Part shown: one piece after another, positions 1 to 64,000 of the stretch | Numbering within the stretch: position 1 is the first letter of the stretch | How the letters are laid out: every line of letters begins with the position of its first letter | Assembly (NCBI GenBank): GCA_965219995.1 | Contig: CBDCOX010000002.1 | Coordinates: 3,552,001-3,616,000 of the forward strand | Direction of reading: 5' to 3' | DNA from: Candidatus Latescibacterota bacterium | Lineage (GTDB): Bacteria; Latescibacterota; UBA2968; GCA-2709665 | DNA: 64,000 nt | Notes under the pieces: generated by a model | Databases searched by the model: none | What the model was told of the DNA's origin: nothing | The model's input: the letters and a program-made list of their open reading frames with translations, nothing else | Translations under genes and position numbers: made by a program

Positions 1-361
1 TTCCTTTCGCCTATCACCGCGGCCGTTTCCACTGGACATCCCTCACCGATCCGCTGGAACGCGCCTGGTCCGTGGACCTGAGCGGACTTACTTGATTGAA
101 CGAACTCAGGGCCGGGTGAAGTCCGTTGCGTCCATTCGCGATTGACTTCACCCGGCTCTTCATATAGTATACCTTCTCACCACAGTTCACGCACAAGTCA
201 CTCCCTCGCTCAATTGTCGGCGCCTGATCACCGGGTAGAAACTCAGGGTTCCGGAAACCTGGGTCAGGACGGGCGCTAGTGATTGACGGCGTTCAGGGCG
301 CCGCCCACTTTCCATCCGAAGCGTGCAGGCAATCTTATTTGGTGAGAATTGGAAGTCAGCC

Positions 362-2215
362 ATGAATGTCAGCGTGTCGGGACTTGCACACGTGTTTCTA
401 GTCGTTCTGGTTTCCAGTCTGATCTTGACCGTTGCACCAGCGCGTGCCGACGAGGACTGGGAAAAGGTGGAGAAGATCCTCGCGGAAGATCAGGGATTGA
501 TGGTGCTGGACGGGACCGAGAAGATTTCGGTGCGGTATGCAGGCACGGACCGCCCTGTGTCCGGAGACTGGCTGGTCCTCCACGCGTTTTCCGAGCCGGG
601 ATCGTTCAATCCGTATGCCGGGATGGACTATGGTTCTTACAGGATCCTGGAGAATGTGTTCGAGTCGATGTTGTATATGGAGGCGCCGCCGCCGTACGAG
701 TTCAAGGGTAAATTGGCGAAGGGGTATCCGGCGGTGTCTGCCGACAGGCTCTCCTATACCTTCGATCTACGGGAAGAGATCCGTTTTTCGGATGGCAAGC
801 CCTTGACCACAGAAGATGTACTGTTCACCTTCAAGGTGATCAAGAATCCGGAAGTACAGTTAACGGGATTCGTGCGAAGCGGATTCAAAGACCTGAAAGC
901 GGTCCGACCGGATGGACTGTATCGAATCACGTTTGTCTACCGGGAACCCTATTTCTATCATGCGATAAACATTGGACGGCGTTGGATCCTGCCGAAACAC
1001 CATTACGACCCCGACGGGCTGATGGACCGTGTGCGTATCGAGGATCTGATCGACGGGACGTGGGAGGCGGGGCCCCAGGCCGACCTGGTGCGCCGGTTCG
1101 CGGAGCAGTTTAACCGGGATTTCAGCCGGCACGCGCTGGGCTCGGGTCCGTATTTGTTTCCCAATTCCGACGACGCGGCGTCGCCGGGAAAGACCGTTCT
1201 GGAACGTGATGCGGACTATTGGGGACGAGGCAGGAAGGACCTCCCTCCCTCCGGTTACGTCGACAAACTGGTGTTCAATGTCGTCGTCAATCCGGACGCC
1301 GCGTTTATCGAACTGGTCAACGGCAACCTGGACGTTTTGAACATGTACCCCCTGCCGTTCAAGGAGAAAAGCTGGTCTGCCGCATTTACGTCGCGCTATC
1401 TCAAGGTGATCCGTTACGCAAGCGGTGTCAATTTTATCGCGTGGAACAACACGCATCCGATTTTCCGCGATAAGCGGGTTCGCCGGGCGATGAGTCATCT
1501 GACACCGCGTAAGAGCATCATCCGAAATCTGATCTACGGACTCGGCGTTACGATCGACGGACCAGTGCACATGTCTCGTCCGGAATTTCACGCGGGACTG
1601 GAACCCCTTGAGTATAACCGCGATCGGGCGGTCGAATTGCTGCAAGAGGCCGGGTGGACGGATACGGACCGTGACGGCGTTCTGGACCGTGTTGTGGACG
1701 GTGTCAAGACAGCATTCGAGTTTGAATTCCTGGTAGCGGCCGGTTCGCCGCTCAGCAAGGATATCGCCCTGGTGATGCAGGACGAACTCGCCAACGTGGG
1801 AATCGGCTGCAGGGTGCGTGAAATCGATCGTTCCATTTTTGGCGAGCGGTTGCGAGAGCGGGAGTACGATGCGTTGTTCACCGGCGTGGGCAGCCATCCG
1901 GCGGTGCCGCTGGACCTGTATTCAAGCTGGCATTCAGCCGAGGTCAGGGAAGGCGCCAATTATTCCTGTTTTGCGAACGAAGAGGCGGACCGCATCCTGG
2001 AACGGTATCGCCGTACGTTTGACGCGGACCGACGAATCTCACTCTACCGGAGGCTCCAGGAAATCCTGTACGATGAACAGCCCTATACGTTTATCTTCGT
2101 GGGGCGGTCGGTCACGGCCTACAGCAAGCGGTTTCGAGGGGTCAACTGGTATCCGTCAGGCCGCACGGACTATCTGGAATGGTGGGTGCCACCGTCGGAC
2201 CGGCGGTATCCGTAA
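362..2215 (+). CDS. Family 5 extracellular solute-binding protein (OppA/DppA/AppA-like peptide-binding protein)
   Basis: Signal peptide ending APARA; family-5 signature YTFDLREEIRFSDGKPLTTEDVLFTF; GSGPY; FRDKRVRRAM; LQEILYDEQPYTF. The ORF track starts at 323; ATG 362 is preferred. Confidence 0.9.
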   Translation: MNVSVSGLAHVFLVVLVSSLILTVAPARADEDWEKVEKILAEDQGLMVLDGTEKISVRYAGTDRPVSGDWLVLHAFSEPGSFNPYAGMDYGSYRILENVFESMLYMEAPPPYEFKGKLAKGYPAVSADRLSYTFDLREEIRFSDGKPLTTEDVLFTFKVIKNPEVQLTGFVRSGFKDLKAVRPDGLYRITFVYREPYFYHAINIGRRWILPKHHYDPDGLMDRVRIEDLIDGTWEAGPQADLVRRFAEQFNRDFSRHALGSGPYLFPNSDDAASPGKTVLERDADYWGRGRKDLPPSGYVDKLVFNVVVNPDAAFIELVNGNLDVLNMYPLPFKEKSWSAAFTSRYLKVIRYASGVNFIAWNNTHPIFRDKRVRRAMSHLTPRKSIIRNLIYGLGVTIDGPVHMSRPEFHAGLEPLEYNRDRAVELLQEAGWTDTDRDGVLDRVVDGVKTAFEFEFLVAAGSPLSKDIALVMQDELANVGIGCRVREIDRSIFGERLREREYDALFTGVGSHPAVPLDLYSSWHSAEVREGANYSCFANEEADRILERYRRTFDADRRISLYRRLQEILYDEQPYTFIFVGRSVTAYSKRFRGVNWYPSGRTDYLEWWVPPSDRRYP

Positions 2216-2545
2216 GACAGAAACTCTGGCAAACTGGCGATTGGATATCCTGGGAGCGAGGGCGTCTCGCACTGGATGGCTTTCAACGCAGCCTGCTGCG
2301 ATGGTAGCTGTCGTCATTTGATTTTCTGACCACCCATCGCCAACCAGTTCGATGGTCGGGTTTAGGGGGCTGATAGCTGAAGTCTGAACGCGCACAATAG
2401 AATGGAAAGTCGAACCACACAAATCCCTTTACGCCACAGTTTTCATCATCGTGGTTACCAATAAACCGATCCACAGATCGTCTTTTGCGAAAGACGTGAA
2501 CGAATCAGTTTTCATCTTCGAGAGTACAATTACTCTGGTTTCGCT

Positions 2546-5500
2546 ATGTCCAAACTTGACGCGGGAACGATTGTAGACGGACATTATGAGATCCTGGCAC
2601 CCGTTGGAAGCGGGGGTTTGGGTACCGTATACCGCGCGCGGGACGTTGCGGATGGTTCCACCGTGGCGTTGAAGATGCTGGATATTTCGGGAGACGAGGC
2701 ACAGCGGCGGTTCCTGAGAGAGTTCAACATCCTGTCCCGCATCCGCCATCCCAGAATCGTGCGTCCCCTCCGTTGGGGCGTGTATGAAGGGAAGCCGTAT
2801 TTCTCCATGGCGTTTATTTCCGGTCGGCCCTTGTCCGATCTGATTGCGGACGCGGGAGACCGCGACAGGCTGAGAACTACGTCGTTTCTTCAACTTGCGC
2901 GGCAAATTGGAGACGGACTGGCTCACATCCACGAACAGGGCTTGATACATCGGGACCTGAAGCCGTCCAACATTATGATCGCCGAAGCGGATGGCAATCT
3001 CGACGTAACAATCATGGATCTGGGTCTGGCTCGATTTCAGGATTCGCGGGAGCGTCGCCTGACGCCGCCGGGGGCGGCCACGGGAACCATGGAATATATG
3101 TCGCCCGAGCAGATCCGCGGCCGGTCGGTGGACCCGAGGTGCGACCTGTATTCGATGGGAATCATATTGTACGAGGTCCTGACGGGCGAACCGCCCTTTA
3201 CAGGCGGGAATCCGGCTTCGGTGATGCTTCGGCATCTGAGAGACCTGCCCAGGCCGCCCGATGTTCAGGGCATTCCGGACCGGATCCAGGGTGTGGTCAT
3301 GAAACTGCTGGAAAAGGAACCGGTTGACCGCTATAGCTCGGTGGGCAACCTGCTGCAGGAGTTGGCGGAAGTCGACCGGCCGGTTCCAGACGAGACCGGG
3401 ACCGCGCCTGTTTCCATATCGCCCGTGCCCCTTCTGGGGCCCCAGTTTCAGGGCCGGGAGCGCGAGATGAAGGCTCTCCGGGAAATCCTGGGGGATTCCG
3501 TGGAGGGGATGGGGCGGATGGTGCTGATAAGCGGCGAGGCCGGCATCGGGAAAACCCAGGTCCTGGAGGAGTTTCAGGCCGACGCCCGCGTTTACGGAAT
3601 GCGCGTATTGATGGGGCGTTGCTACGAGAGCGGCGGACGGGCCTATGGACCATTCCTGGAAGCGTTGACGGACCTGGCAGACAGGCCGGGCATTCAGGGT
3701 TCGGACCTTGAAGAAGCCGTTAAACGTGTAATGGCGCAAATTGATCGGGCGGTGGCCGGCGATCAGAGAGATCCATTTCCGGTCATTGAGATTCTTGCCG
3801 AATTTGTCGGCGATCTGAGCCGGGAAACCCCAACCCTTGTTTGCGTCGACGATATTCAATGGGCGGACGACCTGAGCTTGCGGTTCCTGGATTTTATGCG
3901 GCGGGATACGGATCCGTCGACCCTTGTTTTCGGCCTGACCTGCCGGAAAGAAGGTGAAGACCTGTTGCCCGAACGTATCGAGGCCGTGTTTCCCCACGGA
4001 GACGCGCCCGGGTTGGTCCATTTGCCGCTTGAACCGCTCAGTCTTGAAGAAACCACGAATCTGGCTGCCTCCGTACTCGGCGAACAGAGTGTGCCGGATG
4101 ACGAAGCCCGCAGGATTCGCGAGGAGACCGGCGGAAACCCTCTATTTGCCGTGGAACTGGTCCGCGGGGCCATCGAAAACGGTTCGATTCGCCGGGACCC
4201 TGCGGGCGGGTGGACGTGGCCGCGGTCCTCGGACTGGCCCATGCCCGCGGGCATCACACAGGCGATAGATTCGCGTCTCCGACGGTTACAATCTGATGAC
4301 CGCCGGGTGCTGGAGTACGCTTCGATTTTTCGAGGGGCGTTTTCGTTCGACCTGATTTCGGAAATATGGCGCGGCGATGACTTGCGGCTGCTTGAGGCCC
4401 TGGAGGGGCTTGTCCGCCTGGGCCTATTAAAAGATATGCAAGACCGGGACGGACGGTACCGGTTTTCGCATGGACTGATCCAACGGGCTGTCTACGACGG
4501 TATATCAGCAAACAGACGTACGCTGCTTCACCGGGAGGCAGGCAGGGCCCTTGAAACGCGGTCCGGGTCCGGCGGCTCGGAGACGCTGGACGAACTGGCC
4601 TACCACTTCTCGAGATCGAACGACCTGGAAAAAATGGCGCAGTACGTGACGGCATCCGGCAGGTTAGCGTTGCGGATGTGTGATTTCTCGCACGCTCTGG
4701 AGCTGTTTGAAGCGATTCTCGAGAAAGGCGCGTTCTCACCCGACGCGCCGGCCGGCGTTTCTCAAGGATCCCTGGCGCACCTGGATTTCCTCTGCGTCTA
4801 CGCCGAGGCGCTCTCCGGTTGTGACAGGTATAAGGACGCTCGGCGCGAATTGGATCACGCCCTGCGGTGGGTGTCCGCCGATACGCCGAGGCAGAGAGCA
4901 TACGCGTTGAGGATGATGGGAATAAACCACATCCATTTCGAGGATTATGTAAAGGCCGAATCCGTGTTTTCGGAGGCCTTGGGTCTCTTCCGAGAATTGG
5001 GCGACGAAGAGTCTGAAATGAGTGTTGTGGGGTTATTGTCCAATATCTACTTTAGGCTGAAGGATTTGGAAACGGCCGAGAGATTTTGTGAGTCAGCTGC
5101 TGAAAGATGCCGGGAATTGGGAGGGGACGTTAATGAGGCGCGTGCCTTGAATTATCTCGCGTTTGCGGCACAATTTACCTATCGGAATGAAAGAGCCAGG
5201 ACGCTCCTTGAGTCTTCACTGGATCTGATGGACAGGGCAGGGGATCGGACATATCGCCATGGCAGTCTTTTCCTGCTGGGACGTATAGAGATCCGACTGG
5301 GAAATTTCGATCGTGCGAAGGAGGTATTCCAGGAACATCGAGACTTCTGGGCCAGGCGAGGTTCGAAGTCTACGGAGGCCCTGGCACATAATCGATTGGG
5401 CTGGATCGCCCTGGAACAGGGAGACACCGCCAGTGCGGAAACGCATGCCCGATCTGCGGAACGCCTATTGTCGGATGGCGGGCGCATGGATCAGATGTAC

Positions 5501-7405
5501 CGGACGTATGGATTGCTGGCCGAGACGCTGGCGGAGACCGGCCGCGTTGAAGAGGCGCTTTCCTGGGCCGAACGGGCCGGGCCGGGCGTGGAGTACGGCG
5601 GAAATATTCGCGCCATTGCATGGACTGCGAAGGCAAAATCGCTTGCCGCGGCCGGCCGCCATGACGAAGTCGATTCCCTGTTCGATCATGTATCGGAAGC
5701 CCAGGGCTCGCCGGACGGTTTGGAAGAAATAAACCTGTTCGTTGTGGCGGGCGCGTACTATCTGGAGCGGGGGCGTCTTGCCGATGCACGGCGGTTCCTT
5801 GAAACCGCCCGCGAGGCTGCCAAACGGCTGAATTTGCGTTATTATGCCGGGAAGGCAGCGGATCTTCTGGATCGTGTTGCTGAGGAAGTTGAAATGACGT
5901 TGCCCGCAAAGGAGATGGCTTCCGCGCTTTCGGAAGAACACCTCCTGACGCTCTATCAGGCTTCCGAAGAGTTGACGTCGGTCCTGGAACTGAACGTGCT
6001 TCTGGATCGGATTCTGGACCGCCTGAGGAAGGTGAGCCGTGCCGAACGCGTGTTGATCGTCCTCAAGGATGAAGCTGCCGCTCACGTCGAGGTGGCGCGC
6101 AAGCACAATCTGCACGATGCAGCGACGCGGGAGATCAGCCGCGGGATCATCAAGTGGGCAATGGAGCGAAACGAGCCGATATTGAGTCTTGACGCCCGCG
6201 TCGATGAACGATTCAGACAACGAGCAAGTGTAACGGCGTACGGCATCCGATCGGTGCTTTGCGTTCCCCTGCGACACGCGGAGTCTGGTGTGATCGGCGC
6301 GATTTATATGGACCACCGAAAGCTGGAGGACATGTTCACCGAAAAAGACAGGGCGCTCTTGTCGGCATTCGGAAATCTGGTATCCATAGCCGTTGTCAAC
6401 GCCCGAATGTACTCACAGATCGGAGACCGGGCGCTCTTCTTCCAGAAGCAAATCGAGGGTCGCCACCGATTGGAAGAACTGGTGGGGCAGAGCCGGGCAA
6501 TGCAGGACGTGTTCAAACTGGTCGACGTCGCGGCGGAAAGCGACATGACGGTGCTGATTCAGGGTGAGACCGGAACGGGCAAGGAACTGGCCGCCCGGGC
6601 TATTCATGCCCGCAGCAAGCGAAAGGAACAGCCCTTTCTGTCGGCGAATTGCGCCGCGCTAACCCACGAACTGCTCCAGAGCGAACTGTTCGGTCACAAG
6701 AGGGGCGCATTTACCGGAGCCGTTTCGGACCGAAGAGGCCTGTTCCTCTCCGCGAACGGCGGCACGGTATTCCTGGACGAAATCGGGAATGCCTCGCCTC
6801 AGTTGCAATCGAGCCTGTTGCGGGTGCTCCAGAACGGCGAGATACAGCGGGTGGGCGAAACCGAGGTTCGGAACGTGGACGTTCGGGTGATTGCAGCTAC
6901 GAATCGCGACCTGGAAGCCGACGTACGTGAGGGTCGGTTTCGAGAGGATCTATATTATCGTCTGCGAGTCTTGCAGATTGACATGCCGCCCCTTCGTGAT
7001 CACATTGAAGATGTTCCATTGCTGTCGGAGCATATTCTTGAACGTGTGTGCGCGGACCAGGGCAAGTCCGTGCCGGGGTTTACCGTGGGGGCCATTCGGG
7101 TGCTGATGGACCATGGCTGGCCCGGAAACGTGCGAGAGTTGGAAAACGAGATTGGACGGGCCGTTGCCCTGGTCGAAGAAGAAAAAGAGATCTCTGCGGA
7201 TCTGTTTTCCGAGAAGATCGGCCTTCCCGAGGAACTGAGAGCCCGGGAACGCGGTTATTTCAAGGCCCGTTTGGACGCTGTGAAGAGACGGATGATCATT
7301 GACGCGCTCGATCAATGCGATGGTAATATCAGCCGGGCCGCCGATCGACTGGGGCTCAGCCGAAATGGCCTTCAGAAGATGATGACGCGATACGGTCTGC
7401 GGTGA
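2546..7405 (+). CDS. Ser/Thr kinase - AAA/STAND ATPase - TPR - GAF - sigma54-dependent activator (Fis-type HTH) fusion
   Basis: Kinase motifs [31 protein letters not shown]-loop GEAGIGKT with [14 protein letters not shown]-like helical repeats and a GAF ([10 protein letters not shown]). bEBP motifs [32 protein letters not shown]-terminal [14 protein letters not shown]. Confidence 0.93.
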
Positions 7406-7427
7406 AAAATCAGGCCTGAGTAACGAA

Positions 7428-7450
7428 AAGTGCAGACGTTATCTGCACTT
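7428..7450. promoter_or_regulatory. Candidate enhancer (UAS) palindrome
   Basis: Perfect 9-bp inverted repeat aagtgcaga-N5-tctgcactt, i.e. TGCA-N9-TGCA, the spacing of NtrC-type sites. No U-tract follows. Confidence 0.5.
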
Positions 7451-7554
7451 GGCCACAAAGTCGTAATAATAATGTAGACAATGTTGTAAATTCATATAAA
7501 AGTTTGTTATTGATTGATTTATGAGGCGAAATCCTTCAACTTCAGCCACAATAC

Positions 7555-7571
7555 TGTATACATTGTATACA
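7555..7571. promoter_or_regulatory. Second candidate UAS palindrome
   Basis: tgtatacattgtataca = TGTA-N9-TACA, the same geometry as the 7428 site, about 100 bp upstream of the -24 element. Confidence 0.4.
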
Positions 7572-7615
7572 TCTGACGTCTGAACGCTGTTTTTCCGCGG
7601 GCGAATACTTATCCT

Positions 7616-7628
7616 TAATCTGTTGTTT
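7616..7628 (-). promoter_or_regulatory. IHF-like binding site
   Basis: Minus strand reads AAACAACAGATTA, one mismatch to WATCAANNNNTTR, and lies between the UAS candidates and the -24/-12 site. Confidence 0.4.
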
Positions 7629-7670
7629 TTAAGACGCTTGTGCATTCGCACGAGCGTCGTTTCTTTTTAT

Positions 7671-7687
7671 TCGGTACAATAATTGCA
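7671..7687 (+). promoter_or_regulatory. Sigma54 (-24/-12) promoter
   Basis: tcGGtacaataattGCa: GG at 7673-7674, exactly 10 nt, then GC at 7685-7686 in a TTGCA context. Lies in AT-rich DNA just downstream of a bEBP gene. Confidence 0.65.
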
Positions 7688-8089
7688 CTGTGAGGACATG
7701 CAACTCTTGCTGCTATGCATGAGATGAATGAAGCGACTGATCGCTCTGGCAATGCGGTCAGTTTCCCGACGAGAGAACTGGTGCCCACATCTTTCTTGCC
7801 CCTACAGCAATTCGCAAATCCAGATGGAGCCTGTCCAATCCAACGGTTCAATCGTTCAACCGAGAACCGCAAAGCGCCCGACCCGCACACGCACCCTTGA
7901 GTGCATGCTCTGCCGAATTCCGGATTTCCCGAACCTGAATTGCAGGGTCAGTGTCTTTCGGATTGGCAGGACACGTTCGAAATGTAGCGTAAAGTGACCC
8001 TACCCGTACGGACCGATATACTCGACCTCCCATCAAGTCGTTCGAGGATGCGCCTTATGTGACACCACGAAATACACACTAGTACTTAC

Positions 8090-8118
8090 TTGACAAAGAA
8101 AGCGAATTAATATATCTT
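8090..8118 (+). promoter_or_regulatory. Sigma70-type promoter overlapping the IS630 left IR
   Basis: TTGACA-N17-TATCTT. Confidence 0.6.
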
Positions 8119-8167
8119 GTGCTCATAGGGAATCGATCTCAGTTCAACTGTGGAGAGGAGACCGCCT

Positions 8168-9235
8168 ATGAGCCGCCCCGCCGTGTTGATCACGTTGAGC
8201 GACGAGGAAAAAGAGACGCTGTTGAGTTGGACACGTTCAGGCAAGACACAACATCGTTATGTGCTGCGCGCCCGGGTTGTTCTGTCAGCATCTCAGGGCG
8301 TTGCGAACCGGGACATCGCCAGGGACCTGGGAACGCGCGAGGCCACCGTGTGCAAGTGGCGCCGGCGCTTTCACGAGTCGGGTCTTTCCGGGTTGCAGGA
8401 CAAGGCGAGGTCGGGTAAGCCTGCCAAGTACGACCAGTCAAGCGAAAGGCGCATTTTGGAGGCCTTGGACGACGCCCCGCCCAAGGGCTATGGAAACTGG
8501 ACCGGTCCGTTGTTGGCCGACAAGCTGGGGATTTCTGTCCACTATGTCTGGCAGGTCTTGCGCAACCACGGCATCTCACTGGCCAGAAGGCGCAGCTGGT
8601 GTATCAGCACCGATCCCGAATTTGCCACCAAGGCCGCAGCCATCGTGGGGTTGTATCTGGAACCTCCCAAAAATGCGATTGTCTTGTGCGTCGACGAAAA
8701 GCCCGCGATCCAGGCGTTGGAAAGGGTACAGGGATGGCTCAAGCTGCCCAACGGCAAGGCCGTGACCGGCTTTAACCACGAATACAAGAGAAACGGCACC
8801 ACCACGTTATTCGCTGCATTGAACGTCGCCACCGGCCTCGTCAAGGCCGGGCGTTACAAAAGGCGCAAACGACGCCAGTTTCTGAGCTTTATGAACGAAC
8901 TTGTCGCCGAATACCCCGATCAGGAACTCCACATCATCCTCGACAACCTGAACACCCACAGGCCCAAGAACGACCGCTGGCTGCCACGCCATCCCAATGT
9001 CCACTTCTACTACACCCCTACCCACGCATCCTGGCTCAACCAGATCGAAATCTGGTTCAGCATCCTGTGGAAAAGCGCGCTCAAAGGCGGCTCCTTCACC
9101 TCGATTCGAGACTTGCGGACCGCCATCAATCACTTCATTGACGCCTACAACGAGAACGCACATCCCTTCGAGTGGAAGGCCACAAAAGTCCGACCCAAAG
9201 CCCTTGAAGATAAATTCGCTAATTTAACCAATTAA
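8168..9235 (+). CDS. IS630 family transposase
   Basis: N-terminal HTH; DDE motifs VLCVDEK, IILDNLNTH, ASWLNQIEIWF; YKRNGTTTLFAAL. RBS GAGGAG precedes ATG 8168; the stop lies in the right IR. Confidence 0.95.
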   Translation: MSRPAVLITLSDEEKETLLSWTRSGKTQHRYVLRARVVLSASQGVANRDIARDLGTREATVCKWRRRFHESGLSGLQDKARSGKPAKYDQSSERRILEALDDAPPKGYGNWTGPLLADKLGISVHYVWQVLRNHGISLARRRSWCISTDPEFATKAAAIVGLYLEPPKNAIVLCVDEKPAIQALERVQGWLKLPNGKAVTGFNHEYKRNGTTTLFAALNVATGLVKAGRYKRRKRRQFLSFMNELVAEYPDQELHIILDNLNTHRPKNDRWLPRHPNVHFYYTPTHASWLNQIEIWFSILWKSALKGGSFTSIRDLRTAINHFIDAYNENAHPFEWKATKVRPKALEDKFANLTN

Positions 9236-9444
9236 ATACTAGGCGAAGATAGGCGAATTTAGCTGCAAGCGCTCAAGATCCTTCGACACGCGGTTGGATC
9301 GCTGAGGTACTCGACAAAGCAGTCGTATGACAAATGGCCATTCCTCGGATAGACGATTCGGAAAAGATTGAGCGCCTGATACCGCAATGGTTTGACGAAA
9401 CCCGGCGCTATGGCACCTCGATACATCTTCGGAGGGGCAGGGTT

Positions 9445-11814
9445 ATGAGACATGTAGTGGCTTTCGTGTTGGTAGTACTGGCGACAAGCCAAGCACTCGC
9501 CTTGACGAAGCAGGCCCGAATAGATTCGCTCTATCGCAAGGCAATGACTCAGATCGGCCGTGTACCACCGAAGGTAAGCATCAACGAATTTGAGCAGGTC
9601 CTGAAGCTGGACTGGGAATTTGCACCCGCGCACTATCAGATCGCAAAACAGCACATGGAAATGAACACGCCGGTCGCGCGACAGAGCGCTCGCAACGCGC
9701 TGAACGAGGCCATACGGATTGATCCGGCGAACAACGAATACCAGCTGACAATGGGTGAGTTACTCAGCAAGCAGGGATTCACGTACAATGCGGAACGACG
9801 ATTTCAAAACGTGGCGAAGGTTTACACGGGTAATGCAGAAGGTGCATACTGGGCGGGATTCTTCGCGGTACAGGAGTATCTCGCGTTGATCGATAAGAAA
9901 GAATTCGCTACTTTCGACAAATATGGCCATGTTCACGTTTTCTACTGGAAGGCTTTCGCGACAAAAGCCTTGGAACGCGCGAGGAAATTCCTGAAACAGA
10001 GCATTGAAGCGGATCCGGAATTCCGCGGCGCCTACAACATGCTGGGACTCCTGCATGTCGAGACTGGAAAACCGGAAGCGTTGGTATTGCTGTTCAAGCG
10101 TTTTCTGAGACATTTTCCGGATGACAAGGATGCATTTATGTTCTGTGGTCTGGGTTATCAGCTGCTCGGTGAAATGGACGTAGGGTATACCTATTATCGG
10201 AGAGCCATTGAACAAATGACCGTCGAGGAGCGATCCTTGATGGAGTCGGTGGACATTATTGCGTCGAAAGAAGAAACTAGACGGATCGCGCTGGACGTTA
10301 ATAGCGGTCACAATGGCGGTGCGGTTTGGACAAATGACAGTGTAGAAGACTTCTGGCGCAAGCAGGATCCCCTGTTTCTGACGGAATTCAATGAACGCAA
10401 GATGGAACACTATGGGCGGGTCGCTTACGCTAATCTCAGGTTTTCCCGCCCCTTCAAAAGCATCGGGGGGTGGCAGACTGATCGAGGGAAAGCGTTCATC
10501 AAATTCGGACGATATATGGGACGAGATGTCTTTATCAACCGGATGGTTTGGAATTATGGGAAGTTTCGTATATGGTACGAGAATGGTGATGGTCTGGACG
10601 CCTGGCGTTTTGCGCGAGGATCGAATACGGGAAAGAGTGCGAGAGAGTCGACAAAGGACTACTGGGTGTGTGTGGGTAAGAGCGCAGTAAAGATCACAAG
10701 GATGCGAGATGATCTGGGCGACTTTTATTCTGGAAAGAGTCGACGGGAACGTCTGAGGGGAACGCGGCCACACGCGCGACAGGTGTTTCAAGATACACCC
10801 CAGCGATATCTCGACCCGTATCGCGAACTGAAATACCATATGCCGCGGCAAGTCGCGGCTTTTCAGGAGGATGACAGTATTCGCGTAGAGTTTGCCTACG
10901 CGATTCCGAAGTCGCGGGTGCAGTTCAACGAGCCTGAGAGCCTTCTGGACCTGGAGGACGGGGTGTTTCTGTTCGACGAGCGGTGGGACGAGGTCTACCG
11001 CAAGAAGATGGACGTCACCATGCAGTGGCCTGAATTCGACAACGCGGCTGAAACAAAGAGCGACAGTCTGCGGCGCAACCACATGGTGTCGTACCGGACG
11101 CTGCGGGTCGCCACGCGGAAGCACCGCATTGTTGTGGAGGTCCGGGATCGCGGTACGGGATCCATAGGGACCTTCCGCGAGTTACGGATGTTCGGTTCGC
11201 ACGATTCGTTGCTGGCGATGAGCGACCTGCTGCTGGCCTCCCGGATCCGGCCGAGAACCGCGTTCCCCGAGGGTCGCGACGATCTGCTTGTCACACCCAA
11301 CCCGCTTCACACCTTCGGCCGGTCCGAGCCCGTCTTCATCTATCTCGAGATCTACAATCTCAAGAAAGACAGATTCGGCCGAACCAAATACCGAATTTCC
11401 TATCGGCTGACCCGGCCCAACCGCGAAGAGATCCATCCCGAACGGTTCGCCGCATTGGACGCACCGGGCGCCGCCAGGGTGGAGGTTCAGACCATCATCG
11501 AGGAACCTGTAATTGACAGCGAAGACGACCTCTGGCGGGATGAGATTCAAGAATCCGTTAGGTATCGTGTGAAGTACATCCTCCCGGAACGAAACCAAAT
11601 CTCCGAGGAGATCGGGAATACGCCTCGTTCAATGGAAGGCACTGAGACGACTGTCACGGCGCGATACGAGGGAGATCGGACGGATGACTTCACCTTCCTG
11701 CAGATTGAATCGAACGATACTCCCGCCGGTTTCCACAAGCTGATCGTTACCGTGAAGGATCTCTACACGGGACAAATCGCGAAACGGCACGTCGTGTTCC
11801 GGGTTGTGGCTTGA
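9445..11814 (+). CDS. Secreted TPR + GWxTD domain protein (short type A)
   Basis: Signal peptide MRHVVAFVLVVLATSQALA after GGAGG; TPRs; FWRKQDP...EHYGRVAYANLRF...GWQTDRGKAFIKFG; C-terminal beta-rich domains (VFIYLEIYNL). Confidence 0.85.
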   Translation: MRHVVAFVLVVLATSQALALTKQARIDSLYRKAMTQIGRVPPKVSINEFEQVLKLDWEFAPAHYQIAKQHMEMNTPVARQSARNALNEAIRIDPANNEYQLTMGELLSKQGFTYNAERRFQNVAKVYTGNAEGAYWAGFFAVQEYLALIDKKEFATFDKYGHVHVFYWKAFATKALERARKFLKQSIEADPEFRGAYNMLGLLHVETGKPEALVLLFKRFLRHFPDDKDAFMFCGLGYQLLGEMDVGYTYYRRAIEQMTVEERSLMESVDIIASKEETRRIALDVNSGHNGGAVWTNDSVEDFWRKQDPLFLTEFNERKMEHYGRVAYANLRFSRPFKSIGGWQTDRGKAFIKFGRYMGRDVFINRMVWNYGKFRIWYENGDGLDAWRFARGSNTGKSARESTKDYWVCVGKSAVKITRMRDDLGDFYSGKSRRERLRGTRPHARQVFQDTPQRYLDPYRELKYHMPRQVAAFQEDDSIRVEFAYAIPKSRVQFNEPESLLDLEDGVFLFDERWDEVYRKKMDVTMQWPEFDNAAETKSDSLRRNHMVSYRTLRVATRKHRIVVEVRDRGTGSIGTFRELRMFGSHDSLLAMSDLLLASRIRPRTAFPEGRDDLLVTPNPLHTFGRSEPVFIYLEIYNLKKDRFGRTKYRISYRLTRPNREEIHPERFAALDAPGAARVEVQTIIEEPVIDSEDDLWRDEIQESVRYRVKYILPERNQISEEIGNTPRSMEGTETTVTARYEGDRTDDFTFLQIESNDTPAGFHKLIVTVKDLYTGQIAKRHVVFRVVA

Positions 11815-11863
11815 AATATCCGGACTTACAGTTGTCGATTCCTTTGTAGGAGCCTGAGGACCG

Positions 11864-12913
11864 ATGCGACGATATACCCTTTTTGGATTGTGTGCACTTG
11901 GCGCGCTGGCGATTATGTGGCAATATCCGGTCGCTCAGTCCGCCCGCGATGCTGACTTCGACGCCAACGGTATTGTGGATTTCGGGGACTTCATTTTATT
12001 CGCGCAGGCCTTCGGTTCCAGTCAATCCCAATTTGACCTCGACGGCAACGGAAGCGTGGACTTTCCGGATTTCATCCTCTTCGCGAGGCGGTTTGGGGAG
12101 GGTATGCCTGAAGAGAAGATTACCGTTACGCTTCCGGGAGGCGCAAAGCTGGAGATGGTCTGGATCCAAGCGGGCAGGTTCCTGATGGGATCGCCCGTTT
12201 CAGAACCCGGGCGCCGGGATGACGAAGGTCCCCGGCATGAAGTCACGATCACACAGGGATTCTACCTGGGAAAATACGAAGTCACCCAGGCGCAGTGGCA
12301 GAGCGTGATGAATACGCGTCCGTGGGAGCGGTTGGGAGCAACCGATGAACTTGAGAAGGCAAAATACCCGGCTCGCAGCGCACGTTGGGAGTGGAAACAG
12401 TCATTCATTCAGAGATTAAACGAGTCGGAAGGACGGGATATTTTCCGCTTGCCGACGGAGGCGGAGTGGGAATACGCGTGCAGGGCAGGCACTACGACAC
12501 CATGGTTTTTCGGAGCCGACTCGAGCCGTATCGGCGATTATGCCCGCTATCGTGAGAACTCTCGGACGGCGACGGTGATGCCCGACGGCCGCACCGTCTA
12601 TGGAAGCCGGGAGCCTCAGGAGACGGGAGGCGTATTGCCGAATCCGTGGGGTCTATACGATATGTATGGAAATGTTATGGAATGGGTTCAGGATTACTGG
12701 GCCCCGTATTCAGGAGAGGCACAGATCGATCCCAAAGGGCCTCACGAGCCTGCCGAGATTGACAATGTCAATGCGGGATGGCAGGGGTCATTCCATGTTG
12801 CCAGAGGGGGCTATTTTTTCGACACCGCTCTCAGAATGCGGTCGGCGATGCGTGTTCGCGGTGCGGGTGCGAGTCACCGAATTGGGTTTCGTATGCTGAT
12901 GGAACATCGATAG
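11864..12913 (+). CDS. Secreted dockerin-like + FGE-sulfatase (SUMF1/CLec-fold) domain protein, copy 1
   Basis: Signal peptide; duplicated DFDANGIVDFGDF/DLDGNGSVDFPDF; FLMGS, KYEVTQAQW, RLPTEAEWEYACRAG, PNPWGLYDMYGNVMEW, RGG...GFR. Confidence 0.9.
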   Translation: MRRYTLFGLCALGALAIMWQYPVAQSARDADFDANGIVDFGDFILFAQAFGSSQSQFDLDGNGSVDFPDFILFARRFGEGMPEEKITVTLPGGAKLEMVWIQAGRFLMGSPVSEPGRRDDEGPRHEVTITQGFYLGKYEVTQAQWQSVMNTRPWERLGATDELEKAKYPARSARWEWKQSFIQRLNESEGRDIFRLPTEAEWEYACRAGTTTPWFFGADSSRIGDYARYRENSRTATVMPDGRTVYGSREPQETGGVLPNPWGLYDMYGNVMEWVQDYWAPYSGEAQIDPKGPHEPAEIDNVNAGWQGSFHVARGGYFFDTALRMRSAMRVRGAGASHRIGFRMLMEHR

Positions 12914-12956
12914 ATCAAGCGACAGCATCTGAGAAATGTCATCGGGGCATCCTTGA

Positions 12957-13193
12957 AATCCCCCCTCCGCATCAGCCGTCGCCGGCCCTTCTACAATCCT
13001 TCGACATTTCGACAAGCTCAATGCAGGCATGCTTAGGACAGCGGCTCAGGGATCGGATCGGGTTCTGCGACTCTCCCTCAAGGGGGGAGTGGTTCGACCG
13101 TACAACGGACGTGCGTTCAGTTCCGACTATTTGGTTGAGGCTACGTGCAGCGAAGCCACGCTCGACATCGCATATTCGAAGCCTTGACTTATA
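12957..13193. repeat. MITE-like intergenic repeat (second copy at 29638-29830)
   Basis: Shared core atcccccc(t/a)ccgcatcagcc...ttctgcgactc.ccctcaaggggggagtg plus a homologous tail. This copy carries a nested ttcgacaagctcaatg module. Confidence 0.7.
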
Positions 13194-13327
13194 TTTAAAA
13201 TTATTCTTCTTAATTGCATTGAAGGATTTCGCTTGTTGCAGCGTACCGGGGGCACTCCGAGATTCGGGACCGGCCCCATGAATCCCATGCCTTTTCGCGT
13301 TAAGCGGTCTAAAGGAGCCGTGGAGAC

Positions 13328-14359
13328 ATGAGACGGAATACGGTCACATTGATATTCGCCGTTCTGGGTGTGTTGAGTCTGAACCAACTTCTGATGGCGC
13401 AGTCTCGCGATGCTGACTTCGATGCAAACGGAATCGTGGATTTTGGGGACTTCATCCTATTCGCGCAGGCCTTCGGATCGAATCAATCTCATTTCGACCT
13501 CGACGGCAGCAAAAGCGTGGATTTCGCGGATTTCATCCTGTTTGCGAAGCGTTTCGGGGAGGGTGCGCCGGAAACGGAGATTAGGGTGACGCTGCCCGGC
13601 GGCGCAAAGCTGGAGATGGTGTGGATCCAACCTGGAAGATACCTGATGGGGTCGCCGGATTCCGAGCCCGGGCGGCGGGATGACGAAGGTCCACAACATG
13701 AAGTCACCATAACAAAGGGATTCTACCTGGGAAAATACGAACTCACGCAAGCCCAGTGGGAAAGCGTCATGAGCACCAGCCCGTGGCTTGTGGGATCGAC
13801 AACCCAGGTTCCCGGGAGAGCAAACTTTCCGGCCAATAGAATGCGCTGGCACGAAGTGCAGACATTCATACGTAAATTGAATGAAACCGAAGGAGCGGAT
13901 ATTTTCCGGTTGCCCACGGAGGCGGAGTGGGAATATGCATGCCGGGCTGGGACGACGACCCCCTGGGCGTTCGGTGCCGACACGACCCGTATCGCCGATT
14001 ACGCGCGATATTTCGGGAACTCACGCGGATCCACAATTCTGGACGACGGGCGAAGAGTCTTTGGAAGTCCTGAAGCGCAGGAAACCGGGGGCGGATTCCC
14101 GAACCCGTGGGGCCTGTACGATATGCACGGGAATGTAAGGGAACTCGTGCAGGATTACTTTGGGCCGTATTCGGAAGCGCCGCAGATCGATCCCAAAGGG
14201 CCCGACGGTCCCACTGGAAGACGCATTCCGGATGGCAGCCACGTCGAACGAGGAGGATCGAGTTTCGATCAGCCCTTTTGGATAAGGTCGGCTTCCCGTT
14301 CGGTCGGGTGGGTGCCAAACGCTTTCACCGGGTTTCGTGTGGTGATGGAACATCGATGA
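13328..14359 (+). CDS. Dockerin-like + FGE-sulfatase domain protein, copy 2
   Basis: Same architecture and motifs as copy 1. Confidence 0.9.
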   Translation: MRRNTVTLIFAVLGVLSLNQLLMAQSRDADFDANGIVDFGDFILFAQAFGSNQSHFDLDGSKSVDFADFILFAKRFGEGAPETEIRVTLPGGAKLEMVWIQPGRYLMGSPDSEPGRRDDEGPQHEVTITKGFYLGKYELTQAQWESVMSTSPWLVGSTTQVPGRANFPANRMRWHEVQTFIRKLNETEGADIFRLPTEAEWEYACRAGTTTPWAFGADTTRIADYARYFGNSRGSTILDDGRRVFGSPEAQETGGGFPNPWGLYDMHGNVRELVQDYFGPYSEAPQIDPKGPDGPTGRRIPDGSHVERGGSSFDQPFWIRSASRSVGWVPNAFTGFRVVMEHR

Positions 14360-14488
14360 ATCAAGCAACGAAAGATACAAGGTTTCATCCGGGTTGTCTG
14401 CGAAGTATAGGGGCGCTCCGAGATTTGAGTCCCTTCCCGCGATTCGGTGGCCGTTTCGGGATAAGCAGTTAAACGGAGCCGTGGAACC

Positions 14489-15520
14489 ATGAAACAAAAG
14501 TCGATCACGCTGATATTCGCCGTTGTGGGTATGCTGAGCGTGTACCAGCTTCTGATAGCACAGTCTCGAGATGCTGATTTCGACGCTAACGGAATCGTGG
14601 ATTTCGGGGATTTCATTTTGTTCGCGCAGGCCTTCGGGTCGAACCAATCCCAATTTGACCTCGACGGCAGCAAAAGCGTGGATTTCGCGGACTTTATCCT
14701 CTTTGCGAAGCAATTTGGTGAGGGTCCGCCGGAAGAGGATATTACAGTGACCCTACCTGACGGCGCAAAGCTGGAGATGGTCTGGATCCAACCCGGCAGG
14801 TTTCTCATGGGATCGCCCGATTCTGAGTCGGGTCGGTATGACGACGAGGGTCCCCAACATCAAGTCACAATTACAAAGGGATTCTACCTGGGCAAGTACG
14901 AAGTCACACGAGCGCAATGGGAGAGTGTCATGAACACACGGCCGTGGGCTTGGGCCGGCACTTTCGAAGATCCCGAGAAAGCAAAGTATCCAGCAGTCAA
15001 CATGGCGTGGCGAGCAGTTGAGACGTTCATTCGTAGATTAAACGAATCGGAAGGAAAGGAAATTTTCCGATTGCCCACGGAGGCGGAGTGGGAATACGCG
15101 TGCAGGGCCGGTACGACAACCCGCTGGTCGTTCGGAGAGGATTCGACCCGTATCGCGGATTACGCACGTTATAACGAAAACTCGCGGGCCGTGATCGTCA
15201 GAGATGACGGTAGCATAGCGTATGGAAGCCCGGAGGCACAGGAGACGGGTAGCGTCTTTCCGAACCCCTGGGGGCTATACGATATGCACGGGAACGCACG
15301 TGAGTGGGTGCAGGATTTCTATGGTCCGTATTCGGCACAGCCCCAAACTGATCCCACGGGTCCAGAGTGGCCAACCGAAGGAAACGCACCGCAAGATAGC
15401 CACGTCGAACGAGGGGGAGGCTACAACGACCGCCCCGGATCGGTACGGTCTGCTGTCCGTTATCGCGGCTTGGGGCAGAGTATCCTAACTGGTTTTCGTG
15501 TGGTGATGGAACATAGTTAA
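14489..15520 (+). CDS. Dockerin-like + FGE-sulfatase domain protein, copy 3
   Basis: Same architecture and motifs as copy 1. Confidence 0.9.
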   Translation: MKQKSITLIFAVVGMLSVYQLLIAQSRDADFDANGIVDFGDFILFAQAFGSNQSQFDLDGSKSVDFADFILFAKQFGEGPPEEDITVTLPDGAKLEMVWIQPGRFLMGSPDSESGRYDDEGPQHQVTITKGFYLGKYEVTRAQWESVMNTRPWAWAGTFEDPEKAKYPAVNMAWRAVETFIRRLNESEGKEIFRLPTEAEWEYACRAGTTTRWSFGEDSTRIADYARYNENSRAVIVRDDGSIAYGSPEAQETGSVFPNPWGLYDMHGNAREWVQDFYGPYSAQPQTDPTGPEWPTEGNAPQDSHVERGGGYNDRPGSVRSAVRYRGLGQSILTGFRVVMEHS

Positions 15521-15648
15521 ATCAAGCGATGGCGGATACGAGGTTTCTTCCGGGTTGTCTGCGACGTACAGGGGCGCTCGGAGATTCAAGTCCCGCCCGC
15601 GATTCGGTGGCCGTTTCGGGATAAGCAGTTAAACGGAGCCGTGGAACC

Positions 15649-16677
15649 ATGAAACAAAAGTCGATCACGCTGATATTCGCCGTTGTGGGTATGCTGAGCG
15701 TGTACCAGCTTCTGATAGCACAGTCTCGAGATGCTGATTTCGACGCTAACGGAATCGTGGATTTCGGGGATTTCATTTTGTTCGCGCAGGCCTTCGGGTC
15801 GAACCAATCCCAATTTGACCTCGACGGCAGCAAAAGCGTGGATTTTGCGGACTTTATCCTCTTTGCGAAGCGGTTTGGCGAGGGAATGCCGGAGGCAGAG
15901 AAGACAGTGACGCTTCCGGGAGGCGCAAAGCTGGAGATGGTGTGGATCGAACCTGGAAGGTTTCTGATGGGTTCGCCTGTTACAGAACCGGAACGAGATG
16001 ACGACGAGGGTCCCCGACATGAAGTCACGATCACCAAGGGGTTCTACCTGGGGAAGTACGAAGTCACGCAGGCACAATGGGAGAGCGTGATGAACACGCG
16101 CCCATGGACGAGGTCGGGAGCATCTGGAGATCCGAAAAAAGCCGACTTCCCTGCCTTTTTTCTCAGCTGGGAGAAAGTTGAGACGTTTGTTCGCAGATTG
16201 AACGAAACCGAAGGAAGGGACATTTTCCGATTGCCCACGGAGGCGGAGTGGGAATACGCGTGCAGGGCCGGGACAACGACTCCATGGTCGTTCGGCGACG
16301 ACTTGATTCGCGTCGGTGATTACGCACGCTATTATGAAAACTCACGAACTGCGACAGTACAGGATGACGGGCGCGTTGTCTACGGAAATCCGGAGGCGCA
16401 GGAAGCAGGGGGCGTGTTCCCAAATCCATGGGGCCTATACGATATACACGGGAACGTGCGGGAGTTGGTGCAGGATTTCTACGGGCCGTATCCGGAAACG
16501 CCGCAGACAGATCCCACGGGGCCAGAAGCACCCGTCGACGGAGGGCAACCCGAAATCAACCACGTCGTACGAGGCGGCTCCCACAACGACAGGCCACCGG
16601 GGTTGCGGTCGGCGGCACGTCTTCGCGGCGGAGCAAGCATTCGGACCGGATTCCGGGTGCTGATGGAACATCGATGA
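15649..16677 (+). CDS. Dockerin-like + FGE-sulfatase domain protein, copy 4
   Basis: Same architecture; the 5' region is near-identical to copy 3. Confidence 0.9.
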   Translation: MKQKSITLIFAVVGMLSVYQLLIAQSRDADFDANGIVDFGDFILFAQAFGSNQSQFDLDGSKSVDFADFILFAKRFGEGMPEAEKTVTLPGGAKLEMVWIEPGRFLMGSPVTEPERDDDEGPRHEVTITKGFYLGKYEVTQAQWESVMNTRPWTRSGASGDPKKADFPAFFLSWEKVETFVRRLNETEGRDIFRLPTEAEWEYACRAGTTTPWSFGDDLIRVGDYARYYENSRTATVQDDGRVVYGNPEAQEAGGVFPNPWGLYDIHGNVRELVQDFYGPYPETPQTDPTGPEAPVDGGQPEINHVVRGGSHNDRPPGLRSAARLRGGASIRTGFRVLMEHR

Positions 16678-16925
16678 ATCAAGGGAAGCGAGAATTGAAA
16701 AATCAAGGGGACATCGTTGGAATACATTGGGTGTAGCTCCTTTCGAATCAGTAAGGCGGTAGATATCACCTTTTCCAGGATTTGACTTATATTCAAAATA
16801 ACCCTTCTTAATCTACAGGAGCGATCAAGCGGTCTGCGATTAACCGTAGATCTCCTGGATTCGAGTCCCCTTGCGCGGTTCATTTGCCTATCCGGTCTTA
16901 TCGGTCTAAAGGAGCACGAAGCACG

Positions 16926-17972
16926 ATGCGACGATATATCCTTTTTGTAATGTTTGCCGTCGGCACGCTGCCAATTATGTGGCAGTATCCGGTCGCCCAG
17001 TCCGCCCGCGAAGCTGACTTCGACGCCAACGGAATCGTGGACTTCGGGGATTTCATTTTGTTCGCACAAGCGTTCGGGTCGAATCAATCCCATTTCGACC
17101 TCGACGGCAACAAGAGCGTGGATTTCGCGGATTTCATCCTCTTTGCCAAGCGCTTCGGGGAGGGTACGCCGGAAGAGGAGATTACGGTGACGCTACCGGG
17201 CGGGGCAAAGCTGGATATGGTCTGGATCCAGCCGGGACGCTTCCTGATGGGGTCGCCCGATACTGAGCTTGGCCGGGATGAGGACGAGAGTCCGCAGCAT
17301 GAAGTTACGATCACGAAGGGGTTCTACCTGGGGAAGTACGAAGTCAAGCAGGCGCAGTGGCAGAGCGTGATGAACACGCGTCCCTGGACTACATTTGACT
17401 CGCGGGAAGATCCCAGAAAGGCGAAATTTCCCGCTTATAATATGCGTTGGAGGGACGTCCATACGTTTCTCCTTAGGTTAAACGAAGCAGAAGGAGGGGA
17501 TATTTTTCGTTTGCCCACGGAGGCGGAGTGGGAATTTGCGTGCAGGGCTGGCACAACAACGCCATGGTCATTTGGTGTCGACTCCAGTCAGGTCGGCAGT
17601 TACGCGCGCTATTACGAGAACTCGCGCAGTGCAACTGTTCTGGAGAACGGGATTGTCTCGTACGGAAACCCGGAGCCCCAGGAAACAGGCGGCGTTTTTG
17701 CGAATCCGTGGGGTCTTTACGACATGCACGGAAACGTCTGGGAATGGGTGCAGGATGTCTACGGTCCGTATTCGGGAGAGCCGCTGACCGATCCCACAGG
17801 ACCTGATCAACCCACGCCCATGGAATTGGCCGGTTTCGCATTTCCTGGTGAATATATGGTTATCAAGGGCGGGGCGTACGTGGACGACGTCCTTGAAGTG
17901 CGGTCCGCTGTACGTACTAAGGGCTTGAGACGAAGTCGTACCGGATTTCGCGTGTTGATGGAGCGCCGATGA
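16926..17972 (+). CDS. Dockerin-like + FGE-sulfatase domain protein, copy 5
   Basis: Same architecture. ATG 16926 follows AAGGAG, and the signal peptide resembles copy 1. Confidence 0.9.
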   Translation: MRRYILFVMFAVGTLPIMWQYPVAQSAREADFDANGIVDFGDFILFAQAFGSNQSHFDLDGNKSVDFADFILFAKRFGEGTPEEEITVTLPGGAKLDMVWIQPGRFLMGSPDTELGRDEDESPQHEVTITKGFYLGKYEVKQAQWQSVMNTRPWTTFDSREDPRKAKFPAYNMRWRDVHTFLLRLNEAEGGDIFRLPTEAEWEFACRAGTTTPWSFGVDSSQVGSYARYYENSRSATVLENGIVSYGNPEPQETGGVFANPWGLYDMHGNVWEWVQDVYGPYSGEPLTDPTGPDQPTPMELAGFAFPGEYMVIKGGAYVDDVLEVRSAVRTKGLRRSRTGFRVLMERR

Positions 17973-18084
17973 AAACTCCGCAGAGGGATCAGCGGACATT
18001 CAATAGCCGTTTTTCAGGGGGCGACGTCCTGGAGCATTGTGCTTCAGGATGCTTTCTTCGTATGCTGCCGCCGGGATAGGACAA

Positions 18085-21000
18085 ATGGACGAATCGAAGA
18101 CCACAATCAACAGGAAGACCGCCCGGATGGCTCCCGGTTCCGGTCTGGTGCTTGTGACGGTATTGCTTGTCGCAACGCTCTTCTGCCCTCGGCCCTCCTC
18201 GTCAGCGGAGACCCGCCCGGTGATGTCCCTCGACGGTCGGATGCGCGCCTGGGCCGTGGAACGCGGCGAACGGAGGGCGTTGCTGACGGAAATATGGCTT
18301 GACCGTGGTGACGGCGAACGTCCCCGTCGGCAAAGAACCTATCCCGGCGCGGCGGGATCTCTGGAATTCCTGCCGGATAGAAGCGCGCTGGTCTATCTCG
18401 AACGGAGCCTCAGATATCCCGCCTTCGCATCGTACCTCGCGGGCGGCCGCACCCTGCCGATAGCGAAAAATCGGATCTGGGAATTAGCGATTGACGGTTC
18501 GGACGAGTCCCGCTGGCCGCTTCCTCCCGAACTCAATCCATTGGACGTTGCCGTCTCGCCTGACGGTAGTCTTCTCGCCGTGCGAGGCGAGTGGGACGGC
18601 TCGGTGGACTGGGGTCAGCCGGGGCTCTGGAGGGTCGACCGGGCGGGACAGGCCACGCAACTCTGGAACGGCGGAACAACCGGCAACCTGCGGTGGTCTC
18701 GTGACGGAGCGAATGTCTACTTCGTCGCGAGCGATACGACGTCTGAAGAAATGAAATTCGTACACGTGGTGACCGGCCTGGTGGACAAGGATACCGTCTC
18801 CAAAGCCGACATCATTAGAGCCGTCCCCGGGTTACCGGAGACGGATTTCGACAACGCGTTGTCTTCCGGCGAACAGGTTTCGCTGCAGCGGGCGCTGGGC
18901 GCGCTTCAAGGAGGATTAATTCGATACAGCCGGATGAACTCAGCCTCGCATCGGGCGGACCGGCACAGGGAAAAGGACGCGCGAAAAGCTGTCGAGCGGA
19001 TGTTCGAGGCTCTCCACAAGCGCCACAAGAAACTCGGCATCTCCAGGGCAAGCTGCCTTGCGTACGTGGCGGCGCTGCGCGAACAGCAACTTCGACCGAA
19101 GACTGCCTCAAATGAACGTGTCTGCATGGAACACATGCTTGTCTTGAACGACCTGGCGCGCCGCTTCGCGGAAGCCCACGAAGCGTTTCCCGGCGACCAC
19201 AGCACCCTGCATGAGTGGGTACGGCGAGAATTCGAAATGCAGGCCTCCAGCGACGCGGAGCGGCAGAGAGACGCGGAAGTCCTCGACATTCTCTTCTCTT
19301 GTCCTGCGATTCCCGAATCGGACCCGCAGGTCAAGTATCTCTACAGACACCGGGCCGCGCCCGGCATGCCGGTCCTGGCCTGTTTCTGGCACCGGGACCG
19401 GTATCTTCACCTGACGGAAACGGCCGGCGGCCGGCGGCTTGAAGCCGTGGACATGCGTTCCGATACGGTCGACTCTCTCTTCGCCGTCGTGCTGGAGCAC
19501 ACCCGCGAGGACCGGCTCAAGGAGGCGGCGGCCCTTTTCCGGCTTGTTGCCGTCCAGCGGCCGAAGGATGCGCCCCTCCACATTGAACTGGGACATGCGT
19601 ACCACAAGGCGGAAGACTACGAGCGTGCGATGTGGGCCTTCAAGAAAGCCATCTCGCTACAGGGCGGCGCCAGGGCGTATTACGGGGTGGGCCTGGTGTA
19701 TGGGGAGCTACCAAAGGAACGCAACCTGGCCATCCACTATTTCCAGGAGGCGCTCGCCCGGCACCACGGGTACGTGGACGCCAGATATCAGATCGCCAGA
19801 ATGCGATACCTGATGAATGAATACGACGTGGGTCGCGCGGTCGACCGGGTGCTGGCGCTCGACCCGAACTACGCGGACGCATTCCGCCTGATGGGCAATT
19901 GGTACGCCGACTTCTGGAAGGACTACGAACAGGCCATCATCTGGTACACCCGCTACATGGCGCTGAGACCCGGCGATTCCAGCCTTCGCAGCCGGCTGGG
20001 CGTTGCCTACCTGATGATCGAAGACTATGAAAGGATCATGGACAAGCTGCTCGGTTTCGTCCGGCAGAATCCCAATGCGATTGAACTGATGCCCATCGTG
20101 GCCCAGGCGTCCATGAAGCAGGGAAAGCCGGACATGGCGATGGAGTTCTTTCAGGACTACGTTTCGAAACTCCCCGCCGAAGAGAGGATATTGTACGAAG
20201 ATATCCGGCTTGTTTCGTCGTCCGAGGAAATTGATGAGTATAAAGATACTCCCGAGTCCGAGCGCACAGCGTACCTGAAACGGTTCTGGAACGACCGCGA
20301 TCCGGACCTGTCCACGCCAGTAAACGAACGACTTCTGGAACACTACCGGCGCGTCTGGCACGCGCTCACGGAGTTCTCGGAGAACAAGCAGCCGTGGGAC
20401 GTCAGAGGCGAGGTCTATATCCGTTTCGGAGAACCGGACCACCGTTCCAGATCGGATCAACCCAACTACCGGCAGAGCCTCGCGGTCCAGCGGGTCAAGG
20501 AACGCTTGGCCGCGGGCATCTACGGCGCCGACGCGATGGAGGCGACGTTTATGGGGCCCGTCTTTCCCATACGCGGCAAGCGTCGGCTGGAAGGATCCTG
20601 GTACGAGTTTCGAGACGTCGAGACAGAAGGCACATCAGCGATGGGCGCTGGCGGGGAGGGAGGTAGTAGCAATGTGGGTGGTGAACAGGCTACCGCAAGC
20701 GGAGCAGGCGTAACGTCACTCCAACGTCCGGACGACGATACGTTGCGGATAGGCATCCTGCCCGTCAACAAACGACTGGGATTCGGCAACTATCAACCGG
20801 TTACCTCCGGCGAAGACATGAGCACCATCCCGTGGGAAACGTGGATCTACACGGACGTGGGCGGCGGCATTGAAATCACGTTTACGGACGAATTCGGCGC
20901 CGGAACGTACGAATACGCCCCCATGCCGCCCAACCGGGGGGACATAGAGCTCCGGCAGACCGCAAAATTGAGAACTCACTCTCCAAGAGAGGTCTACAAG

Positions 21001-21864
21001 AGAGCCGCCCGGGTCGCGCCGAATTACTATGCGCCCCAAGAGGAAGCGGCGCCGCTGGATTTCCACTACTCGCTGGCTGACTTCAAGGGCGAGGATGATC
21101 GCAGCCTCCTGGAAATCTACTACGGCGTCCCCATCCTCCCTGCCCACTACAATTCGGAAGAGGACGTCACACGGCAGGTGCTGACGCACCACGCAGCGCT
21201 GATTTCATCGTCGCTGGACACGGTCTACCGGCAATCGGACGGGATGACGTATGAAGCCGCCGGCAACTTGGCCGGAGAGGGTATCCAGGTCCCCGGTGTG
21301 CTGAAGCTGAACCTGCCGCCAGGTGCCTACCGGCTGGAGGTGAGGTCGCAGGACCGGCTCAGGGGCCGCGCGGGCGCCTATCGACAGCACGTTGTCGTGG
21401 AGCCGTACGGCGACGATCGGCTGCAGATGAGCGACCTGGAACTGGCCTGGCGGGTCGTCCGTGACGTAGGTGACGTCAGGTTTAGGAAGGGCGATCTGTA
21501 CGTCGTGCCGATGCCATCCCGAACCTATAGAAAGGGACAGAGCGTCTTCGTCTACTACGAAATCTATAACCTGGCGAAGGACGGGTTCGGGCAGACGGAT
21601 TATAATGTTTCATATACGATCACGTCCGCGGCCGCACCCGTCACAATGAGCAACATCTCGCGCCTGTTCCGGTGGAAGACCGGCAAGAGAGAAGAACTGG
21701 CCGTCACGTACGAACAGCAGGGGGAGACCGCGCAGGAAGTGGAATACGTCGAATTGGACCTCGCCGAGCAGGTCCCGGGTCGATATACGCTGAAGGTAAC
21801 GATCCACGACAGGAACAGCGGCGCGTCGGCGGAGAAAGACGCGATCTTCGTCATCGCGCGATAG
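18085..21864 (+). CDS. Large secreted propeller-like / TPR / GWxTD-family protein (long type B)
   Basis: Hydrophobic signal; TolB/WD-like repeats (VAVSPDGS, LRWSRDG); TPRs; FWNDRDP...EHYRRV...PWDVRGEVYIRFGEPD...WETWIY; VFVYYEIYNL. Start uncertain (18037-18127). Confidence 0.85.
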   Translation: MDESKTTINRKTARMAPGSGLVLVTVLLVATLFCPRPSSSAETRPVMSLDGRMRAWAVERGERRALLTEIWLDRGDGERPRRQRTYPGAAGSLEFLPDRSALVYLERSLRYPAFASYLAGGRTLPIAKNRIWELAIDGSDESRWPLPPELNPLDVAVSPDGSLLAVRGEWDGSVDWGQPGLWRVDRAGQATQLWNGGTTGNLRWSRDGANVYFVASDTTSEEMKFVHVVTGLVDKDTVSKADIIRAVPGLPETDFDNALSSGEQVSLQRALGALQGGLIRYSRMNSASHRADRHREKDARKAVERMFEALHKRHKKLGISRASCLAYVAALREQQLRPKTASNERVCMEHMLVLNDLARRFAEAHEAFPGDHSTLHEWVRREFEMQASSDAERQRDAEVLDILFSCPAIPESDPQVKYLYRHRAAPGMPVLACFWHRDRYLHLTETAGGRRLEAVDMRSDTVDSLFAVVLEHTREDRLKEAAALFRLVAVQRPKDAPLHIELGHAYHKAEDYERAMWAFKKAISLQGGARAYYGVGLVYGELPKERNLAIHYFQEALARHHGYVDARYQIARMRYLMNEYDVGRAVDRVLALDPNYADAFRLMGNWYADFWKDYEQAIIWYTRYMALRPGDSSLRSRLGVAYLMIEDYERIMDKLLGFVRQNPNAIELMPIVAQASMKQGKPDMAMEFFQDYVSKLPAEERILYEDIRLVSSSEEIDEYKDTPESERTAYLKRFWNDRDPDLSTPVNERLLEHYRRVWHALTEFSENKQPWDVRGEVYIRFGEPDHRSRSDQPNYRQSLAVQRVKERLAAGIYGADAMEATFMGPVFPIRGKRRLEGSWYEFRDVETEGTSAMGAGGEGGSSNVGGEQATASGAGVTSLQRPDDDTLRIGILPVNKRLGFGNYQPVTSGEDMSTIPWETWIYTDVGGGIEITFTDEFGAGTYEYAPMPPNRGDIELRQTAKLRTHSPREVYKRAARVAPNYYAPQEEAAPLDFHYSLADFKGEDDRSLLEIYYGVPILPAHYNSEEDVTRQVLTHHAALISSSLDTVYRQSDGMTYEAAGNLAGEGIQVPGVLKLNLPPGAYRLEVRSQDRLRGRAGAYRQHVVVEPYGDDRLQMSDLELAWRVVRDVGDVRFRKGDLYVVPMPSRTYRKGQSVFVYYEIYNLAKDGFGQTDYNVSYTITSAAAPVTMSNISRLFRWKTGKREELAVTYEQQGETAQEVEYVELDLAEQVPGRYTLKVTIHDRNSGASAEKDAIFVIAR

Positions 21865-21878
21865 GATCGGAGGATAAA

Positions 21879-23006
21879 GTGGCGCCGTGGGAACGAATCG
21901 GCATGTCCGTGCAGAGTATTTCGGCGTTCGTCATATTGTCGGGTCTGACGGGCTGCGGCGGCGATGCGCCTACCGGTGTTGATCCAAACAACGGCCCGCA
22001 GGGCATTGAAGTTGCAGGACACATGACGGACAAGCGGCACGACCATTATTCGATTCTGTTGCAGGACGGAAGGGTACTCATCGGTGGAGGCGCCGCGACG
22101 GGTGGGTCCGATGCCTATGCGACGTTTCATAGTAGTGCGGAGATTTTCGATCCAGAAACCGGATCCTCCAGAGCAACCGGCAGCATGTCGACCCCACGAA
22201 TGGGTGACAAAGGGACATTGCTGCCTGACGGTCGGGTTGCATTTGCAAGCGCAACTCAGCATACGCGTTCAAAGACTTACCCGGTGGAAATATTCGATCC
22301 GCGAACCGGCGAATTTACGCCCATTCAATTTAATCCCGCATTCGAAAAAATCGCCAGGTCTACGTTACTTTCAACTGGAAAAATCCTTGCATTCGGTCGA
22401 TCCGGCACGATCTGGACTATAGATCCGGAAACCGGCGAGTTTGAATTCAGGAACAGGCTTGCGGTCCCTCGCGGGGCCTACACGGCGACAGTGCTGCGGG
22501 ATGGGCGGGCCTTGATTACCGGTGGGATCACCGATCGTGCGGTTAGAGATTCTGAAATCTACGACCCGTCGTCCAATATCATTACGAAGGTTGGGGATCT
22601 GACGCACGAGCGGTACGGACACACGGCGCTGCTGCTTCCGGACGGCAGCGTGTTCATTGCAGGCGGCAGAATAGGCGATCCGGCTTCTCCGACGCAGGTG
22701 ACGGTCGCAGAGCGTTACGACCCTTCCACCGGGACGTTTTCGAGGGCTGGCAGTCCCGGAAACGAGCAGATTCGAGCTGCCGCCGTGTTAAACACAGGGA
22801 AAGTGTTTCTCATCCTCCGCAGCGGCGACGTGGTACTCTACGACCCGGATAACGGGACATTTCATCCCGCAGGCGACAGTATCGGGCGAGACTACAAGCT
22901 GTACACGGTGACGGTGCTTCACGACGGGCGTGTACTGGTTATTGGCGGATCAAGAAACGGAGATACGACGGATCAGATCCTGGCATACCGCCCTCAGCCG
23001 TTATAG
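21879..23006 (+). CDS. Kelch-like beta-propeller lipoprotein 1
   Basis: GGAGG then GTG 21879; lipobox LTGC; repeated LxDGRVLIxGG...AEIFDP units. Confidence 0.85.
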   Translation: MAPWERIGMSVQSISAFVILSGLTGCGGDAPTGVDPNNGPQGIEVAGHMTDKRHDHYSILLQDGRVLIGGGAATGGSDAYATFHSSAEIFDPETGSSRATGSMSTPRMGDKGTLLPDGRVAFASATQHTRSKTYPVEIFDPRTGEFTPIQFNPAFEKIARSTLLSTGKILAFGRSGTIWTIDPETGEFEFRNRLAVPRGAYTATVLRDGRALITGGITDRAVRDSEIYDPSSNIITKVGDLTHERYGHTALLLPDGSVFIAGGRIGDPASPTQVTVAERYDPSTGTFSRAGSPGNEQIRAAAVLNTGKVFLILRSGDVVLYDPDNGTFHPAGDSIGRDYKLYTVTVLHDGRVLVIGGSRNGDTTDQILAYRPQPL

Positions 23007-23131
23007 CGGTAATGGGTTCATTCGGCTTTTCGTCCTGATGGGATCGGTGTTGGAACATCCGTAATGAAGGTCCGGAAGATGCCGCGACGTTTCGGCAACC
23101 CTGAGAACTTTACTTGGAAAATGAGACGCTG

Positions 23132-26100
23132 ATGATTCTACGGTCCGTACATATCGTGTTATTTCTGACGCTCGGCCTTTCCGACTCCTTCTCAGAACAG
23201 ACCTTCGCGGTCGATTCAAGTGGTGGGAAGAAAGCCTGGACGGTCAGTTGGTCGGAAGGACCGGTGAGTCTGACCGAAGTGTGGATTGAGGCCGCACAGG
23301 GCCCACGCCGGCTGGGAGTGTTTCCTGGCAAGTCAAATGGTATCGAGTGGTACGGGAGCGGAGACGGCCTCCTTTATCGTGACCGGCCTCTCGAAACAAA
23401 GCTGATCGGTATTCCTCCGGTAGAACGAAGGAGATCGGCGCTGGTCCTTTCACGAACGTGGGAAATCCCGATTGGCTCAGGGGCCGTCAGAAGTGTCCCG
23501 CGTGACGGATCCAACCCTTCATCCGCCGAAAGAGAAAGCCTCGACGCCGCCGAAGGCGCCGGATCCCCGTCGCAGGAAATAAAGGCTGCGCTGCAGGGTC
23601 TCGGAGCGGGTTTTCAGGCTGCCGCGCTGGCCTACACCGCTCTCCATCAATGGGATTTCGATGACGCCTCAAAAAAATACCGCCGGGCGGCGTCGACATT
23701 CGCGGCTCTGCCTGGGGAGTTCCGGCACATCGGGCTTTTTCATGGGCCGATTGCAGCATACGTGCGCAGACTTGAAGAGATGGCGACAGAAGCGCGGAAA
23801 GATGGTGCACGTTGGGTATGTCGAGAGCACCTGCAGATCATCGCGGACCTGCTCGATGCCTATGCTCTGGAACATGACCGGCGTCGACCGGAGGACCTCC
23901 CGGCCCTCAAATCCTGGGCGGAAGCCCGAGTCTCCTCGAAGGAAAACGCATCGATCCTGAATGACCTGTTTCGCTCACCGGAAGACCCCGAATCCGGTCG
24001 CGAATTCAGCTATTTCTATCGTGCCGAGGCAACGACGGGCGAGGCGGTATTGACCAGCTATTTCTACAAGGGACGGCTGGTGGAGCTTGTTCACGATCCT
24101 GATGGTGACCGGATACAGGATCGATCCATCGGCCGCGCCCAGATCGACTCCCTGCTTGCCGTAGGGGTGGAACTGCTGGAGGCCGGGAATCCGCACGCGC
24201 CTCAAGCGCTGGAAATGGTAACTCGTGTGGCTCCCCGTTTCCCTTTGGGACACGCAAAAGCGGGTTACGCGTATCTCGAATCGAGGCAGATGGGCAAAGC
24301 GCTGGCATCGTTCGAACGGACGATCAAGTTGGATCACAGACTGGCGGAAGCTTACAACGGCCTCGGCCTGGTATTTCAGGAGCGTCCGAAGGCGCGGCAT
24401 GATGCAATTCGGTATTTCCAGAAGGCGCTGCAGTACGACCGGGACTACGTCGAGGCGCGCTTCAATATTGCGAAAGTCAGGTATGCGTTAAAGGAGTACG
24501 ACGTCAAAGGCGACTGCGAGAAGCTCCTGGAAATGGATCCGACGTTCGCGCCCGCCCATCTGCTTCTGGGAGAATGGTACGAGACGTTTCACAAAGACTA
24601 TGAGAGTGCGGCGCTCCACTATGCCCAGTACATGTCTCTGCGACCTGACGATCCGAAAGGGCGGAGCCGCCTGGCAGCCGTATATCTTAAATCCCAAGAA
24701 TATTCCCGGATTGTCGAACTCCTGGAGGGGTACGCCCGCCAACACCCCGGGGACACGGAAATCCTGCCGATATTGGCTCAGGCCTGTCTGAAACTGGATG
24801 CCGTTGATCAGGCCGATACCTATTTCAAACGGTACCTGGAGCGTATTGACGCGGAGGAACGTGCGCTGTTCGGCGACATCAGCCTCGCGGCGTCGGAAGT
24901 CGAGATGGCGGCTTTTGAAGCGACGCCCGAAGCGTTGAAGGGCACGTTTCTGCGAAGGTTCTGGACAGAAAGGGATCCGGATCTGACGACGGCCGCAAAT
25001 GAGCGCCAACTGGAGCATTATCGGCGGGTGTGGTATGCGCGCCGCAACTCTTCAGCAGGACGCCAACCCTGGGACCGCCGCGGGGACGTATATGTCCGGT
25101 TTGGAGAGCCGGACTACCGGTCCCGGTCAGATATGATGAACGTGGATCAGAGCCTCGCCGTCCAGCGGGTCAAGGAACGTCTTGCCCGCGCGATCTACGG
25201 CACCTCGGTACCTGCGAAATACTTTCTCAAACCCGCAGAGGATGCGAAGGGAATTCGACATATAGCCGGAGATTACAAGCTTAATGCGTCTCCTTTCGAG
25301 TCCATTTATCCCGGCCCGGTCTATCCCGTACAAAGCCTGCGGCAGTCTTTGGGCGAAGGCCCCGAATTCAGCGCGAAACTCGCGAACAATCCTGAGAGTA
25401 ACGCCCTCGCCAGCGACGCACTTCCTCCCACGAACTACAGACCGGTCTCCAGCGAGGAAGATGCGTCTATGGTCGCCTGGGAGACCTGGGTCTACGTCAA
25501 TGTCGGCGGCGGAATCGAAATCACGTTTACGGATGAATTCCAAAACGGGATCTACGACTATGCGCCTTCTCCTTCGGATTCCCGGATTCCCGTCCGACAG
25601 CAGGCAAGCCTGAATCGTTACAATCCGAGGACCGTCACCGCCCAGGCCACGAGTGCGACGCCCAACTATTACAGAATCGAACCCAATGAAGACCCATTCA
25701 CCTTCTATTACGATCTGGCGGATTTCCGGGAAGGCGAGGGAACATCCCTGGAAGTCTATTTTGGCGTACCGCACGTTTCAGGCCACTTTGCGAAGGACAG
25801 GAACGAGACCCGAATTGAAGTCGAACGGACGATCGCGTTAATGAACAAGGAAACAGGCGCGATTCTTCGGCGGGTGGGGCAGGTTACTTTCCGGGACAAG
25901 GGCGACCTGACCGGCAGAAGCGATGGCTTTGTTCCTGATATGGTTCGCCTCGGCCTACCCGCGGGGCGATATCTGATGGAGGTTGGAGTCAAGGACAGAG
26001 CGTCGCGCCGCCGAGGAAGGTATCGACAGGACATCGTCGTCGAGTCTTACCGTGGAGAAGCCTTGAGGATTAGTGATCTCCAGATTGCGTGGCAGATTGC

Positions 26101-26506
26101 AACCGATCCCGCGGAATCCGGATTCCGCAAAGGCGACCTGCGTGTGATTCCCATGCCAACGAGGAGTTTTGGGACAGGCCAGAGCGTCTTCCTGTATTAC
26201 GAGATCTATAATCTGACCAGGGACGATTTCGGGCAGACCCGTTACGAAGTATCCTATACAATCACGTCAAAGGACACGCCTGGAATCACCGGGTTGATTT
26301 CGAGTCTGTTTGGTTGGCGGTCGGGCAAAAGAGAGGAACTTGCCGTGACATACGAACAACTGGGTAATGCCGACGAGGAATCGGAATACGTGGAACTGGC
26401 CCTGGACAACCAAGCTCCTGGACATTACGTCTTGACGGTAACCGTCCGAGACATCAACAGCGGCGAAACCGCCGGGAAGGACGCCGGGTTTGTCATCGCG
26501 GAATAG
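23132..26506 (+). CDS. Large secreted TPR / GWxTD-family protein (long type C)
   Basis: Signal peptide; TPRs; FWTERDP...EHYRRVWYA...PWDRRGDVYVRFGEPD...WETWVY. Confidence 0.85.
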   Translation: MILRSVHIVLFLTLGLSDSFSEQTFAVDSSGGKKAWTVSWSEGPVSLTEVWIEAAQGPRRLGVFPGKSNGIEWYGSGDGLLYRDRPLETKLIGIPPVERRRSALVLSRTWEIPIGSGAVRSVPRDGSNPSSAERESLDAAEGAGSPSQEIKAALQGLGAGFQAAALAYTALHQWDFDDASKKYRRAASTFAALPGEFRHIGLFHGPIAAYVRRLEEMATEARKDGARWVCREHLQIIADLLDAYALEHDRRRPEDLPALKSWAEARVSSKENASILNDLFRSPEDPESGREFSYFYRAEATTGEAVLTSYFYKGRLVELVHDPDGDRIQDRSIGRAQIDSLLAVGVELLEAGNPHAPQALEMVTRVAPRFPLGHAKAGYAYLESRQMGKALASFERTIKLDHRLAEAYNGLGLVFQERPKARHDAIRYFQKALQYDRDYVEARFNIAKVRYALKEYDVKGDCEKLLEMDPTFAPAHLLLGEWYETFHKDYESAALHYAQYMSLRPDDPKGRSRLAAVYLKSQEYSRIVELLEGYARQHPGDTEILPILAQACLKLDAVDQADTYFKRYLERIDAEERALFGDISLAASEVEMAAFEATPEALKGTFLRRFWTERDPDLTTAANERQLEHYRRVWYARRNSSAGRQPWDRRGDVYVRFGEPDYRSRSDMMNVDQSLAVQRVKERLARAIYGTSVPAKYFLKPAEDAKGIRHIAGDYKLNASPFESIYPGPVYPVQSLRQSLGEGPEFSAKLANNPESNALASDALPPTNYRPVSSEEDASMVAWETWVYVNVGGGIEITFTDEFQNGIYDYAPSPSDSRIPVRQQASLNRYNPRTVTAQATSATPNYYRIEPNEDPFTFYYDLADFREGEGTSLEVYFGVPHVSGHFAKDRNETRIEVERTIALMNKETGAILRRVGQVTFRDKGDLTGRSDGFVPDMVRLGLPAGRYLMEVGVKDRASRRRGRYRQDIVVESYRGEALRISDLQIAWQIATDPAESGFRKGDLRVIPMPTRSFGTGQSVFLYYEIYNLTRDDFGQTRYEVSYTITSKDTPGITGLISSLFGWRSGKREELAVTYEQLGNADEESEYVELALDNQAPGHYVLTVTVRDINSGETAGKDAGFVIAE

Positions 26507-26812
26507 GATTGTCAGCGTTAAGTGAGGGTTGGATTGAAATGTCGTTTTGATCGGCCTAATACGAGTAGAAAAAGCCACAAAACGATACCCTGAGCCTGTT
26601 CATGGGTACCGAAGGCGGGCATTTCGACAAGCTTACTTCGGCAAGCTCAGCACAGGCAATGACCACGCGCAGAAATGCTCACATCGGCATGCTCAGGTGT
26701 TCAGGACCCCCCACCGGCGTGGCTGCGGGTAATGCGTTGTTCCGTGTAATTCAGTCGAACTGAAACGGCGCATACTCCGGTTACCCAGAATTCATTGTCC
26801 AGGCCTGAAACG

Positions 26813-26844
26813 AGTCCGGAAGAAGCGGTGTCCGGACTTTTTTT
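26813..26844 (+). terminator. Intrinsic terminator-like hairpin
   Basis: agtccgga-N10-tccggact followed by a T run. Confidence 0.5.
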
Positions 26845-26984
26845 GAACCTATGGCGCCTGGCCTGTGTCTTTCAGGAGGGACGGGCGTGGCGGATGAAAG
26901 AGCCCGTGGGGACTCCGGTGCGCAGGTCCTATTTTTTCCGCGATTCTGAAATTGGTGTTCTCCTTCTTTCGAAAGGGCGGATTT

Positions 26985-29492
26985 ATGAAGGCACGTATGT
27001 TGTCGATACCCATATTCGCGGTCGTTGTCGTCATGTGTACAACGAAAGCCCCGTTGGATGCTTTCTCCAATGAACATGCCGGCGGAGTCGATTCCCTTTA
27101 TCAGGCGGGAATGCGCCTGGCGGACATGGACTCAATGGACGCTGCGGCGAGGCGATTTAATGATGCGATAGAGTTGGACGGGAAACATGCACCTTCATAC
27201 GTGGGGTTGGGTCACGTTCACCTGAAATTGGGAAACCTGAAGGAAGCGGAGAAGGCCTTTCGTACGGCACTGAGGAAGCGGAAGAACTTCGCACCGGCCC
27301 TGAACGGACTGGGTCTCGTGTTTCGCAATACTGAGAAAATGCTGGATTGGGCAATCAAGTATTTTCGAAGGGCCGTTCGGGCTGACCGAGGTTACGTGGA
27401 AGCGTACTACAACCTGGCCCAATCGTACCAGGAAATTGGCAATTCGAGGGAACTGGACACGTACAAGAAACTGGTTAAGGTGGACCCGGATCATCACGAT
27501 GTCTGGTTCCAGATTGGTCGGATCTACAAAGATGGAAGAGCGGGTCGATTTCGAAATGCGCGAAAGGCAGAGGAAGCGTTCCGCCGGCAACTCCAGGTGA
27601 ATCGAGCACATTTTGGGGCTCGGACCTATCTTGCACAGTGGTTGAAGGAAGAAGGACGCACGGATGAAGCGTTGGGGATGTTCAAGGCAGTCGTGGATAC
27701 GCCGAATGCCTATCAACGGCGCGCGTTCCTGGATCTGGCGGAGATGTATCAGCATGCGCGGGACCACGATCCGTTTGATGCGATACTGGATGCTTTCCTG
27801 GAGGGTCTGCCACCCAGCGAGCAGGCATTATACTATGATCTAAGCCTGGTGGTTAACAGCGATGAACTGCCCCGCTTCCAGGCGACGCCAGATGAAGAGC
27901 GCAAGGCGCAATCCGAAATTTTCTGGGCGCCTCGGGATCCTGCGCCGGTGACGGCGGCCAACGAACGGTGGATAGAGCACTGCCGCCGGGTGGCGTATGC
28001 ACGGGAGCATTTCAGCGAGTACGAATTCCCCTGGGACGTACGTGGGGAGGTGTATGTACGTTATGGAAGGCCCGATCACATCAGTGCGTCGGAGAACATC
28101 CGATTTGAGACGGACCCAAGGGTTCTTGCAGTTAAGGACCGGCTGATGAACCAGGCTGGCGAAGCCTTGCCTCACCTCCTTCTGAACCGGCGCATGGTCA
28201 GCTTCTACAGGTCGATGAGTGGATCAGTAGAGAAGGGTATGGACGACAAGGAGACGCTATCTACGATTCTTGGCTACCCGGTATACCCCGTTCGAGGCGT
28301 CTGGGAATACTGGATTTACTCGAACGTCGACGGTGGCGTGGAAGTGACTTTTGTACAGGAACACGGGCCAGGCCCAGGCGCCTACAAGTACGCAGAGGTG
28401 CCGCATGCGGGCGCCGCTATCTGGGTGGACGAGATCACAGGGCGAAACCCCGGCACCACCTTGTTGACTGACGGGCTAATGGATGAAATCCCTGATGCTT
28501 GGATCGATACTTCGATGGCGACTGACGAGCCAACGGATGAAATCCTTCATCCTTCGATCGATACTTCGATCAAGTCAAATTTGATATGGCAGCGAATGAA
28601 CCCCGGTCTGGTGATGCGTCGCGCGGCGCGCAAGACGCCGGCGATTTACGAACAGGACTTTGCCACTGCCCCCCTCGATTTCTTCTATGACGCGGCTCGA
28701 TTCAAGGCAGATGACCGTTCGGTAAAACTGGAGGTGTACTATGGTATTCCCACGCGTGAACTTGACTACAAAGAAGGACCCGACGGAAGGCTGACGGCAT
28801 ACTTGAAGCGGGGCCTGGCGCTGCACGACGAGGATAACATGCCGGTGTATCGGTCGAGCGAGGATATGGAGCTGTACACGTCGGGACCGATTGATACCAC
28901 CCAGATCGCATTTGTGCCGGAGATGGACCGGCTTTCTGTCGCGCCTGGCACTTATCGGCTATCCGTGCAGATTCTGGACTCGTCTTCGGATAAGTCTCAG
29001 GTCTACAACCGCGAAGTGGTGCTACATCCATATGCCGATGACTCGCTGAGGGTGAGTGATATTGAGATGGCCTCATTGATTCGTCCAAGCCGTGGCAGCA
29101 AATTCACAAAAGGCGAGATCGAGGTGGTGCCTAATCCGAGTCTGTTCTATTTCGTGGGACAGCCGGTGTTTGTCTATTACGAAGTCTACAACCTGACGAA
29201 GGACGAGTTCGGCAGGACAAGGTACCGGGTATTGTACGAACTGCATTCGCTCAATAAAGGTAACGTAGCGGTGAAGATCCTGAAGGCGCTTGGCAGGTTG
29301 GTCGGCATCGACAGAAAGGCTGAGGTCGTGAACGTGGAGTACGCGCACGAGGGAGACAGAGCCGATGAGTACGGATACCTGGAACTGGATATGTCGAAAA
29401 CCGATCCGGGGCACCAGTTGTTGATCGTCAAGGTTTCGGACGAGTTTGCGGGCAGCCACGCAACCTCGGAAATATCGTTTGCCATTCGATAA
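26985..29492 (+). CDS. Secreted TPR + GWxTD-family protein (short type D)
   Basis: Signal peptide; TPRs; FWAPRDP...EHCRRVAYA...PWDVRGEVYVRYGRPD; VFVYYEVYNL. Confidence 0.85.
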   Translation: MKARMLSIPIFAVVVVMCTTKAPLDAFSNEHAGGVDSLYQAGMRLADMDSMDAAARRFNDAIELDGKHAPSYVGLGHVHLKLGNLKEAEKAFRTALRKRKNFAPALNGLGLVFRNTEKMLDWAIKYFRRAVRADRGYVEAYYNLAQSYQEIGNSRELDTYKKLVKVDPDHHDVWFQIGRIYKDGRAGRFRNARKAEEAFRRQLQVNRAHFGARTYLAQWLKEEGRTDEALGMFKAVVDTPNAYQRRAFLDLAEMYQHARDHDPFDAILDAFLEGLPPSEQALYYDLSLVVNSDELPRFQATPDEERKAQSEIFWAPRDPAPVTAANERWIEHCRRVAYAREHFSEYEFPWDVRGEVYVRYGRPDHISASENIRFETDPRVLAVKDRLMNQAGEALPHLLLNRRMVSFYRSMSGSVEKGMDDKETLSTILGYPVYPVRGVWEYWIYSNVDGGVEVTFVQEHGPGPGAYKYAEVPHAGAAIWVDEITGRNPGTTLLTDGLMDEIPDAWIDTSMATDEPTDEILHPSIDTSIKSNLIWQRMNPGLVMRRAARKTPAIYEQDFATAPLDFFYDAARFKADDRSVKLEVYYGIPTRELDYKEGPDGRLTAYLKRGLALHDEDNMPVYRSSEDMELYTSGPIDTTQIAFVPEMDRLSVAPGTYRLSVQILDSSSDKSQVYNREVVLHPYADDSLRVSDIEMASLIRPSRGSKFTKGEIEVVPNPSLFYFVGQPVFVYYEVYNLTKDEFGRTRYRVLYELHSLNKGNVAVKILKALGRLVGIDRKAEVVNVEYAHEGDRADEYGYLELDMSKTDPGHQLLIVKVSDEFAGSHATSEISFAIR
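28466..28573 (+). repeat. In-frame 54-bp tandem duplication inside the GWxTD type D gene
   Basis: TDGLMDEIPDAWIDTSMA / TDEPTDEILHPSIDTSIK; 44 of 54 nt identical. Confidence 0.85.
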
Positions 29493-29637
29493 GCATATTT
29501 GCCAGGTATGGTTCAACATCTGATCGAATGATATTCCTGTTGGTAGATTGTGGTATAGTGCGTTAGAGTCTTACAGTAAGACTCTAACGCAAAATGCGTT
29601 CATAATTATTCATGTTGCCAGCTAACAAAAAGGCGTT

Positions 29638-29830
29638 GTGATCCCCCCACCGCATCAGCCTTCGCCGGCCCTTCGACGAGCTCAGGGATCGGCTCGGCTT
29701 CTGCGACTCCCCCTCAAGGGGGGAGTGATTAGACCGCTTATCGGGCGCACACGTTCGATTCCACATATCAGGTTGCGTCTGAGCACAGCGACGCCGCGCC
29801 AGGTATCCTCATCGCGAGATTTAACCTATA
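29638..29830. repeat. MITE-like intergenic repeat (homolog of 12957-13193)
   Basis: Same terminal and core sequences as the 12957 copy. Confidence 0.7.
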
Positions 29831-29839
29831 GGTCTTGAA

Positions 29840-32272
29840 ATGTCGATTCCACGAAGTCACGAATTGCAGAGACGGCACAAGAGATTGACTTCAATGGCCT
29901 TCGGGTTCCTGTGCCTCGGGATCTGTCTCGCGTCGGCGAATGCGGCCGGTGTGAATCAGGTTGCCGACAGGCTCTTCGAGAAAGCTCTGGAGCAGGTCGG
30001 TCGCGTCACCGTCGAGGAGAGCCTGAAGGCATTTCGTGAGGTATTGAAGGCGGACCGGGACCACGCGCCGGCACATTACGAAATCGCGAAGCTGTATATG
30101 TCGCTTGACTCGCCCCTGGATCGCGAAAGCGCAATGAAGGCGGTCAAACAGGCCATTCTCCTGGATCATGACAATGTGAGCTATCGACTGATCAAGGCGT
30201 ATATCCTGTGGGCACAGGGATCCTGGTACAACGCGGTAAACGAGTATAAGAAAGTGCTGAAGGTCGATCCGAAAAACGCAACGGCGGCCTACATGATCGG
30301 ACACCATGGAATCAAGAACTTCATGAAATATTCCGATATGGAAATGACGAGCAGGGTATCGCCAATCGACTGGAGAGAAGGCGGCACCCGTGCCAGGCAC
30401 TCGTTGGGCGGATTCGGCATTGAGGACCTGGATGAAGCCGTCTCGTATCTGAAGACGTGTATCGAGGCGGATCCTCAGTTCAAGGATGCGTACTTTCAGT
30501 TGGGGCTCGCCTGCTATGAAGCAAATCGGCCTGATGAATTGATACAGGTGGCAAACCTGCTGATAGAGCGCTTGCCTGAGGACAAGGATGCGCTGCTCTT
30601 CTGCGGACTCGGATACCAGGCTCTAGGCGACGAGACATCGGCGCATGAATTCTACATGCGAGCGCTTCAGAGAATGGCGCCGGCTGAGCGTGCGGTGATG
30701 GAATCGGTAGAGGGCATTGTGCCGGACGCGGTGCGTGCGAACCTGGACGACCTTCATCGTGAACGTGAGACGGTCGGAAGCACGCATCAACCCTGGGTCG
30801 ACGGTGTGGAACGAGCTCGATTCTGGCGGCGGCAGGACCCCCTGTTTCTGACGGAATTCAACGAACGCCGCATGGAGCATTACGGCCGGGTCGCCTATGC
30901 TAATCTGCGCTTTAGCCAACCCTCGAAGGACATTGAGGGCTGGCGGACGGATATGGGCCGAGCCTATATACGACTGGGACGATATCTGGACCGAAGGATG
31001 CAACGACCGGAGGTTGGTTCTGGTCCGATAGACTACACCTACACCTTCGGCCAAATACCGCCGATGCGCTGGCATTTGTCCATGCAGAAAGAGACGTGGT
31101 TCTATGAGGGATTCCGGGTTGATTTTCAGATATCGGACGGATTCCACGGCTTTTCTCCATCTCGTTTGCCGGACCGGACGCGGTACGTCGATCCCTACGG
31201 CCGTATGAAATACCGCGTGCCTCACCAGGTCGCGAGTTTCAGGGACGGAGACAGCCTCCGCGTGGAACTGGCGTATGCGCTGCCCAGATACAATGTGACC
31301 TTATTGGATTCAGACAGGAATGTCGCGCTCGAAAACGGGGTATTTCTGTTTGACGAACGCTGGGACGAGGTCTATCGGAAGCGGTCGGACCTTAAACTGA
31401 AGTGGCCCCGGTTGGAGCCCAGCCGATATCCCGCCGCGGACAGCCTGCGGAATAATCATCTGGTTTTCCAGGTGCCGTTCAGGCTGATGCCGGGCACGTA
31501 CCACCTGGTTGGCGAATTGAGGGACGCCGGGCGAGGATCCATCGGCACGTTCCGGCGGCGCCGGGAGTTTGAAGCGGTAAAATCTTCGCTGGCAATGAGC
31601 GACTTGTTGCTGGCCGCACAGATTGACTCGAGAACGCCTTTTCCGGAGGGACGGTCGGACCTGGACATCGTGGCAAATCCGCTGCGGACCTATCATCGCT
31701 CCGAGCCTGCGTTCATCTATCTGGAAGCGTATAACCTGGACCGGGACGAATTCGGTCGAACGGAGTACGAGATCTCATACACGATCGGAAACACGGAGCA
31801 GAGAAAGATCGACCCGTACCTGTTTGTCGCGCAACGGTTGCCCCAGGGCGGCAGGCAGCTGGAAGTGTCTCGTGTCTCCAGGACTCGTGAGTCGGGCATG
31901 GACCGTCCACCGCGAGTTTCGGAGGAGGAAGAAGAAGAACAGCGGCGCGAGGGTCTGCCGGTAGTGCAGCAAGAGGTCGTTCCGGACTATTTCGATGCGA
32001 AGAGGAAAGAGGAGTTGACGTACAGGGCAAGGTTTGTATTTCCCGAAGAGGATAAACTTGCCAGCCGGATCAAGAGGATGGGCCGGAGCAAAGAGGGCGT
32101 GGAGACGACGATCACGGCGCGGTACGAGGGAGACCGGGAGGACGATTTCACGTATCTGCAGATTGACCTGAGCCACGTGCCTGCCGGCGTGCACCGCCTG
32201 TCGGTGCGGATTAGAGATGTGCATAGCGATGAGGTGGTCTCGCGCGATACATTGTTCCGCGTGATTGAGTGA
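29840..32272 (+). CDS. Secreted TPR + GWxTD domain protein (short type A')
   Basis: FWRRQDPLFLTEFNERRMEHYGRVAYANLRF...GWRTDMGRAYIRLG. Closest paralog is 9445-11814 (shared ETT(V/I)TARYEGDR.DDFT.LQI). Confidence 0.85.
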   Translation: MSIPRSHELQRRHKRLTSMAFGFLCLGICLASANAAGVNQVADRLFEKALEQVGRVTVEESLKAFREVLKADRDHAPAHYEIAKLYMSLDSPLDRESAMKAVKQAILLDHDNVSYRLIKAYILWAQGSWYNAVNEYKKVLKVDPKNATAAYMIGHHGIKNFMKYSDMEMTSRVSPIDWREGGTRARHSLGGFGIEDLDEAVSYLKTCIEADPQFKDAYFQLGLACYEANRPDELIQVANLLIERLPEDKDALLFCGLGYQALGDETSAHEFYMRALQRMAPAERAVMESVEGIVPDAVRANLDDLHRERETVGSTHQPWVDGVERARFWRRQDPLFLTEFNERRMEHYGRVAYANLRFSQPSKDIEGWRTDMGRAYIRLGRYLDRRMQRPEVGSGPIDYTYTFGQIPPMRWHLSMQKETWFYEGFRVDFQISDGFHGFSPSRLPDRTRYVDPYGRMKYRVPHQVASFRDGDSLRVELAYALPRYNVTLLDSDRNVALENGVFLFDERWDEVYRKRSDLKLKWPRLEPSRYPAADSLRNNHLVFQVPFRLMPGTYHLVGELRDAGRGSIGTFRRRREFEAVKSSLAMSDLLLAAQIDSRTPFPEGRSDLDIVANPLRTYHRSEPAFIYLEAYNLDRDEFGRTEYEISYTIGNTEQRKIDPYLFVAQRLPQGGRQLEVSRVSRTRESGMDRPPRVSEEEEEEQRREGLPVVQQEVVPDYFDAKRKEELTYRARFVFPEEDKLASRIKRMGRSKEGVETTITARYEGDREDDFTYLQIDLSHVPAGVHRLSVRIRDVHSDEVVSRDTLFRVIE

Positions 32273-32285
32273 GAAGGGGAATGCG

Positions 32286-33374
32286 ATGTCCAGGAGATTT
32301 CCGATTGCGCTGGCAGTTTTCCTTTGTCTCCACGCCTGTGGATCAGATTCGCCGACGTCCTCCGAACCTCAAGGCGACTCCGGAGGTTTTGAATTCATCG
32401 GAAGAATGACAATATCGCGGTTCTGGCACGTTGCGGTGCAATTGAAGAACGGCCGGGTTCTCATCGCCGGTGGTACCGATACGGATCGACCTGCTCATTC
32501 ACAGGCGGATATGTATCACGACAGCGCGGAACTGTTCGATCTTGAAAGAGGCGCCTCGTCGACAACGGGAAAGATGTCGCAGGCCCGCACGCAGGACACG
32601 GCAATCCTGTTGAATGACGGTCGGGTCCTAATCAAGGGCACTATTCGGAATGCCGCGGAGGTCTACGACCCGCAAGCCGGAACATTCTCGACCCTCGCTG
32701 ACGTCCCCGGATTGCAAAGGGGTTTGGCGACCACGGTACTTGCGACCGGGGCCATCTTTGCCATCGATGAACAGGGCAACGCGGGAATATTCGATCCGGC
32801 CACATGGGAATTCACCTCCGCGGGCAGGATGATAACTCCCCGATCGGCCCATACGTCCACTCTTCTCGCAGAAGGCCGCGTTCTAATCGCAGGAGGCACG
32901 AATGCGGGCGGCATGGTAAAACGGTCTGAAATCTATGACCCTGCGTCCAGATCGTTTTCCGAAGCCGGCGCATTGAACGACGAACGGTGGCTGCACGAGG
33001 CCATGCTGCTGCAGGACGGCAGGGTGCTGATTATTGGCGGGCGCAGGGGCGATATCACCTCCGAGGACGTGCAGGCTGTCACGACAGCCGAATTCTTCGA
33101 CCCCGAAACAGGCACGTTCGCGCCGGCTGGCGATACGGGATTGCCATCCATCGATGCCGCGTTTCTCTTGCCCACGGGCAAGGTGTTCGTTCTGTCCGGC
33201 AGAGACGTGGCGATTTACGACCCGGCCACAGGGGCTACCACCCGTACGGGACATCGTATCGGTGAGAATCGGATCCTGTATACCGTTACGCCGCTCAGCG
33301 ACGGCCGGGTCATGGTTTCAGGCGGCCTGAAGGATATGGTTTCGACGGATGAAGTGCTGGTCTACAAGCCATAG
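32286..33374 (+). CDS. Kelch-like beta-propeller lipoprotein 2
   Basis: Lipobox LHAC; Kelch-type repeats. Confidence 0.87.
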   Translation: MSRRFPIALAVFLCLHACGSDSPTSSEPQGDSGGFEFIGRMTISRFWHVAVQLKNGRVLIAGGTDTDRPAHSQADMYHDSAELFDLERGASSTTGKMSQARTQDTAILLNDGRVLIKGTIRNAAEVYDPQAGTFSTLADVPGLQRGLATTVLATGAIFAIDEQGNAGIFDPATWEFTSAGRMITPRSAHTSTLLAEGRVLIAGGTNAGGMVKRSEIYDPASRSFSEAGALNDERWLHEAMLLQDGRVLIIGGRRGDITSEDVQAVTTAEFFDPETGTFAPAGDTGLPSIDAAFLLPTGKVFVLSGRDVAIYDPATGATTRTGHRIGENRILYTVTPLSDGRVMVSGGLKDMVSTDEVLVYKP

Positions 33375-33383
33375 CGTGAGGCC

Positions 33384-34462
33384 GGGCGCCCACAAGGGGC
33401 GCCCCTACAAGGGACAGGGGGAGTCACGGTAAGGTTGAGACGATGAGGAAGCCGTTGCGAGGGTGGGGCAGACATTCCTGTCTGCCGACGTGCGCCCACA
33501 CGGTCATGCCGAGGTGGCGTGTGTGTCGGCGGGATTCCAAGATACGGGCATTTCGACAAGCTCAATGACCACGTTTAAATCGGAGCATATTGACGTCACT
33601 CAGAATCAGAGGTCAGGCGATCATTCCAAAGCGGAAGGCGGGGCGCCCACAAGGGTGCCCCTACAATGGCCCGGGGAGTCACGGTAAGGTGGAGACGATG
33701 AGGAAGCCGTTGTGAGGGTGGGGCAGACATTCCTGTCTGCCGACGTGAGCTAAGCCTGTCATCCTGAGGAAGGCGCTAAACCGGCGATGTGTCCGCGCCA
33801 ATGTGTTTGTCGCATTGTTGTTGTGTTACGGACAATCGGGAAGACGGGAGATTCTTCGACTACGCTCAGAATGACATGTCTTGTAATGGACATTGGCGAG
33901 ATGTCTCGGTCATGCCTTCACCCAATCTGTCATCCTGAGGAGGCCGCCCTGCCTGCCAGCGGCTCATTGGCAGGCAAGCCGACGAAGGATCTACTGCGGC
34001 ATGGGACCATCCTCGCGCGAAATGCCGGTGTCGATACCTGGAGGGCGGCACGTCCGCACCCACACGGTCAGGCCGAAGCGGCGTGTGTGTCGGCGGGATT
34101 CCGATCAACGGGCATTTCGACATTTCGACAAGCTCAATGCAGGCATGCTCAATGACCACGTTTCGATAGGGGCTCTACGTTGCGCTCAGAATGGCATGTC
34201 TTGTGATGGATATTGGCGAGATGTCTCGGACATACCTGCGCCAAAATGCCATCCTGAGGAAGCCCAATCGGCGGCGATGTGTCCGCGCCAATGTGTTTAT
34301 CGTATTGTTGTTGTGTTACGGACAATCCGGAAGACGGGAGATTCTTCGCTGCGCTCAGAATGACATGCTGGCCAATAACGAATCGGGAAATGCGTCCGAT
34401 GCACGAGCGCATGACATGCCATCCAGAGGAGGCCGGGCGCCCACAAGGGACGCCCCTACAAT
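33384..34462. repeat. Mosaic array of REP-like and MITE-like modules (BIME-like)
   Basis: GTAG-REP gggcgcccacaaggg.cgcccctac x3 (33384, 33641, 34435); gtggggcagacattcctgtctgcc x2 (33463, 33718); gagattcttcg...cgctcagaatgac x2; ttcgacaagctcaatg x2. Confidence 0.85.
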
Positions 34463-34599
34463 GGCCATTCGGTCGAATACCATTCGGGAAACGCTTGCTC
34501 CGCGGTGAAAAATCGAATAACATGCTGGATCGAAATGGAGTACGGCGAAGAAGCGGAACAGCGGCAACACGACTGTTCGATCCAGGTGAGGTTCAGGCC

Positions 34600-37500
34600 A
34601 TGAGACCGCGTAGCCAATTCATGCGTGCGAAACATCGGGCGTTGATCCTGTTTTCGACCGCGGCCGTTTTCGCATTCTTCCCCTCCCGGGGCCTCGATGC
34701 GGAAGTTCGTCAAACCGCGATATCGGTCTCCAGCGGGGGGCATACCGCGTGGGCGATCGGGCTGGAAACCGGTTCCTCCGCCATAACCGAAATATGGGTT
34801 GAAACCCGTGGAAGCCAGCCTCGCCACCTCGGCACCTTTCCCGGCCCGCCAGGGCGACTGGAGTGGGTTGCGCACGGGGAACGTCTTCGCTTTCAGGAGA
34901 CTGCCTTAAAGGTCCCCCTGCATACGCTTACCATGCTCCCGGACAGGACCATGCCGCTGGTCGCATCGGGTGTCTGGGAGATCTCCGTCCCGGACGGATC
35001 GATCGCGCGTTCGAAAACAGACTTCGAGGCGGAACCGGTAACGCCGCCGGTCGTGGCGACCCGAAACGCGCCGCGCCCGAGTCCGGCTGCCAAGGCCGTG
35101 CTGTGGGGCGTTGCGACGGCATTCAACGCCTCGGCCCTGGCCTACACCACCGTGCACCGCTGGGAATTCCGATCGGCGGTAAAGCGTTACCGGAAAGCCT
35201 CTCGGGCGTGGGCGGCCCTGCCTCTCAGATTTAAAAAGTACGGGCTCTACGAAGAGCCGGTCCTGTCCTACGCGGAGGCGCTGGCCGCAACCGCCAGGAA
35301 GGCCGGGGCAAGGCGCGGCGCCCGCTGGGTCTGCGAGGACCATCTGACCGTTATTGGCGACGCCCTCTCCGCATACGAGAAGGCCCACGAAAGCCAGCGG
35401 CCGTCCGACCTGGCGGCGCTCAGGAACTGGATAGAAACCCATAGGTTGACACCCGCGGACTCTATTGTCGTGAAAGCGCTGTTTCGTTCAGCCAATGACC
35501 CTGAAAAGGGCCGCCAGTACAGCTACACCCACGGATACCGCCCGGAAGCCGAGGACGGCGAAGCCGTTGTCACCAGTTTCTTCCACGACGGTTACCTGGT
35601 TGAAGCCGTCCGCAGCAGCGCGGGATATCGCACCCTCGACCGGCGCGTGGGCAAGGCGCAGATCGACTCCCTCCTCTACCTCGGCACTGAACTCACCCCG
35701 CATGAGCCGCTGCGGGCGATCTCCACCCTTGAAATCCTGGCCGGCGTGGCTCAGGATTACGCCCGCGGGCACAGCGGGCTCGGGTTCGCCTATCTGGAGG
35801 CGGAGAAGCTGGAGCGCGCCGTCAAATCCTTCGAACGCGCGATCGAATGCGACCACACGCTGGCCGAGGCCTACTTCGGATTGGGTCTCACCTTCCGCAA
35901 GTGGCCCAGGGGAAATTACGACGCCATCCGCTATTTCCAGAAAGCCCTCCAGTACGACCGGCACCACGTGGAAGCAAGGTTCAATATTGCCGATATCCGG
36001 TACAAACTGGACGAACACGACGTACGGCGGGAAGTCAAAAAAGTACTGGCAATTGACCCCCGCTACGCGCCCGCCTATCTGCTGATGGGGAAATGGGTGG
36101 AGGAATTCGAGAAAAACTACGAGAAAGCCGCGCTCTATTATGCGAAGTATATGGGCTTGCGGCCCGGCGACCCGGAGGGGCGCAAGCGGCTGGGATCGAT
36201 CTACCTGAGAACGAAGGACTACGGCCGCATCCTTGAAGTCCTGGAGGATTACGCCATAGAGAATCCGGACGACGACCAGGTCCTGCCCATCCTGGCCCAG
36301 GCCTGCATGAAACTGGGGGCCTATGACAGGGCCGCCGCCTTCTTCAGAGACTTTCTCGAAGGGGCCGATGCGGCCGAGAAGGGGCACTACCACGATATCC
36401 GGCTGGTTGCGCCCAAGGAGACGCTGGCGGCCTTCGAACAGACACCGCCGGAAGAACGATGGGACTTTGTGAAGAAGTTCTGGGCGGACCAGGACCCTGA
36501 CCTGACCACGGCCGCCAACGAGCGCCTCCTGGAGCATTACCGGCGGGTGTCGTTCGCCATGCAGAATTTCTCCGAAGGCAGGCAGCCCTGGGACCAGCGC
36601 GGCGAGGTCTACATCCGCTTCGGTGAACCCGATCACCGCTCCACCTCCAAAGAGTTGAACTTCCAGCAATCCATGGCGGTTCAGCGGGTCAAGGAACGTC
36701 TTTCCAGGACGCTCTACGGGGCTGCGCGTCCGCCGCGCCGTGGAATCGGCCTTCGCGGCGCCAGCTCAACGTTCGTCGGTCCGGTCTACCCCGTACGCAG
36801 CCAGGGCGGCAGGGGTCCGGGGGGGTCCTACAGACCGGTCACCGCGACGTACGACGGCTCGATGGTCCCGTGGGAAACGTGGACGTACGTCGACGTGGGC
36901 AGCGGCATCGAGATTACCTTCACCGACGAGTTCAGCAACGGAAACTACAACTATGCGCCTGAACCGCTGGATGCCGGGATTCCCGCCCGACGGCTGGCCA
37001 TGTTTACCCGCTACAGCCCCCGCAACATCTACCGCATGGCCGCCGCGGCGCAGCCGAACTACTTCGTGCGGCCGAAAAACACGCTACCGATGGAATTCTA
37101 TTTCAACTCGGCTGACTTCAGGAGTGAAAGGGATTTCCGGACCGCGCTGGAAGTCTACGTGGGGATACCGCGGCACCAGGGGCACTATATGATCGATGAC
37201 GACCGGACGGAAATTATGGTCGACCGGACCGTGGCGCTGCGGAATCCGGCAACCGGAGCGGTCTACCGGAGCGAGGACAAGGTACAATTCGCAGCCAAGG
37301 GGGACGTGACCGCGGAACGCAGCGCGTTCGTGCCGGACCTCGCGCGGTTGGACGTGCCCCCCGGTCATTACAGGATGGAAGTGAAGATAAAGGATAATCT
37401 GTCCGTTCAGCACGGGCGGTACCGTCAGGACATTGAAATCGAGTCCTATGAACGGCACAGCCTCCAGGTGAGCGACCTGGAACTGGCGTGGCGGATATCC

Positions 37501-37905
37501 AACCGCAAGGACGAGGATAAATTCAACAAAGGCACACTGTGGGTCATTCCAATGCCAACGCGGACCTACAGGGTAGGACAGAATGTATTCGTCTACTACG
37601 AAATCTATAACCTGACGAAGGACGATTTCGGGCAGACGAACTACCAGGTATCCTACACCGTCACGAAGAAGGGCGGATTCAGCCCCCTGGGTATCATCTC
37701 CAGCCTTATAAGGTGGAAGAAGGGCAAGCGTGAAGAGTTGGAAGTGACGTACGAGATGGTGGGCGAGGATAACATGGAAGTCGAATACGTGGAACTCGAG
37801 CTGGAAAACCGCCCAGCGGGCAAGTATTTCCTGAACGTGACCGTCATCGATATGAACAGCGGTGAGTTGTCCCGGAAGCAGGCCAGTTTCATTCTCGCGC
37901 AGTAG
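34600..37905 (+). CDS. Large secreted TPR / GWxTD-family protein (long type C')
   Basis: Signal-like segment after ATG 34600/34621; FWADQDP...EHYRRV...PWDQRGEVYIRFGEPD. Paralog of 23132-26506. The longer ORF-track start runs through repeats. Confidence 0.85.
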   Translation: MRPRSQFMRAKHRALILFSTAAVFAFFPSRGLDAEVRQTAISVSSGGHTAWAIGLETGSSAITEIWVETRGSQPRHLGTFPGPPGRLEWVAHGERLRFQETALKVPLHTLTMLPDRTMPLVASGVWEISVPDGSIARSKTDFEAEPVTPPVVATRNAPRPSPAAKAVLWGVATAFNASALAYTTVHRWEFRSAVKRYRKASRAWAALPLRFKKYGLYEEPVLSYAEALAATARKAGARRGARWVCEDHLTVIGDALSAYEKAHESQRPSDLAALRNWIETHRLTPADSIVVKALFRSANDPEKGRQYSYTHGYRPEAEDGEAVVTSFFHDGYLVEAVRSSAGYRTLDRRVGKAQIDSLLYLGTELTPHEPLRAISTLEILAGVAQDYARGHSGLGFAYLEAEKLERAVKSFERAIECDHTLAEAYFGLGLTFRKWPRGNYDAIRYFQKALQYDRHHVEARFNIADIRYKLDEHDVRREVKKVLAIDPRYAPAYLLMGKWVEEFEKNYEKAALYYAKYMGLRPGDPEGRKRLGSIYLRTKDYGRILEVLEDYAIENPDDDQVLPILAQACMKLGAYDRAAAFFRDFLEGADAAEKGHYHDIRLVAPKETLAAFEQTPPEERWDFVKKFWADQDPDLTTAANERLLEHYRRVSFAMQNFSEGRQPWDQRGEVYIRFGEPDHRSTSKELNFQQSMAVQRVKERLSRTLYGAARPPRRGIGLRGASSTFVGPVYPVRSQGGRGPGGSYRPVTATYDGSMVPWETWTYVDVGSGIEITFTDEFSNGNYNYAPEPLDAGIPARRLAMFTRYSPRNIYRMAAAAQPNYFVRPKNTLPMEFYFNSADFRSERDFRTALEVYVGIPRHQGHYMIDDDRTEIMVDRTVALRNPATGAVYRSEDKVQFAAKGDVTAERSAFVPDLARLDVPPGHYRMEVKIKDNLSVQHGRYRQDIEIESYERHSLQVSDLELAWRISNRKDEDKFNKGTLWVIPMPTRTYRVGQNVFVYYEIYNLTKDDFGQTNYQVSYTVTKKGGFSPLGIISSLIRWKKGKREELEVTYEMVGEDNMEVEYVELELENRPAGKYFLNVTVIDMNSGELSRKQASFILAQ

Positions 37906-38062
37906 GATCGGATCAGGATTAGTGACCAAAAACAGGATCAAGACCGATCAGAAAAAGGCCAGGAGCAGGGCAGATGCTCACGATTGCGGGTCATCGTGAT
38001 AAATCCGAATCCCTGTAGGCCGCGCAACATCACCCCGACCAATCAGATTCCGGGTTACTTCA

Positions 38063-41000
38063 ATGAACTGGATGAAAAACCTGCTCATCGGCGCGGCCGG
38101 CGTTCTGGCAATCGCGGGCATTTCGGAATCCTCGAGTGACAAAATTCTCACCGCCAGGTCGGCAGGTGGCGAGTATCTGGCCTATGCTGTCCGGCGGGGC
38201 GACGGGTCGATTTCGATATCGGAAATATGGGTTGCCTCGCAACACGACAGCAGCGCCCGGAAGATCGCGGCTTATCCGGGAGAACCCGGCAGTCTCAGTT
38301 TCGATCCGGACGGAAGCGCGCTGATCTATCTCGAGCGAAGCCTGCGGCGGGAAGCGTGGGGGTCGTATTTCTACGGCGGGCAGTCGCTGCCGATTACGAG
38401 AAACAGAATCCGGAAGTTGAGCCTGGACGGCAGGAGAGAGGAAACCTGGCCGCTCCCGGACGACTTTCAACCCCTCGAATTCGCGCCTTCTCCCGATGGA
38501 CGGTCGTTGGCGATTGTCGGGTATCGAGGGAATCCGTTCGAGCGTGTCGGCCACGGCCTTTGGGTCGCGGACGATCGCGGCGGCGTCAGGCCCCTGTTCG
38601 AGGGAAACGCCGCGGGCCCGTTAAACTGGTCGCCTGACGGGACATCGGTACTCTTCCGTATGGCGGATGGCTCGGGATCGTTCCGTGCTGACGTCGCCTC
38701 CGGGGAGAACTTTCGATCTGATCCGCGCAATGATATACCAAAAAGAGTATATCTAGATCGGGAGGCCGTGTTCCGGCGGAATCCAGACGCGGTTCGCGGC
38801 AGGGACGACACGATCGGTTCCGCCCTGGGGGTGATCGGCACCGGCCTGGATCTGTTCATTCGCGGCAGAAATGCGCTCCACAGAGGAAACGAAGCCAGCG
38901 CGGTAAAACTGTTCCAGCAGGCCAGGGGTGCGTTCAAGAAGCTCTTTGACCGGGCGCCGAAGTACGGGATGTCCAGGAAGGGCTGGGAAAGGTATATCGA
39001 AGTCTGCGAAGACTGGATCGATGCAGCCGGCAACACGGCGCACAGACGCAACTGCCAGGAGCGCCTGACGGGGATGCTCCGGTTGATCGTGGAGTTCGAG
39101 CATGACCGGAACGGGGACGAACCGGCGGACCTTGATGAATTGCATCAGTGGGCGACGCGGAGAATCGTTGAAGAGACGCCGGCCGGAAAGGAACTGGATG
39201 ACAGGAAGGCGATCCTTGGCGTGCTGTTCTCCTGCCCGTCAAACCGGGACTACGCATTTCTCAGCGATTACCTGTATAAGCATCCAGGGTTGCCCGGCGC
39301 GCCGGTCCTGGCCTGTTTCTGGCACCGCGGCGAACAGGTCGCCGGCATTGCCGGACGCGATGGCGGCCGCACGGAAATTTCGCGCATTCCCGCAGCGACG
39401 GTCGACAGCCTGGCATCCAGCGGGCGCCGCGGCATGGACGCGAATAAGCTGGACCGGGCGCGCCTGATCTACCGGAACGTCGCGCGTCAACGGCCGAAAG
39501 AACCGGACGCATATATCCACCTGGGTCACATTCTCCTTGAATTGAAACGATTCGAGGAATCGAAAGACGCGTTTCACCGCGCCATGACCCTGGGAAGCAA
39601 AGCGCGTGCCCACCACGGCCTTGGAATGCTCTACGCCACGTGGCCGATGCAGCGCCATTTCGCAATTCACCACTTTACAGAGGCGCTGGTCAGGGACCGG
39701 GACTTTGTGGACGCTCGATATCGGATGGCCAGAGTCCGTTATGAGATGAAACAGCGCGACGCGGAGCTGGAGCTGAAGCGGGTCCTGAAAATGGACCCCG
39801 GCCACGCGGGCGCCTATCTTATGATCGCGGACTACTATTTGAATCTATCGTGGGAATTCGAAAAGGCCGTTGTCTGGTATACGAAATACCTCGCGCTTCG
39901 TCCGGAAGACGCCGACGCGCAGCGAAGGCTGGGGGTTGCATACCTGAAGGTCAAAGAGTATTCGAAGATTATGGACCACCTGCTGGACTTCGTGAGAAAG
40001 TACCCGGAAGCCATCGAATTGATGCCCATTGTCGCCATTTCCGCCATGGAACAGGAAGAGCCGGCAATGGCAATGGCGTTCTTCGAAGACTACATTGACA
40101 AACTTGCGCCGGATGAAAGACGGTTCTATGAAGATATATCGCTGGTTGCCTCCGGCGAGGAACTCAGGACGTGCAACGAGGCACTGGGCGCCGACCGTGA
40201 GACCTGTTTGCAGCGATTCTGGAATGGAAAGGACCCGGACCTGTCCACGGCCGTGAACGAGCGGCTGCTGGAACACTACCGAAGGGTCTGGCACGCGCTG
40301 ACGGAATTCTCGGAAGGAAGGCAGCCGTGGGACGCCAGGGGTGACGTCTATGTCCGATTCGGAGAACCCGATCACCGGGCCAGGTCGGACGAACCCAACT
40401 TCAAGCAGAGCCTGAAAGTGCAGCGGGTCAAGGAGCGGCTCGCGTTCAATATCTACAAGGGCGACGTCCGCGCGCACACGTTCGTCGGCCCGGTATATCC
40501 CGTTCGCAGCCTGAAACAACTGGAAGGCGCGTGGTACGAACTGAAAGAATTCACAATAGAGAACGCAGATCCATCGGCGTGTGAGATTGCCGGCCTGACG
40601 AACGAAGGTGCGGAGGCGGCCGACGCCGACCTCTATCAAGATGGAGGAAGCGAGTCTTTTTTCGTCAATGACGATTCCTTGAAGATCGGCATTCTGTCGC
40701 TCGACGAACGCCTGGGCTTCGGCGACTATCACCCCGTTACTTCCGACGAAGACCGGAGCACGGTCCCCTGGGAAACGTGGATCTATACCGATGCCGGCGG
40801 CGGTATTGAAATCACCTTTACTGATGAAATCGGATCCGGAAACTACGATTACGCGCCTGTTCCGCCGAACCAGGGGGATATTTCGATCGGCGAAACCGCC
40901 GCCCTGAGCAGGCACGCGCCCCATTCCGTATACCGGCGTGCGGCGCGGGCAACGCCCGATTTCTATGCGCCCGGTCATGAGACACCGCCTCTCGACTTCC

Positions 41001-41800
41001 ACTACGCTCTGGCCGACTTCAGCGGCGATGACGACAATAGCCTTCTCGAAATCTACTACGGCGTCCCCATTCTGCCGGCCCATTACCACGCGGAAGAGGA
41101 CGTCACGCGGCAGGTCCTGACCCACCATGCGGCGCTGATTTCCTCCTCGCTGGACACGGTCTACAGGCAGTCGGACGAGATGGTCTACGAAGCCGTCGGA
41201 AACCGGGCCGGGGAGGGTCTCATGGCGCCGGACGTCCTGAAGCTGGATCTGCCGCCCGGCGACTACCGGCTGGAGGTCAAGTCGCAGGACCGCCTGAGAG
41301 GACGAATGGGCATCTATCAACAGCGAGTGGTCGTGGAACCCTACGGAGAAGATCGACTGCAGGTCAGCGATCTCGAACTGGCCTGGCGGGTTGGCGCGGA
41401 AGAGGCGAACGGAAAGTTTGCCAAAGGAGGTCTGACCGTCGTCCCGATGCCTTCCCGGACTTACAGGAAGGGCCAGAGCGTGTTCGTATACTACGAGATC
41501 TACAACCTGGAGAAAGACGAATTCGGACAGACCGGTTACAACGTCTCCTACACCATCACCTCGAAAGATCGCGACGGGGAGGCGGGAAACATCTCGCGCC
41601 TGTTCCGTTGGAGAGCCGGCAGACGCGAGGAGCTGGCCGTTGCGTACGAACAGATCGGCACGGACGCTCGCGAGAACGAATACGTCGAACTCGCGCTGGA
41701 TGAACAGGTACCAGGGCGATATTCGCTCAAAGTATCGATTAACGACAAAAACAGCGGCGAATCAGCGGAGAAAGAGGCGACGTTCGTCATCTCGCGATAG
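38063..41800 (+). CDS. Large secreted propeller-like / TPR / GWxTD-family protein (long type B')
   Basis: Signal peptide; PSPDG/WSPDG repeats; PWDARGDVYVRFGEPD. Paralog of 18085-21864. Confidence 0.87.
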   Translation: MNWMKNLLIGAAGVLAIAGISESSSDKILTARSAGGEYLAYAVRRGDGSISISEIWVASQHDSSARKIAAYPGEPGSLSFDPDGSALIYLERSLRREAWGSYFYGGQSLPITRNRIRKLSLDGRREETWPLPDDFQPLEFAPSPDGRSLAIVGYRGNPFERVGHGLWVADDRGGVRPLFEGNAAGPLNWSPDGTSVLFRMADGSGSFRADVASGENFRSDPRNDIPKRVYLDREAVFRRNPDAVRGRDDTIGSALGVIGTGLDLFIRGRNALHRGNEASAVKLFQQARGAFKKLFDRAPKYGMSRKGWERYIEVCEDWIDAAGNTAHRRNCQERLTGMLRLIVEFEHDRNGDEPADLDELHQWATRRIVEETPAGKELDDRKAILGVLFSCPSNRDYAFLSDYLYKHPGLPGAPVLACFWHRGEQVAGIAGRDGGRTEISRIPAATVDSLASSGRRGMDANKLDRARLIYRNVARQRPKEPDAYIHLGHILLELKRFEESKDAFHRAMTLGSKARAHHGLGMLYATWPMQRHFAIHHFTEALVRDRDFVDARYRMARVRYEMKQRDAELELKRVLKMDPGHAGAYLMIADYYLNLSWEFEKAVVWYTKYLALRPEDADAQRRLGVAYLKVKEYSKIMDHLLDFVRKYPEAIELMPIVAISAMEQEEPAMAMAFFEDYIDKLAPDERRFYEDISLVASGEELRTCNEALGADRETCLQRFWNGKDPDLSTAVNERLLEHYRRVWHALTEFSEGRQPWDARGDVYVRFGEPDHRARSDEPNFKQSLKVQRVKERLAFNIYKGDVRAHTFVGPVYPVRSLKQLEGAWYELKEFTIENADPSACEIAGLTNEGAEAADADLYQDGGSESFFVNDDSLKIGILSLDERLGFGDYHPVTSDEDRSTVPWETWIYTDAGGGIEITFTDEIGSGNYDYAPVPPNQGDISIGETAALSRHAPHSVYRRAARATPDFYAPGHETPPLDFHYALADFSGDDDNSLLEIYYGVPILPAHYHAEEDVTRQVLTHHAALISSSLDTVYRQSDEMVYEAVGNRAGEGLMAPDVLKLDLPPGDYRLEVKSQDRLRGRMGIYQQRVVVEPYGEDRLQVSDLELAWRVGAEEANGKFAKGGLTVVPMPSRTYRKGQSVFVYYEIYNLEKDEFGQTGYNVSYTITSKDRDGEAGNISRLFRWRAGRREELAVAYEQIGTDARENEYVELALDEQVPGRYSLKVSINDKNSGESAEKEATFVISR

Positions 41801-41830
41801 GTTCTACCTACCCCCTTTCCCCCATCCCGG

Positions 41831-42009
41831 GGTGAGACGTGAGACGCAAGACGGTAGATGAGAGACTGAAACCGGTGAGAGGGTAGAGGGTAGACGGTAG
41901 ATGACATCTTTGCCAGATTGGTTTCTCCTTTATGCCTGCGGCAAGAGATGATACCGCACAGGCACTCACATCCTCTCCCGTCTTACGTCTCCCGTCTCAC
42001 CGCCTTTAT
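41831..42009. repeat. Heptamer-ended MITE-like element
   Basis: Starts ggtgagacgtgagacg...gacggtagatg and ends ...cgtcttacgtctcccgtctcaccgccttta (inverted heptamer arms). Homologs near 43140-43696, 60446-60845 and 63941. Confidence 0.75.
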
Positions 42010-42052
42010 CGGTGAGGGGCTGCGGGGGGAGGACGCTGAGGAAGGACACCGA

Positions 42053-43135
42053 ATGTCCGGAAAAACAGGTTCCGCGCTGGTTTTTATTTCGCTCTTGACG
42101 GGCTGCGGCAATCCCGTGCCCACGTCCCCGGAGGCGACAAGCGATCTGCAGGGGTTTGAAGTCGCGGGAACGATGACGGAGAGGCGGTTCTGGCACGCGG
42201 CGGTCCTCCTGCAGGACGGCAAGGTGCTCATCACGGGCGGCGCCGCAACGGACAGTCCGGGTAATGTGCCTTCGTCGCTGTTTCGCTCCAGCACGGAAAT
42301 ATTCGATCCCGTAACGGGCACTTCGAGCAGAAGGGGCGACATGTCCCGGGCTCGCGCACTCGACATGGGAATCCTGCTGCCGGACGGACGTGTCCTGATC
42401 GCAGGCGCTGCTCAGGCCCCTCCGGAAATCTACAATCCGCAAACCGGGCGAATCACACCCGAGCCGTATGAGCCCGCCTTCGCGATCATCTCGTCGATGA
42501 CGCTGCTGACCAATGGGAAGATCCTGACCTATACCTCGCTGGGCGTCGCCACATTCGATCCCGACACCGGGGGGTTCGTGGCGCTGCCGGGTACGGTCCG
42601 CATTCGAAGAGGCCACACGGCGACCCGGCTGCGGGATGGGCGCGTACTCATCGCCGGCGGCAGTAATACCTCGGGTATGGTGAATGAATGCGAGATCTAC
42701 GATCCGTCGTCCAATACGCTTACGCCCACAGGCGACTTGAGATACGAACGGCGAGAACACAGCGCGATTCTCCTGGGGGACGGCAGCGTGTTGGTCATTG
42801 GCGGGAACACCGACGACGAGGGATCTGAAGTGTCGGTTACGGCCGCCGAGCGGTACGATCCTGCGACAGGGATGTTTTCATCGGAAGGGGATCCGGGACT
42901 CGAGCTGATTCACGCCGCTACGTTACTGCGATCGGGAGACGTGTTCATCATTGGAGATAGCGGCGAGGTCATTCTCTACGATCCCGCTACCGGTGCGTTC
43001 GGCCCGACCGGAGACAGCATAGGCGAGAATCGCGCGTTTTATACCACAACGCTGCTTCCCGACGGCCGCGTGCTGATTGCCGGTGGATTGAAGGACCTCG
43101 AGGCGACGGATCAGGTTCTGATCTACAACCCCTAG
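42053..43135 (+). CDS. Kelch-like beta-propeller lipoprotein 3
   Basis: Lipobox LTGC; Kelch-type repeats; resembles lipoprotein 1. Confidence 0.87.
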   Translation: MSGKTGSALVFISLLTGCGNPVPTSPEATSDLQGFEVAGTMTERRFWHAAVLLQDGKVLITGGAATDSPGNVPSSLFRSSTEIFDPVTGTSSRRGDMSRARALDMGILLPDGRVLIAGAAQAPPEIYNPQTGRITPEPYEPAFAIISSMTLLTNGKILTYTSLGVATFDPDTGGFVALPGTVRIRRGHTATRLRDGRVLIAGGSNTSGMVNECEIYDPSSNTLTPTGDLRYERREHSAILLGDGSVLVIGGNTDDEGSEVSVTAAERYDPATGMFSSEGDPGLELIHAATLLRSGDVFIIGDSGEVILYDPATGAFGPTGDSIGENRAFYTTTLLPDGRVLIAGGLKDLEATDQVLIYNP

Positions 43136-43138
43136 CGT

Positions 43139-43776
43139 CTAACGGCGGTGAGACGTAAGACGTTAGACGGTAGACGAAATGCTTGCCCGATTGATTCTCT
43201 CTTAATGCCTCGGGCAAGAAGTGAAACTGCAGAGGGCAAAAAACCCGTTAGACGCAAGACGGTAGACGGTAGAAAAAAGCGGTAAGACGTGAGACGGTAG
43301 ACGGTAGATGACATCTTTGCCAGATTGGTTTCTCCTTAATGCCTGCGGCAAGAGATGATACCGAACAGGCACTCACATCATCTCCCCTCTTACGTCTAAC
43401 GTCTCCCCGCCTTTAGGGACCTACCCCCTTCCCCCCTTCCTGAAGGAAGGGGGGAACTGCGATCCCCTCGCGGTGTCCTGGTTGTCTCCCCCTCTCCCCC
43501 CGGGAGAGGGGGCTGGGGGGAGAGGTCTGCGTAAATTCGGTGAGACGTAAGAGGGTAGACGGTAGAGGAAAACGTTACCAAGATGTTTTCACGCTAACCG
43601 TGCCTGTTTCTTTACCGACTATGGTAACGACGAGAAAAACCGCAGGGCACTCATGTCATCTCCCGTCTCCCGTCTAACGTCTCCCCGCCTTTAGGGTATT
43701 TGGGGAGATGTAAATGTTGAATTTGAAGTTGATCTTCGTCTCTTGCTTCAAGCTGACGGCTGATCGCTGAGAGCTT
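43139..43776. repeat. Composite repeat region (heptamer MITEs, GC hairpin module, tcagc heptamers)
   Basis: Multiple agacggt/gagacgt arms; ccccttcctgaaggaagggg and ccctctccc..gggagaggg hairpins; gctgacggctgatcgctga. Inverted homolog at 60220-60845. Confidence 0.75.
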
Positions 43777-43818
43777 ATTGCTGACCTTAGCCGTCCAGGG
43801 AAGTGGTCGAATTCCGCT

Positions 43819-45378
43819 ATGTTGCGTCTCTGTCTCTGCATTTTTTTTTACGTTGCCTTCGCGTGGATAGAAGACTCTGCCGCATCTGAAAGGAAACCCC
43901 CGATCGTCCCGTTCGAGGGTCCTGTGAGTACCGACTGGTACGCGGCTTTTGTAGATTGGGATCAAGCGTACGGGGACAATTATCTGAACGGCCGCGACGG
44001 GGGATCGTTAGCCTGGGGTCCTTCGGCCTACGTGCAGAGGATGTATCTGAACCTCTATCGGACGTTTGACGATAAGGTCTGGCTCGATAAACTGGTAAAA
44101 CAGATCGACCGCATTCTGACGGCCCGCTCGGACGTGCCGCCGTATGAAGGGTACGATTCAAGGTACGTGGACGGTTACAGGGGTTGGGGACAGAACCGCT
44201 ACCGCCAGTACGAGCCCGAATATACCGAATGGCTTTCTGACGACGGGTTGATTATCAGCCCCATCCTGGCATTCGTGGAACTCGTCTGGGGCGATCCGTA
44301 CCTCCACACGGCCTATAAGGCCAAAGCGGATGACTACCTCCGCGCTGTGGAAGCGGACGTGATTGCGAAATGGTACGCCAACTGGGCGCCGGATCCCGGG
44401 TGGACGGAAGAGGACAACAGCCGCTACCGCGAAGACGCGGGGTACCACGTGTACGAATGGTCCGGATGGCAACGCCAGCCGCTGAATATGTACCTTTCGT
44501 TTACGGACGCGCTGATAACGCTCCGTCGACTTTCAGAATCGCCTTTTTACAAACCTTACAAGGAGGCCTTCGTACCGTTCTACGCTGAACAGAGCGAGCA
44601 GATGATGCGGTACTTTCGCCGTCAACTCTCGTACGATGCGGAAGCGGATGCCTATGCATGGAAATACGGTCCCGAGAGCCACTGGCCCGACTTGATGGAG
44701 GACGTCGGGCATGCCTTTATCGACATCCAGGCGGCGCTTCAGGGGGCACAGAGCGGGCTGAGTTTCGCCCGGCGAGATCTTGAGAGGATGGCCAATACGT
44801 TCGTCCACTATGTCTGGAACGGGAGCCTCGAGGAGCCGGCATTCAGGTACTACATCGGCGGCCCGCCGGATAAGCTCGACGCGGAACGGGGCTTCAGGGG
44901 GTGGGGCTTTCTCTACCTGGCAGGATACGACTACCGGATCTGGGAATCGATGGCCGCGTACTTCGAAGAGAAGGTTTCAATGCAGGGCGCACCGTCGCAT
45001 ATTGCGGCAACGGCCGCGATGTTTGCCATATCCATGCAGGCGCACGACCGATGGGCGCCCGGCGCTCCGCTGCACGTCGAAGTTATTCGCAGCGGACAGG
45101 ACGCGCGGATTTCGTGGCGTCGTCCGGAAACCGATGCCGACGGCACCGCGCTTACCGGGCTTAAAGGATACATCGTGCACCGGGCATCCGCGCCGCAGGG
45201 GCCCTTCGACGCGCTGAACGAGGACCCCCTGGCCGCCACGCACTATGTGGATCGCGGCGCGGGATCCGGACCCTTTTGCTTTCGGATCACCGCCGTCGAT
45301 TACCGGCGACCCCCGAATGAGGGTCCCCCGTCCGCGACCGTGACGACGTCGAACCGTCTTCCTTGTCCAGGGCCCTGA
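43819..45378 (+). CDS. Secreted aromatic-rich helical protein with C-terminal fibronectin type III domain
   Basis: Signal peptide; W/Y-rich predicted helical core; C-terminal PGAP...ISW...GYIVHR...YVD...RITAVD...NEGPPS FN3 pattern. Confidence 0.7.
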   Translation: MLRLCLCIFFYVAFAWIEDSAASERKPPIVPFEGPVSTDWYAAFVDWDQAYGDNYLNGRDGGSLAWGPSAYVQRMYLNLYRTFDDKVWLDKLVKQIDRILTARSDVPPYEGYDSRYVDGYRGWGQNRYRQYEPEYTEWLSDDGLIISPILAFVELVWGDPYLHTAYKAKADDYLRAVEADVIAKWYANWAPDPGWTEEDNSRYREDAGYHVYEWSGWQRQPLNMYLSFTDALITLRRLSESPFYKPYKEAFVPFYAEQSEQMMRYFRRQLSYDAEADAYAWKYGPESHWPDLMEDVGHAFIDIQAALQGAQSGLSFARRDLERMANTFVHYVWNGSLEEPAFRYYIGGPPDKLDAERGFRGWGFLYLAGYDYRIWESMAAYFEEKVSMQGAPSHIAATAAMFAISMQAHDRWAPGAPLHVEVIRSGQDARISWRRPETDADGTALTGLKGYIVHRASAPQGPFDALNEDPLAATHYVDRGAGSGPFCFRITAVDYRRPPNEGPPSATVTTSNRLPCPGP

Positions 45379-45637
45379 CGCCGGTCAGCGAGACAGGCGG
45401 TCGGTCCGGGAGGGGCCGCGGCCGACAACGATTGCGAGATCGATAAATTATCTTATATTTGCATAATCTTCTCTTATTTCGGCAATATTTATCGTGATTT
45501 TAGATAAAATTGCATCGCAGACTGCCAGTTTGCGAAACGGATAACCTCACCTCGCGGTTTACCGTAGCCAGGAGTTTTCGAAAAGAAATCAGCATACATG
45601 CCGTCACAGTTCGACAACCTTCGGAGGGAGCAGGGAA

Positions 45638-46294
45638 ATGGAAGGGCGGGTTACATCGGTGTCAGAAGTGGTTCGCAGCACCGTGCCGGATGAGAATTTC
45701 CAGACCAAATCGGATGAGCATTCCTCAGATTATGGCGTGTCCCGGTCCTTGACCGCGCTGCGTTGTTCTCACGAAGTCACGCAGGCCGAACTTGCGGAAC
45801 GGGCGGGTTGCACGCAGAGCAAAATCTCGAGAATTGAGAACAGCCCGAATGATCGGCTGAAATTGGAAGACCTGGCGATGTACGCACGGGCTTTCAACCT
45901 GCGAGTCTCCATTGGCTTCGAGCAGAAATTGCCCGCGGCGGACGTCATCGGAAGCCTGGCGCGCCAGATCCGGAACAGCCTCGACGACGTGGCTGAGAAG
46001 GCACAGAACGAAGGGGCGGCCGAGCGGGGCGCCGAACGGTCTTATGAAGAATTCCTGTTCAACATGCTCGATCTGTTTATGGACAAGCTGGAGGCGCTCC
46101 GGTCGCGCCGCAACGGATCCGCGGAATCAGGGGTGGCGACGAGGGCGGAAAACGGAAGACCGGAGGATCCCGCGGGCAAGAGCGAAGCGCTGACCCGTGG
46201 GCGACGGGAGAACGGGTTTCCGGGATTCAGAATATCCACGCCAATCGACATCAGCCAGGAGAACGGCAGGGCCGAATCCCAACCCGAGAAATGA
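45638..46294 (+). CDS. XRE-family helix-turn-helix protein
   Basis: LTALRCSHEVTQAELAERAGCTQSKISRIEN. Confidence 0.8.
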   Translation: MEGRVTSVSEVVRSTVPDENFQTKSDEHSSDYGVSRSLTALRCSHEVTQAELAERAGCTQSKISRIENSPNDRLKLEDLAMYARAFNLRVSIGFEQKLPAADVIGSLARQIRNSLDDVAEKAQNEGAAERGAERSYEEFLFNMLDLFMDKLEALRSRRNGSAESGVATRAENGRPEDPAGKSEALTRGRRENGFPGFRISTPIDISQENGRAESQPEK

Positions 46295-46393
46295 CGAAGC
46301 CGATCTGAAGGTGGGGCGGACATTCCTGCCCGCCTCGCCGGCCCGATTGCGTAGACTTCTCACTCACAGTACCGTTGACGCGGGGGAAAGAAG

Positions 46394-47497
46394 ATGACCG
46401 CCCGAATTGGAATCGCGCTGTTTGTTATTTCCGGTTTGTGTGCCTGTGGTGGGGATTCGCTGACGACGCCGGAGCAGCCGGACCTGGAGAGGGGTCTCCA
46501 CGAGGTCGGCGCTATGAATCACCGGCGGGGCATGCACGTCGCAACGTTATTGCAGAGTGGCAAGGTCCTGATCGCAGGCGGCTACAGAGAACTGCTCCCC
46601 AATATCGCAGACGAATCGAATCGCCATATCAGCGCGGAGATATTCGATCCTGAAACCGGGATTTCATCGCCAACGGGGAACCTGACCGTGGGTCGTTACA
46701 ATGACAAGGGAATCCTGCTTCTGGACGGACGCGTACTGATTATGTCGCGGCTTGGTCGTTTCCCCATTGAATACTACGATCCAGGCGCAGGCAGCTTCAA
46801 CGCCGTGGCGACCGTTCCCGCGAATCCGGCCATCGCGACGGCAACCCTGCTGCCCAGCGGAAAGGTCTTTGCAACGAACCCGCAGCACACGGGTGTCTTC
46901 GACCCCGGGACCGGGACATTTCCCTCGATCGCCGCGACGGACGATCGCAGCTTCGGCCATACGTCGACGCTGTTGAAGGACGGTCGCGTGCTGATCGTTG
47001 GCGGAACGCGCGGCCGACCTGAAGACGGTTTGGTCGGACGGAATCTGATTTTCGATCCCTCGTCGAGCGCGTTTACGAAAGCCGGCGAATTACAGTTCGA
47101 CCGCTCGGCCCATAAAGCGGTGCTTCTCCAGGATGGCAGGGTCCTGATCGCGGGCGGCCTGAAGGCCGATCAGCAGACTCACGTACAGAAGGCCGAGATC
47201 TACGACCCTGCAACGAACACGTTTTCACCGGCCGGAGCTTCCCTCATCCAGCCGGTCGCAGCCACGCTGCTTCCGACCGGCAAGGTATTTCTCATCCACC
47301 GGCTCAATGGCGATATCGTGCTGTACGATCCCGCCACACATACATTTGCGCCTACCGGACACAGCCTGGGGTCGCTGCGGCAGTGGGCAACGGTTACACT
47401 GCTTGAAGACGGCCGTGTCATGGTCGCCGGTGGGATCAGGGTGACGCAAAACGACAATTGGGAGATGACGGACCAAATCTTCATCTTTACGCCTTAA
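46394..47497 (+). CDS. Kelch-like beta-propeller lipoprotein 4
   Basis: Lipobox LCAC; Kelch-type repeats; ends IFIFTP. Confidence 0.88.
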   Translation: MTARIGIALFVISGLCACGGDSLTTPEQPDLERGLHEVGAMNHRRGMHVATLLQSGKVLIAGGYRELLPNIADESNRHISAEIFDPETGISSPTGNLTVGRYNDKGILLLDGRVLIMSRLGRFPIEYYDPGAGSFNAVATVPANPAIATATLLPSGKVFATNPQHTGVFDPGTGTFPSIAATDDRSFGHTSTLLKDGRVLIVGGTRGRPEDGLVGRNLIFDPSSSAFTKAGELQFDRSAHKAVLLQDGRVLIAGGLKADQQTHVQKAEIYDPATNTFSPAGASLIQPVAATLLPTGKVFLIHRLNGDIVLYDPATHTFAPTGHSLGSLRQWATVTLLEDGRVMVAGGIRVTQNDNWEMTDQIFIFTP

Positions 47498-47615
47498 GCG
47501 CGATCTCAATCTGAGGAATCCGTAGCGAAGGTGGGGCGGACATTCCTGTCTGCCCGCGTCGCCAGGCGCCTCTCGTAGAAGACTCACGGAAAGACAGTAG
47601 AAATGGAGGAAGAAG

Positions 47616-48737
47616 ATGACAGCCCGAATCGCAATAGCATTGTTGGGGATCTCAAGCTTCTGGGCTTGCGGGAGCGACTCGGTGACGGCACCGGAGCCGC
47701 CGGCCCATGAAAGGGGTCTCCACGAGGTTGGCGCGATGACCCGGCCGCGCTTTGAGCACGCAGCGACGTTATTACAAAGTGGAAAGGTCCTGATCGCCGG
47801 GGGCAACGCGGAAATACCTCCTTCTGAACCTGGAGTACCTTTCAGGTCCAGCGGTCTTGTCAGCGCGGAGATCTTCGATCCTGAAACCGGGGTCTCAACA
47901 CCAACGGGAGACCTGACCGCAAGTCGATGGGACGACCACGGCATATTGCTTCCCGAAGGACGGGTCCTGATGATATCCAGATTTCTTAGACTCCCCATTG
48001 AGATGTACGACCCCCACTCCGGTAGATTCGATTCCGCAGCAAACGCGCCGTGGTCAAATGGAACGAGTACTGCCACGCTGTTGCCCAACGGAGAGGTCCT
48101 TTTAATCGGAGGGTCATCCGCGGGTCGCGCACGTGTCCTCGATCCCGCTTCAGGCACACTTTCCGACACATTCAGGATGGACCATCCCGGATATGGCCAT
48201 ACGGCCACTTTGCTGAAGGACGGCCGCGTGCTGATCGTTGGAGGAGCCCGCAGGGGAGTCGAGTTGACGGGACGGAATCTGATCTACGATCCCTCATCCG
48301 AAGCCTTTTCAAGAGCAGGCGACCTGCAGTTCGACCGCGCACACCACAAGGCGGTGCTCCTTCAGGACGGCAGGGTGCTGATCGTCGGCGGCCACGTCGG
48401 AGACGGGCCTCGCGTACAGACGGCCGAGATCTACGATCCCGAAACAGACACCTTCTCGCCCGCCGGAACTTCCGCAGTGCATCCGTTGGCCGCCCTGCTG
48501 CTGCCGTCCGGCAGGGTATTTTTCATTCATTCAGACAACGGTAATATCTCTCTTTATAATCCGGATACTCAAGTATTTTCGCCGCCTACAGGGTATAGTC
48601 TAGGTCCGTGGCGAAACGGGGCGACGGTAACGCTCCTCGATGACGGCCGCGTGCTTATCGCCGGCGGATTGAAGACGGCGGATGACAGTCATTCTCATGA
48701 GTCGATTTCGGATAAGATTTTCATCTTCACGCCCTGA
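47616..48737 (+). CDS. Kelch-like beta-propeller lipoprotein 5
   Basis: FWAC lipobox-like motif; GGAGG RBS; Kelch repeats. Confidence 0.88.
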   Translation: MTARIAIALLGISSFWACGSDSVTAPEPPAHERGLHEVGAMTRPRFEHAATLLQSGKVLIAGGNAEIPPSEPGVPFRSSGLVSAEIFDPETGVSTPTGDLTASRWDDHGILLPEGRVLMISRFLRLPIEMYDPHSGRFDSAANAPWSNGTSTATLLPNGEVLLIGGSSAGRARVLDPASGTLSDTFRMDHPGYGHTATLLKDGRVLIVGGARRGVELTGRNLIYDPSSEAFSRAGDLQFDRAHHKAVLLQDGRVLIVGGHVGDGPRVQTAEIYDPETDTFSPAGTSAVHPLAALLLPSGRVFFIHSDNGNISLYNPDTQVFSPPTGYSLGPWRNGATVTLLDDGRVLIAGGLKTADDSHSHESISDKIFIFTP

Positions 48738-48747
48738 GTGTACCGTG

Positions 48748-49045
48748 AGGCTTGGGAAGCGTCCGCGCAAATGTGATTACTCTGTTTCAGCGTTCGCGTT
48801 GGGAGAATCGAGAAGACGGGAGATTCTTCGCTGCGCTCAGAATGACGGGTCTTGCAATAACCATTGACGAAAAGTACCGGTCAGATCTTCGCTCCGCTCT
48901 GAATGACAGGCTGGCCGATCGTCAAATACGATGCTTCCCGCTGTCATACAGAGGAGGCCTGCGAGCGACGTCCGCGAAACGCTTCCGTCACAAGTTCGCC
49001 GAGATTGTCATCCAGAGGACGCTCCGCAGGCCGACGAAGGATCTG
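48748..49045. repeat. MITE-like modules (gagattcttcgctgcgctcagaatgac family)
   Basis: Homologous to modules at about 33760-33880, 34250-34367 and 51573-51683. Confidence 0.65.
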
Positions 49046-49164
49046 CTGCAGCATGGGAAATGGCTTGAGCGTCTGACGCTCGGTTCGAACTGAAATGCAG
49101 CACAGCCGATTCCCTTCTCGTGTTGTGGGAGAATGTCAGTTCACTCGCAGTCGTGGAGGCAAAC

Positions 49165-50301
49165 ATGATGAATGCCAGGTTCTGTTTTGCACTGTTAATC
49201 ATCACGAGCCTCTGGGCTTGCGGTAGCGATTCGGTGACCACATCGGAGCCGCCGGCCCTTGAAAGGGGTCTTCACGAGGTTGGAAACCTGACCCGACCCC
49301 GGTATTGGCATGCCGCGACGTTACTGAACGATGGCAAGGTCCTGATCGCGGGCGGCCTCGAAGAACTGCCGCTCGTACTCGCGGGGCCGCCTCCCCCGGG
49401 TACCCCCATTCCCCAGCCGAAGCGTCTTATCAGCGCGGAAATATTCGATCCTGAAACCGGGGTCTCAACGCCGACGGGAGACCTGACGGCCAGTCGCAGC
49501 GAGGACCACGGCGTATTGCTTCCCGACGGCCGGGTTCTGATCATACCCAAGAATCCCAATCTCCCCATTGAGAGGTACGATGCTCATTCCGGCAGATTCA
49601 ACCCTGTGGCAATGTTACCTGGGAGAATTGGGATTCTGACTGCCACCCCGCTGCCCAGCGGAAAGGTCTTCTTGACCAGCACGGTATACGCGGGTGTCTT
49701 CGACCCGACGACAGGCCCATTTTCTCCCTTATTCAGGATGGACCCTACCCGAATTGGTCATACGGCGACTCTGTTGAAGGATGGCAGGGTGCTGATCGCC
49801 GGAGGACAGAATGTTGGACGGGACGCAGTGTTGCTGGGTCGGAATCTTATTTATGATCCGTCGACCGAAGCCCTTTCGGAAGCAGGCAACTTGCAATTCG
49901 ACCGCGTAAACCATAAGGCGGTGCTTCTGGAGGACGGCAGGATTCTGATCATTGGCGGCGCCGCCGGTCGAGGGCCATTCGTCCAAACGGCCGAGATTTA
50001 CGACCCGCAAACCAACGCCTTTTCGCCGGCCGGCGTCTCAACGATCGATCCGAGCGCCGCCCTGCTGCTGCCGTCCGGCGAAGTGTTTCTCATCCGCTCG
50101 TATAACGGCGATATCGTACTGTATGATCCCGCCACGCACACATTTTCCAATACAGGATTCAGCATCAGCCCGCGCAGGTCTTTCGCTACGGCCACGCTCC
50201 TTGAAGATGGCCGCGTGATGGTCGCCGGCGGCTTGAAGTGGACGGATGACAATCACGATTGGGAGTCGACTACGGATCAGATTTTCATTTTCACACCCTG
50301 A
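49165..50301 (+). CDS. Kelch-like beta-propeller lipoprotein 6
   Basis: GGAGG then ATG 49165; LWAC; Kelch repeats. Confidence 0.88.
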   Translation: MMNARFCFALLIITSLWACGSDSVTTSEPPALERGLHEVGNLTRPRYWHAATLLNDGKVLIAGGLEELPLVLAGPPPPGTPIPQPKRLISAEIFDPETGVSTPTGDLTASRSEDHGVLLPDGRVLIIPKNPNLPIERYDAHSGRFNPVAMLPGRIGILTATPLPSGKVFLTSTVYAGVFDPTTGPFSPLFRMDPTRIGHTATLLKDGRVLIAGGQNVGRDAVLLGRNLIYDPSTEALSEAGNLQFDRVNHKAVLLEDGRILIIGGAAGRGPFVQTAEIYDPQTNAFSPAGVSTIDPSAALLLPSGEVFLIRSYNGDIVLYDPATHTFSNTGFSISPRRSFATATLLEDGRVMVAGGLKWTDDNHDWESTTDQIFIFTP

Positions 50302-50434
50302 GAGTAACCGCGCACCTGATCTGTTATGTTGAGGATGCCGGTCTGAAGGTGGGGCGGACATTCCTGTCTGCCCGCCTCGCCAGCCCTGTCAAGTAGGTGT
50401 CGAACTCACAGTCCCTTGCTGTGGAGTATAGAAG

Positions 50435-51547
50435 ATGACGACCAGAATCCTGTTTGCGCTGTTCATCCTCTCAAGCCTGTGGGCCTGCGGGGGCGACTCG
50501 GTGACGACGCCGGAGCAGCCGGTCCGTGAGATGGGACTCCGCGAGGTCGGTAAGATGAGCCTGCCGCGCTATAAGCACGGCGCAACGCTGCTGCAGAATG
50601 GCAAGGTCCTGTTTGCCGGGGGTAACGCGGCGCTACCTCCTGCCGGAGAAGGTGTCTGGGAGTTCGATGGTCTTTTCAACGCGGAGATTTTCGATCCTGA
50701 AACCGGAACCTTAACGCCAACGGGAAACCTGACCGCCAGTCGCGAAGAGGACCACGGAATATTGCTTCCCGACGGCCGGGTCCTGATCATAACCGGGTTT
50801 GGTAGTTTCTCCATTGAGATGTACGATCCACATTCCGGAAGATTCGACGATGTGGCTGTCTTGCCCTGGAAAGTCGGGACGGAGACTGCCACCCTGTTGC
50901 CCAACGGAGCCGTTTTTTTAACCAGCTTCATACGTGCGGGTGTCTTCGACCCCACGAGAGGTACGTTTTCCACCACATTCAGGATGTATCCTACCCGGCT
51001 GGGCCATACGGCGACTTTGTTGAAGGACGGCAGGGTGCTGATCGTAGGAGGAAATATTTTCGGAGGGAAATGGTTGCTGGGACAGAATCTGATCTATGAT
51101 CCCTCGACCGATGCCTTATCGGAAGCAGGTAACCTGCAGTTCGACCGCAGGAATCATAAGGCGGTGCTCCTTCAGGACGGCAGGGTACTGATCGCAGGCG
51201 GCTACGATGCAGACCTGGATCGCGTACTGACGGCCGAGATCTATGACCCCGAAACAAACACCTTCTCGGCCGCCGGAACGTCCGCAATGAATCCAATGGC
51301 CGCCCTTCTATTGCCGTCCGGCAGGGTATTTTTCATTCACTATGACAACGGAAATATCTCCTTTTTTGATCCGGATACTCAAGTATTTTCGCCGCCTACA
51401 GGGCACAGTATAGGTCCGTCGCGATACGGGGCGACGGTAACGCTCCTCGATGACGGCCGCGTCGTTATCGCCGGCGGATTGAAGTGGAGTGATGACAGTC
51501 ACTCTCATGAGTCGATTTCGGATAAGATTTTGATTTTCACGCCATGA
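50435..51547 (+). CDS. Kelch-like beta-propeller lipoprotein 7
   Basis: LWAC; Kelch repeats. Confidence 0.88.
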   Translation: MTTRILFALFILSSLWACGGDSVTTPEQPVREMGLREVGKMSLPRYKHGATLLQNGKVLFAGGNAALPPAGEGVWEFDGLFNAEIFDPETGTLTPTGNLTASREEDHGILLPDGRVLIITGFGSFSIEMYDPHSGRFDDVAVLPWKVGTETATLLPNGAVFLTSFIRAGVFDPTRGTFSTTFRMYPTRLGHTATLLKDGRVLIVGGNIFGGKWLLGQNLIYDPSTDALSEAGNLQFDRRNHKAVLLQDGRVLIAGGYDADLDRVLTAEIYDPETNTFSAAGTSAMNPMAALLLPSGRVFFIHYDNGNISFFDPDTQVFSPPTGHSIGPSRYGATVTLLDDGRVVIAGGLKWSDDSHSHESISDKILIFTP

Positions 51548-51820
51548 GAGGCGCCAGAGCCATTACTGTTAATCTGAGGAAGCCGTGAGACTTGCGATGC
51601 GTCCGCGCACATATGTTTACCGTGATTCACCGATAGGACAATCGAATAGACGGGAGATTCTTCGACTCCGCTCAGAATGACATAAATCGCAATAACTCTG
51701 GTCGAGATGTATTCGTCATGCTTTGGCCCGAACTGTCATGCTGAGCAGGCCGGTGTAGAGGTGGAGCGGACATTCCTGTCTGCCCGCATCGCCAGCGTTC
51801 TTTCGAAAAGGAGACACAAC

Positions 51821-52969
51821 ATGACCACCAGAATTGGACTCGCACTATTGGTCGTCTCGAGCTTTTGGGCATGTGGAGGGGATTCGGTGACGACGCCGGA
51901 GCAGCCGACCCTTGAACGAGGTCTCAAAGAGGTCGGGAATATGGTCCAACCTCGGTATTGGCACACCGCGACGCTATTGTCCAACGGCAAGGTCCTGATC
52001 GCAGGCGGCCTGGGGGAGCCACCTGCAGAAGTCCAGGACCCATCTCAGGGCGGCGCAGTCATTTATCGGGCGTCGGGTCTTCTCGCCAGCGCGGAGGTAT
52101 TCGATCCGCAGACCGGGACGTCAACGCCAACGGGGGACATGACCGTCAGACGATATGCGGACAACGGAATATTGCTTCCCAATGGTCGCGTGCTGATTAT
52201 GCCTCGTTATGGTCATTTCCCGGTTGAGATCTACGATCCTGCTTCGGGCACGTTCGCCGCCGTGTCAGACGTACCGGCGGGTGCAACCATCGAGACGACA
52301 ACGCTGCTGCCTAGTGGAGAGGTTTTTTTGACTAACCTGGACCACACGGGTGTCTTCGACCCCGATGCACGCACATTTCACTCCATCTTCAAGAGGGAGG
52401 AAATCCGAAGGCTACATACAGCGACGCTGATGAAGGACGGCCGTGTGCTGATCGTTGGGGGATTGCGTGGCGGACTTGAAGACGGGCTGGTTGGACGGAA
52501 CGTCATTTACGATCCGTCGTCCAGGAGAGTCTCCGAAGCCGGTAATCTGCAGTTCGACCGCATAAATCATAAAGCCGTGCTTCTTCAGGACGGCCGCGTG
52601 CTGATCGTTGGCGGCACCGCGGGTAAGGGGCCCTTCGTGCAGGCGGCCGAGATATATGACCCTGAAACGAACGCCTTTTCAACGGCCGGCGTTTCGACAG
52701 TCGATCCTCTTTCCGCCTCGTTGCTGCCCTCCGGCACGGTGTTGCTCGTCCACTCCCACAACGGTGATATCGTAATGTATGACCCCGCCACACATGCATT
52801 TTCTCCAACAGGACACAACATAGGATGGCGGTCATTGCCTACGGTCACCATGCTTGAGGACGGACGCGCCATGGTTGCAGGCGGCTGGGAAAGCGATGGC
52901 TATTCAACGCATGGTCTTCCAACGAATATTGGGGTGATTACGGACAAGATCCTGATATTCACGCCCTGA
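51821..52969 (+). CDS. Kelch-like beta-propeller lipoprotein 8
   Basis: AAGGAG then ATG 51821; FWAC; Kelch repeats. Confidence 0.88.
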   Translation: MTTRIGLALLVVSSFWACGGDSVTTPEQPTLERGLKEVGNMVQPRYWHTATLLSNGKVLIAGGLGEPPAEVQDPSQGGAVIYRASGLLASAEVFDPQTGTSTPTGDMTVRRYADNGILLPNGRVLIMPRYGHFPVEIYDPASGTFAAVSDVPAGATIETTTLLPSGEVFLTNLDHTGVFDPDARTFHSIFKREEIRRLHTATLMKDGRVLIVGGLRGGLEDGLVGRNVIYDPSSRRVSEAGNLQFDRINHKAVLLQDGRVLIVGGTAGKGPFVQAAEIYDPETNAFSTAGVSTVDPLSASLLPSGTVLLVHSHNGDIVMYDPATHAFSPTGHNIGWRSLPTVTMLEDGRAMVAGGWESDGYSTHGLPTNIGVITDKILIFTP

Positions 52970-53002
52970 GCGCACCCTTACTCAACTGAAAGGTACTGCC
53001 AT

Positions 53003-53539
53003 ATGAAGCTGAGAGTCGGATGGAAGTCCTGGGTGTTTTTGGGCGTCGCAGTGGTCCTGGCGGGCGCCGCGCTGGGTCAGATTCTCGTCGAGGAGCCGGA
53101 ACCGAAGAACGCGCTGCCCGTGGGCCCGGCCGCGTCCGACTTCACGCTGGATGGTCTGGACGGATCGGTCGTCCGGCTGTCCGATAATGACGGACGCGTC
53201 GTCCTGATCAATTTCTGGGCGACGTGGTGCATGCCGTGCCTGTACGAATTGCCGCATATCCAGACGTTGTACGACCGGTACCGCGAAAAGGGCCTGACCG
53301 TACTTGCCGTCAGCACGGACTTCGACCGGGCGCGCGTGGGTCCGTTCATTCAGGAATACGGCTACACCTTCCCGGTCCTGTTCGCCGATCCGGGCATCCA
53401 GGCCGACTACGCCGTCCGCAGCATTCCAACCACCTTTCTGGTTGACAGAAAGGGCCGCCTCAGGTTCATGCAAACGGGCTACGGGCCCGATACCGAAACG
53501 GAACTGGAATGGGCCCTCGCACAGCTATTGGGACGGTAG
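53003..53539 (+). CDS. TlpA/ResA-like thiol-disulfide oxidoreductase
   Basis: N-terminal anchor; INFWATWCMPC; SIPTTFLVDRKG. Confidence 0.92.
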   Translation: MKLRVGWKSWVFLGVAVVLAGAALGQILVEEPEPKNALPVGPAASDFTLDGLDGSVVRLSDNDGRVVLINFWATWCMPCLYELPHIQTLYDRYREKGLTVLAVSTDFDRARVGPFIQEYGYTFPVLFADPGIQADYAVRSIPTTFLVDRKGRLRFMQTGYGPDTETELEWALAQLLGR

Positions 53540-53677
53540 GGGAGGGGGATCTATTCGAGGCGGGATTTTCGGGTCGTAAAGGAATCGCAACCGGGGACAG
53601 CGCGGTAAGTGTGAGCGGTGGAATTGCCTTCGATCGGGTCGTTTCAGCTGGGTCGGATGCGGCGCGGGTCAATTGAA

Positions 53678-54052
53678 TCAGGTCCAGGAGTGCATCGCAA
53701 CCCGGTTGCCTTCGCAGTCTTCGAAATGGGCGAAGAATCCGTGTTCGCCGACGCTGGTTTTCAGAATCAGCGTCGTTCCACCGTTTGACTCGATCTTTTC
53801 CAGCGTCCCGTCGATGTCGGTCACCGAAAAGTAGACCAGGGCGCCCTCGTGCGACGGGATGTATCCTTCGGACTTGATCAGCGTTCCGGCGGCACCGGGT
53901 CCCTCGGTCATCGGAAACCATGCCAACTCCGTGTCGCCCATCCTGCTGGCTGTCAGTTCAAGACCCAGCACGTTTTCGTAGAATCGCCTGGCTCGTTCCA
54001 GGTCCCGCACGGGTATTTCAAACCAGCCGACGGGATTCCGTTCATCCGCCAT
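53678..54052 (-). CDS. VOC (glyoxalase/bleomycin resistance) family protein
   Basis: NPVGWFEIPVRDLERARRFY...GFFAHFEDCEGNRVAMHS. Confidence 0.92.
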   Translation of the reverse strand: MADERNPVGWFEIPVRDLERARRFYENVLGLELTASRMGDTELAWFPMTEGPGAAGTLIKSEGYIPSHEGALVYFSVTDIDGTLEKIESNGGTTLILKTSVGEHGFFAHFEDCEGNRVAMHSWT

Positions 54053-54263
54053 TCGATTCTCCTCCAGTCTTTTCTACTAACGCCAGGATACCGCGCGGCG
54101 TTCCCATGCCTTAATGGTCACGGATTCACAACCAATAACGGTTGCGGAAGCGGCGTGCGCCCGGATTCGAGTCTCCCGAGCGCGTTCAGTTAGCGGGGAT
54201 GCAGAGACCGGAGTCGCATCGGGTCGGTCGATCGAGCAATCGAGGGGCGCACACCGAACGGCG

Positions 54264-54956
54264 CTATGGCGCGGGTGTGGCCGGCGGAAGAATAACCGCC
54301 ACGGCGCCCGCGGTGTCTTCGACGCGATCGAACAGGTCTACTGCCTGACGCCGGTTCATCTGGAAGTCGATGGTGACCGATTCCGTGGGCACGAAAGCGC
54401 CCTGCGCAAAGACCGTTACGCGTTTGTCGTTTACGGGATTCCAGATTTCTACGACCCTGCCGTCGAACTCGCCTCCGAAGGCGACGTACGCCACATTGGT
54501 ACGCGGTCTGTTTCCGCTGGGAACGCCCACGCTGACCTTTTTGCCCAGATACTGAAACGGCGGTTGTAATCCGCGGGCACGGCCGCGCAGGTCTGCGATC
54601 AACGGGTTCTCCGCGATCGCGCCCTCAAGGCGCGCCTTTCGCTCCTCGATAGATTCGTTGTCGTCTTGTGGCATTGCTTCTGCCAGGCGCCCTGCTATTG
54701 CGCTGTTCCGGTAGTGGTAGACGTCCTTTGCAGTCAACCATCCCAGCGTCGCGTCTCTTGCGAAGTCCTTGCCCCAGATCGAGTCCAGGACGGCGTCGTG
54801 CGCCACCATTTTGTCTTCGATCCGCATTTGGATGGCATTCTCGGCATCGTAGTTGATGGTGATATCGACGGGGGCGATATACGCGATGTACGCCAGGTAC
54901 GCGCACCCCGCCGCCAATACGACTTCAATGACTGTTCGGATATGTGAACTCGACAT
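54264..54956 (-). CDS. Hypothetical protein with N-terminal membrane anchor
   Basis: ATG preceded by GGGAGG; hydrophobic N-terminal helix; no family recognised. Confidence 0.65.
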   Translation of the reverse strand: MSSSHIRTVIEVVLAAGCAYLAYIAYIAPVDITINYDAENAIQMRIEDKMVAHDAVLDSIWGKDFARDATLGWLTAKDVYHYRNSAIAGRLAEAMPQDDNESIEERKARLEGAIAENPLIADLRGRARGLQPPFQYLGKKVSVGVPSGNRPRTNVAYVAFGGEFDGRVVEIWNPVNDKRVTVFAQGAFVPTESVTIDFQMNRRQAVDLFDRVEDTAGAVAVILPPATPAP

Positions 54957-55146
54957 CTTTTCCCTCCCGTTCCTTACGGTGTGGCGTCAGTTGAGACGAC
55001 CGTTGTTTAGACGCCCGCGGACAGGGTCCCGCAACAAGCGCCAGGAGCAAAAGTACTCGATCGCTTCAGCGCTCCTTTCTCCGACGGAAAGCCGTCAGTC
55101 AGTTTGAAACACGATTGTTCGCCGGTGTCTTCGATCTTTGACGTGC

Positions 55147-56007
55147 CTATTTTCTTCCGGTATACGCCCGTCCCAGCCTCGCCACAGCCTCGCCGCCTCC
55201 GGAGACGATCATCACGCCCTCGTCAATGATCTCCGTGACGTTTTCCGGGTTCGCGCCGTTCAGGAAGAACAAACCGGCGTCCCGGCAGGCCGCCATCACA
55301 CGAGCCCGTGCAGCTGCCATCTCAGGCGGATAGGGCGGGTCGTGCCGATCGGCATGCCCGAGCGACATGCCCATATCGCCGGGACCCCACTCGCCGAAGG
55401 CGAGTCCCTGCACCTTCGCCGTGAGCTCCGCGTTTGCCAGCGCGCGTTTGTTCTCGATCTTCACGCCGAGCATCAACTCTCCGTCCGGGCTCAGCGGCCA
55501 CGGGTCGGCCTTTTTCAGATATTCGGCTGCGGTCACGCCCCAGGTCTGTGCGGCCCAGCCCTGTCCGCCGGCCCCTCGCCGACCGTCGCCATGTCCCGCG
55601 GCCGGCGTTCGGAACGGATACCTGCAACTCTCCACGAAAGCCCGGACGCCCTCAGGGTCGTCGGCATGACACAGCAGGATACCGTGCACGCCGCGGGCCA
55701 GCGCCTGCTTGAACATCCAGGCATTGGCGCGAACAGCCGCTTCACTCGACCCCTCGACGGGAAGGTCCACGATGACGGCCGGCGTCCGGTGACCGCTGGC
55801 CGTGGGACCGCCGTCCACCAGGCCTCTCATGAAATCGCCCAGGCCCCGCATATCGAATGCGCCGTGCTCAATGCTGACGTTGATATAGTCGGCCCACGTC
55901 GCGGCCATTTCCACACCGGCTTCATAAGTCAGTTCGGAGACGCCGACATAATAAATCGGCTGCCCCCGTTCCAGCAGCTCAATCGCTTTATTGATCCGCT
56001 TCGCCAT
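55147..56007 (-). CDS. HpcH/HpaI aldolase/citrate lyase family protein
   Basis: ADYINVSIEHG, ALARGVHGIL, GVKIEN, EWGPGDMGMSLG. Confidence 0.85.
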   Translation of the reverse strand: MAKRINKAIELLERGQPIYYVGVSELTYEAGVEMAATWADYINVSIEHGAFDMRGLGDFMRGLVDGGPTASGHRTPAVIVDLPVEGSSEAAVRANAWMFKQALARGVHGILLCHADDPEGVRAFVESCRYPFRTPAAGHGDGRRGAGGQGWAAQTWGVTAAEYLKKADPWPLSPDGELMLGVKIENKRALANAELTAKVQGLAFGEWGPGDMGMSLGHADRHDPPYPPEMAAARARVMAACRDAGLFFLNGANPENVTEIIDEGVMIVSGGGEAVARLGRAYTGRK

Positions 56008-56186
56008 GTGCCATTTATCCCGCGAATTAGGAAAACTCAACTTACCTCGCTAACATAAAGCCGCCGCCGCGAAAAATCAATCGTTCCCCGGGTTGCCCTC
56101 CGAGGGGCCGGGACGCCCTGGCCGGCATCCGTGATACCCCCACGCCCGGTCATCCCAAGGACTGTGCGCGACAGCCTGGAACATCC

Positions 56187-56215
56187 TTGACGGCGAAATG
56201 TCGGGCATGTATCTT
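56187..56215 (+). promoter_or_regulatory. Sigma70-type promoter for the oxidoreductase pair
   Basis: TTGACG-N17-TATCTT, about 97 nt upstream of ATG 56312. Confidence 0.55.
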
Positions 56216-56311
56216 GGCAATTCCACGTGCGTCGCGCCGGGAGACCACCACCGGCAGGCCGGCCGACGAGAGACTCGAACAACCCGAAGCAACAATCGGA
56301 AGGGTGAAGCC

Positions 56312-57325
56312 ATGCCAGGCGTAGCCATACAGGGCGCGGGAAACGTCGCCACCGAACATATCAGGGCTTATCTGAACAATCCGCATACCCGGCTGGTGGC
56401 CATCGGGAGCCGTACGCTGGAAAGCGCACGGAAAAAAGCGGTAGAACTGGGTGTTGAATGCGACCTGTACGATAACTACGACAGGCTTCTCGAGCATCCG
56501 GACGTCGACGTCGTTTCCATCTGTACGCCGCCCGATCGCCACGCCGGAGAAGCCATTGCCGCCGCCCGCGCCGGCAAACACCTGCTGATTGAAAAACCGG
56601 TGGCCACGAATCGTGAAGAACTGAATGCGATGCACCTGGCCGTGGAAAGCGCGGGCGTCAAGACAGTCGTGGGTTTCGTCCTTCGATGGAACCCGCTGAT
56701 CGTCTCCATCAAGCGGGCCATCGAGAAGGGCTGGGTCGGCGATCCTCTTCTCGTTCAGGCCGACTACTGGCACGGCCCCACCAACGCCCGCCCCGAGAAA
56801 TTCAGCCGGACAGGATGGAAACCGTTCGTGAACGGGGCGATCGTGCACGGCGGCTGCCATGCCCTCGACGCCGCACGATACATACTGGACAATGACACCG
56901 TCACCCGGGTGACCGGCGTTTCCCCACGCCATCGAACGCATGGAGAGGACTACCGTTCCACGACGGTCGCAACGGTTGAATTCGCGGGGGGCGCCGCCGG
57001 AAAGTTTTCGGGTTCCACGGCTTTCTTCATGCCTTATGTATTCAACGTCGAGGTGTTCGGAACGGAGGGCGTGATCCGCAACAACCAGTTCTACACCCGA
57101 CAGCTGTCCGGCCAGGACGCGTTCGGCAGTTTTCCCACGGTCATGCCCGACAGCGGCGCCGTTGCCCACCATCCTTTCCAGGAAATGATTGACCACCTCG
57201 TCGAATGCATCCTGAACGACGTGGAATCGCACGACAATCTGGCGGTGGCCGTCAACACCCACGCCGCATGTTTTGCCGCGGAAGAATCGGCCGCAAACGG
57301 TTCCATGCCGATAGAGATAGAGTAG
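56312..57325 (+). CDS. Gfo/Idh/MocA family oxidoreductase
   Basis: VAIQGAGNVA, DVVSICTP, GKHLLIEKP, GCHALD. Confidence 0.92.
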   Translation: MPGVAIQGAGNVATEHIRAYLNNPHTRLVAIGSRTLESARKKAVELGVECDLYDNYDRLLEHPDVDVVSICTPPDRHAGEAIAAARAGKHLLIEKPVATNREELNAMHLAVESAGVKTVVGFVLRWNPLIVSIKRAIEKGWVGDPLLVQADYWHGPTNARPEKFSRTGWKPFVNGAIVHGGCHALDAARYILDNDTVTRVTGVSPRHRTHGEDYRSTTVATVEFAGGAAGKFSGSTAFFMPYVFNVEVFGTEGVIRNNQFYTRQLSGQDAFGSFPTVMPDSGAVAHHPFQEMIDHLVECILNDVESHDNLAVAVNTHAACFAAEESAANGSMPIEIE

Positions 57326-57370
57326 CCGAGAGAACGAGAGAACGAGGGGACGAGGGAACGAGGAGCTTCA

Positions 57371-58369
57371 ATGCCGGGAGGACCCATTAAGGTTGCGCTG
57401 GCCGGTTGCGGCGGACTGGGCCGGGCTCACGCCAGAAACGTGGAGGCGCTGGACGGCGCACGCCTCGTCGCGGTCTGCGACGTCGTATCGGAATCCGCCG
57501 CGCAGCTTGCCGCGCAACTGGCGTCCGGTCCGACGCCTTACGCGGACCACCGCGCGATGCTGGCCGCTGAGAATCCGGACGCCGTGCTGGTGGTTACGCC
57601 CAACCACACCCACAGCCGCATCAGCACGGATGCCGCGCTGGCGGGCGCCCACGTCTTCTGCGAAAAGCCAATGGCGCTGACCGTTGAAGACTGCGACACG
57701 ATGATTCACGCCGCGGAACAGTCAGGCGTTCTCCTGATGATCGGCTACGTGCGCCGGTTTCAGCTCGCTTATCAGGAACTCAAGCGCCGGGTGGACCGGG
57801 GAGACGCGGGAGAGATCACCCTGGCGCATGCCGTGCGTCTGGGAACCGGCGCGCCGGGCGGCGTGGGAGGATGGCAGACCCGGAGGGGAACGTACGGCGG
57901 TATGTTCTCCATGTACAGCCACGAACTCGACCAGCTCGCGTGGCTGGCCGGTGAAATCCGCGCCGTAAATGCCGTCATGAAGTACGGAGATGACACGGAA
58001 AACGAAGTCGAAGAAAGCATCTTTATCGGCATTGAGTTCGCATCGGGCGCGGTCGGCTCCTTAAGCAGCAGCCGCGTCTACCCGGTCAACAGCTACGAAC
58101 TCGGCGTGGCCGGAACGGCCGGCGCGCTCAAGCTCAACGACGCGGGCGGCCCTGTCCTGTTCGCCCGGCACGGCGAAAGATCCACGGCCATCGAGACGCC
58201 CCGAAACAACGGCCTGGCGGACGAGATCGCTCACTTCGTCGGATGCATTCAAAGGGGCGAAGCGCCCCGGTCGGATGGAAGGGACGGAAGGCGTGTTGTC
58301 GCGGTTGCCGCTGCCGCTCACGAATCCGCACGGACCGGCAAGCGGGTCGAGGTTCTGATGATGACGTGA
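57371..58369 (+). CDS. Gfo/Idh/MocA family oxidoreductase
   Basis: VALAGCGGLG, VVTPNHTH, AHVFCEKPMA, SHELD. Confidence 0.92.
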   Translation: MPGGPIKVALAGCGGLGRAHARNVEALDGARLVAVCDVVSESAAQLAAQLASGPTPYADHRAMLAAENPDAVLVVTPNHTHSRISTDAALAGAHVFCEKPMALTVEDCDTMIHAAEQSGVLLMIGYVRRFQLAYQELKRRVDRGDAGEITLAHAVRLGTGAPGGVGGWQTRRGTYGGMFSMYSHELDQLAWLAGEIRAVNAVMKYGDDTENEVEESIFIGIEFASGAVGSLSSSRVYPVNSYELGVAGTAGALKLNDAGGPVLFARHGERSTAIETPRNNGLADEIAHFVGCIQRGEAPRSDGRDGRRVVAVAAAAHESARTGKRVEVLMMT

Positions 58370-58395
58370 GAACGCGCCGTGAGTCGGGCGCCCTT

Positions 58396-60132
58396 TCATT
58401 CCTCCGCCGGGCGCATGTCCTCCAGAACAAGTTGCACCTGCGTCCGGCCGTTCCAGGTGTTGGCCTCCAGGGCGCAGGCCACGTCCACGCGATCGCCCCT
58501 TTGAAGCCGACCCGCCAATTCGCCCTGCCCCCACCAGACCGCGTCGTAGTTCCGCCGGCCCGTTCGCGGTGCGCCGCCGCCGTCCACGGACGTTTCGGTG
58601 TCCAGGTTCATTTTGAGGTGCGCCCCTTTCCCGACCGCAATGGCACGATCGATCGTACAGTTCCGCACCATAAACAGCGGCGCTTCGTTACCCGCGCCGA
58701 ATGGCGCCAGGGCAGACAGCGCCGAGACCGTGTCCAGCGAGATCTCACCGGACCGCAGCGCCGCATCCAGCTCCAGCCGGGTTCTCAGGTCCTCATCCGA
58801 AATCCGCTCCGCCGCATCGGCCTCCAGTCTGGCCTTGAAAGGGTCGAAATTCTCGAGGTTGCCCGTAAAGCCGGCCGCATCGGCATGCCCGCCGTACTCG
58901 GTCAGCAGGTCCGCGCAGCGGAAAATCGCCTCCGCTATATTGTAGCCCGCCACCGATCTCGCCGAACCCGTAAAACTCCCATCCCCGCGAACTTCTGTAC
59001 AGGCGATGCCAGGCTTTCCGTAACGCTCTGCCAGGCGACCCGCGATCAACCCAACCACGCCCAGGTGCCATTTGTCGCCTTTCGCAACCAGAATGCGGTG
59101 GTGCGCGTCCAGCGACATGGATTCCACCTGCTCCTCGGCCTGTTTTACGCCCTCGAGCTCGAGCTCGCGCCGCTTCCGGTTGAGCCCGTTCAACCGCTCC
59201 GCCAATCGGGCGGCCTCGCCTGCCTCGGACGTACGCAAGAGGTCCAGCGCCAGGTCCGCCGAGGCCAGCCGTCCGGCGCTGTTGATGCGCGGCCCCAGGA
59301 AGAATCCGATCGCCGTCGTGTCCACGGGACGGGTATCGGCGCCGGCTACGGCTTTCAGGGCCTGAAGTCCGGGACGCTGCGTACGATCCAGAATCTGCAT
59401 TCCTCGTCGAGTCAACAACCGGTTCTCACCCAACATCGGCGCGATATCCGCCACCGTTCCCAGGGCAACCAGGTCCAGCAGCGAATTCAGATACGCCCTC
59501 CGCTCCGTTGCGTCGATGAGTGAATCCGAAAGGGCCTGCACGGCCTTGAACGCCACGCCGACGGCCGCGAGCCCCTTGAACGCGTAGTCGCAATCCGGGC
59601 GGTTCGGATTGACCACCGCGTAAGCATCGGGCATCCGTCCCTGGGGCTGGTGATGATCGGTTACCAGCACGTCGACGCCGGCCGCGTTCGCCGCTTCGAC
59701 CGCCTCGAACGAGGAAATGCCGTTGTCCGCCGTCACGATCAGACGCGCGCCCGCTTCGATCGCGCGCTGAACGCCGGGCGGTTTCATCCCGTATCCGTCC
59801 CGGTGGCGGTCCGGCAGGATGGACGTGACGTCCGCTCCGGCCCGCTCCAGAAAATCCATGAACACGGCCGTGCTCGTCACCCCGTCCACGTCGTAATCGC
59901 CGAACACGACGATCTGCTCGCCCGCGCGAACCGCTTTCACAATGCGGTCCGTCAACCGGTCCATGTCCTTCATGGAATACGGGTCCTGAAGTACTCCGGG
60001 GGAATCCGCGATATCGCCGGCAGTCAGTCCGCGATTGGCAAGCACGACGTCAACGAGCGGCTCGGCCGATCCGCCCGCTATGGAGTCGGAATCCCGATTG
60101 TGCCTCAGCGTCCAGATCGGGTATTTCTGCAT
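58396..60132 (-). CDS. recJ: Single-stranded-DNA-specific exonuclease RecJ
   Basis: GDYDVDG, TADNG, TDHH, LGTVAD, PRINSAGRL, GSARS, GGHADAAG, PFGAGN. Confidence 0.96.
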   Translation of the reverse strand: MQKYPIWTLRHNRDSDSIAGGSAEPLVDVVLANRGLTAGDIADSPGVLQDPYSMKDMDRLTDRIVKAVRAGEQIVVFGDYDVDGVTSTAVFMDFLERAGADVTSILPDRHRDGYGMKPPGVQRAIEAGARLIVTADNGISSFEAVEAANAAGVDVLVTDHHQPQGRMPDAYAVVNPNRPDCDYAFKGLAAVGVAFKAVQALSDSLIDATERRAYLNSLLDLVALGTVADIAPMLGENRLLTRRGMQILDRTQRPGLQALKAVAGADTRPVDTTAIGFFLGPRINSAGRLASADLALDLLRTSEAGEAARLAERLNGLNRKRRELELEGVKQAEEQVESMSLDAHHRILVAKGDKWHLGVVGLIAGRLAERYGKPGIACTEVRGDGSFTGSARSVAGYNIAEAIFRCADLLTEYGGHADAAGFTGNLENFDPFKARLEADAAERISDEDLRTRLELDAALRSGEISLDTVSALSALAPFGAGNEAPLFMVRNCTIDRAIAVGKGAHLKMNLDTETSVDGGGAPRTGRRNYDAVWWGQGELAGRLQRGDRVDVACALEANTWNGRTQVQLVLEDMRPAEE

Positions 60133-60219
60133 CGATGCCTCAAGATTGAGTTGGTTTCCCCGTCAAAGCGTCGATTAATATATCATGAGTCCCGTCGCCA
60201 GACAAAATACATCTGGGGA

Positions 60220-60845
60220 TAGCGATCAGCGATCAGCCATCAGCAGTCAGCTTGAAGCAAAAACCAAACCACTCGACGTCAGCGTCGTTACAGGACAGCC
60301 ACAGACAGAATGCAGACCTCTCCCCCCTGCCTGCCGAAAAACCACCGACAGGCAGGGACCCTTTCCTATAGGAAAGGGAAACAATCACCACGCGATAGAA
60401 TCCCGCTCTCCCCCTTCCTTCAGGAAGGGGGCCAGGGGGTAGGTCTCGTAAAGGCGGGGAGACGGAAGAGGGGAGACGTGAGATGATACCAGTGCCCTAT
60501 GGTTTTTCCAGTCGTTACGATAACGGTAAATTAGCAGGCACGGTATATGTGGAAACACTGCTGCAAATGTCTTCATCTACCGACTACCGTCTCACGTCTC
60601 ACCGATTTTATCGCCCGGTGCGGATTCATTTCGTGCCGCAGGCATAAGGATCGAACCAATCGGGCAAGGATGTCATCTACCGTCTAACGTCTCCCGTCTC
60701 ACCGATTTTATCGCCCGTAGCGGTTTCATTTCTCGCCGGAGGCATAAGGGTAGAGCCAATCGGGCGAGGATGTCATCTACCGTCTAACGTCTTGCGTCTC
60801 CCGTCTCACCGCTTTGTTCTACCGTCTAACATCTCCCGTCTTACC
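60220..60845. repeat. Composite repeat region, inverted homolog of 43139-43776
   Basis: tcagc heptamers (60221-60256), hairpin module (60312-60445) and three heptamer-MITE units (60446-60845). Confidence 0.75.
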
Positions 60846-60963
60846 TCTTTCGTCTCTTTGCCTCCATCTGCGAAATTTATTTGTTGGCGCATCGGGCGAA
60901 TGCCGTATATTTCTCCCCGGATACCTGACCTGAAGTCAACCCGAAATCCATACGGTTCACGGT

Positions 60964-61335
60964 TTGCCCAGAATCCTGCTCGCGGAAGACGGCCCGACCG
61001 CCATGGCCCTCGCCGGGGGACTGTTCGATCACCGGAACGTCGAACTGGACGTGGTCACAGACGGCCGCGGCGCTCTGGAGACCCTCGCCGCGAATCCGAA
61101 GGGATACGCACTCGTCATTCTTGCATACGACCTGCCGGAAATCAGCGGGGTTGATTGCGTTCGTTTCATTCGCAAGATGTTTGCCCGTCTGCCCGTGATG
61201 GTACTTATGGACACTCCGGATCAGGAGCGCGTGAATGAACTTGCGGGTCTGGGCATTTCACGCGGCCATATCCTGGAAAAACCGGCGACACCCGAGTCCC
61301 TGGCCGTCCAGGTCGGAAATTTGATCCGGCTCTGA
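60964..61335 (+). CDS. Single-domain response regulator receiver (atypical)
   Basis: RILLAED...DGRGAL...LVILAYDLPEISG...PVMVL...LEKP; TTG start. Confidence 0.75.
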   Translation: MPRILLAEDGPTAMALAGGLFDHRNVELDVVTDGRGALETLAANPKGYALVILAYDLPEISGVDCVRFIRKMFARLPVMVLMDTPDQERVNELAGLGISRGHILEKPATPESLAVQVGNLIRL

Positions 61336-61422
61336 AGCGCGGTCGTTTTTTGAAACAAAATGCACCCTTGAGAATCATATATTCACGAAAACGCTATTCC
61401 GCGCAAGAACAAAGGAGCATTC

Positions 61423-61818
61423 ATGTCGCGACATTTTGAAACCGTAAAGGCCTATCTTCAGGACCTCGAACTGGCCATTGAAGAAGAAGATTCGGATGAG
61501 GAACTGGTGGTTGTTTCCGACGAAGACCGCGGGATCCACCAGCTCATCGTCGACTGCGAAGATCCCATCCTCATTCTGGAACAGGCCATCATGCCGATCC
61601 CCAATAACCCCGGCGACCTCTACAGGCGCCTGCTGGAAATTAACCGGACGCTTATCCACGGCGCTTTCGCGCTGGACGAGGAGACCGGAACCATTTTGTT
61701 CCGCGACACCCTTCGCCTGGATACGCTGGACAGGGCGGAAATCGAGGGCGCCGTTAACGCCCTGGGCTTTGCACTGGGCGAAAACGCAGAAGAACTGTTG
61801 AGTTACAGCAGACAATAA
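61423..61818 (+). CDS. CesT/Tir-chaperone/YbjN-like protein
   Basis: Small acidic protein with LYRRLLEINRTLIHGAFALDE; AAGGAG RBS; sits upstream of pspA. Confidence 0.75.
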   Translation: MSRHFETVKAYLQDLELAIEEEDSDEELVVVSDEDRGIHQLIVDCEDPILILEQAIMPIPNNPGDLYRRLLEINRTLIHGAFALDEETGTILFRDTLRLDTLDRAEIEGAVNALGFALGENAEELLSYSRQ

Positions 61819-61905
61819 TCAAAGCAGGGGTCGGAGCCCCGGAAATCAAGCCGTTGCTTGTCCCGATCTCCGGACATCGAATCCCGCATCAAATAGGAGC
61901 ATGCC

Positions 61906-62607
61906 ATGGGCGTCTTTCAACGAATCTTTCGCGTGGGCCAGGCCGAAGTACACGCAGCCATCGACAAACTCGAAGATCCGATCCGCCTGACGGAACAGGG
62001 AATCCGGGACCTCAAGAAAGATCTGAGCAACGCGATGACCAGCCTCGCCGAGGTCAAGGGGCAGGGCATCCGGCTGCGCAAACAGGCATCCGACAGCAAG
62101 AAGGCGGCGGAGGACTACGAACGCAAAGCCATGGCACTGCTTCAGCGGGCCCAGAAGAACGACATTGACCCCGCTGAGGCAGACCGATTGGCGGGCGAAG
62201 CGCTGGCGCGCAAGGAGGAAAACGTGAGCCGGGCGGCCACCTTGAGCCAGAACGCCCAACAGCAGGAGGAAATGGCCGCGCAGCTGCAGACCCAGGTGGA
62301 CAAACTCAAATCTTCCATTGCCGGTTACGAGAACGACCTGGTAACGCTGCGCGCCCGGGCCCGGACGGCCGCGGCAACGAAGAAGATCAACAAGCAACTC
62401 GCGAAAGTGGACTCTAACGGCACGCTTGCCATGCTCGAACGCATGAAGGAGCGGGTGGAAGAAGACGAGTCCCTGTCGCAGGCCTACGGCGAAGTGGCCG
62501 ACGCGTCCAAGAGCGTGGACGAAGAGATCGACGCCGCGCTCCAGGAAAAGAGCCCTGGCGCGGACAAACTGGCCGAACTCAAGAGCAAGATGGGAATTCA
62601 GGCGTAG
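61906..62607 (+). CDS. pspA: PspA/IM30 family protein
   Basis: MGVFQRIF...AIDKLEDP...EQGIRDL; coiled coil; LERMKERV; LAELKSKMG. Confidence 0.92.
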   Translation: MGVFQRIFRVGQAEVHAAIDKLEDPIRLTEQGIRDLKKDLSNAMTSLAEVKGQGIRLRKQASDSKKAAEDYERKAMALLQRAQKNDIDPAEADRLAGEALARKEENVSRAATLSQNAQQQEEMAAQLQTQVDKLKSSIAGYENDLVTLRARARTAAATKKINKQLAKVDSNGTLAMLERMKERVEEDESLSQAYGEVADASKSVDEEIDAALQEKSPGADKLAELKSKMGIQA

Positions 62608-62655
62608 GTTCGCAGCTTGGAGCAAGGGTTCCCGGCGGCGGCCGGAGGCGTTTTC

Positions 62656-63189
62656 GTGAACTGGAATCCCTTTAAGAAAAAGAAGGACGATTCCGACCCT
62701 GTGGTCGACTTCACGCTGTCCGACCTCAAGCCGGGTTACGTGGTCGACTACGACCTCAAAACCTGGAAGGTTACGGCGAAGAACCACTACGATTTCGATG
62801 GTGACCGCGTCGATGAATGGGAATTGACATGCGCCGATGACGTCATGTACCTTGAACGTGAGGAGGATGACGGCCTCAGCTGGACCGTTTCACGCAAGAT
62901 CCCGATCTCCAGGGTCGACGGCGACCCGAGGTCCCACGTCGTGGAACACGAAGACCCGCCCGAGGAAGTAACGTGCGACGGGGTCGCCTACTATGCGGAA
63001 TCATCCGATGCGGGTGAATTCTACAAGGACGGCGAAGGAACGCCGCGGGAACTGATTACCTGGGAATACCTGGACGATTCCGAGCGGAAGACGCTGACGA
63101 TCGAACAGTGGGGCGAGGACGACTTCGAAGTCTCGGTCGGCGAAATCGTCGAAGAATACCAGTTCTCGGACATTCTGCCAACCGGGTAG
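62656..63189 (+). CDS. DUF4178-like protein
   Basis: GGAGG then GTG 62656; acidic protein with LKPG..V.Y...W.V, EWEL, LTIEQWG; typical pspA neighbour. Confidence 0.7.
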   Translation: MNWNPFKKKKDDSDPVVDFTLSDLKPGYVVDYDLKTWKVTAKNHYDFDGDRVDEWELTCADDVMYLEREEDDGLSWTVSRKIPISRVDGDPRSHVVEHEDPPEEVTCDGVAYYAESSDAGEFYKDGEGTPRELITWEYLDDSERKTLTIEQWGEDDFEVSVGEIVEEYQFSDILPTG

Positions 63190-63205
63190 ACGATTGCGGA
63201 ATTGA

Positions 63206-63241
63206 AAACAGGCGGGACGACAGTTGTCGTCCCGCCTGTTT
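63206..63241. terminator. Bidirectional terminator hairpin
   Basis: 17-bp perfect IR aaacaggcgggacgaca / tgtcgtcccgcctgttt between convergent genes. Confidence 0.8.
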
Positions 63242-63258
63242 CATTTCCAATTTTCCGT

Positions 63259-63930
63259 CTACACCAGAAACTGCAATTTACTCTCCTGGCCGGCGCGAAT
63301 TTTCGCGCAGTGATCCTCGAGGTTCAGCATCTCGATGAGACTCACGCCGTTTTTCATTTCAGCAAGCAGCCGCGCCTCCTTCCTCTGCACCTCTTCCGCA
63401 ATCGGAATGACTTCCGCAATCTCTTCCTCAGCAGCGACAATCAACCCGTCGTCGTCTCCGAAGACGATCTCGCCCGGATGAACGCGCACGCCGCCGCACG
63501 TCACGGGAACCTGCGTCTCGAAGAGCCTGTCCGTGGCGCCGGCAACCGGAGTGACCGACCGTGCGAAATAGGGAACGCCCAGCCGGCGGATCGCGGCCGT
63601 GTCCCTGCACGGTCCGTCGTTGACGATCCCGCCCAGCCCTTTTCGCCGCGCCTCGGTCGGAAACAGTTCCCCGGTCAGTGCCTTCCTGCTCCCCTGGGAG
63701 TCGATCACCAGGACTTCCCCCGGCAGCGCATCGTGCAGGGCTACGATGACGGTCAGGAAGTCCTCGTGGCAGGTGACCGTATGCGCGCGTCCGATCAGCC
63801 TGAGGCCGGGCGTGATGGACCGGACAGCGGGATCGATGGCCCTGACCGGCTTGTCGAGCGCTTTATACCCATCGCAGACACACGCCGTGTCCAGCCGGGA
63901 AAGGCGGCGTTTGATCTCGTCGAAATCCAT
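63259..63930 (-). CDS. RraA/HMG aldolase family protein
   Basis: DTACVCD, GRAHTV, PGEVLVID, GIVNDGPCRD, VHPGEIVFGDDDG. Confidence 0.9.
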   Translation of the reverse strand: MDFDEIKRRLSRLDTACVCDGYKALDKPVRAIDPAVRSITPGLRLIGRAHTVTCHEDFLTVIVALHDALPGEVLVIDSQGSRKALTGELFPTEARRKGLGGIVNDGPCRDTAAIRRLGVPYFARSVTPVAGATDRLFETQVPVTCGGVRVHPGEIVFGDDDGLIVAAEEEIAEVIPIAEEVQRKEARLLAEMKNGVSLIEMLNLEDHCAKIRAGQESKLQFLV

Positions 63931-63940
63931 TGGATGAACC

Positions 63941-63980
63941 CCTAAAGGCGGTGAGACGTGAGAGGGTAGACGGTAGAGGA
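63941..63980. repeat. Arm of a heptamer-MITE
   Basis: cctaaaggcggtgagacgtgagagggtagacggtagag matches the arms at 41831, 43140 and 60449. Confidence 0.65.
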
Positions 63981-64000
63981 CACCTCCGCGACCCCCGGTT

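Follow-up and report, generated by a model that had tools for sequence, protein, structure and literature searches.

In SusC/SusD-type polysaccharide utilisation loci (PULs) of Bacteroidota, surface lipoproteins and binding proteins are encoded in regulated clusters, and a TPR-rich partner protein is present. Cohesin-dockerin assemblies of the cellulosome-like kind are a second system for comparison. Modules in which a GWxTD protein accompanies a CarboxypepD_reg/Plug TonB-dependent barrel and a PorV-like protein are, as far as the literature was searched, not in print. The locus described here lies in a window of 64,000 nucleotides (the whole stretch of DNA that was analyzed). It comprises a GWxTD/Kelch/FGE-fold block of ~44 kb (9445-53539, + strand), recognized with Pfam and NCBIfam profiles. 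The block is real, previously unstudied and confined to a single genus; it is an envelope island that is probably co-regulated.

Gene content of the block

The profiles confirmed the counts of the initial annotation, with 7 TPR-GWxTD, 8 Kelch lipoprotein and 5 FGE-fold genes, all on the + strand, as well as a kinase-STAND-bEBP regulator ahead of the block and a TlpA-like gene closing the run. The families and their numbers thus stood, while an IS630 element, a 519-aa protein and an XRE regulator had been overlooked. Export of almost all products was also borne out by a signal peptide or lipobox at the N-terminus, the signal peptides being called by eye.

All seven GWxTD proteins match TIGR04514 with 45-61.7 bits (cut-off 28 bits), and one of the seven meets the own cut-off of Pfam PF20094. 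The short TPR-GWxTD forms are GW1 (9445..11814, ORF from 9334; TIGR04514, 52.4 bits), GW4 (26952..29492) and GW5 (29840..32272). The long forms carry an extra propeller-like N-terminal part and are GW2 (18127..21864, ORF from 18037), in which this part is followed by TPR and GWxTD, GW3 (23114..26506), GW6 (34621..37905, likely start 34621, the ORF opening at 34279) and GW7 (38063..41800), with a PD40 repeat match in its N-terminal part; GW2 to GW7 were assigned with Pfam/NCBIfam. GW5 was modelled (pLDDT 86.4, pTM 0.81), and in the predicted fold a TPR superhelix and an alpha/beta GWxTD core are accompanied by two Ig-like beta-sandwiches. The family is not specific to the block, with 26 copies in the genome and 8-41 in every genome of the order. 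Elsewhere GWxTD genes neighbor either TonB-dependent barrels with PorV-like proteins or DUF6785/6784. The seven block copies fall into at least four old subfamilies. In a tree of all 25 GWxTD proteins of this genome they require 5 label changes and form a single group in 0% of bootstrap trees, so simple duplication does not account for the way they are interleaved; GW2 is sister to GW7.

The Kelch proteins (Pfam) have an L-x-x-C-G lipobox-like N-terminus in 8 of 8 cases, and the lipobox Cys is invariant across 38/38 aligned relatives. Three of the genes closely follow a GWxTD gene (GW2-KEL1, GW5-KEL2 and GW7-KEL3). KEL1 (21903..23006, ORF from 21672) has its Met 39 nt past the GW2 stop, the frame of KEL2 (32265..33374, or Met 32286) overlaps the GW5 stop by 8 nt, and KEL3 (42053..43135, ORF from 41918) forms with KEL1 the closest pair among the three. 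The other five, KEL4-KEL8, are in tandem at 46394..52969 (46394-47497, 47616-48737, 49120-50301, 50435-51547 and 51707-52969) and share 58-71% identity. An XRE-type HTH gene (45638..46294; PF01381), placed inside the block and ahead of this Kelch tandem array, is kept in G006, G008, G009, G012, G013 and G014. The TlpA/ResA-like thiol-disulfide oxidoreductase gene (53003..53539) ends the run and comes after the Kelch array in G006, G008, G009 and G013. X519, the exported 519-aa protein (43819..45378), belongs to no family and had no Pfam match in profile searches; a profile search against the PDB placed a C-terminal FN3 domain at residues 418-499. It is a conserved member of the cluster.

The five FGE-fold genes (11864-12913, 13328-14359, 14489-15520, 15649-16677 and 16926-17972) are in tandem at 11864..17972 and match PF03781 with 124-135 bits; the paralogs are 66-77% identical. 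The closest solved structure is PvdO (5hha, E 6e-21). Each protein has a signal peptide and a module that had been called a dockerin. A dockerin-like Ca-loop module is indeed present in each, whereas the curated thresholds are missed (NF041540, 21-23.5 bits against 29), and PF00404 gave no match at E <= 0.01 in the five proteins. The module is common to 64 other ORFs of the genome, which has 2 cohesin and 38 Dockerin_1 matches. Three of the seven PF03781 loci of the genome have a GWxTD gene within 5 kb, compared with 4.5% of the genome (binomial P = 0.003, a post hoc test devised after the data were seen).

Regulator and promoter region

The regulator (2546..7405, + strand, 1619 aa) combines Ser/Thr kinase, STAND-like AAA_16, TPR, GAF, sigma-54 AAA+ and HTH_8 domains (Pkinase, AAA_16, TPR, GAF, Sigma54_activat and HTH_8 profiles). 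Its orthologs are full-length and 65-79% identical in most congeners. An SBP_bac_5 solute-binding protein gene (323..2215, + strand; PF00496, 211 bits) is a conserved neighbor, adjoining the regulator in G008, G009 and G014.

The proposed sigma-54 link is supported by conserved elements 3' of the regulator gene in five species and by rpoN in the genome (428.8 bits). These are a perfect palindrome, TGTATACA-NN-GTATACA (7555..7571), which is a candidate enhancer (UAS) site, occurs once in the window (0.26 expected) and is kept in 5/5 aligned species; a terminator-like hairpin with a T run (7633..7658, + strand) within the conserved alignment block; and a -24/-12 sigma-54-type promoter element, CGGTAC-N5-TTGCA (7672..7687, + strand). 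The last was found by pattern and alignment. It has 2 mismatches to the consensus and its pattern is not above chance (14 window matches, 22.6 expected). It aligns with TGGTACGAAGATTGCA in G006, G008, G009 and G014, and its GG and GC are invariant in all five species, in a region where column identity averages 58%. It is the only sigma-54-like element found in the 44 kb. The several gaps of 250-1250 bp, together with the XRE regulator inside the block, suggest that the genes are transcribed as two or more units. In this strain an IS630-family insertion sequence (about 8079..9242, + strand; transposase ORF 8150-9235; NF033545, 254.6 bits) sits between the promoter and GW1. The site is empty in G006, G008, G009 and G014, and the genome holds 3 further copies of the element at 96%. 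RNA-library contigs (3 runs, 2 studies) fall on GW6, GW7, KEL4-8 and the TlpA gene, although contigs alone are no proof of transcription.

Conservation, variation and alternative explanations

Relatives of the Kelch lipoproteins are present in 14/14 congeners and in 0/12 genomes of the sister family. In G006, G008 and G009 the run from regulator to TlpA lies in one piece with its genes in the same order; the block is partial in G012 and split into two distant loci in G013 and G014, where one piece has no regulator nearby. Orthologs are one-to-one across species, and the species differ in the number of FGE genes (2-5) and of Kelch genes in the tandem array (4-6). The expectation that the families co-localise in relatives holds within the genus but is not supported outside it: in the sister family 0 of 10 long-GWxTD loci have a Kelch or PF03781 partner, and 0 of 3 Kelch loci outside the genus have a full GWxTD neighbor. 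As all positive linkage evidence comes from one genus, shared ancestry alone could account for it.

Somewhat less likely than the explanation favored below, the block may be no system but a hot spot where paralogs expanded: the three families would have undergone duplication and shuffling in a region rich in repeats and been passed on as such in the genus, each gene or pair working alone. The genome-wide abundance of GWxTD genes with varied partners, the Kelch and FGE arrays (plain tandem duplicates, 58-77% identity), the differing copy numbers, the survival of the block after splitting and the fact that the association was not found outside the genus agree with this. So do the gaps, which contain dispersed short repeats found at 231 and 54 places across the genome (e.g., the gap at 33375..34620, with repB copies at 33756-33946 and 34183-34367), and a mosaic of dS, which is 0.06-0.3 for GW6, GW4, KEL1 and KEL5-7 and ~0.8 in the flanks. 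However, the old GWxTD subfamilies are interleaved with Kelch genes and do not form separate arrays, a close and conserved spacing of 11-51 nt separates GW2 from KEL1 and GW5 from KEL2 in most species, and a conserved sigma-54 promoter heads the block. Purifying selection acts on all genes (whole-gene dN/dS 0.14-0.55, 82 ortholog pairs). PF03781 and propeller genes also adjoin GWxTD genes at two more loci, one with a long GWxTD, an FGE-fold and an NHL propeller gene (C2:1997138-2003532), the other an operon of FGE, FGE, TPR, FG-GAP propeller and GWxTD genes with overlapping stops and starts (C2:3970822-3977956).

An accessory role in a TonB-dependent, PUL-like uptake locus is unlikely. The block would give binding or processing proteins of the periplasm and surface to a CarboxypepD_reg/Plug barrel 13 kb upstream or to other barrels, and the solute-binding protein beside the regulator would carry the product onward. 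Three other loci of the genome have the order barrel, ~800-aa protein, PorV-like protein, GWxTD, and 4-5 of the 10 long-GWxTD loci of the sister family adjoin TonB-dependent barrels. The upstream 810-aa barrel with a DUF4249 gene (C2:3546395-3549687) also precedes the regulator in G009 and G014 but was not found in the G008 flank; in G008 a phosphodiesterase-family gene lies between GW6 and GW7, which fits uptake. CBM_4_9 is carried by two X519 homologs, and for X519 itself Atlas points weakly to GH76/GH88 barrels (score 0.84), below the tool's own trust level. Against this role, no glycoside hydrolase family was found at threshold, and Pfam/NCBIfam detected no barrel, PorV-like or SusD-like gene in 9445-53539.

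The source bacterium is marine and probably sponge-associated. Runs labelled as sponge metagenomes (2 studies) and a marine metagenome (1 study) contain 60-69% of the sampled words, habitat labels being run metadata only. In passages of PMC8163846, TPR and other eukaryote-like repeats are described as enriched in sponge-associated genomes, including those of Gemmatimonadota; Kelch has 0 occurrences in these passages. Display of the Kelch and TPR proteins as eukaryote-like repeats that adhere to or manipulate sponge or coral cells would suit this habitat and the restriction of the Kelch expansion to this genus. It is nevertheless very unlikely, as the Kelch products are lipoproteins, those of the GWxTD genes appear periplasmic, and neither a secretion signal for delivery into a host nor any sign of surface exposure was seen. 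The reading that hypervariable binders on CLec/FGE and Kelch scaffolds serve immune-like or defence purposes under a STAND sensor is close to refuted: retroelement-diversified proteins are built on the FGE fold (one solved relative is TvpA, 2y3c, E 5.7e-12), the regulator has a STAND-like AAA_16 module and the C-terminal loops are the most variable part of the FGE-fold paralogs, but no RVT_1 reverse transcriptase was found in the 98.6%-complete genome, no FGE alignment window exceeds pN/pS 0.76, whole-gene dN/dS is low and one-to-one orthologs are maintained between species. These values support neither a diversification mechanism nor positive selection, and no hypervariation was seen; the description of a constant scaffold with variable loops holds qualitatively only (pN/pS 0.02-0.17 in the FGE N-terminal module, up to 0.5-0.76 in loops and C-terminus).

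Proposed function and comparison with known systems

The block is best, though tentatively, explained as a genus-specific, order-inherited envelope island, in which a sigma-54 switch controls a ligand-capture battery of GWxTD proteins and partners. The kinase-STAND-GAF activator would sense a signal and, by way of sigma-54, turn on the promoter-proximal genes at least. The conserved promoter elements after the regulator gene lead into the GWxTD and FGE-fold genes that come first. The GWxTD proteins may be periplasmic or outer-membrane adaptors, which accompany TonB-dependent barrel modules in the rest of the genome and in the sister family. They might also scaffold or export interchangeable binding modules, as the initial annotation had it. 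In this genus copies from at least four old subfamilies seem instead to have come to share a locus with Kelch propellers, which are lipid-anchored, and with FGE-fold proteins, which are non-catalytic. Probably every GWxTD protein has as its partner the binding protein whose gene lies directly downstream, as in GW2-KEL1, GW5-KEL2 and GW7-KEL3, and such pairs would together make up a set of ligand-capture complexes at the outer membrane. The likeliest ligands would be host-matrix or environmental glycans or proteins.

The regulator shares GAF, sigma-54 AAA+ and HTH_8 domains, a -24/-12 target and an upstream palindrome with bEBPs of the NifA and NorR types, names taken from NCBIfam matches below their cut-offs. 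It differs from them by its N-terminal Ser/Thr kinase, AAA_16 STAND-like module and TPRs, and its sister-family homologs adjoin radical-SAM/SPASM genes. The FGE-fold proteins resemble PvdO, PorK/GldK and TvpA in having the PF03781 fold without the two catalytic cysteines; in contrast to these, their surroundings show no link to pyoverdine, type IX secretion or retroelements, their five genes are in tandem, and they carry an N-terminal dockerin-like module. With cohesin-dockerin assemblies they share a duplicated Ca-loop module resembling dockerin, whereas the modules are below curated thresholds, the window has no cohesin gene and no enzymes are attached. As in the SusC/SusD-type PULs, surface lipoproteins and binding proteins are encoded together under regulation, along with a TPR-rich partner, although neither SusC nor SusD nor any hydrolase family could be recognized in the block and the regulator is of another type. 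The GWxTD-barrel-PorV modules have the same GWxTD family in the same TPR-GWxTD architecture, and all products are exported as in the block; unlike them, the block has no barrel or PorV-like gene and groups seven GWxTD genes with Kelch lipoproteins and FGE-fold proteins as partners.

The block and its GWxTD proteins

The locus is real and conserved, and carries a well-supported sigma-54 promoter and an unusual sensor-activator. ORF listing and Pfam/NCBIfam profile scans of the window revealed a plus-strand run without break from 323 to 53539. Its first gene encodes an SBP_bac_5 protein (SBP) and is followed by the regulator (2546-7405; 1,619 aa), with Ser/Thr kinase, AAA_16, TPR, GAF, sigma-54 AAA+ and HTH_8 domains, and then by an IS630 transposase. 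The block itself (9445-53539) encodes seven TPR-GWxTD proteins (GW1-GW7), five PF03781 (FGE-fold) proteins (FGE1-FGE5), eight Kelch proteins (KEL1-KEL8), a 519-aa protein of no family (X519, 43819-45378), an XRE-type HTH protein (45638-46294) and a TlpA/ResA-like oxidoreductase (53003-53539). Downstream of 53539 unrelated genes are found on both strands (oxidoreductases, RecJ, RraA-like). TIGR04514 scores 45.0-61.7 bits (cut-off 28) in all seven GWxTD proteins, and Pfam PF20094 reaches its cut-off in only one (26.9 bits). The gene counts and coordinates of the initial annotation are right, as the profile scans and the N-termini agree (lipobox-like in 8/8 Kelch proteins, signal peptides in 5/5 FGE-fold proteins), but its inventory left the IS630 element, X519 and the HTH gene unmentioned.

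No match to Plug, TonB_dep_Rec or CarboxypepD_reg was obtained inside 9445-53539 in these scans, and the closest outer-membrane barrel lies 13 kb upstream. This is an 810-aa CarboxypepD_reg/Plug barrel with a DUF4249 gene (contig coordinates C2:3546395-3549687, locus L084), on the same strand and upstream of the SBP and the regulator; the pair is kept upstream in the congeners G009 and G014 and was not found in the G008 flank. The general Pfam/NCBIfam matches of 27 proteins contained no C-terminal sorting domain family of type IX secretion cargo. X519 has an FN3 domain at its C-terminus and belongs to a small family of 32 proteins, two with a CBM_4_9 domain; a relative at 75% identity is labelled as from a Gemmatimonadota genome, and an Atlas lead to GH76/GH88 barrels is sub-threshold.

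The consensus of the motif is GWxTDRGK in an alignment of 68 sequences, in which G367 and W368 are at least 90% conserved and W329, P334, E342, R350, G373 and G380 are invariant. The source genome (G000) holds 26 TIGR04514 matches, seven of them inside the window, and 8-41 copies are present in each of the 31 genomes searched in the order. In a sample of the phylum the domain occurs in 60 of 151 genomes: in every genome of the order's two families, in both genomes of one further family and in none of the 64 genomes of the largest family sampled. Relatives of GW5 form 205 representative clusters at E ≤ 1e-30. The domain is thus widespread, yet no paper on it or its accessions was found in the literature searched.

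A model of GW5 built with 68 relatives (pLDDT 86.4, pTM 0.81) consists of a TPR superhelix (residues 10-311), an alpha/beta part with the GWxTD motif (323-455) and two beta-sandwiches (457-577 and 580-810). Foldseek with the whole model gave TPR matches only, as did the GW5 sequence against the PDB. Residues 320-810 were for that reason folded separately and compared by Foldseek and VIA-align; the matches, which barely cover the GWxTD core (residues 1-135 of this model), are generic beta-sandwiches only, none above a Z of 9.7, namely Ig-like domains from GH2 enzymes, macroglobulin domains, barrels of transglutaminases, and RbmA. The long GWxTD forms have about 450 extra residues, with a PD40 repeat match in GW7 (23.5 bits, cut-off 20.9) and weak propeller-type matches in GW2. 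The N-terminal part of GW7 gave nothing useful in the Atlas (best score 0.77).

Promoter, regulator and conservation in the genus

The regulator matches PF00158 (sigma-54 AAA+) at 240.5 bits and PF02954 (HTH) at 41 bits, and the genome encodes rpoN (TIGR02395, 428.8 bits, cut-off 277). Matches to the bare -24/-12 consensus are no more frequent in the window than expected (14 with up to two mismatches, 22.6 expected); 7672-7687 is the sole intergenic site in which GG and GC are kept together with 9 of the 11 specified positions. The stretch after the regulator was aligned with the same stretch of four congeners (mean column identity 58%). The element reads TGGTACGAAGATTGCA in all four congeners, and its GG and GC are invariant in 5/5 species. 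A perfect palindrome, TGTATACA-NN-GTATACA, is located at 7555-7571, about 100 bp upstream of the element, a second palindrome of the same kind lies further upstream in the four congeners, and a hairpin with a T run separates the regulator stop from the promoter. Scans for sigma-70 promoters and terminators gave chance levels only. Conservation of the element, palindrome and hairpin, together with the presence of rpoN, gives good support to a predicted sigma-54 promoter that has enhancer-like sites and faces the block. The sigma-54 link drawn by the initial annotation is thereby supported, the regulator being a bEBP with both AAA+ and HTH parts.

No second sigma-54-type element was found in the block. 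Several intergenic gaps are long, and the XRE regulator precedes the Kelch tandem array; both suggest that the 44 kb hold more than one transcription unit. In G006, G008, G009 and G014 the first GWxTD gene follows within about 500-650 bp, with no IS in between. In the window an IS630-family element (about 8079-9242) has entered the interval from the conserved promoter to the first GWxTD gene; elsewhere the genome contains three further copies at 96% and one that is partial. Four congeners lack the insertion at the same site, and therefore this strain may have uncoupled its first genes from the promoter.

A Kelch lipoprotein query found 3-12 relatives per genome in 14/14 congeners and 1-2 weaker relatives in three of four further genera in the family; the 12 sister-family genomes gave none. 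Full-length orthologs of the regulator at 65-79% identity occur in most congeners, often 5-40 kb from Kelch genes. Congener regions were fetched and their ORFs labelled by the window proteins. In G006, G008 and G009 the order is contiguous: (SBP), regulator, GWxTD genes, 2-4 FGE-fold genes, GW2-KEL1, GW5-KEL2, GW6, GW7-KEL3, X519, HTH, 4-6 Kelch genes and TlpA. G012 has a shorter block, with no regulator within the 52 kb fetched. Between GW6 and GW7, G008 has a gene (L022:7421-9391) whose 656-aa product carries a type I phosphodiesterase/nucleotide pyrophosphatase domain; judged by size, such a gene has the same position in G012, G013 and G014, and it is missing in the window (gap of 157 bp).

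Outside the genus the regulator homologs share 42-51% identity with it and have a different set of downstream genes, namely radical-SAM/SPASM genes, a small activator, a helicase, or genes for RND efflux; a GWxTD gene adjoins the homolog at two of about ten loci. In the sister family (L043-L048, L052) homologs at about 44% identity precede a radical-SAM/SPASM gene, one with a PqqD-like part, and a small sigma-54 activator and a UvrD-type helicase often also follow; this looks like a different regulon under the same sensor architecture. None of three out-of-genus Kelch relatives has a full GWxTD neighbour, and one has PF03781-like genes nearby. Co-localisation of the three families in related genomes thus holds within the genus, in the three contiguous genomes, but not outside it, neither at the ten sister-family GWxTD loci fetched nor at these three Kelch loci.

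Origin of the arrays and character of their products

All 25 full-length GWxTD proteins of the source genome were placed in a maximum-likelihood tree, where the seven copies of the window fall into no fewer than four well-supported groups, each also holding copies from other loci: GW2 and GW7 with a copy adjoining FGE and NHL genes, GW3 and GW6 with a barrel-module copy, GW1 and GW5 with C2:5019392, and GW4 with two others. The window label needs five changes on this tree, and 97 of 500 shuffles do as well; the window copies form one group in 0 of 200 bootstrap trees. Because window and other-locus copies are mixed, the window GWxTD genes are, as judged from the tree, old and different subfamilies placed side by side, with no local duplication burst.

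Three GWxTD genes have a Kelch gene closely downstream: KEL1 has its Met 39 nt past the stop of GW2, the frame of KEL2 overlaps the stop of GW5, and GW7 is followed by KEL3. In G006 and G009 the GWxTD-Kelch gaps measure 11-22 nt. GW2 and GW7 are sisters, and KEL1 and KEL3 are the most alike pair among KEL1-3 (50%), which fits duplication of a GWxTD-Kelch pair as a unit, three pairs being a weak test.

Several observations speak against one unit. Short dispersed repeats, each about 90-190 bp long, make up the long gaps (33375-34620, 41838-42008, 43146-43415, 48802-48883, 51566-51752, 60615-60848), and two cores are found at 231 and 54 places genome-wide, mostly intergenic. The block lies in two distant pieces in G013 and G014, and the copy number of the Kelch and FGE arrays differs between species. 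The dS values against G006/G009 are 0.06-0.3 for KEL1, GW4, GW6 and KEL5-7, as compared with about 0.8-1.0 for the regulator, GW2, GW5, GW7 and KEL2 and about 0.8 in the flanks; this mosaic hints at recent exchange by recombination between species or at gene conversion.

All eight Kelch proteins match Kelch_1/4/6 above the cut-offs and begin with an L-x-x-C-G N-terminus, of which C25 is invariant in 38/38 aligned sequences. Comparison with the PDB gave generic six-blade Kelch matches only. A NanM-like sialic-acid mutarotase, suggested by one weak Pfam match (KEL6, E 7.8e-4), was rejected; NanM is absent among the best 60 PDB matches listed. The sole close Kelch lipoprotein paralog outside the block (C2:3047480-3055870, L017) has on its flanks genes for two large proteins, with Redoxin domains at their C-termini, and for an ABC-2 type membrane protein. 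A Kelch gene beside one for a thioredoxin-fold protein recurs at the end of the array (TlpA-like, 53003-53539), and the mature Kelch proteins are almost free of cysteines.

The five FGE-fold proteins match PF03781 at 124-135 bits, and each has a signal peptide followed by a nearly invariant duplicated D-x-D-x-N-G-x-V-D-F module. PvdO is their best solved relative. True (catalytic) FGEs have a pair of catalytic cysteines near the C-terminus. Over the whole protein FGE2-FGE5 have one cysteine each and FGE1 has two, the only conserved one being in the ACRAGTT motif; no catalytic pair is therefore possible in FGE2-5, and a formylglycine-generating enzyme was rejected in spite of the PF03781 match. 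The proteins had been called dockerin-tagged; the duplicated module is confirmed, but its dockerin identity is a resemblance only, with 21-23.5 bits against NF041540 (cut-off 29) and none of the five genes among the 38 genome-wide matches to PF00404 (Dockerin_1) at E ≤ 0.01. A profile made from the five genes detects the same module in 64 other ORFs, mostly at the C-terminus and several PF00404-positive. Cohesin PF00963 has two matches over the cut-off, C2:3130598 (a 1711-aa frame) and C2:2367381, none in the window. The 38 Dockerin_1 matches, the 64 module ORFs and the two cohesins may form a non-cellulosomal cohesin-dockerin network.

FGE-fold paralogs are 66-77% identical to one another, Kelch paralogs 37-71% and GWxTD paralogs 23-51%. 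Gene-wide dN/dS is 0.14-0.55 over 82 ortholog pairs, somewhat higher in Kelch genes (0.18-0.55) than in the regulator, SBP and FGE-fold genes (0.14-0.23). In an alignment of 15 FGE-fold sequences pN/pS is 0.02-0.17 in the dockerin-like module and 0.5-0.76 at the signal peptide, in one loop region and over the last 60 residues; no stretch exceeds 1, with pS close to saturation. Diversification by a retroelement (DGR) acting on CLec/FGE proteins was rejected, as the genome (98.6% complete) has no RVT_1/PF00078 match. With these ratios below 1, no RVT_1 and single cysteines, the proteins look like stable, non-catalytic binding modules with variable loops. The contrast of constant scaffold and variable loops in the initial annotation is supported qualitatively; a hypervariable repertoire is not supported.

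Expression, GWxTD neighbourhoods and interpretation

For 46394-53539, three sets of sequencing runs contain 60-69% of the sampled words; two come from studies labelled sponge metagenome and one from a study labelled marine metagenome. The runs with the highest share were left out of the comparison as a possible source. Contigs from RNA libraries were compared over 33540-53539, where stretches without a contig are uninformative. Contigs of 176-805 nt and 90-100% likeness (three runs, two studies; marine and coral metagenome labels) were located on GW6, GW7, KEL4, KEL5, KEL6, KEL7, KEL8 and TlpA, three of those on KEL5 without difference. Some join repeat copies (e.g., 33881 to 48997). These contigs, which give no levels and may include carried-over DNA, are compatible with transcription of the block in nature. 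In the passages drawn from PMC8163846, TPR and other repeat proteins are described as enriched in sponge-associated genomes and Gemmatimonadota are listed among sponge lineages; Kelch is not mentioned in these passages.

The neighbours of the 18 GWxTD genes of the source genome outside the window vary. Three loci have a CarboxypepD_reg/Plug barrel, an uncharacterised 800-850-aa protein, a PorV-like protein of about 330 aa and then the GWxTD gene (C2:1842894-1855630, L002/L003; C2:2011262-2020880, L006; C2:2442386-2451880, L009). At four loci a DUF6785/DUF6784 membrane protein is encoded close to GWxTD; the genes of this type are at C2:1861411, C2:2004910, C2:2438274, C2:4083904 and C2:740027, and one of them follows a distant Kelch paralog, along with an ABC ATPase. 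PF03781 genes and a propeller protein adjoin GWxTD at two loci, one with a long GWxTD form, FGE and an NHL propeller (C2:1997138-2003532, L005), the other with FGE, FGE, TPR, an FG-GAP/ASPIC propeller and GWxTD, stops and starts overlapping throughout (C2:3970822-3977956, L013). The 13 PF03781 matches of the genome fall in seven loci, three of which lie within 5 kb of a GWxTD gene, as against 4.5% of the genome (P = 0.003, in a test picked post hoc). Ten long-form GWxTD loci were fetched from the sister family: the barrel module is found at four or five (L089-L093), DUF6785/6784 with a DegT aminotransferase at three or four (L094, L095, L097), and a Kelch or PF03781 partner at none.

We infer that the block is one co-regulated system, in which the GWxTD proteins would bind or present the products of their neighbours. 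A broader proposal, to which we give little credence, makes GWxTD a new class of periplasmic adaptor holding binding proteins at the outer membrane. Such adaptors would serve mostly TonB-dependent barrels; here seven of them at a single locus would have been recruited to display exchangeable beta-propeller lipoproteins and proteins of lectin fold. An animal-associated genus would thereby have a set of surface receptors, inducible through sigma-54, that covers many specificities and lacks a dedicated barrel. The locus offers a compact test bed, with a single conserved sigma-54 promoter, an elaborate sensor-activator and three closely spaced GWxTD-Kelch pairs. Binding within these pairs would give the first partner rule for GWxTD outside the TonB-barrel context and would also bear on surface construction in a sponge- or coral-associated lineage; if there is no such binding, the block is no more than a common hot spot of duplication. 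The best reading of the locus is that the GWxTD envelope modules, which are unstudied, occur here in a variant specific to the genus. The TonB-dependent GWxTD modules include a barrel, whereas in the block its place is taken by Kelch lipoproteins and FGE-fold proteins.
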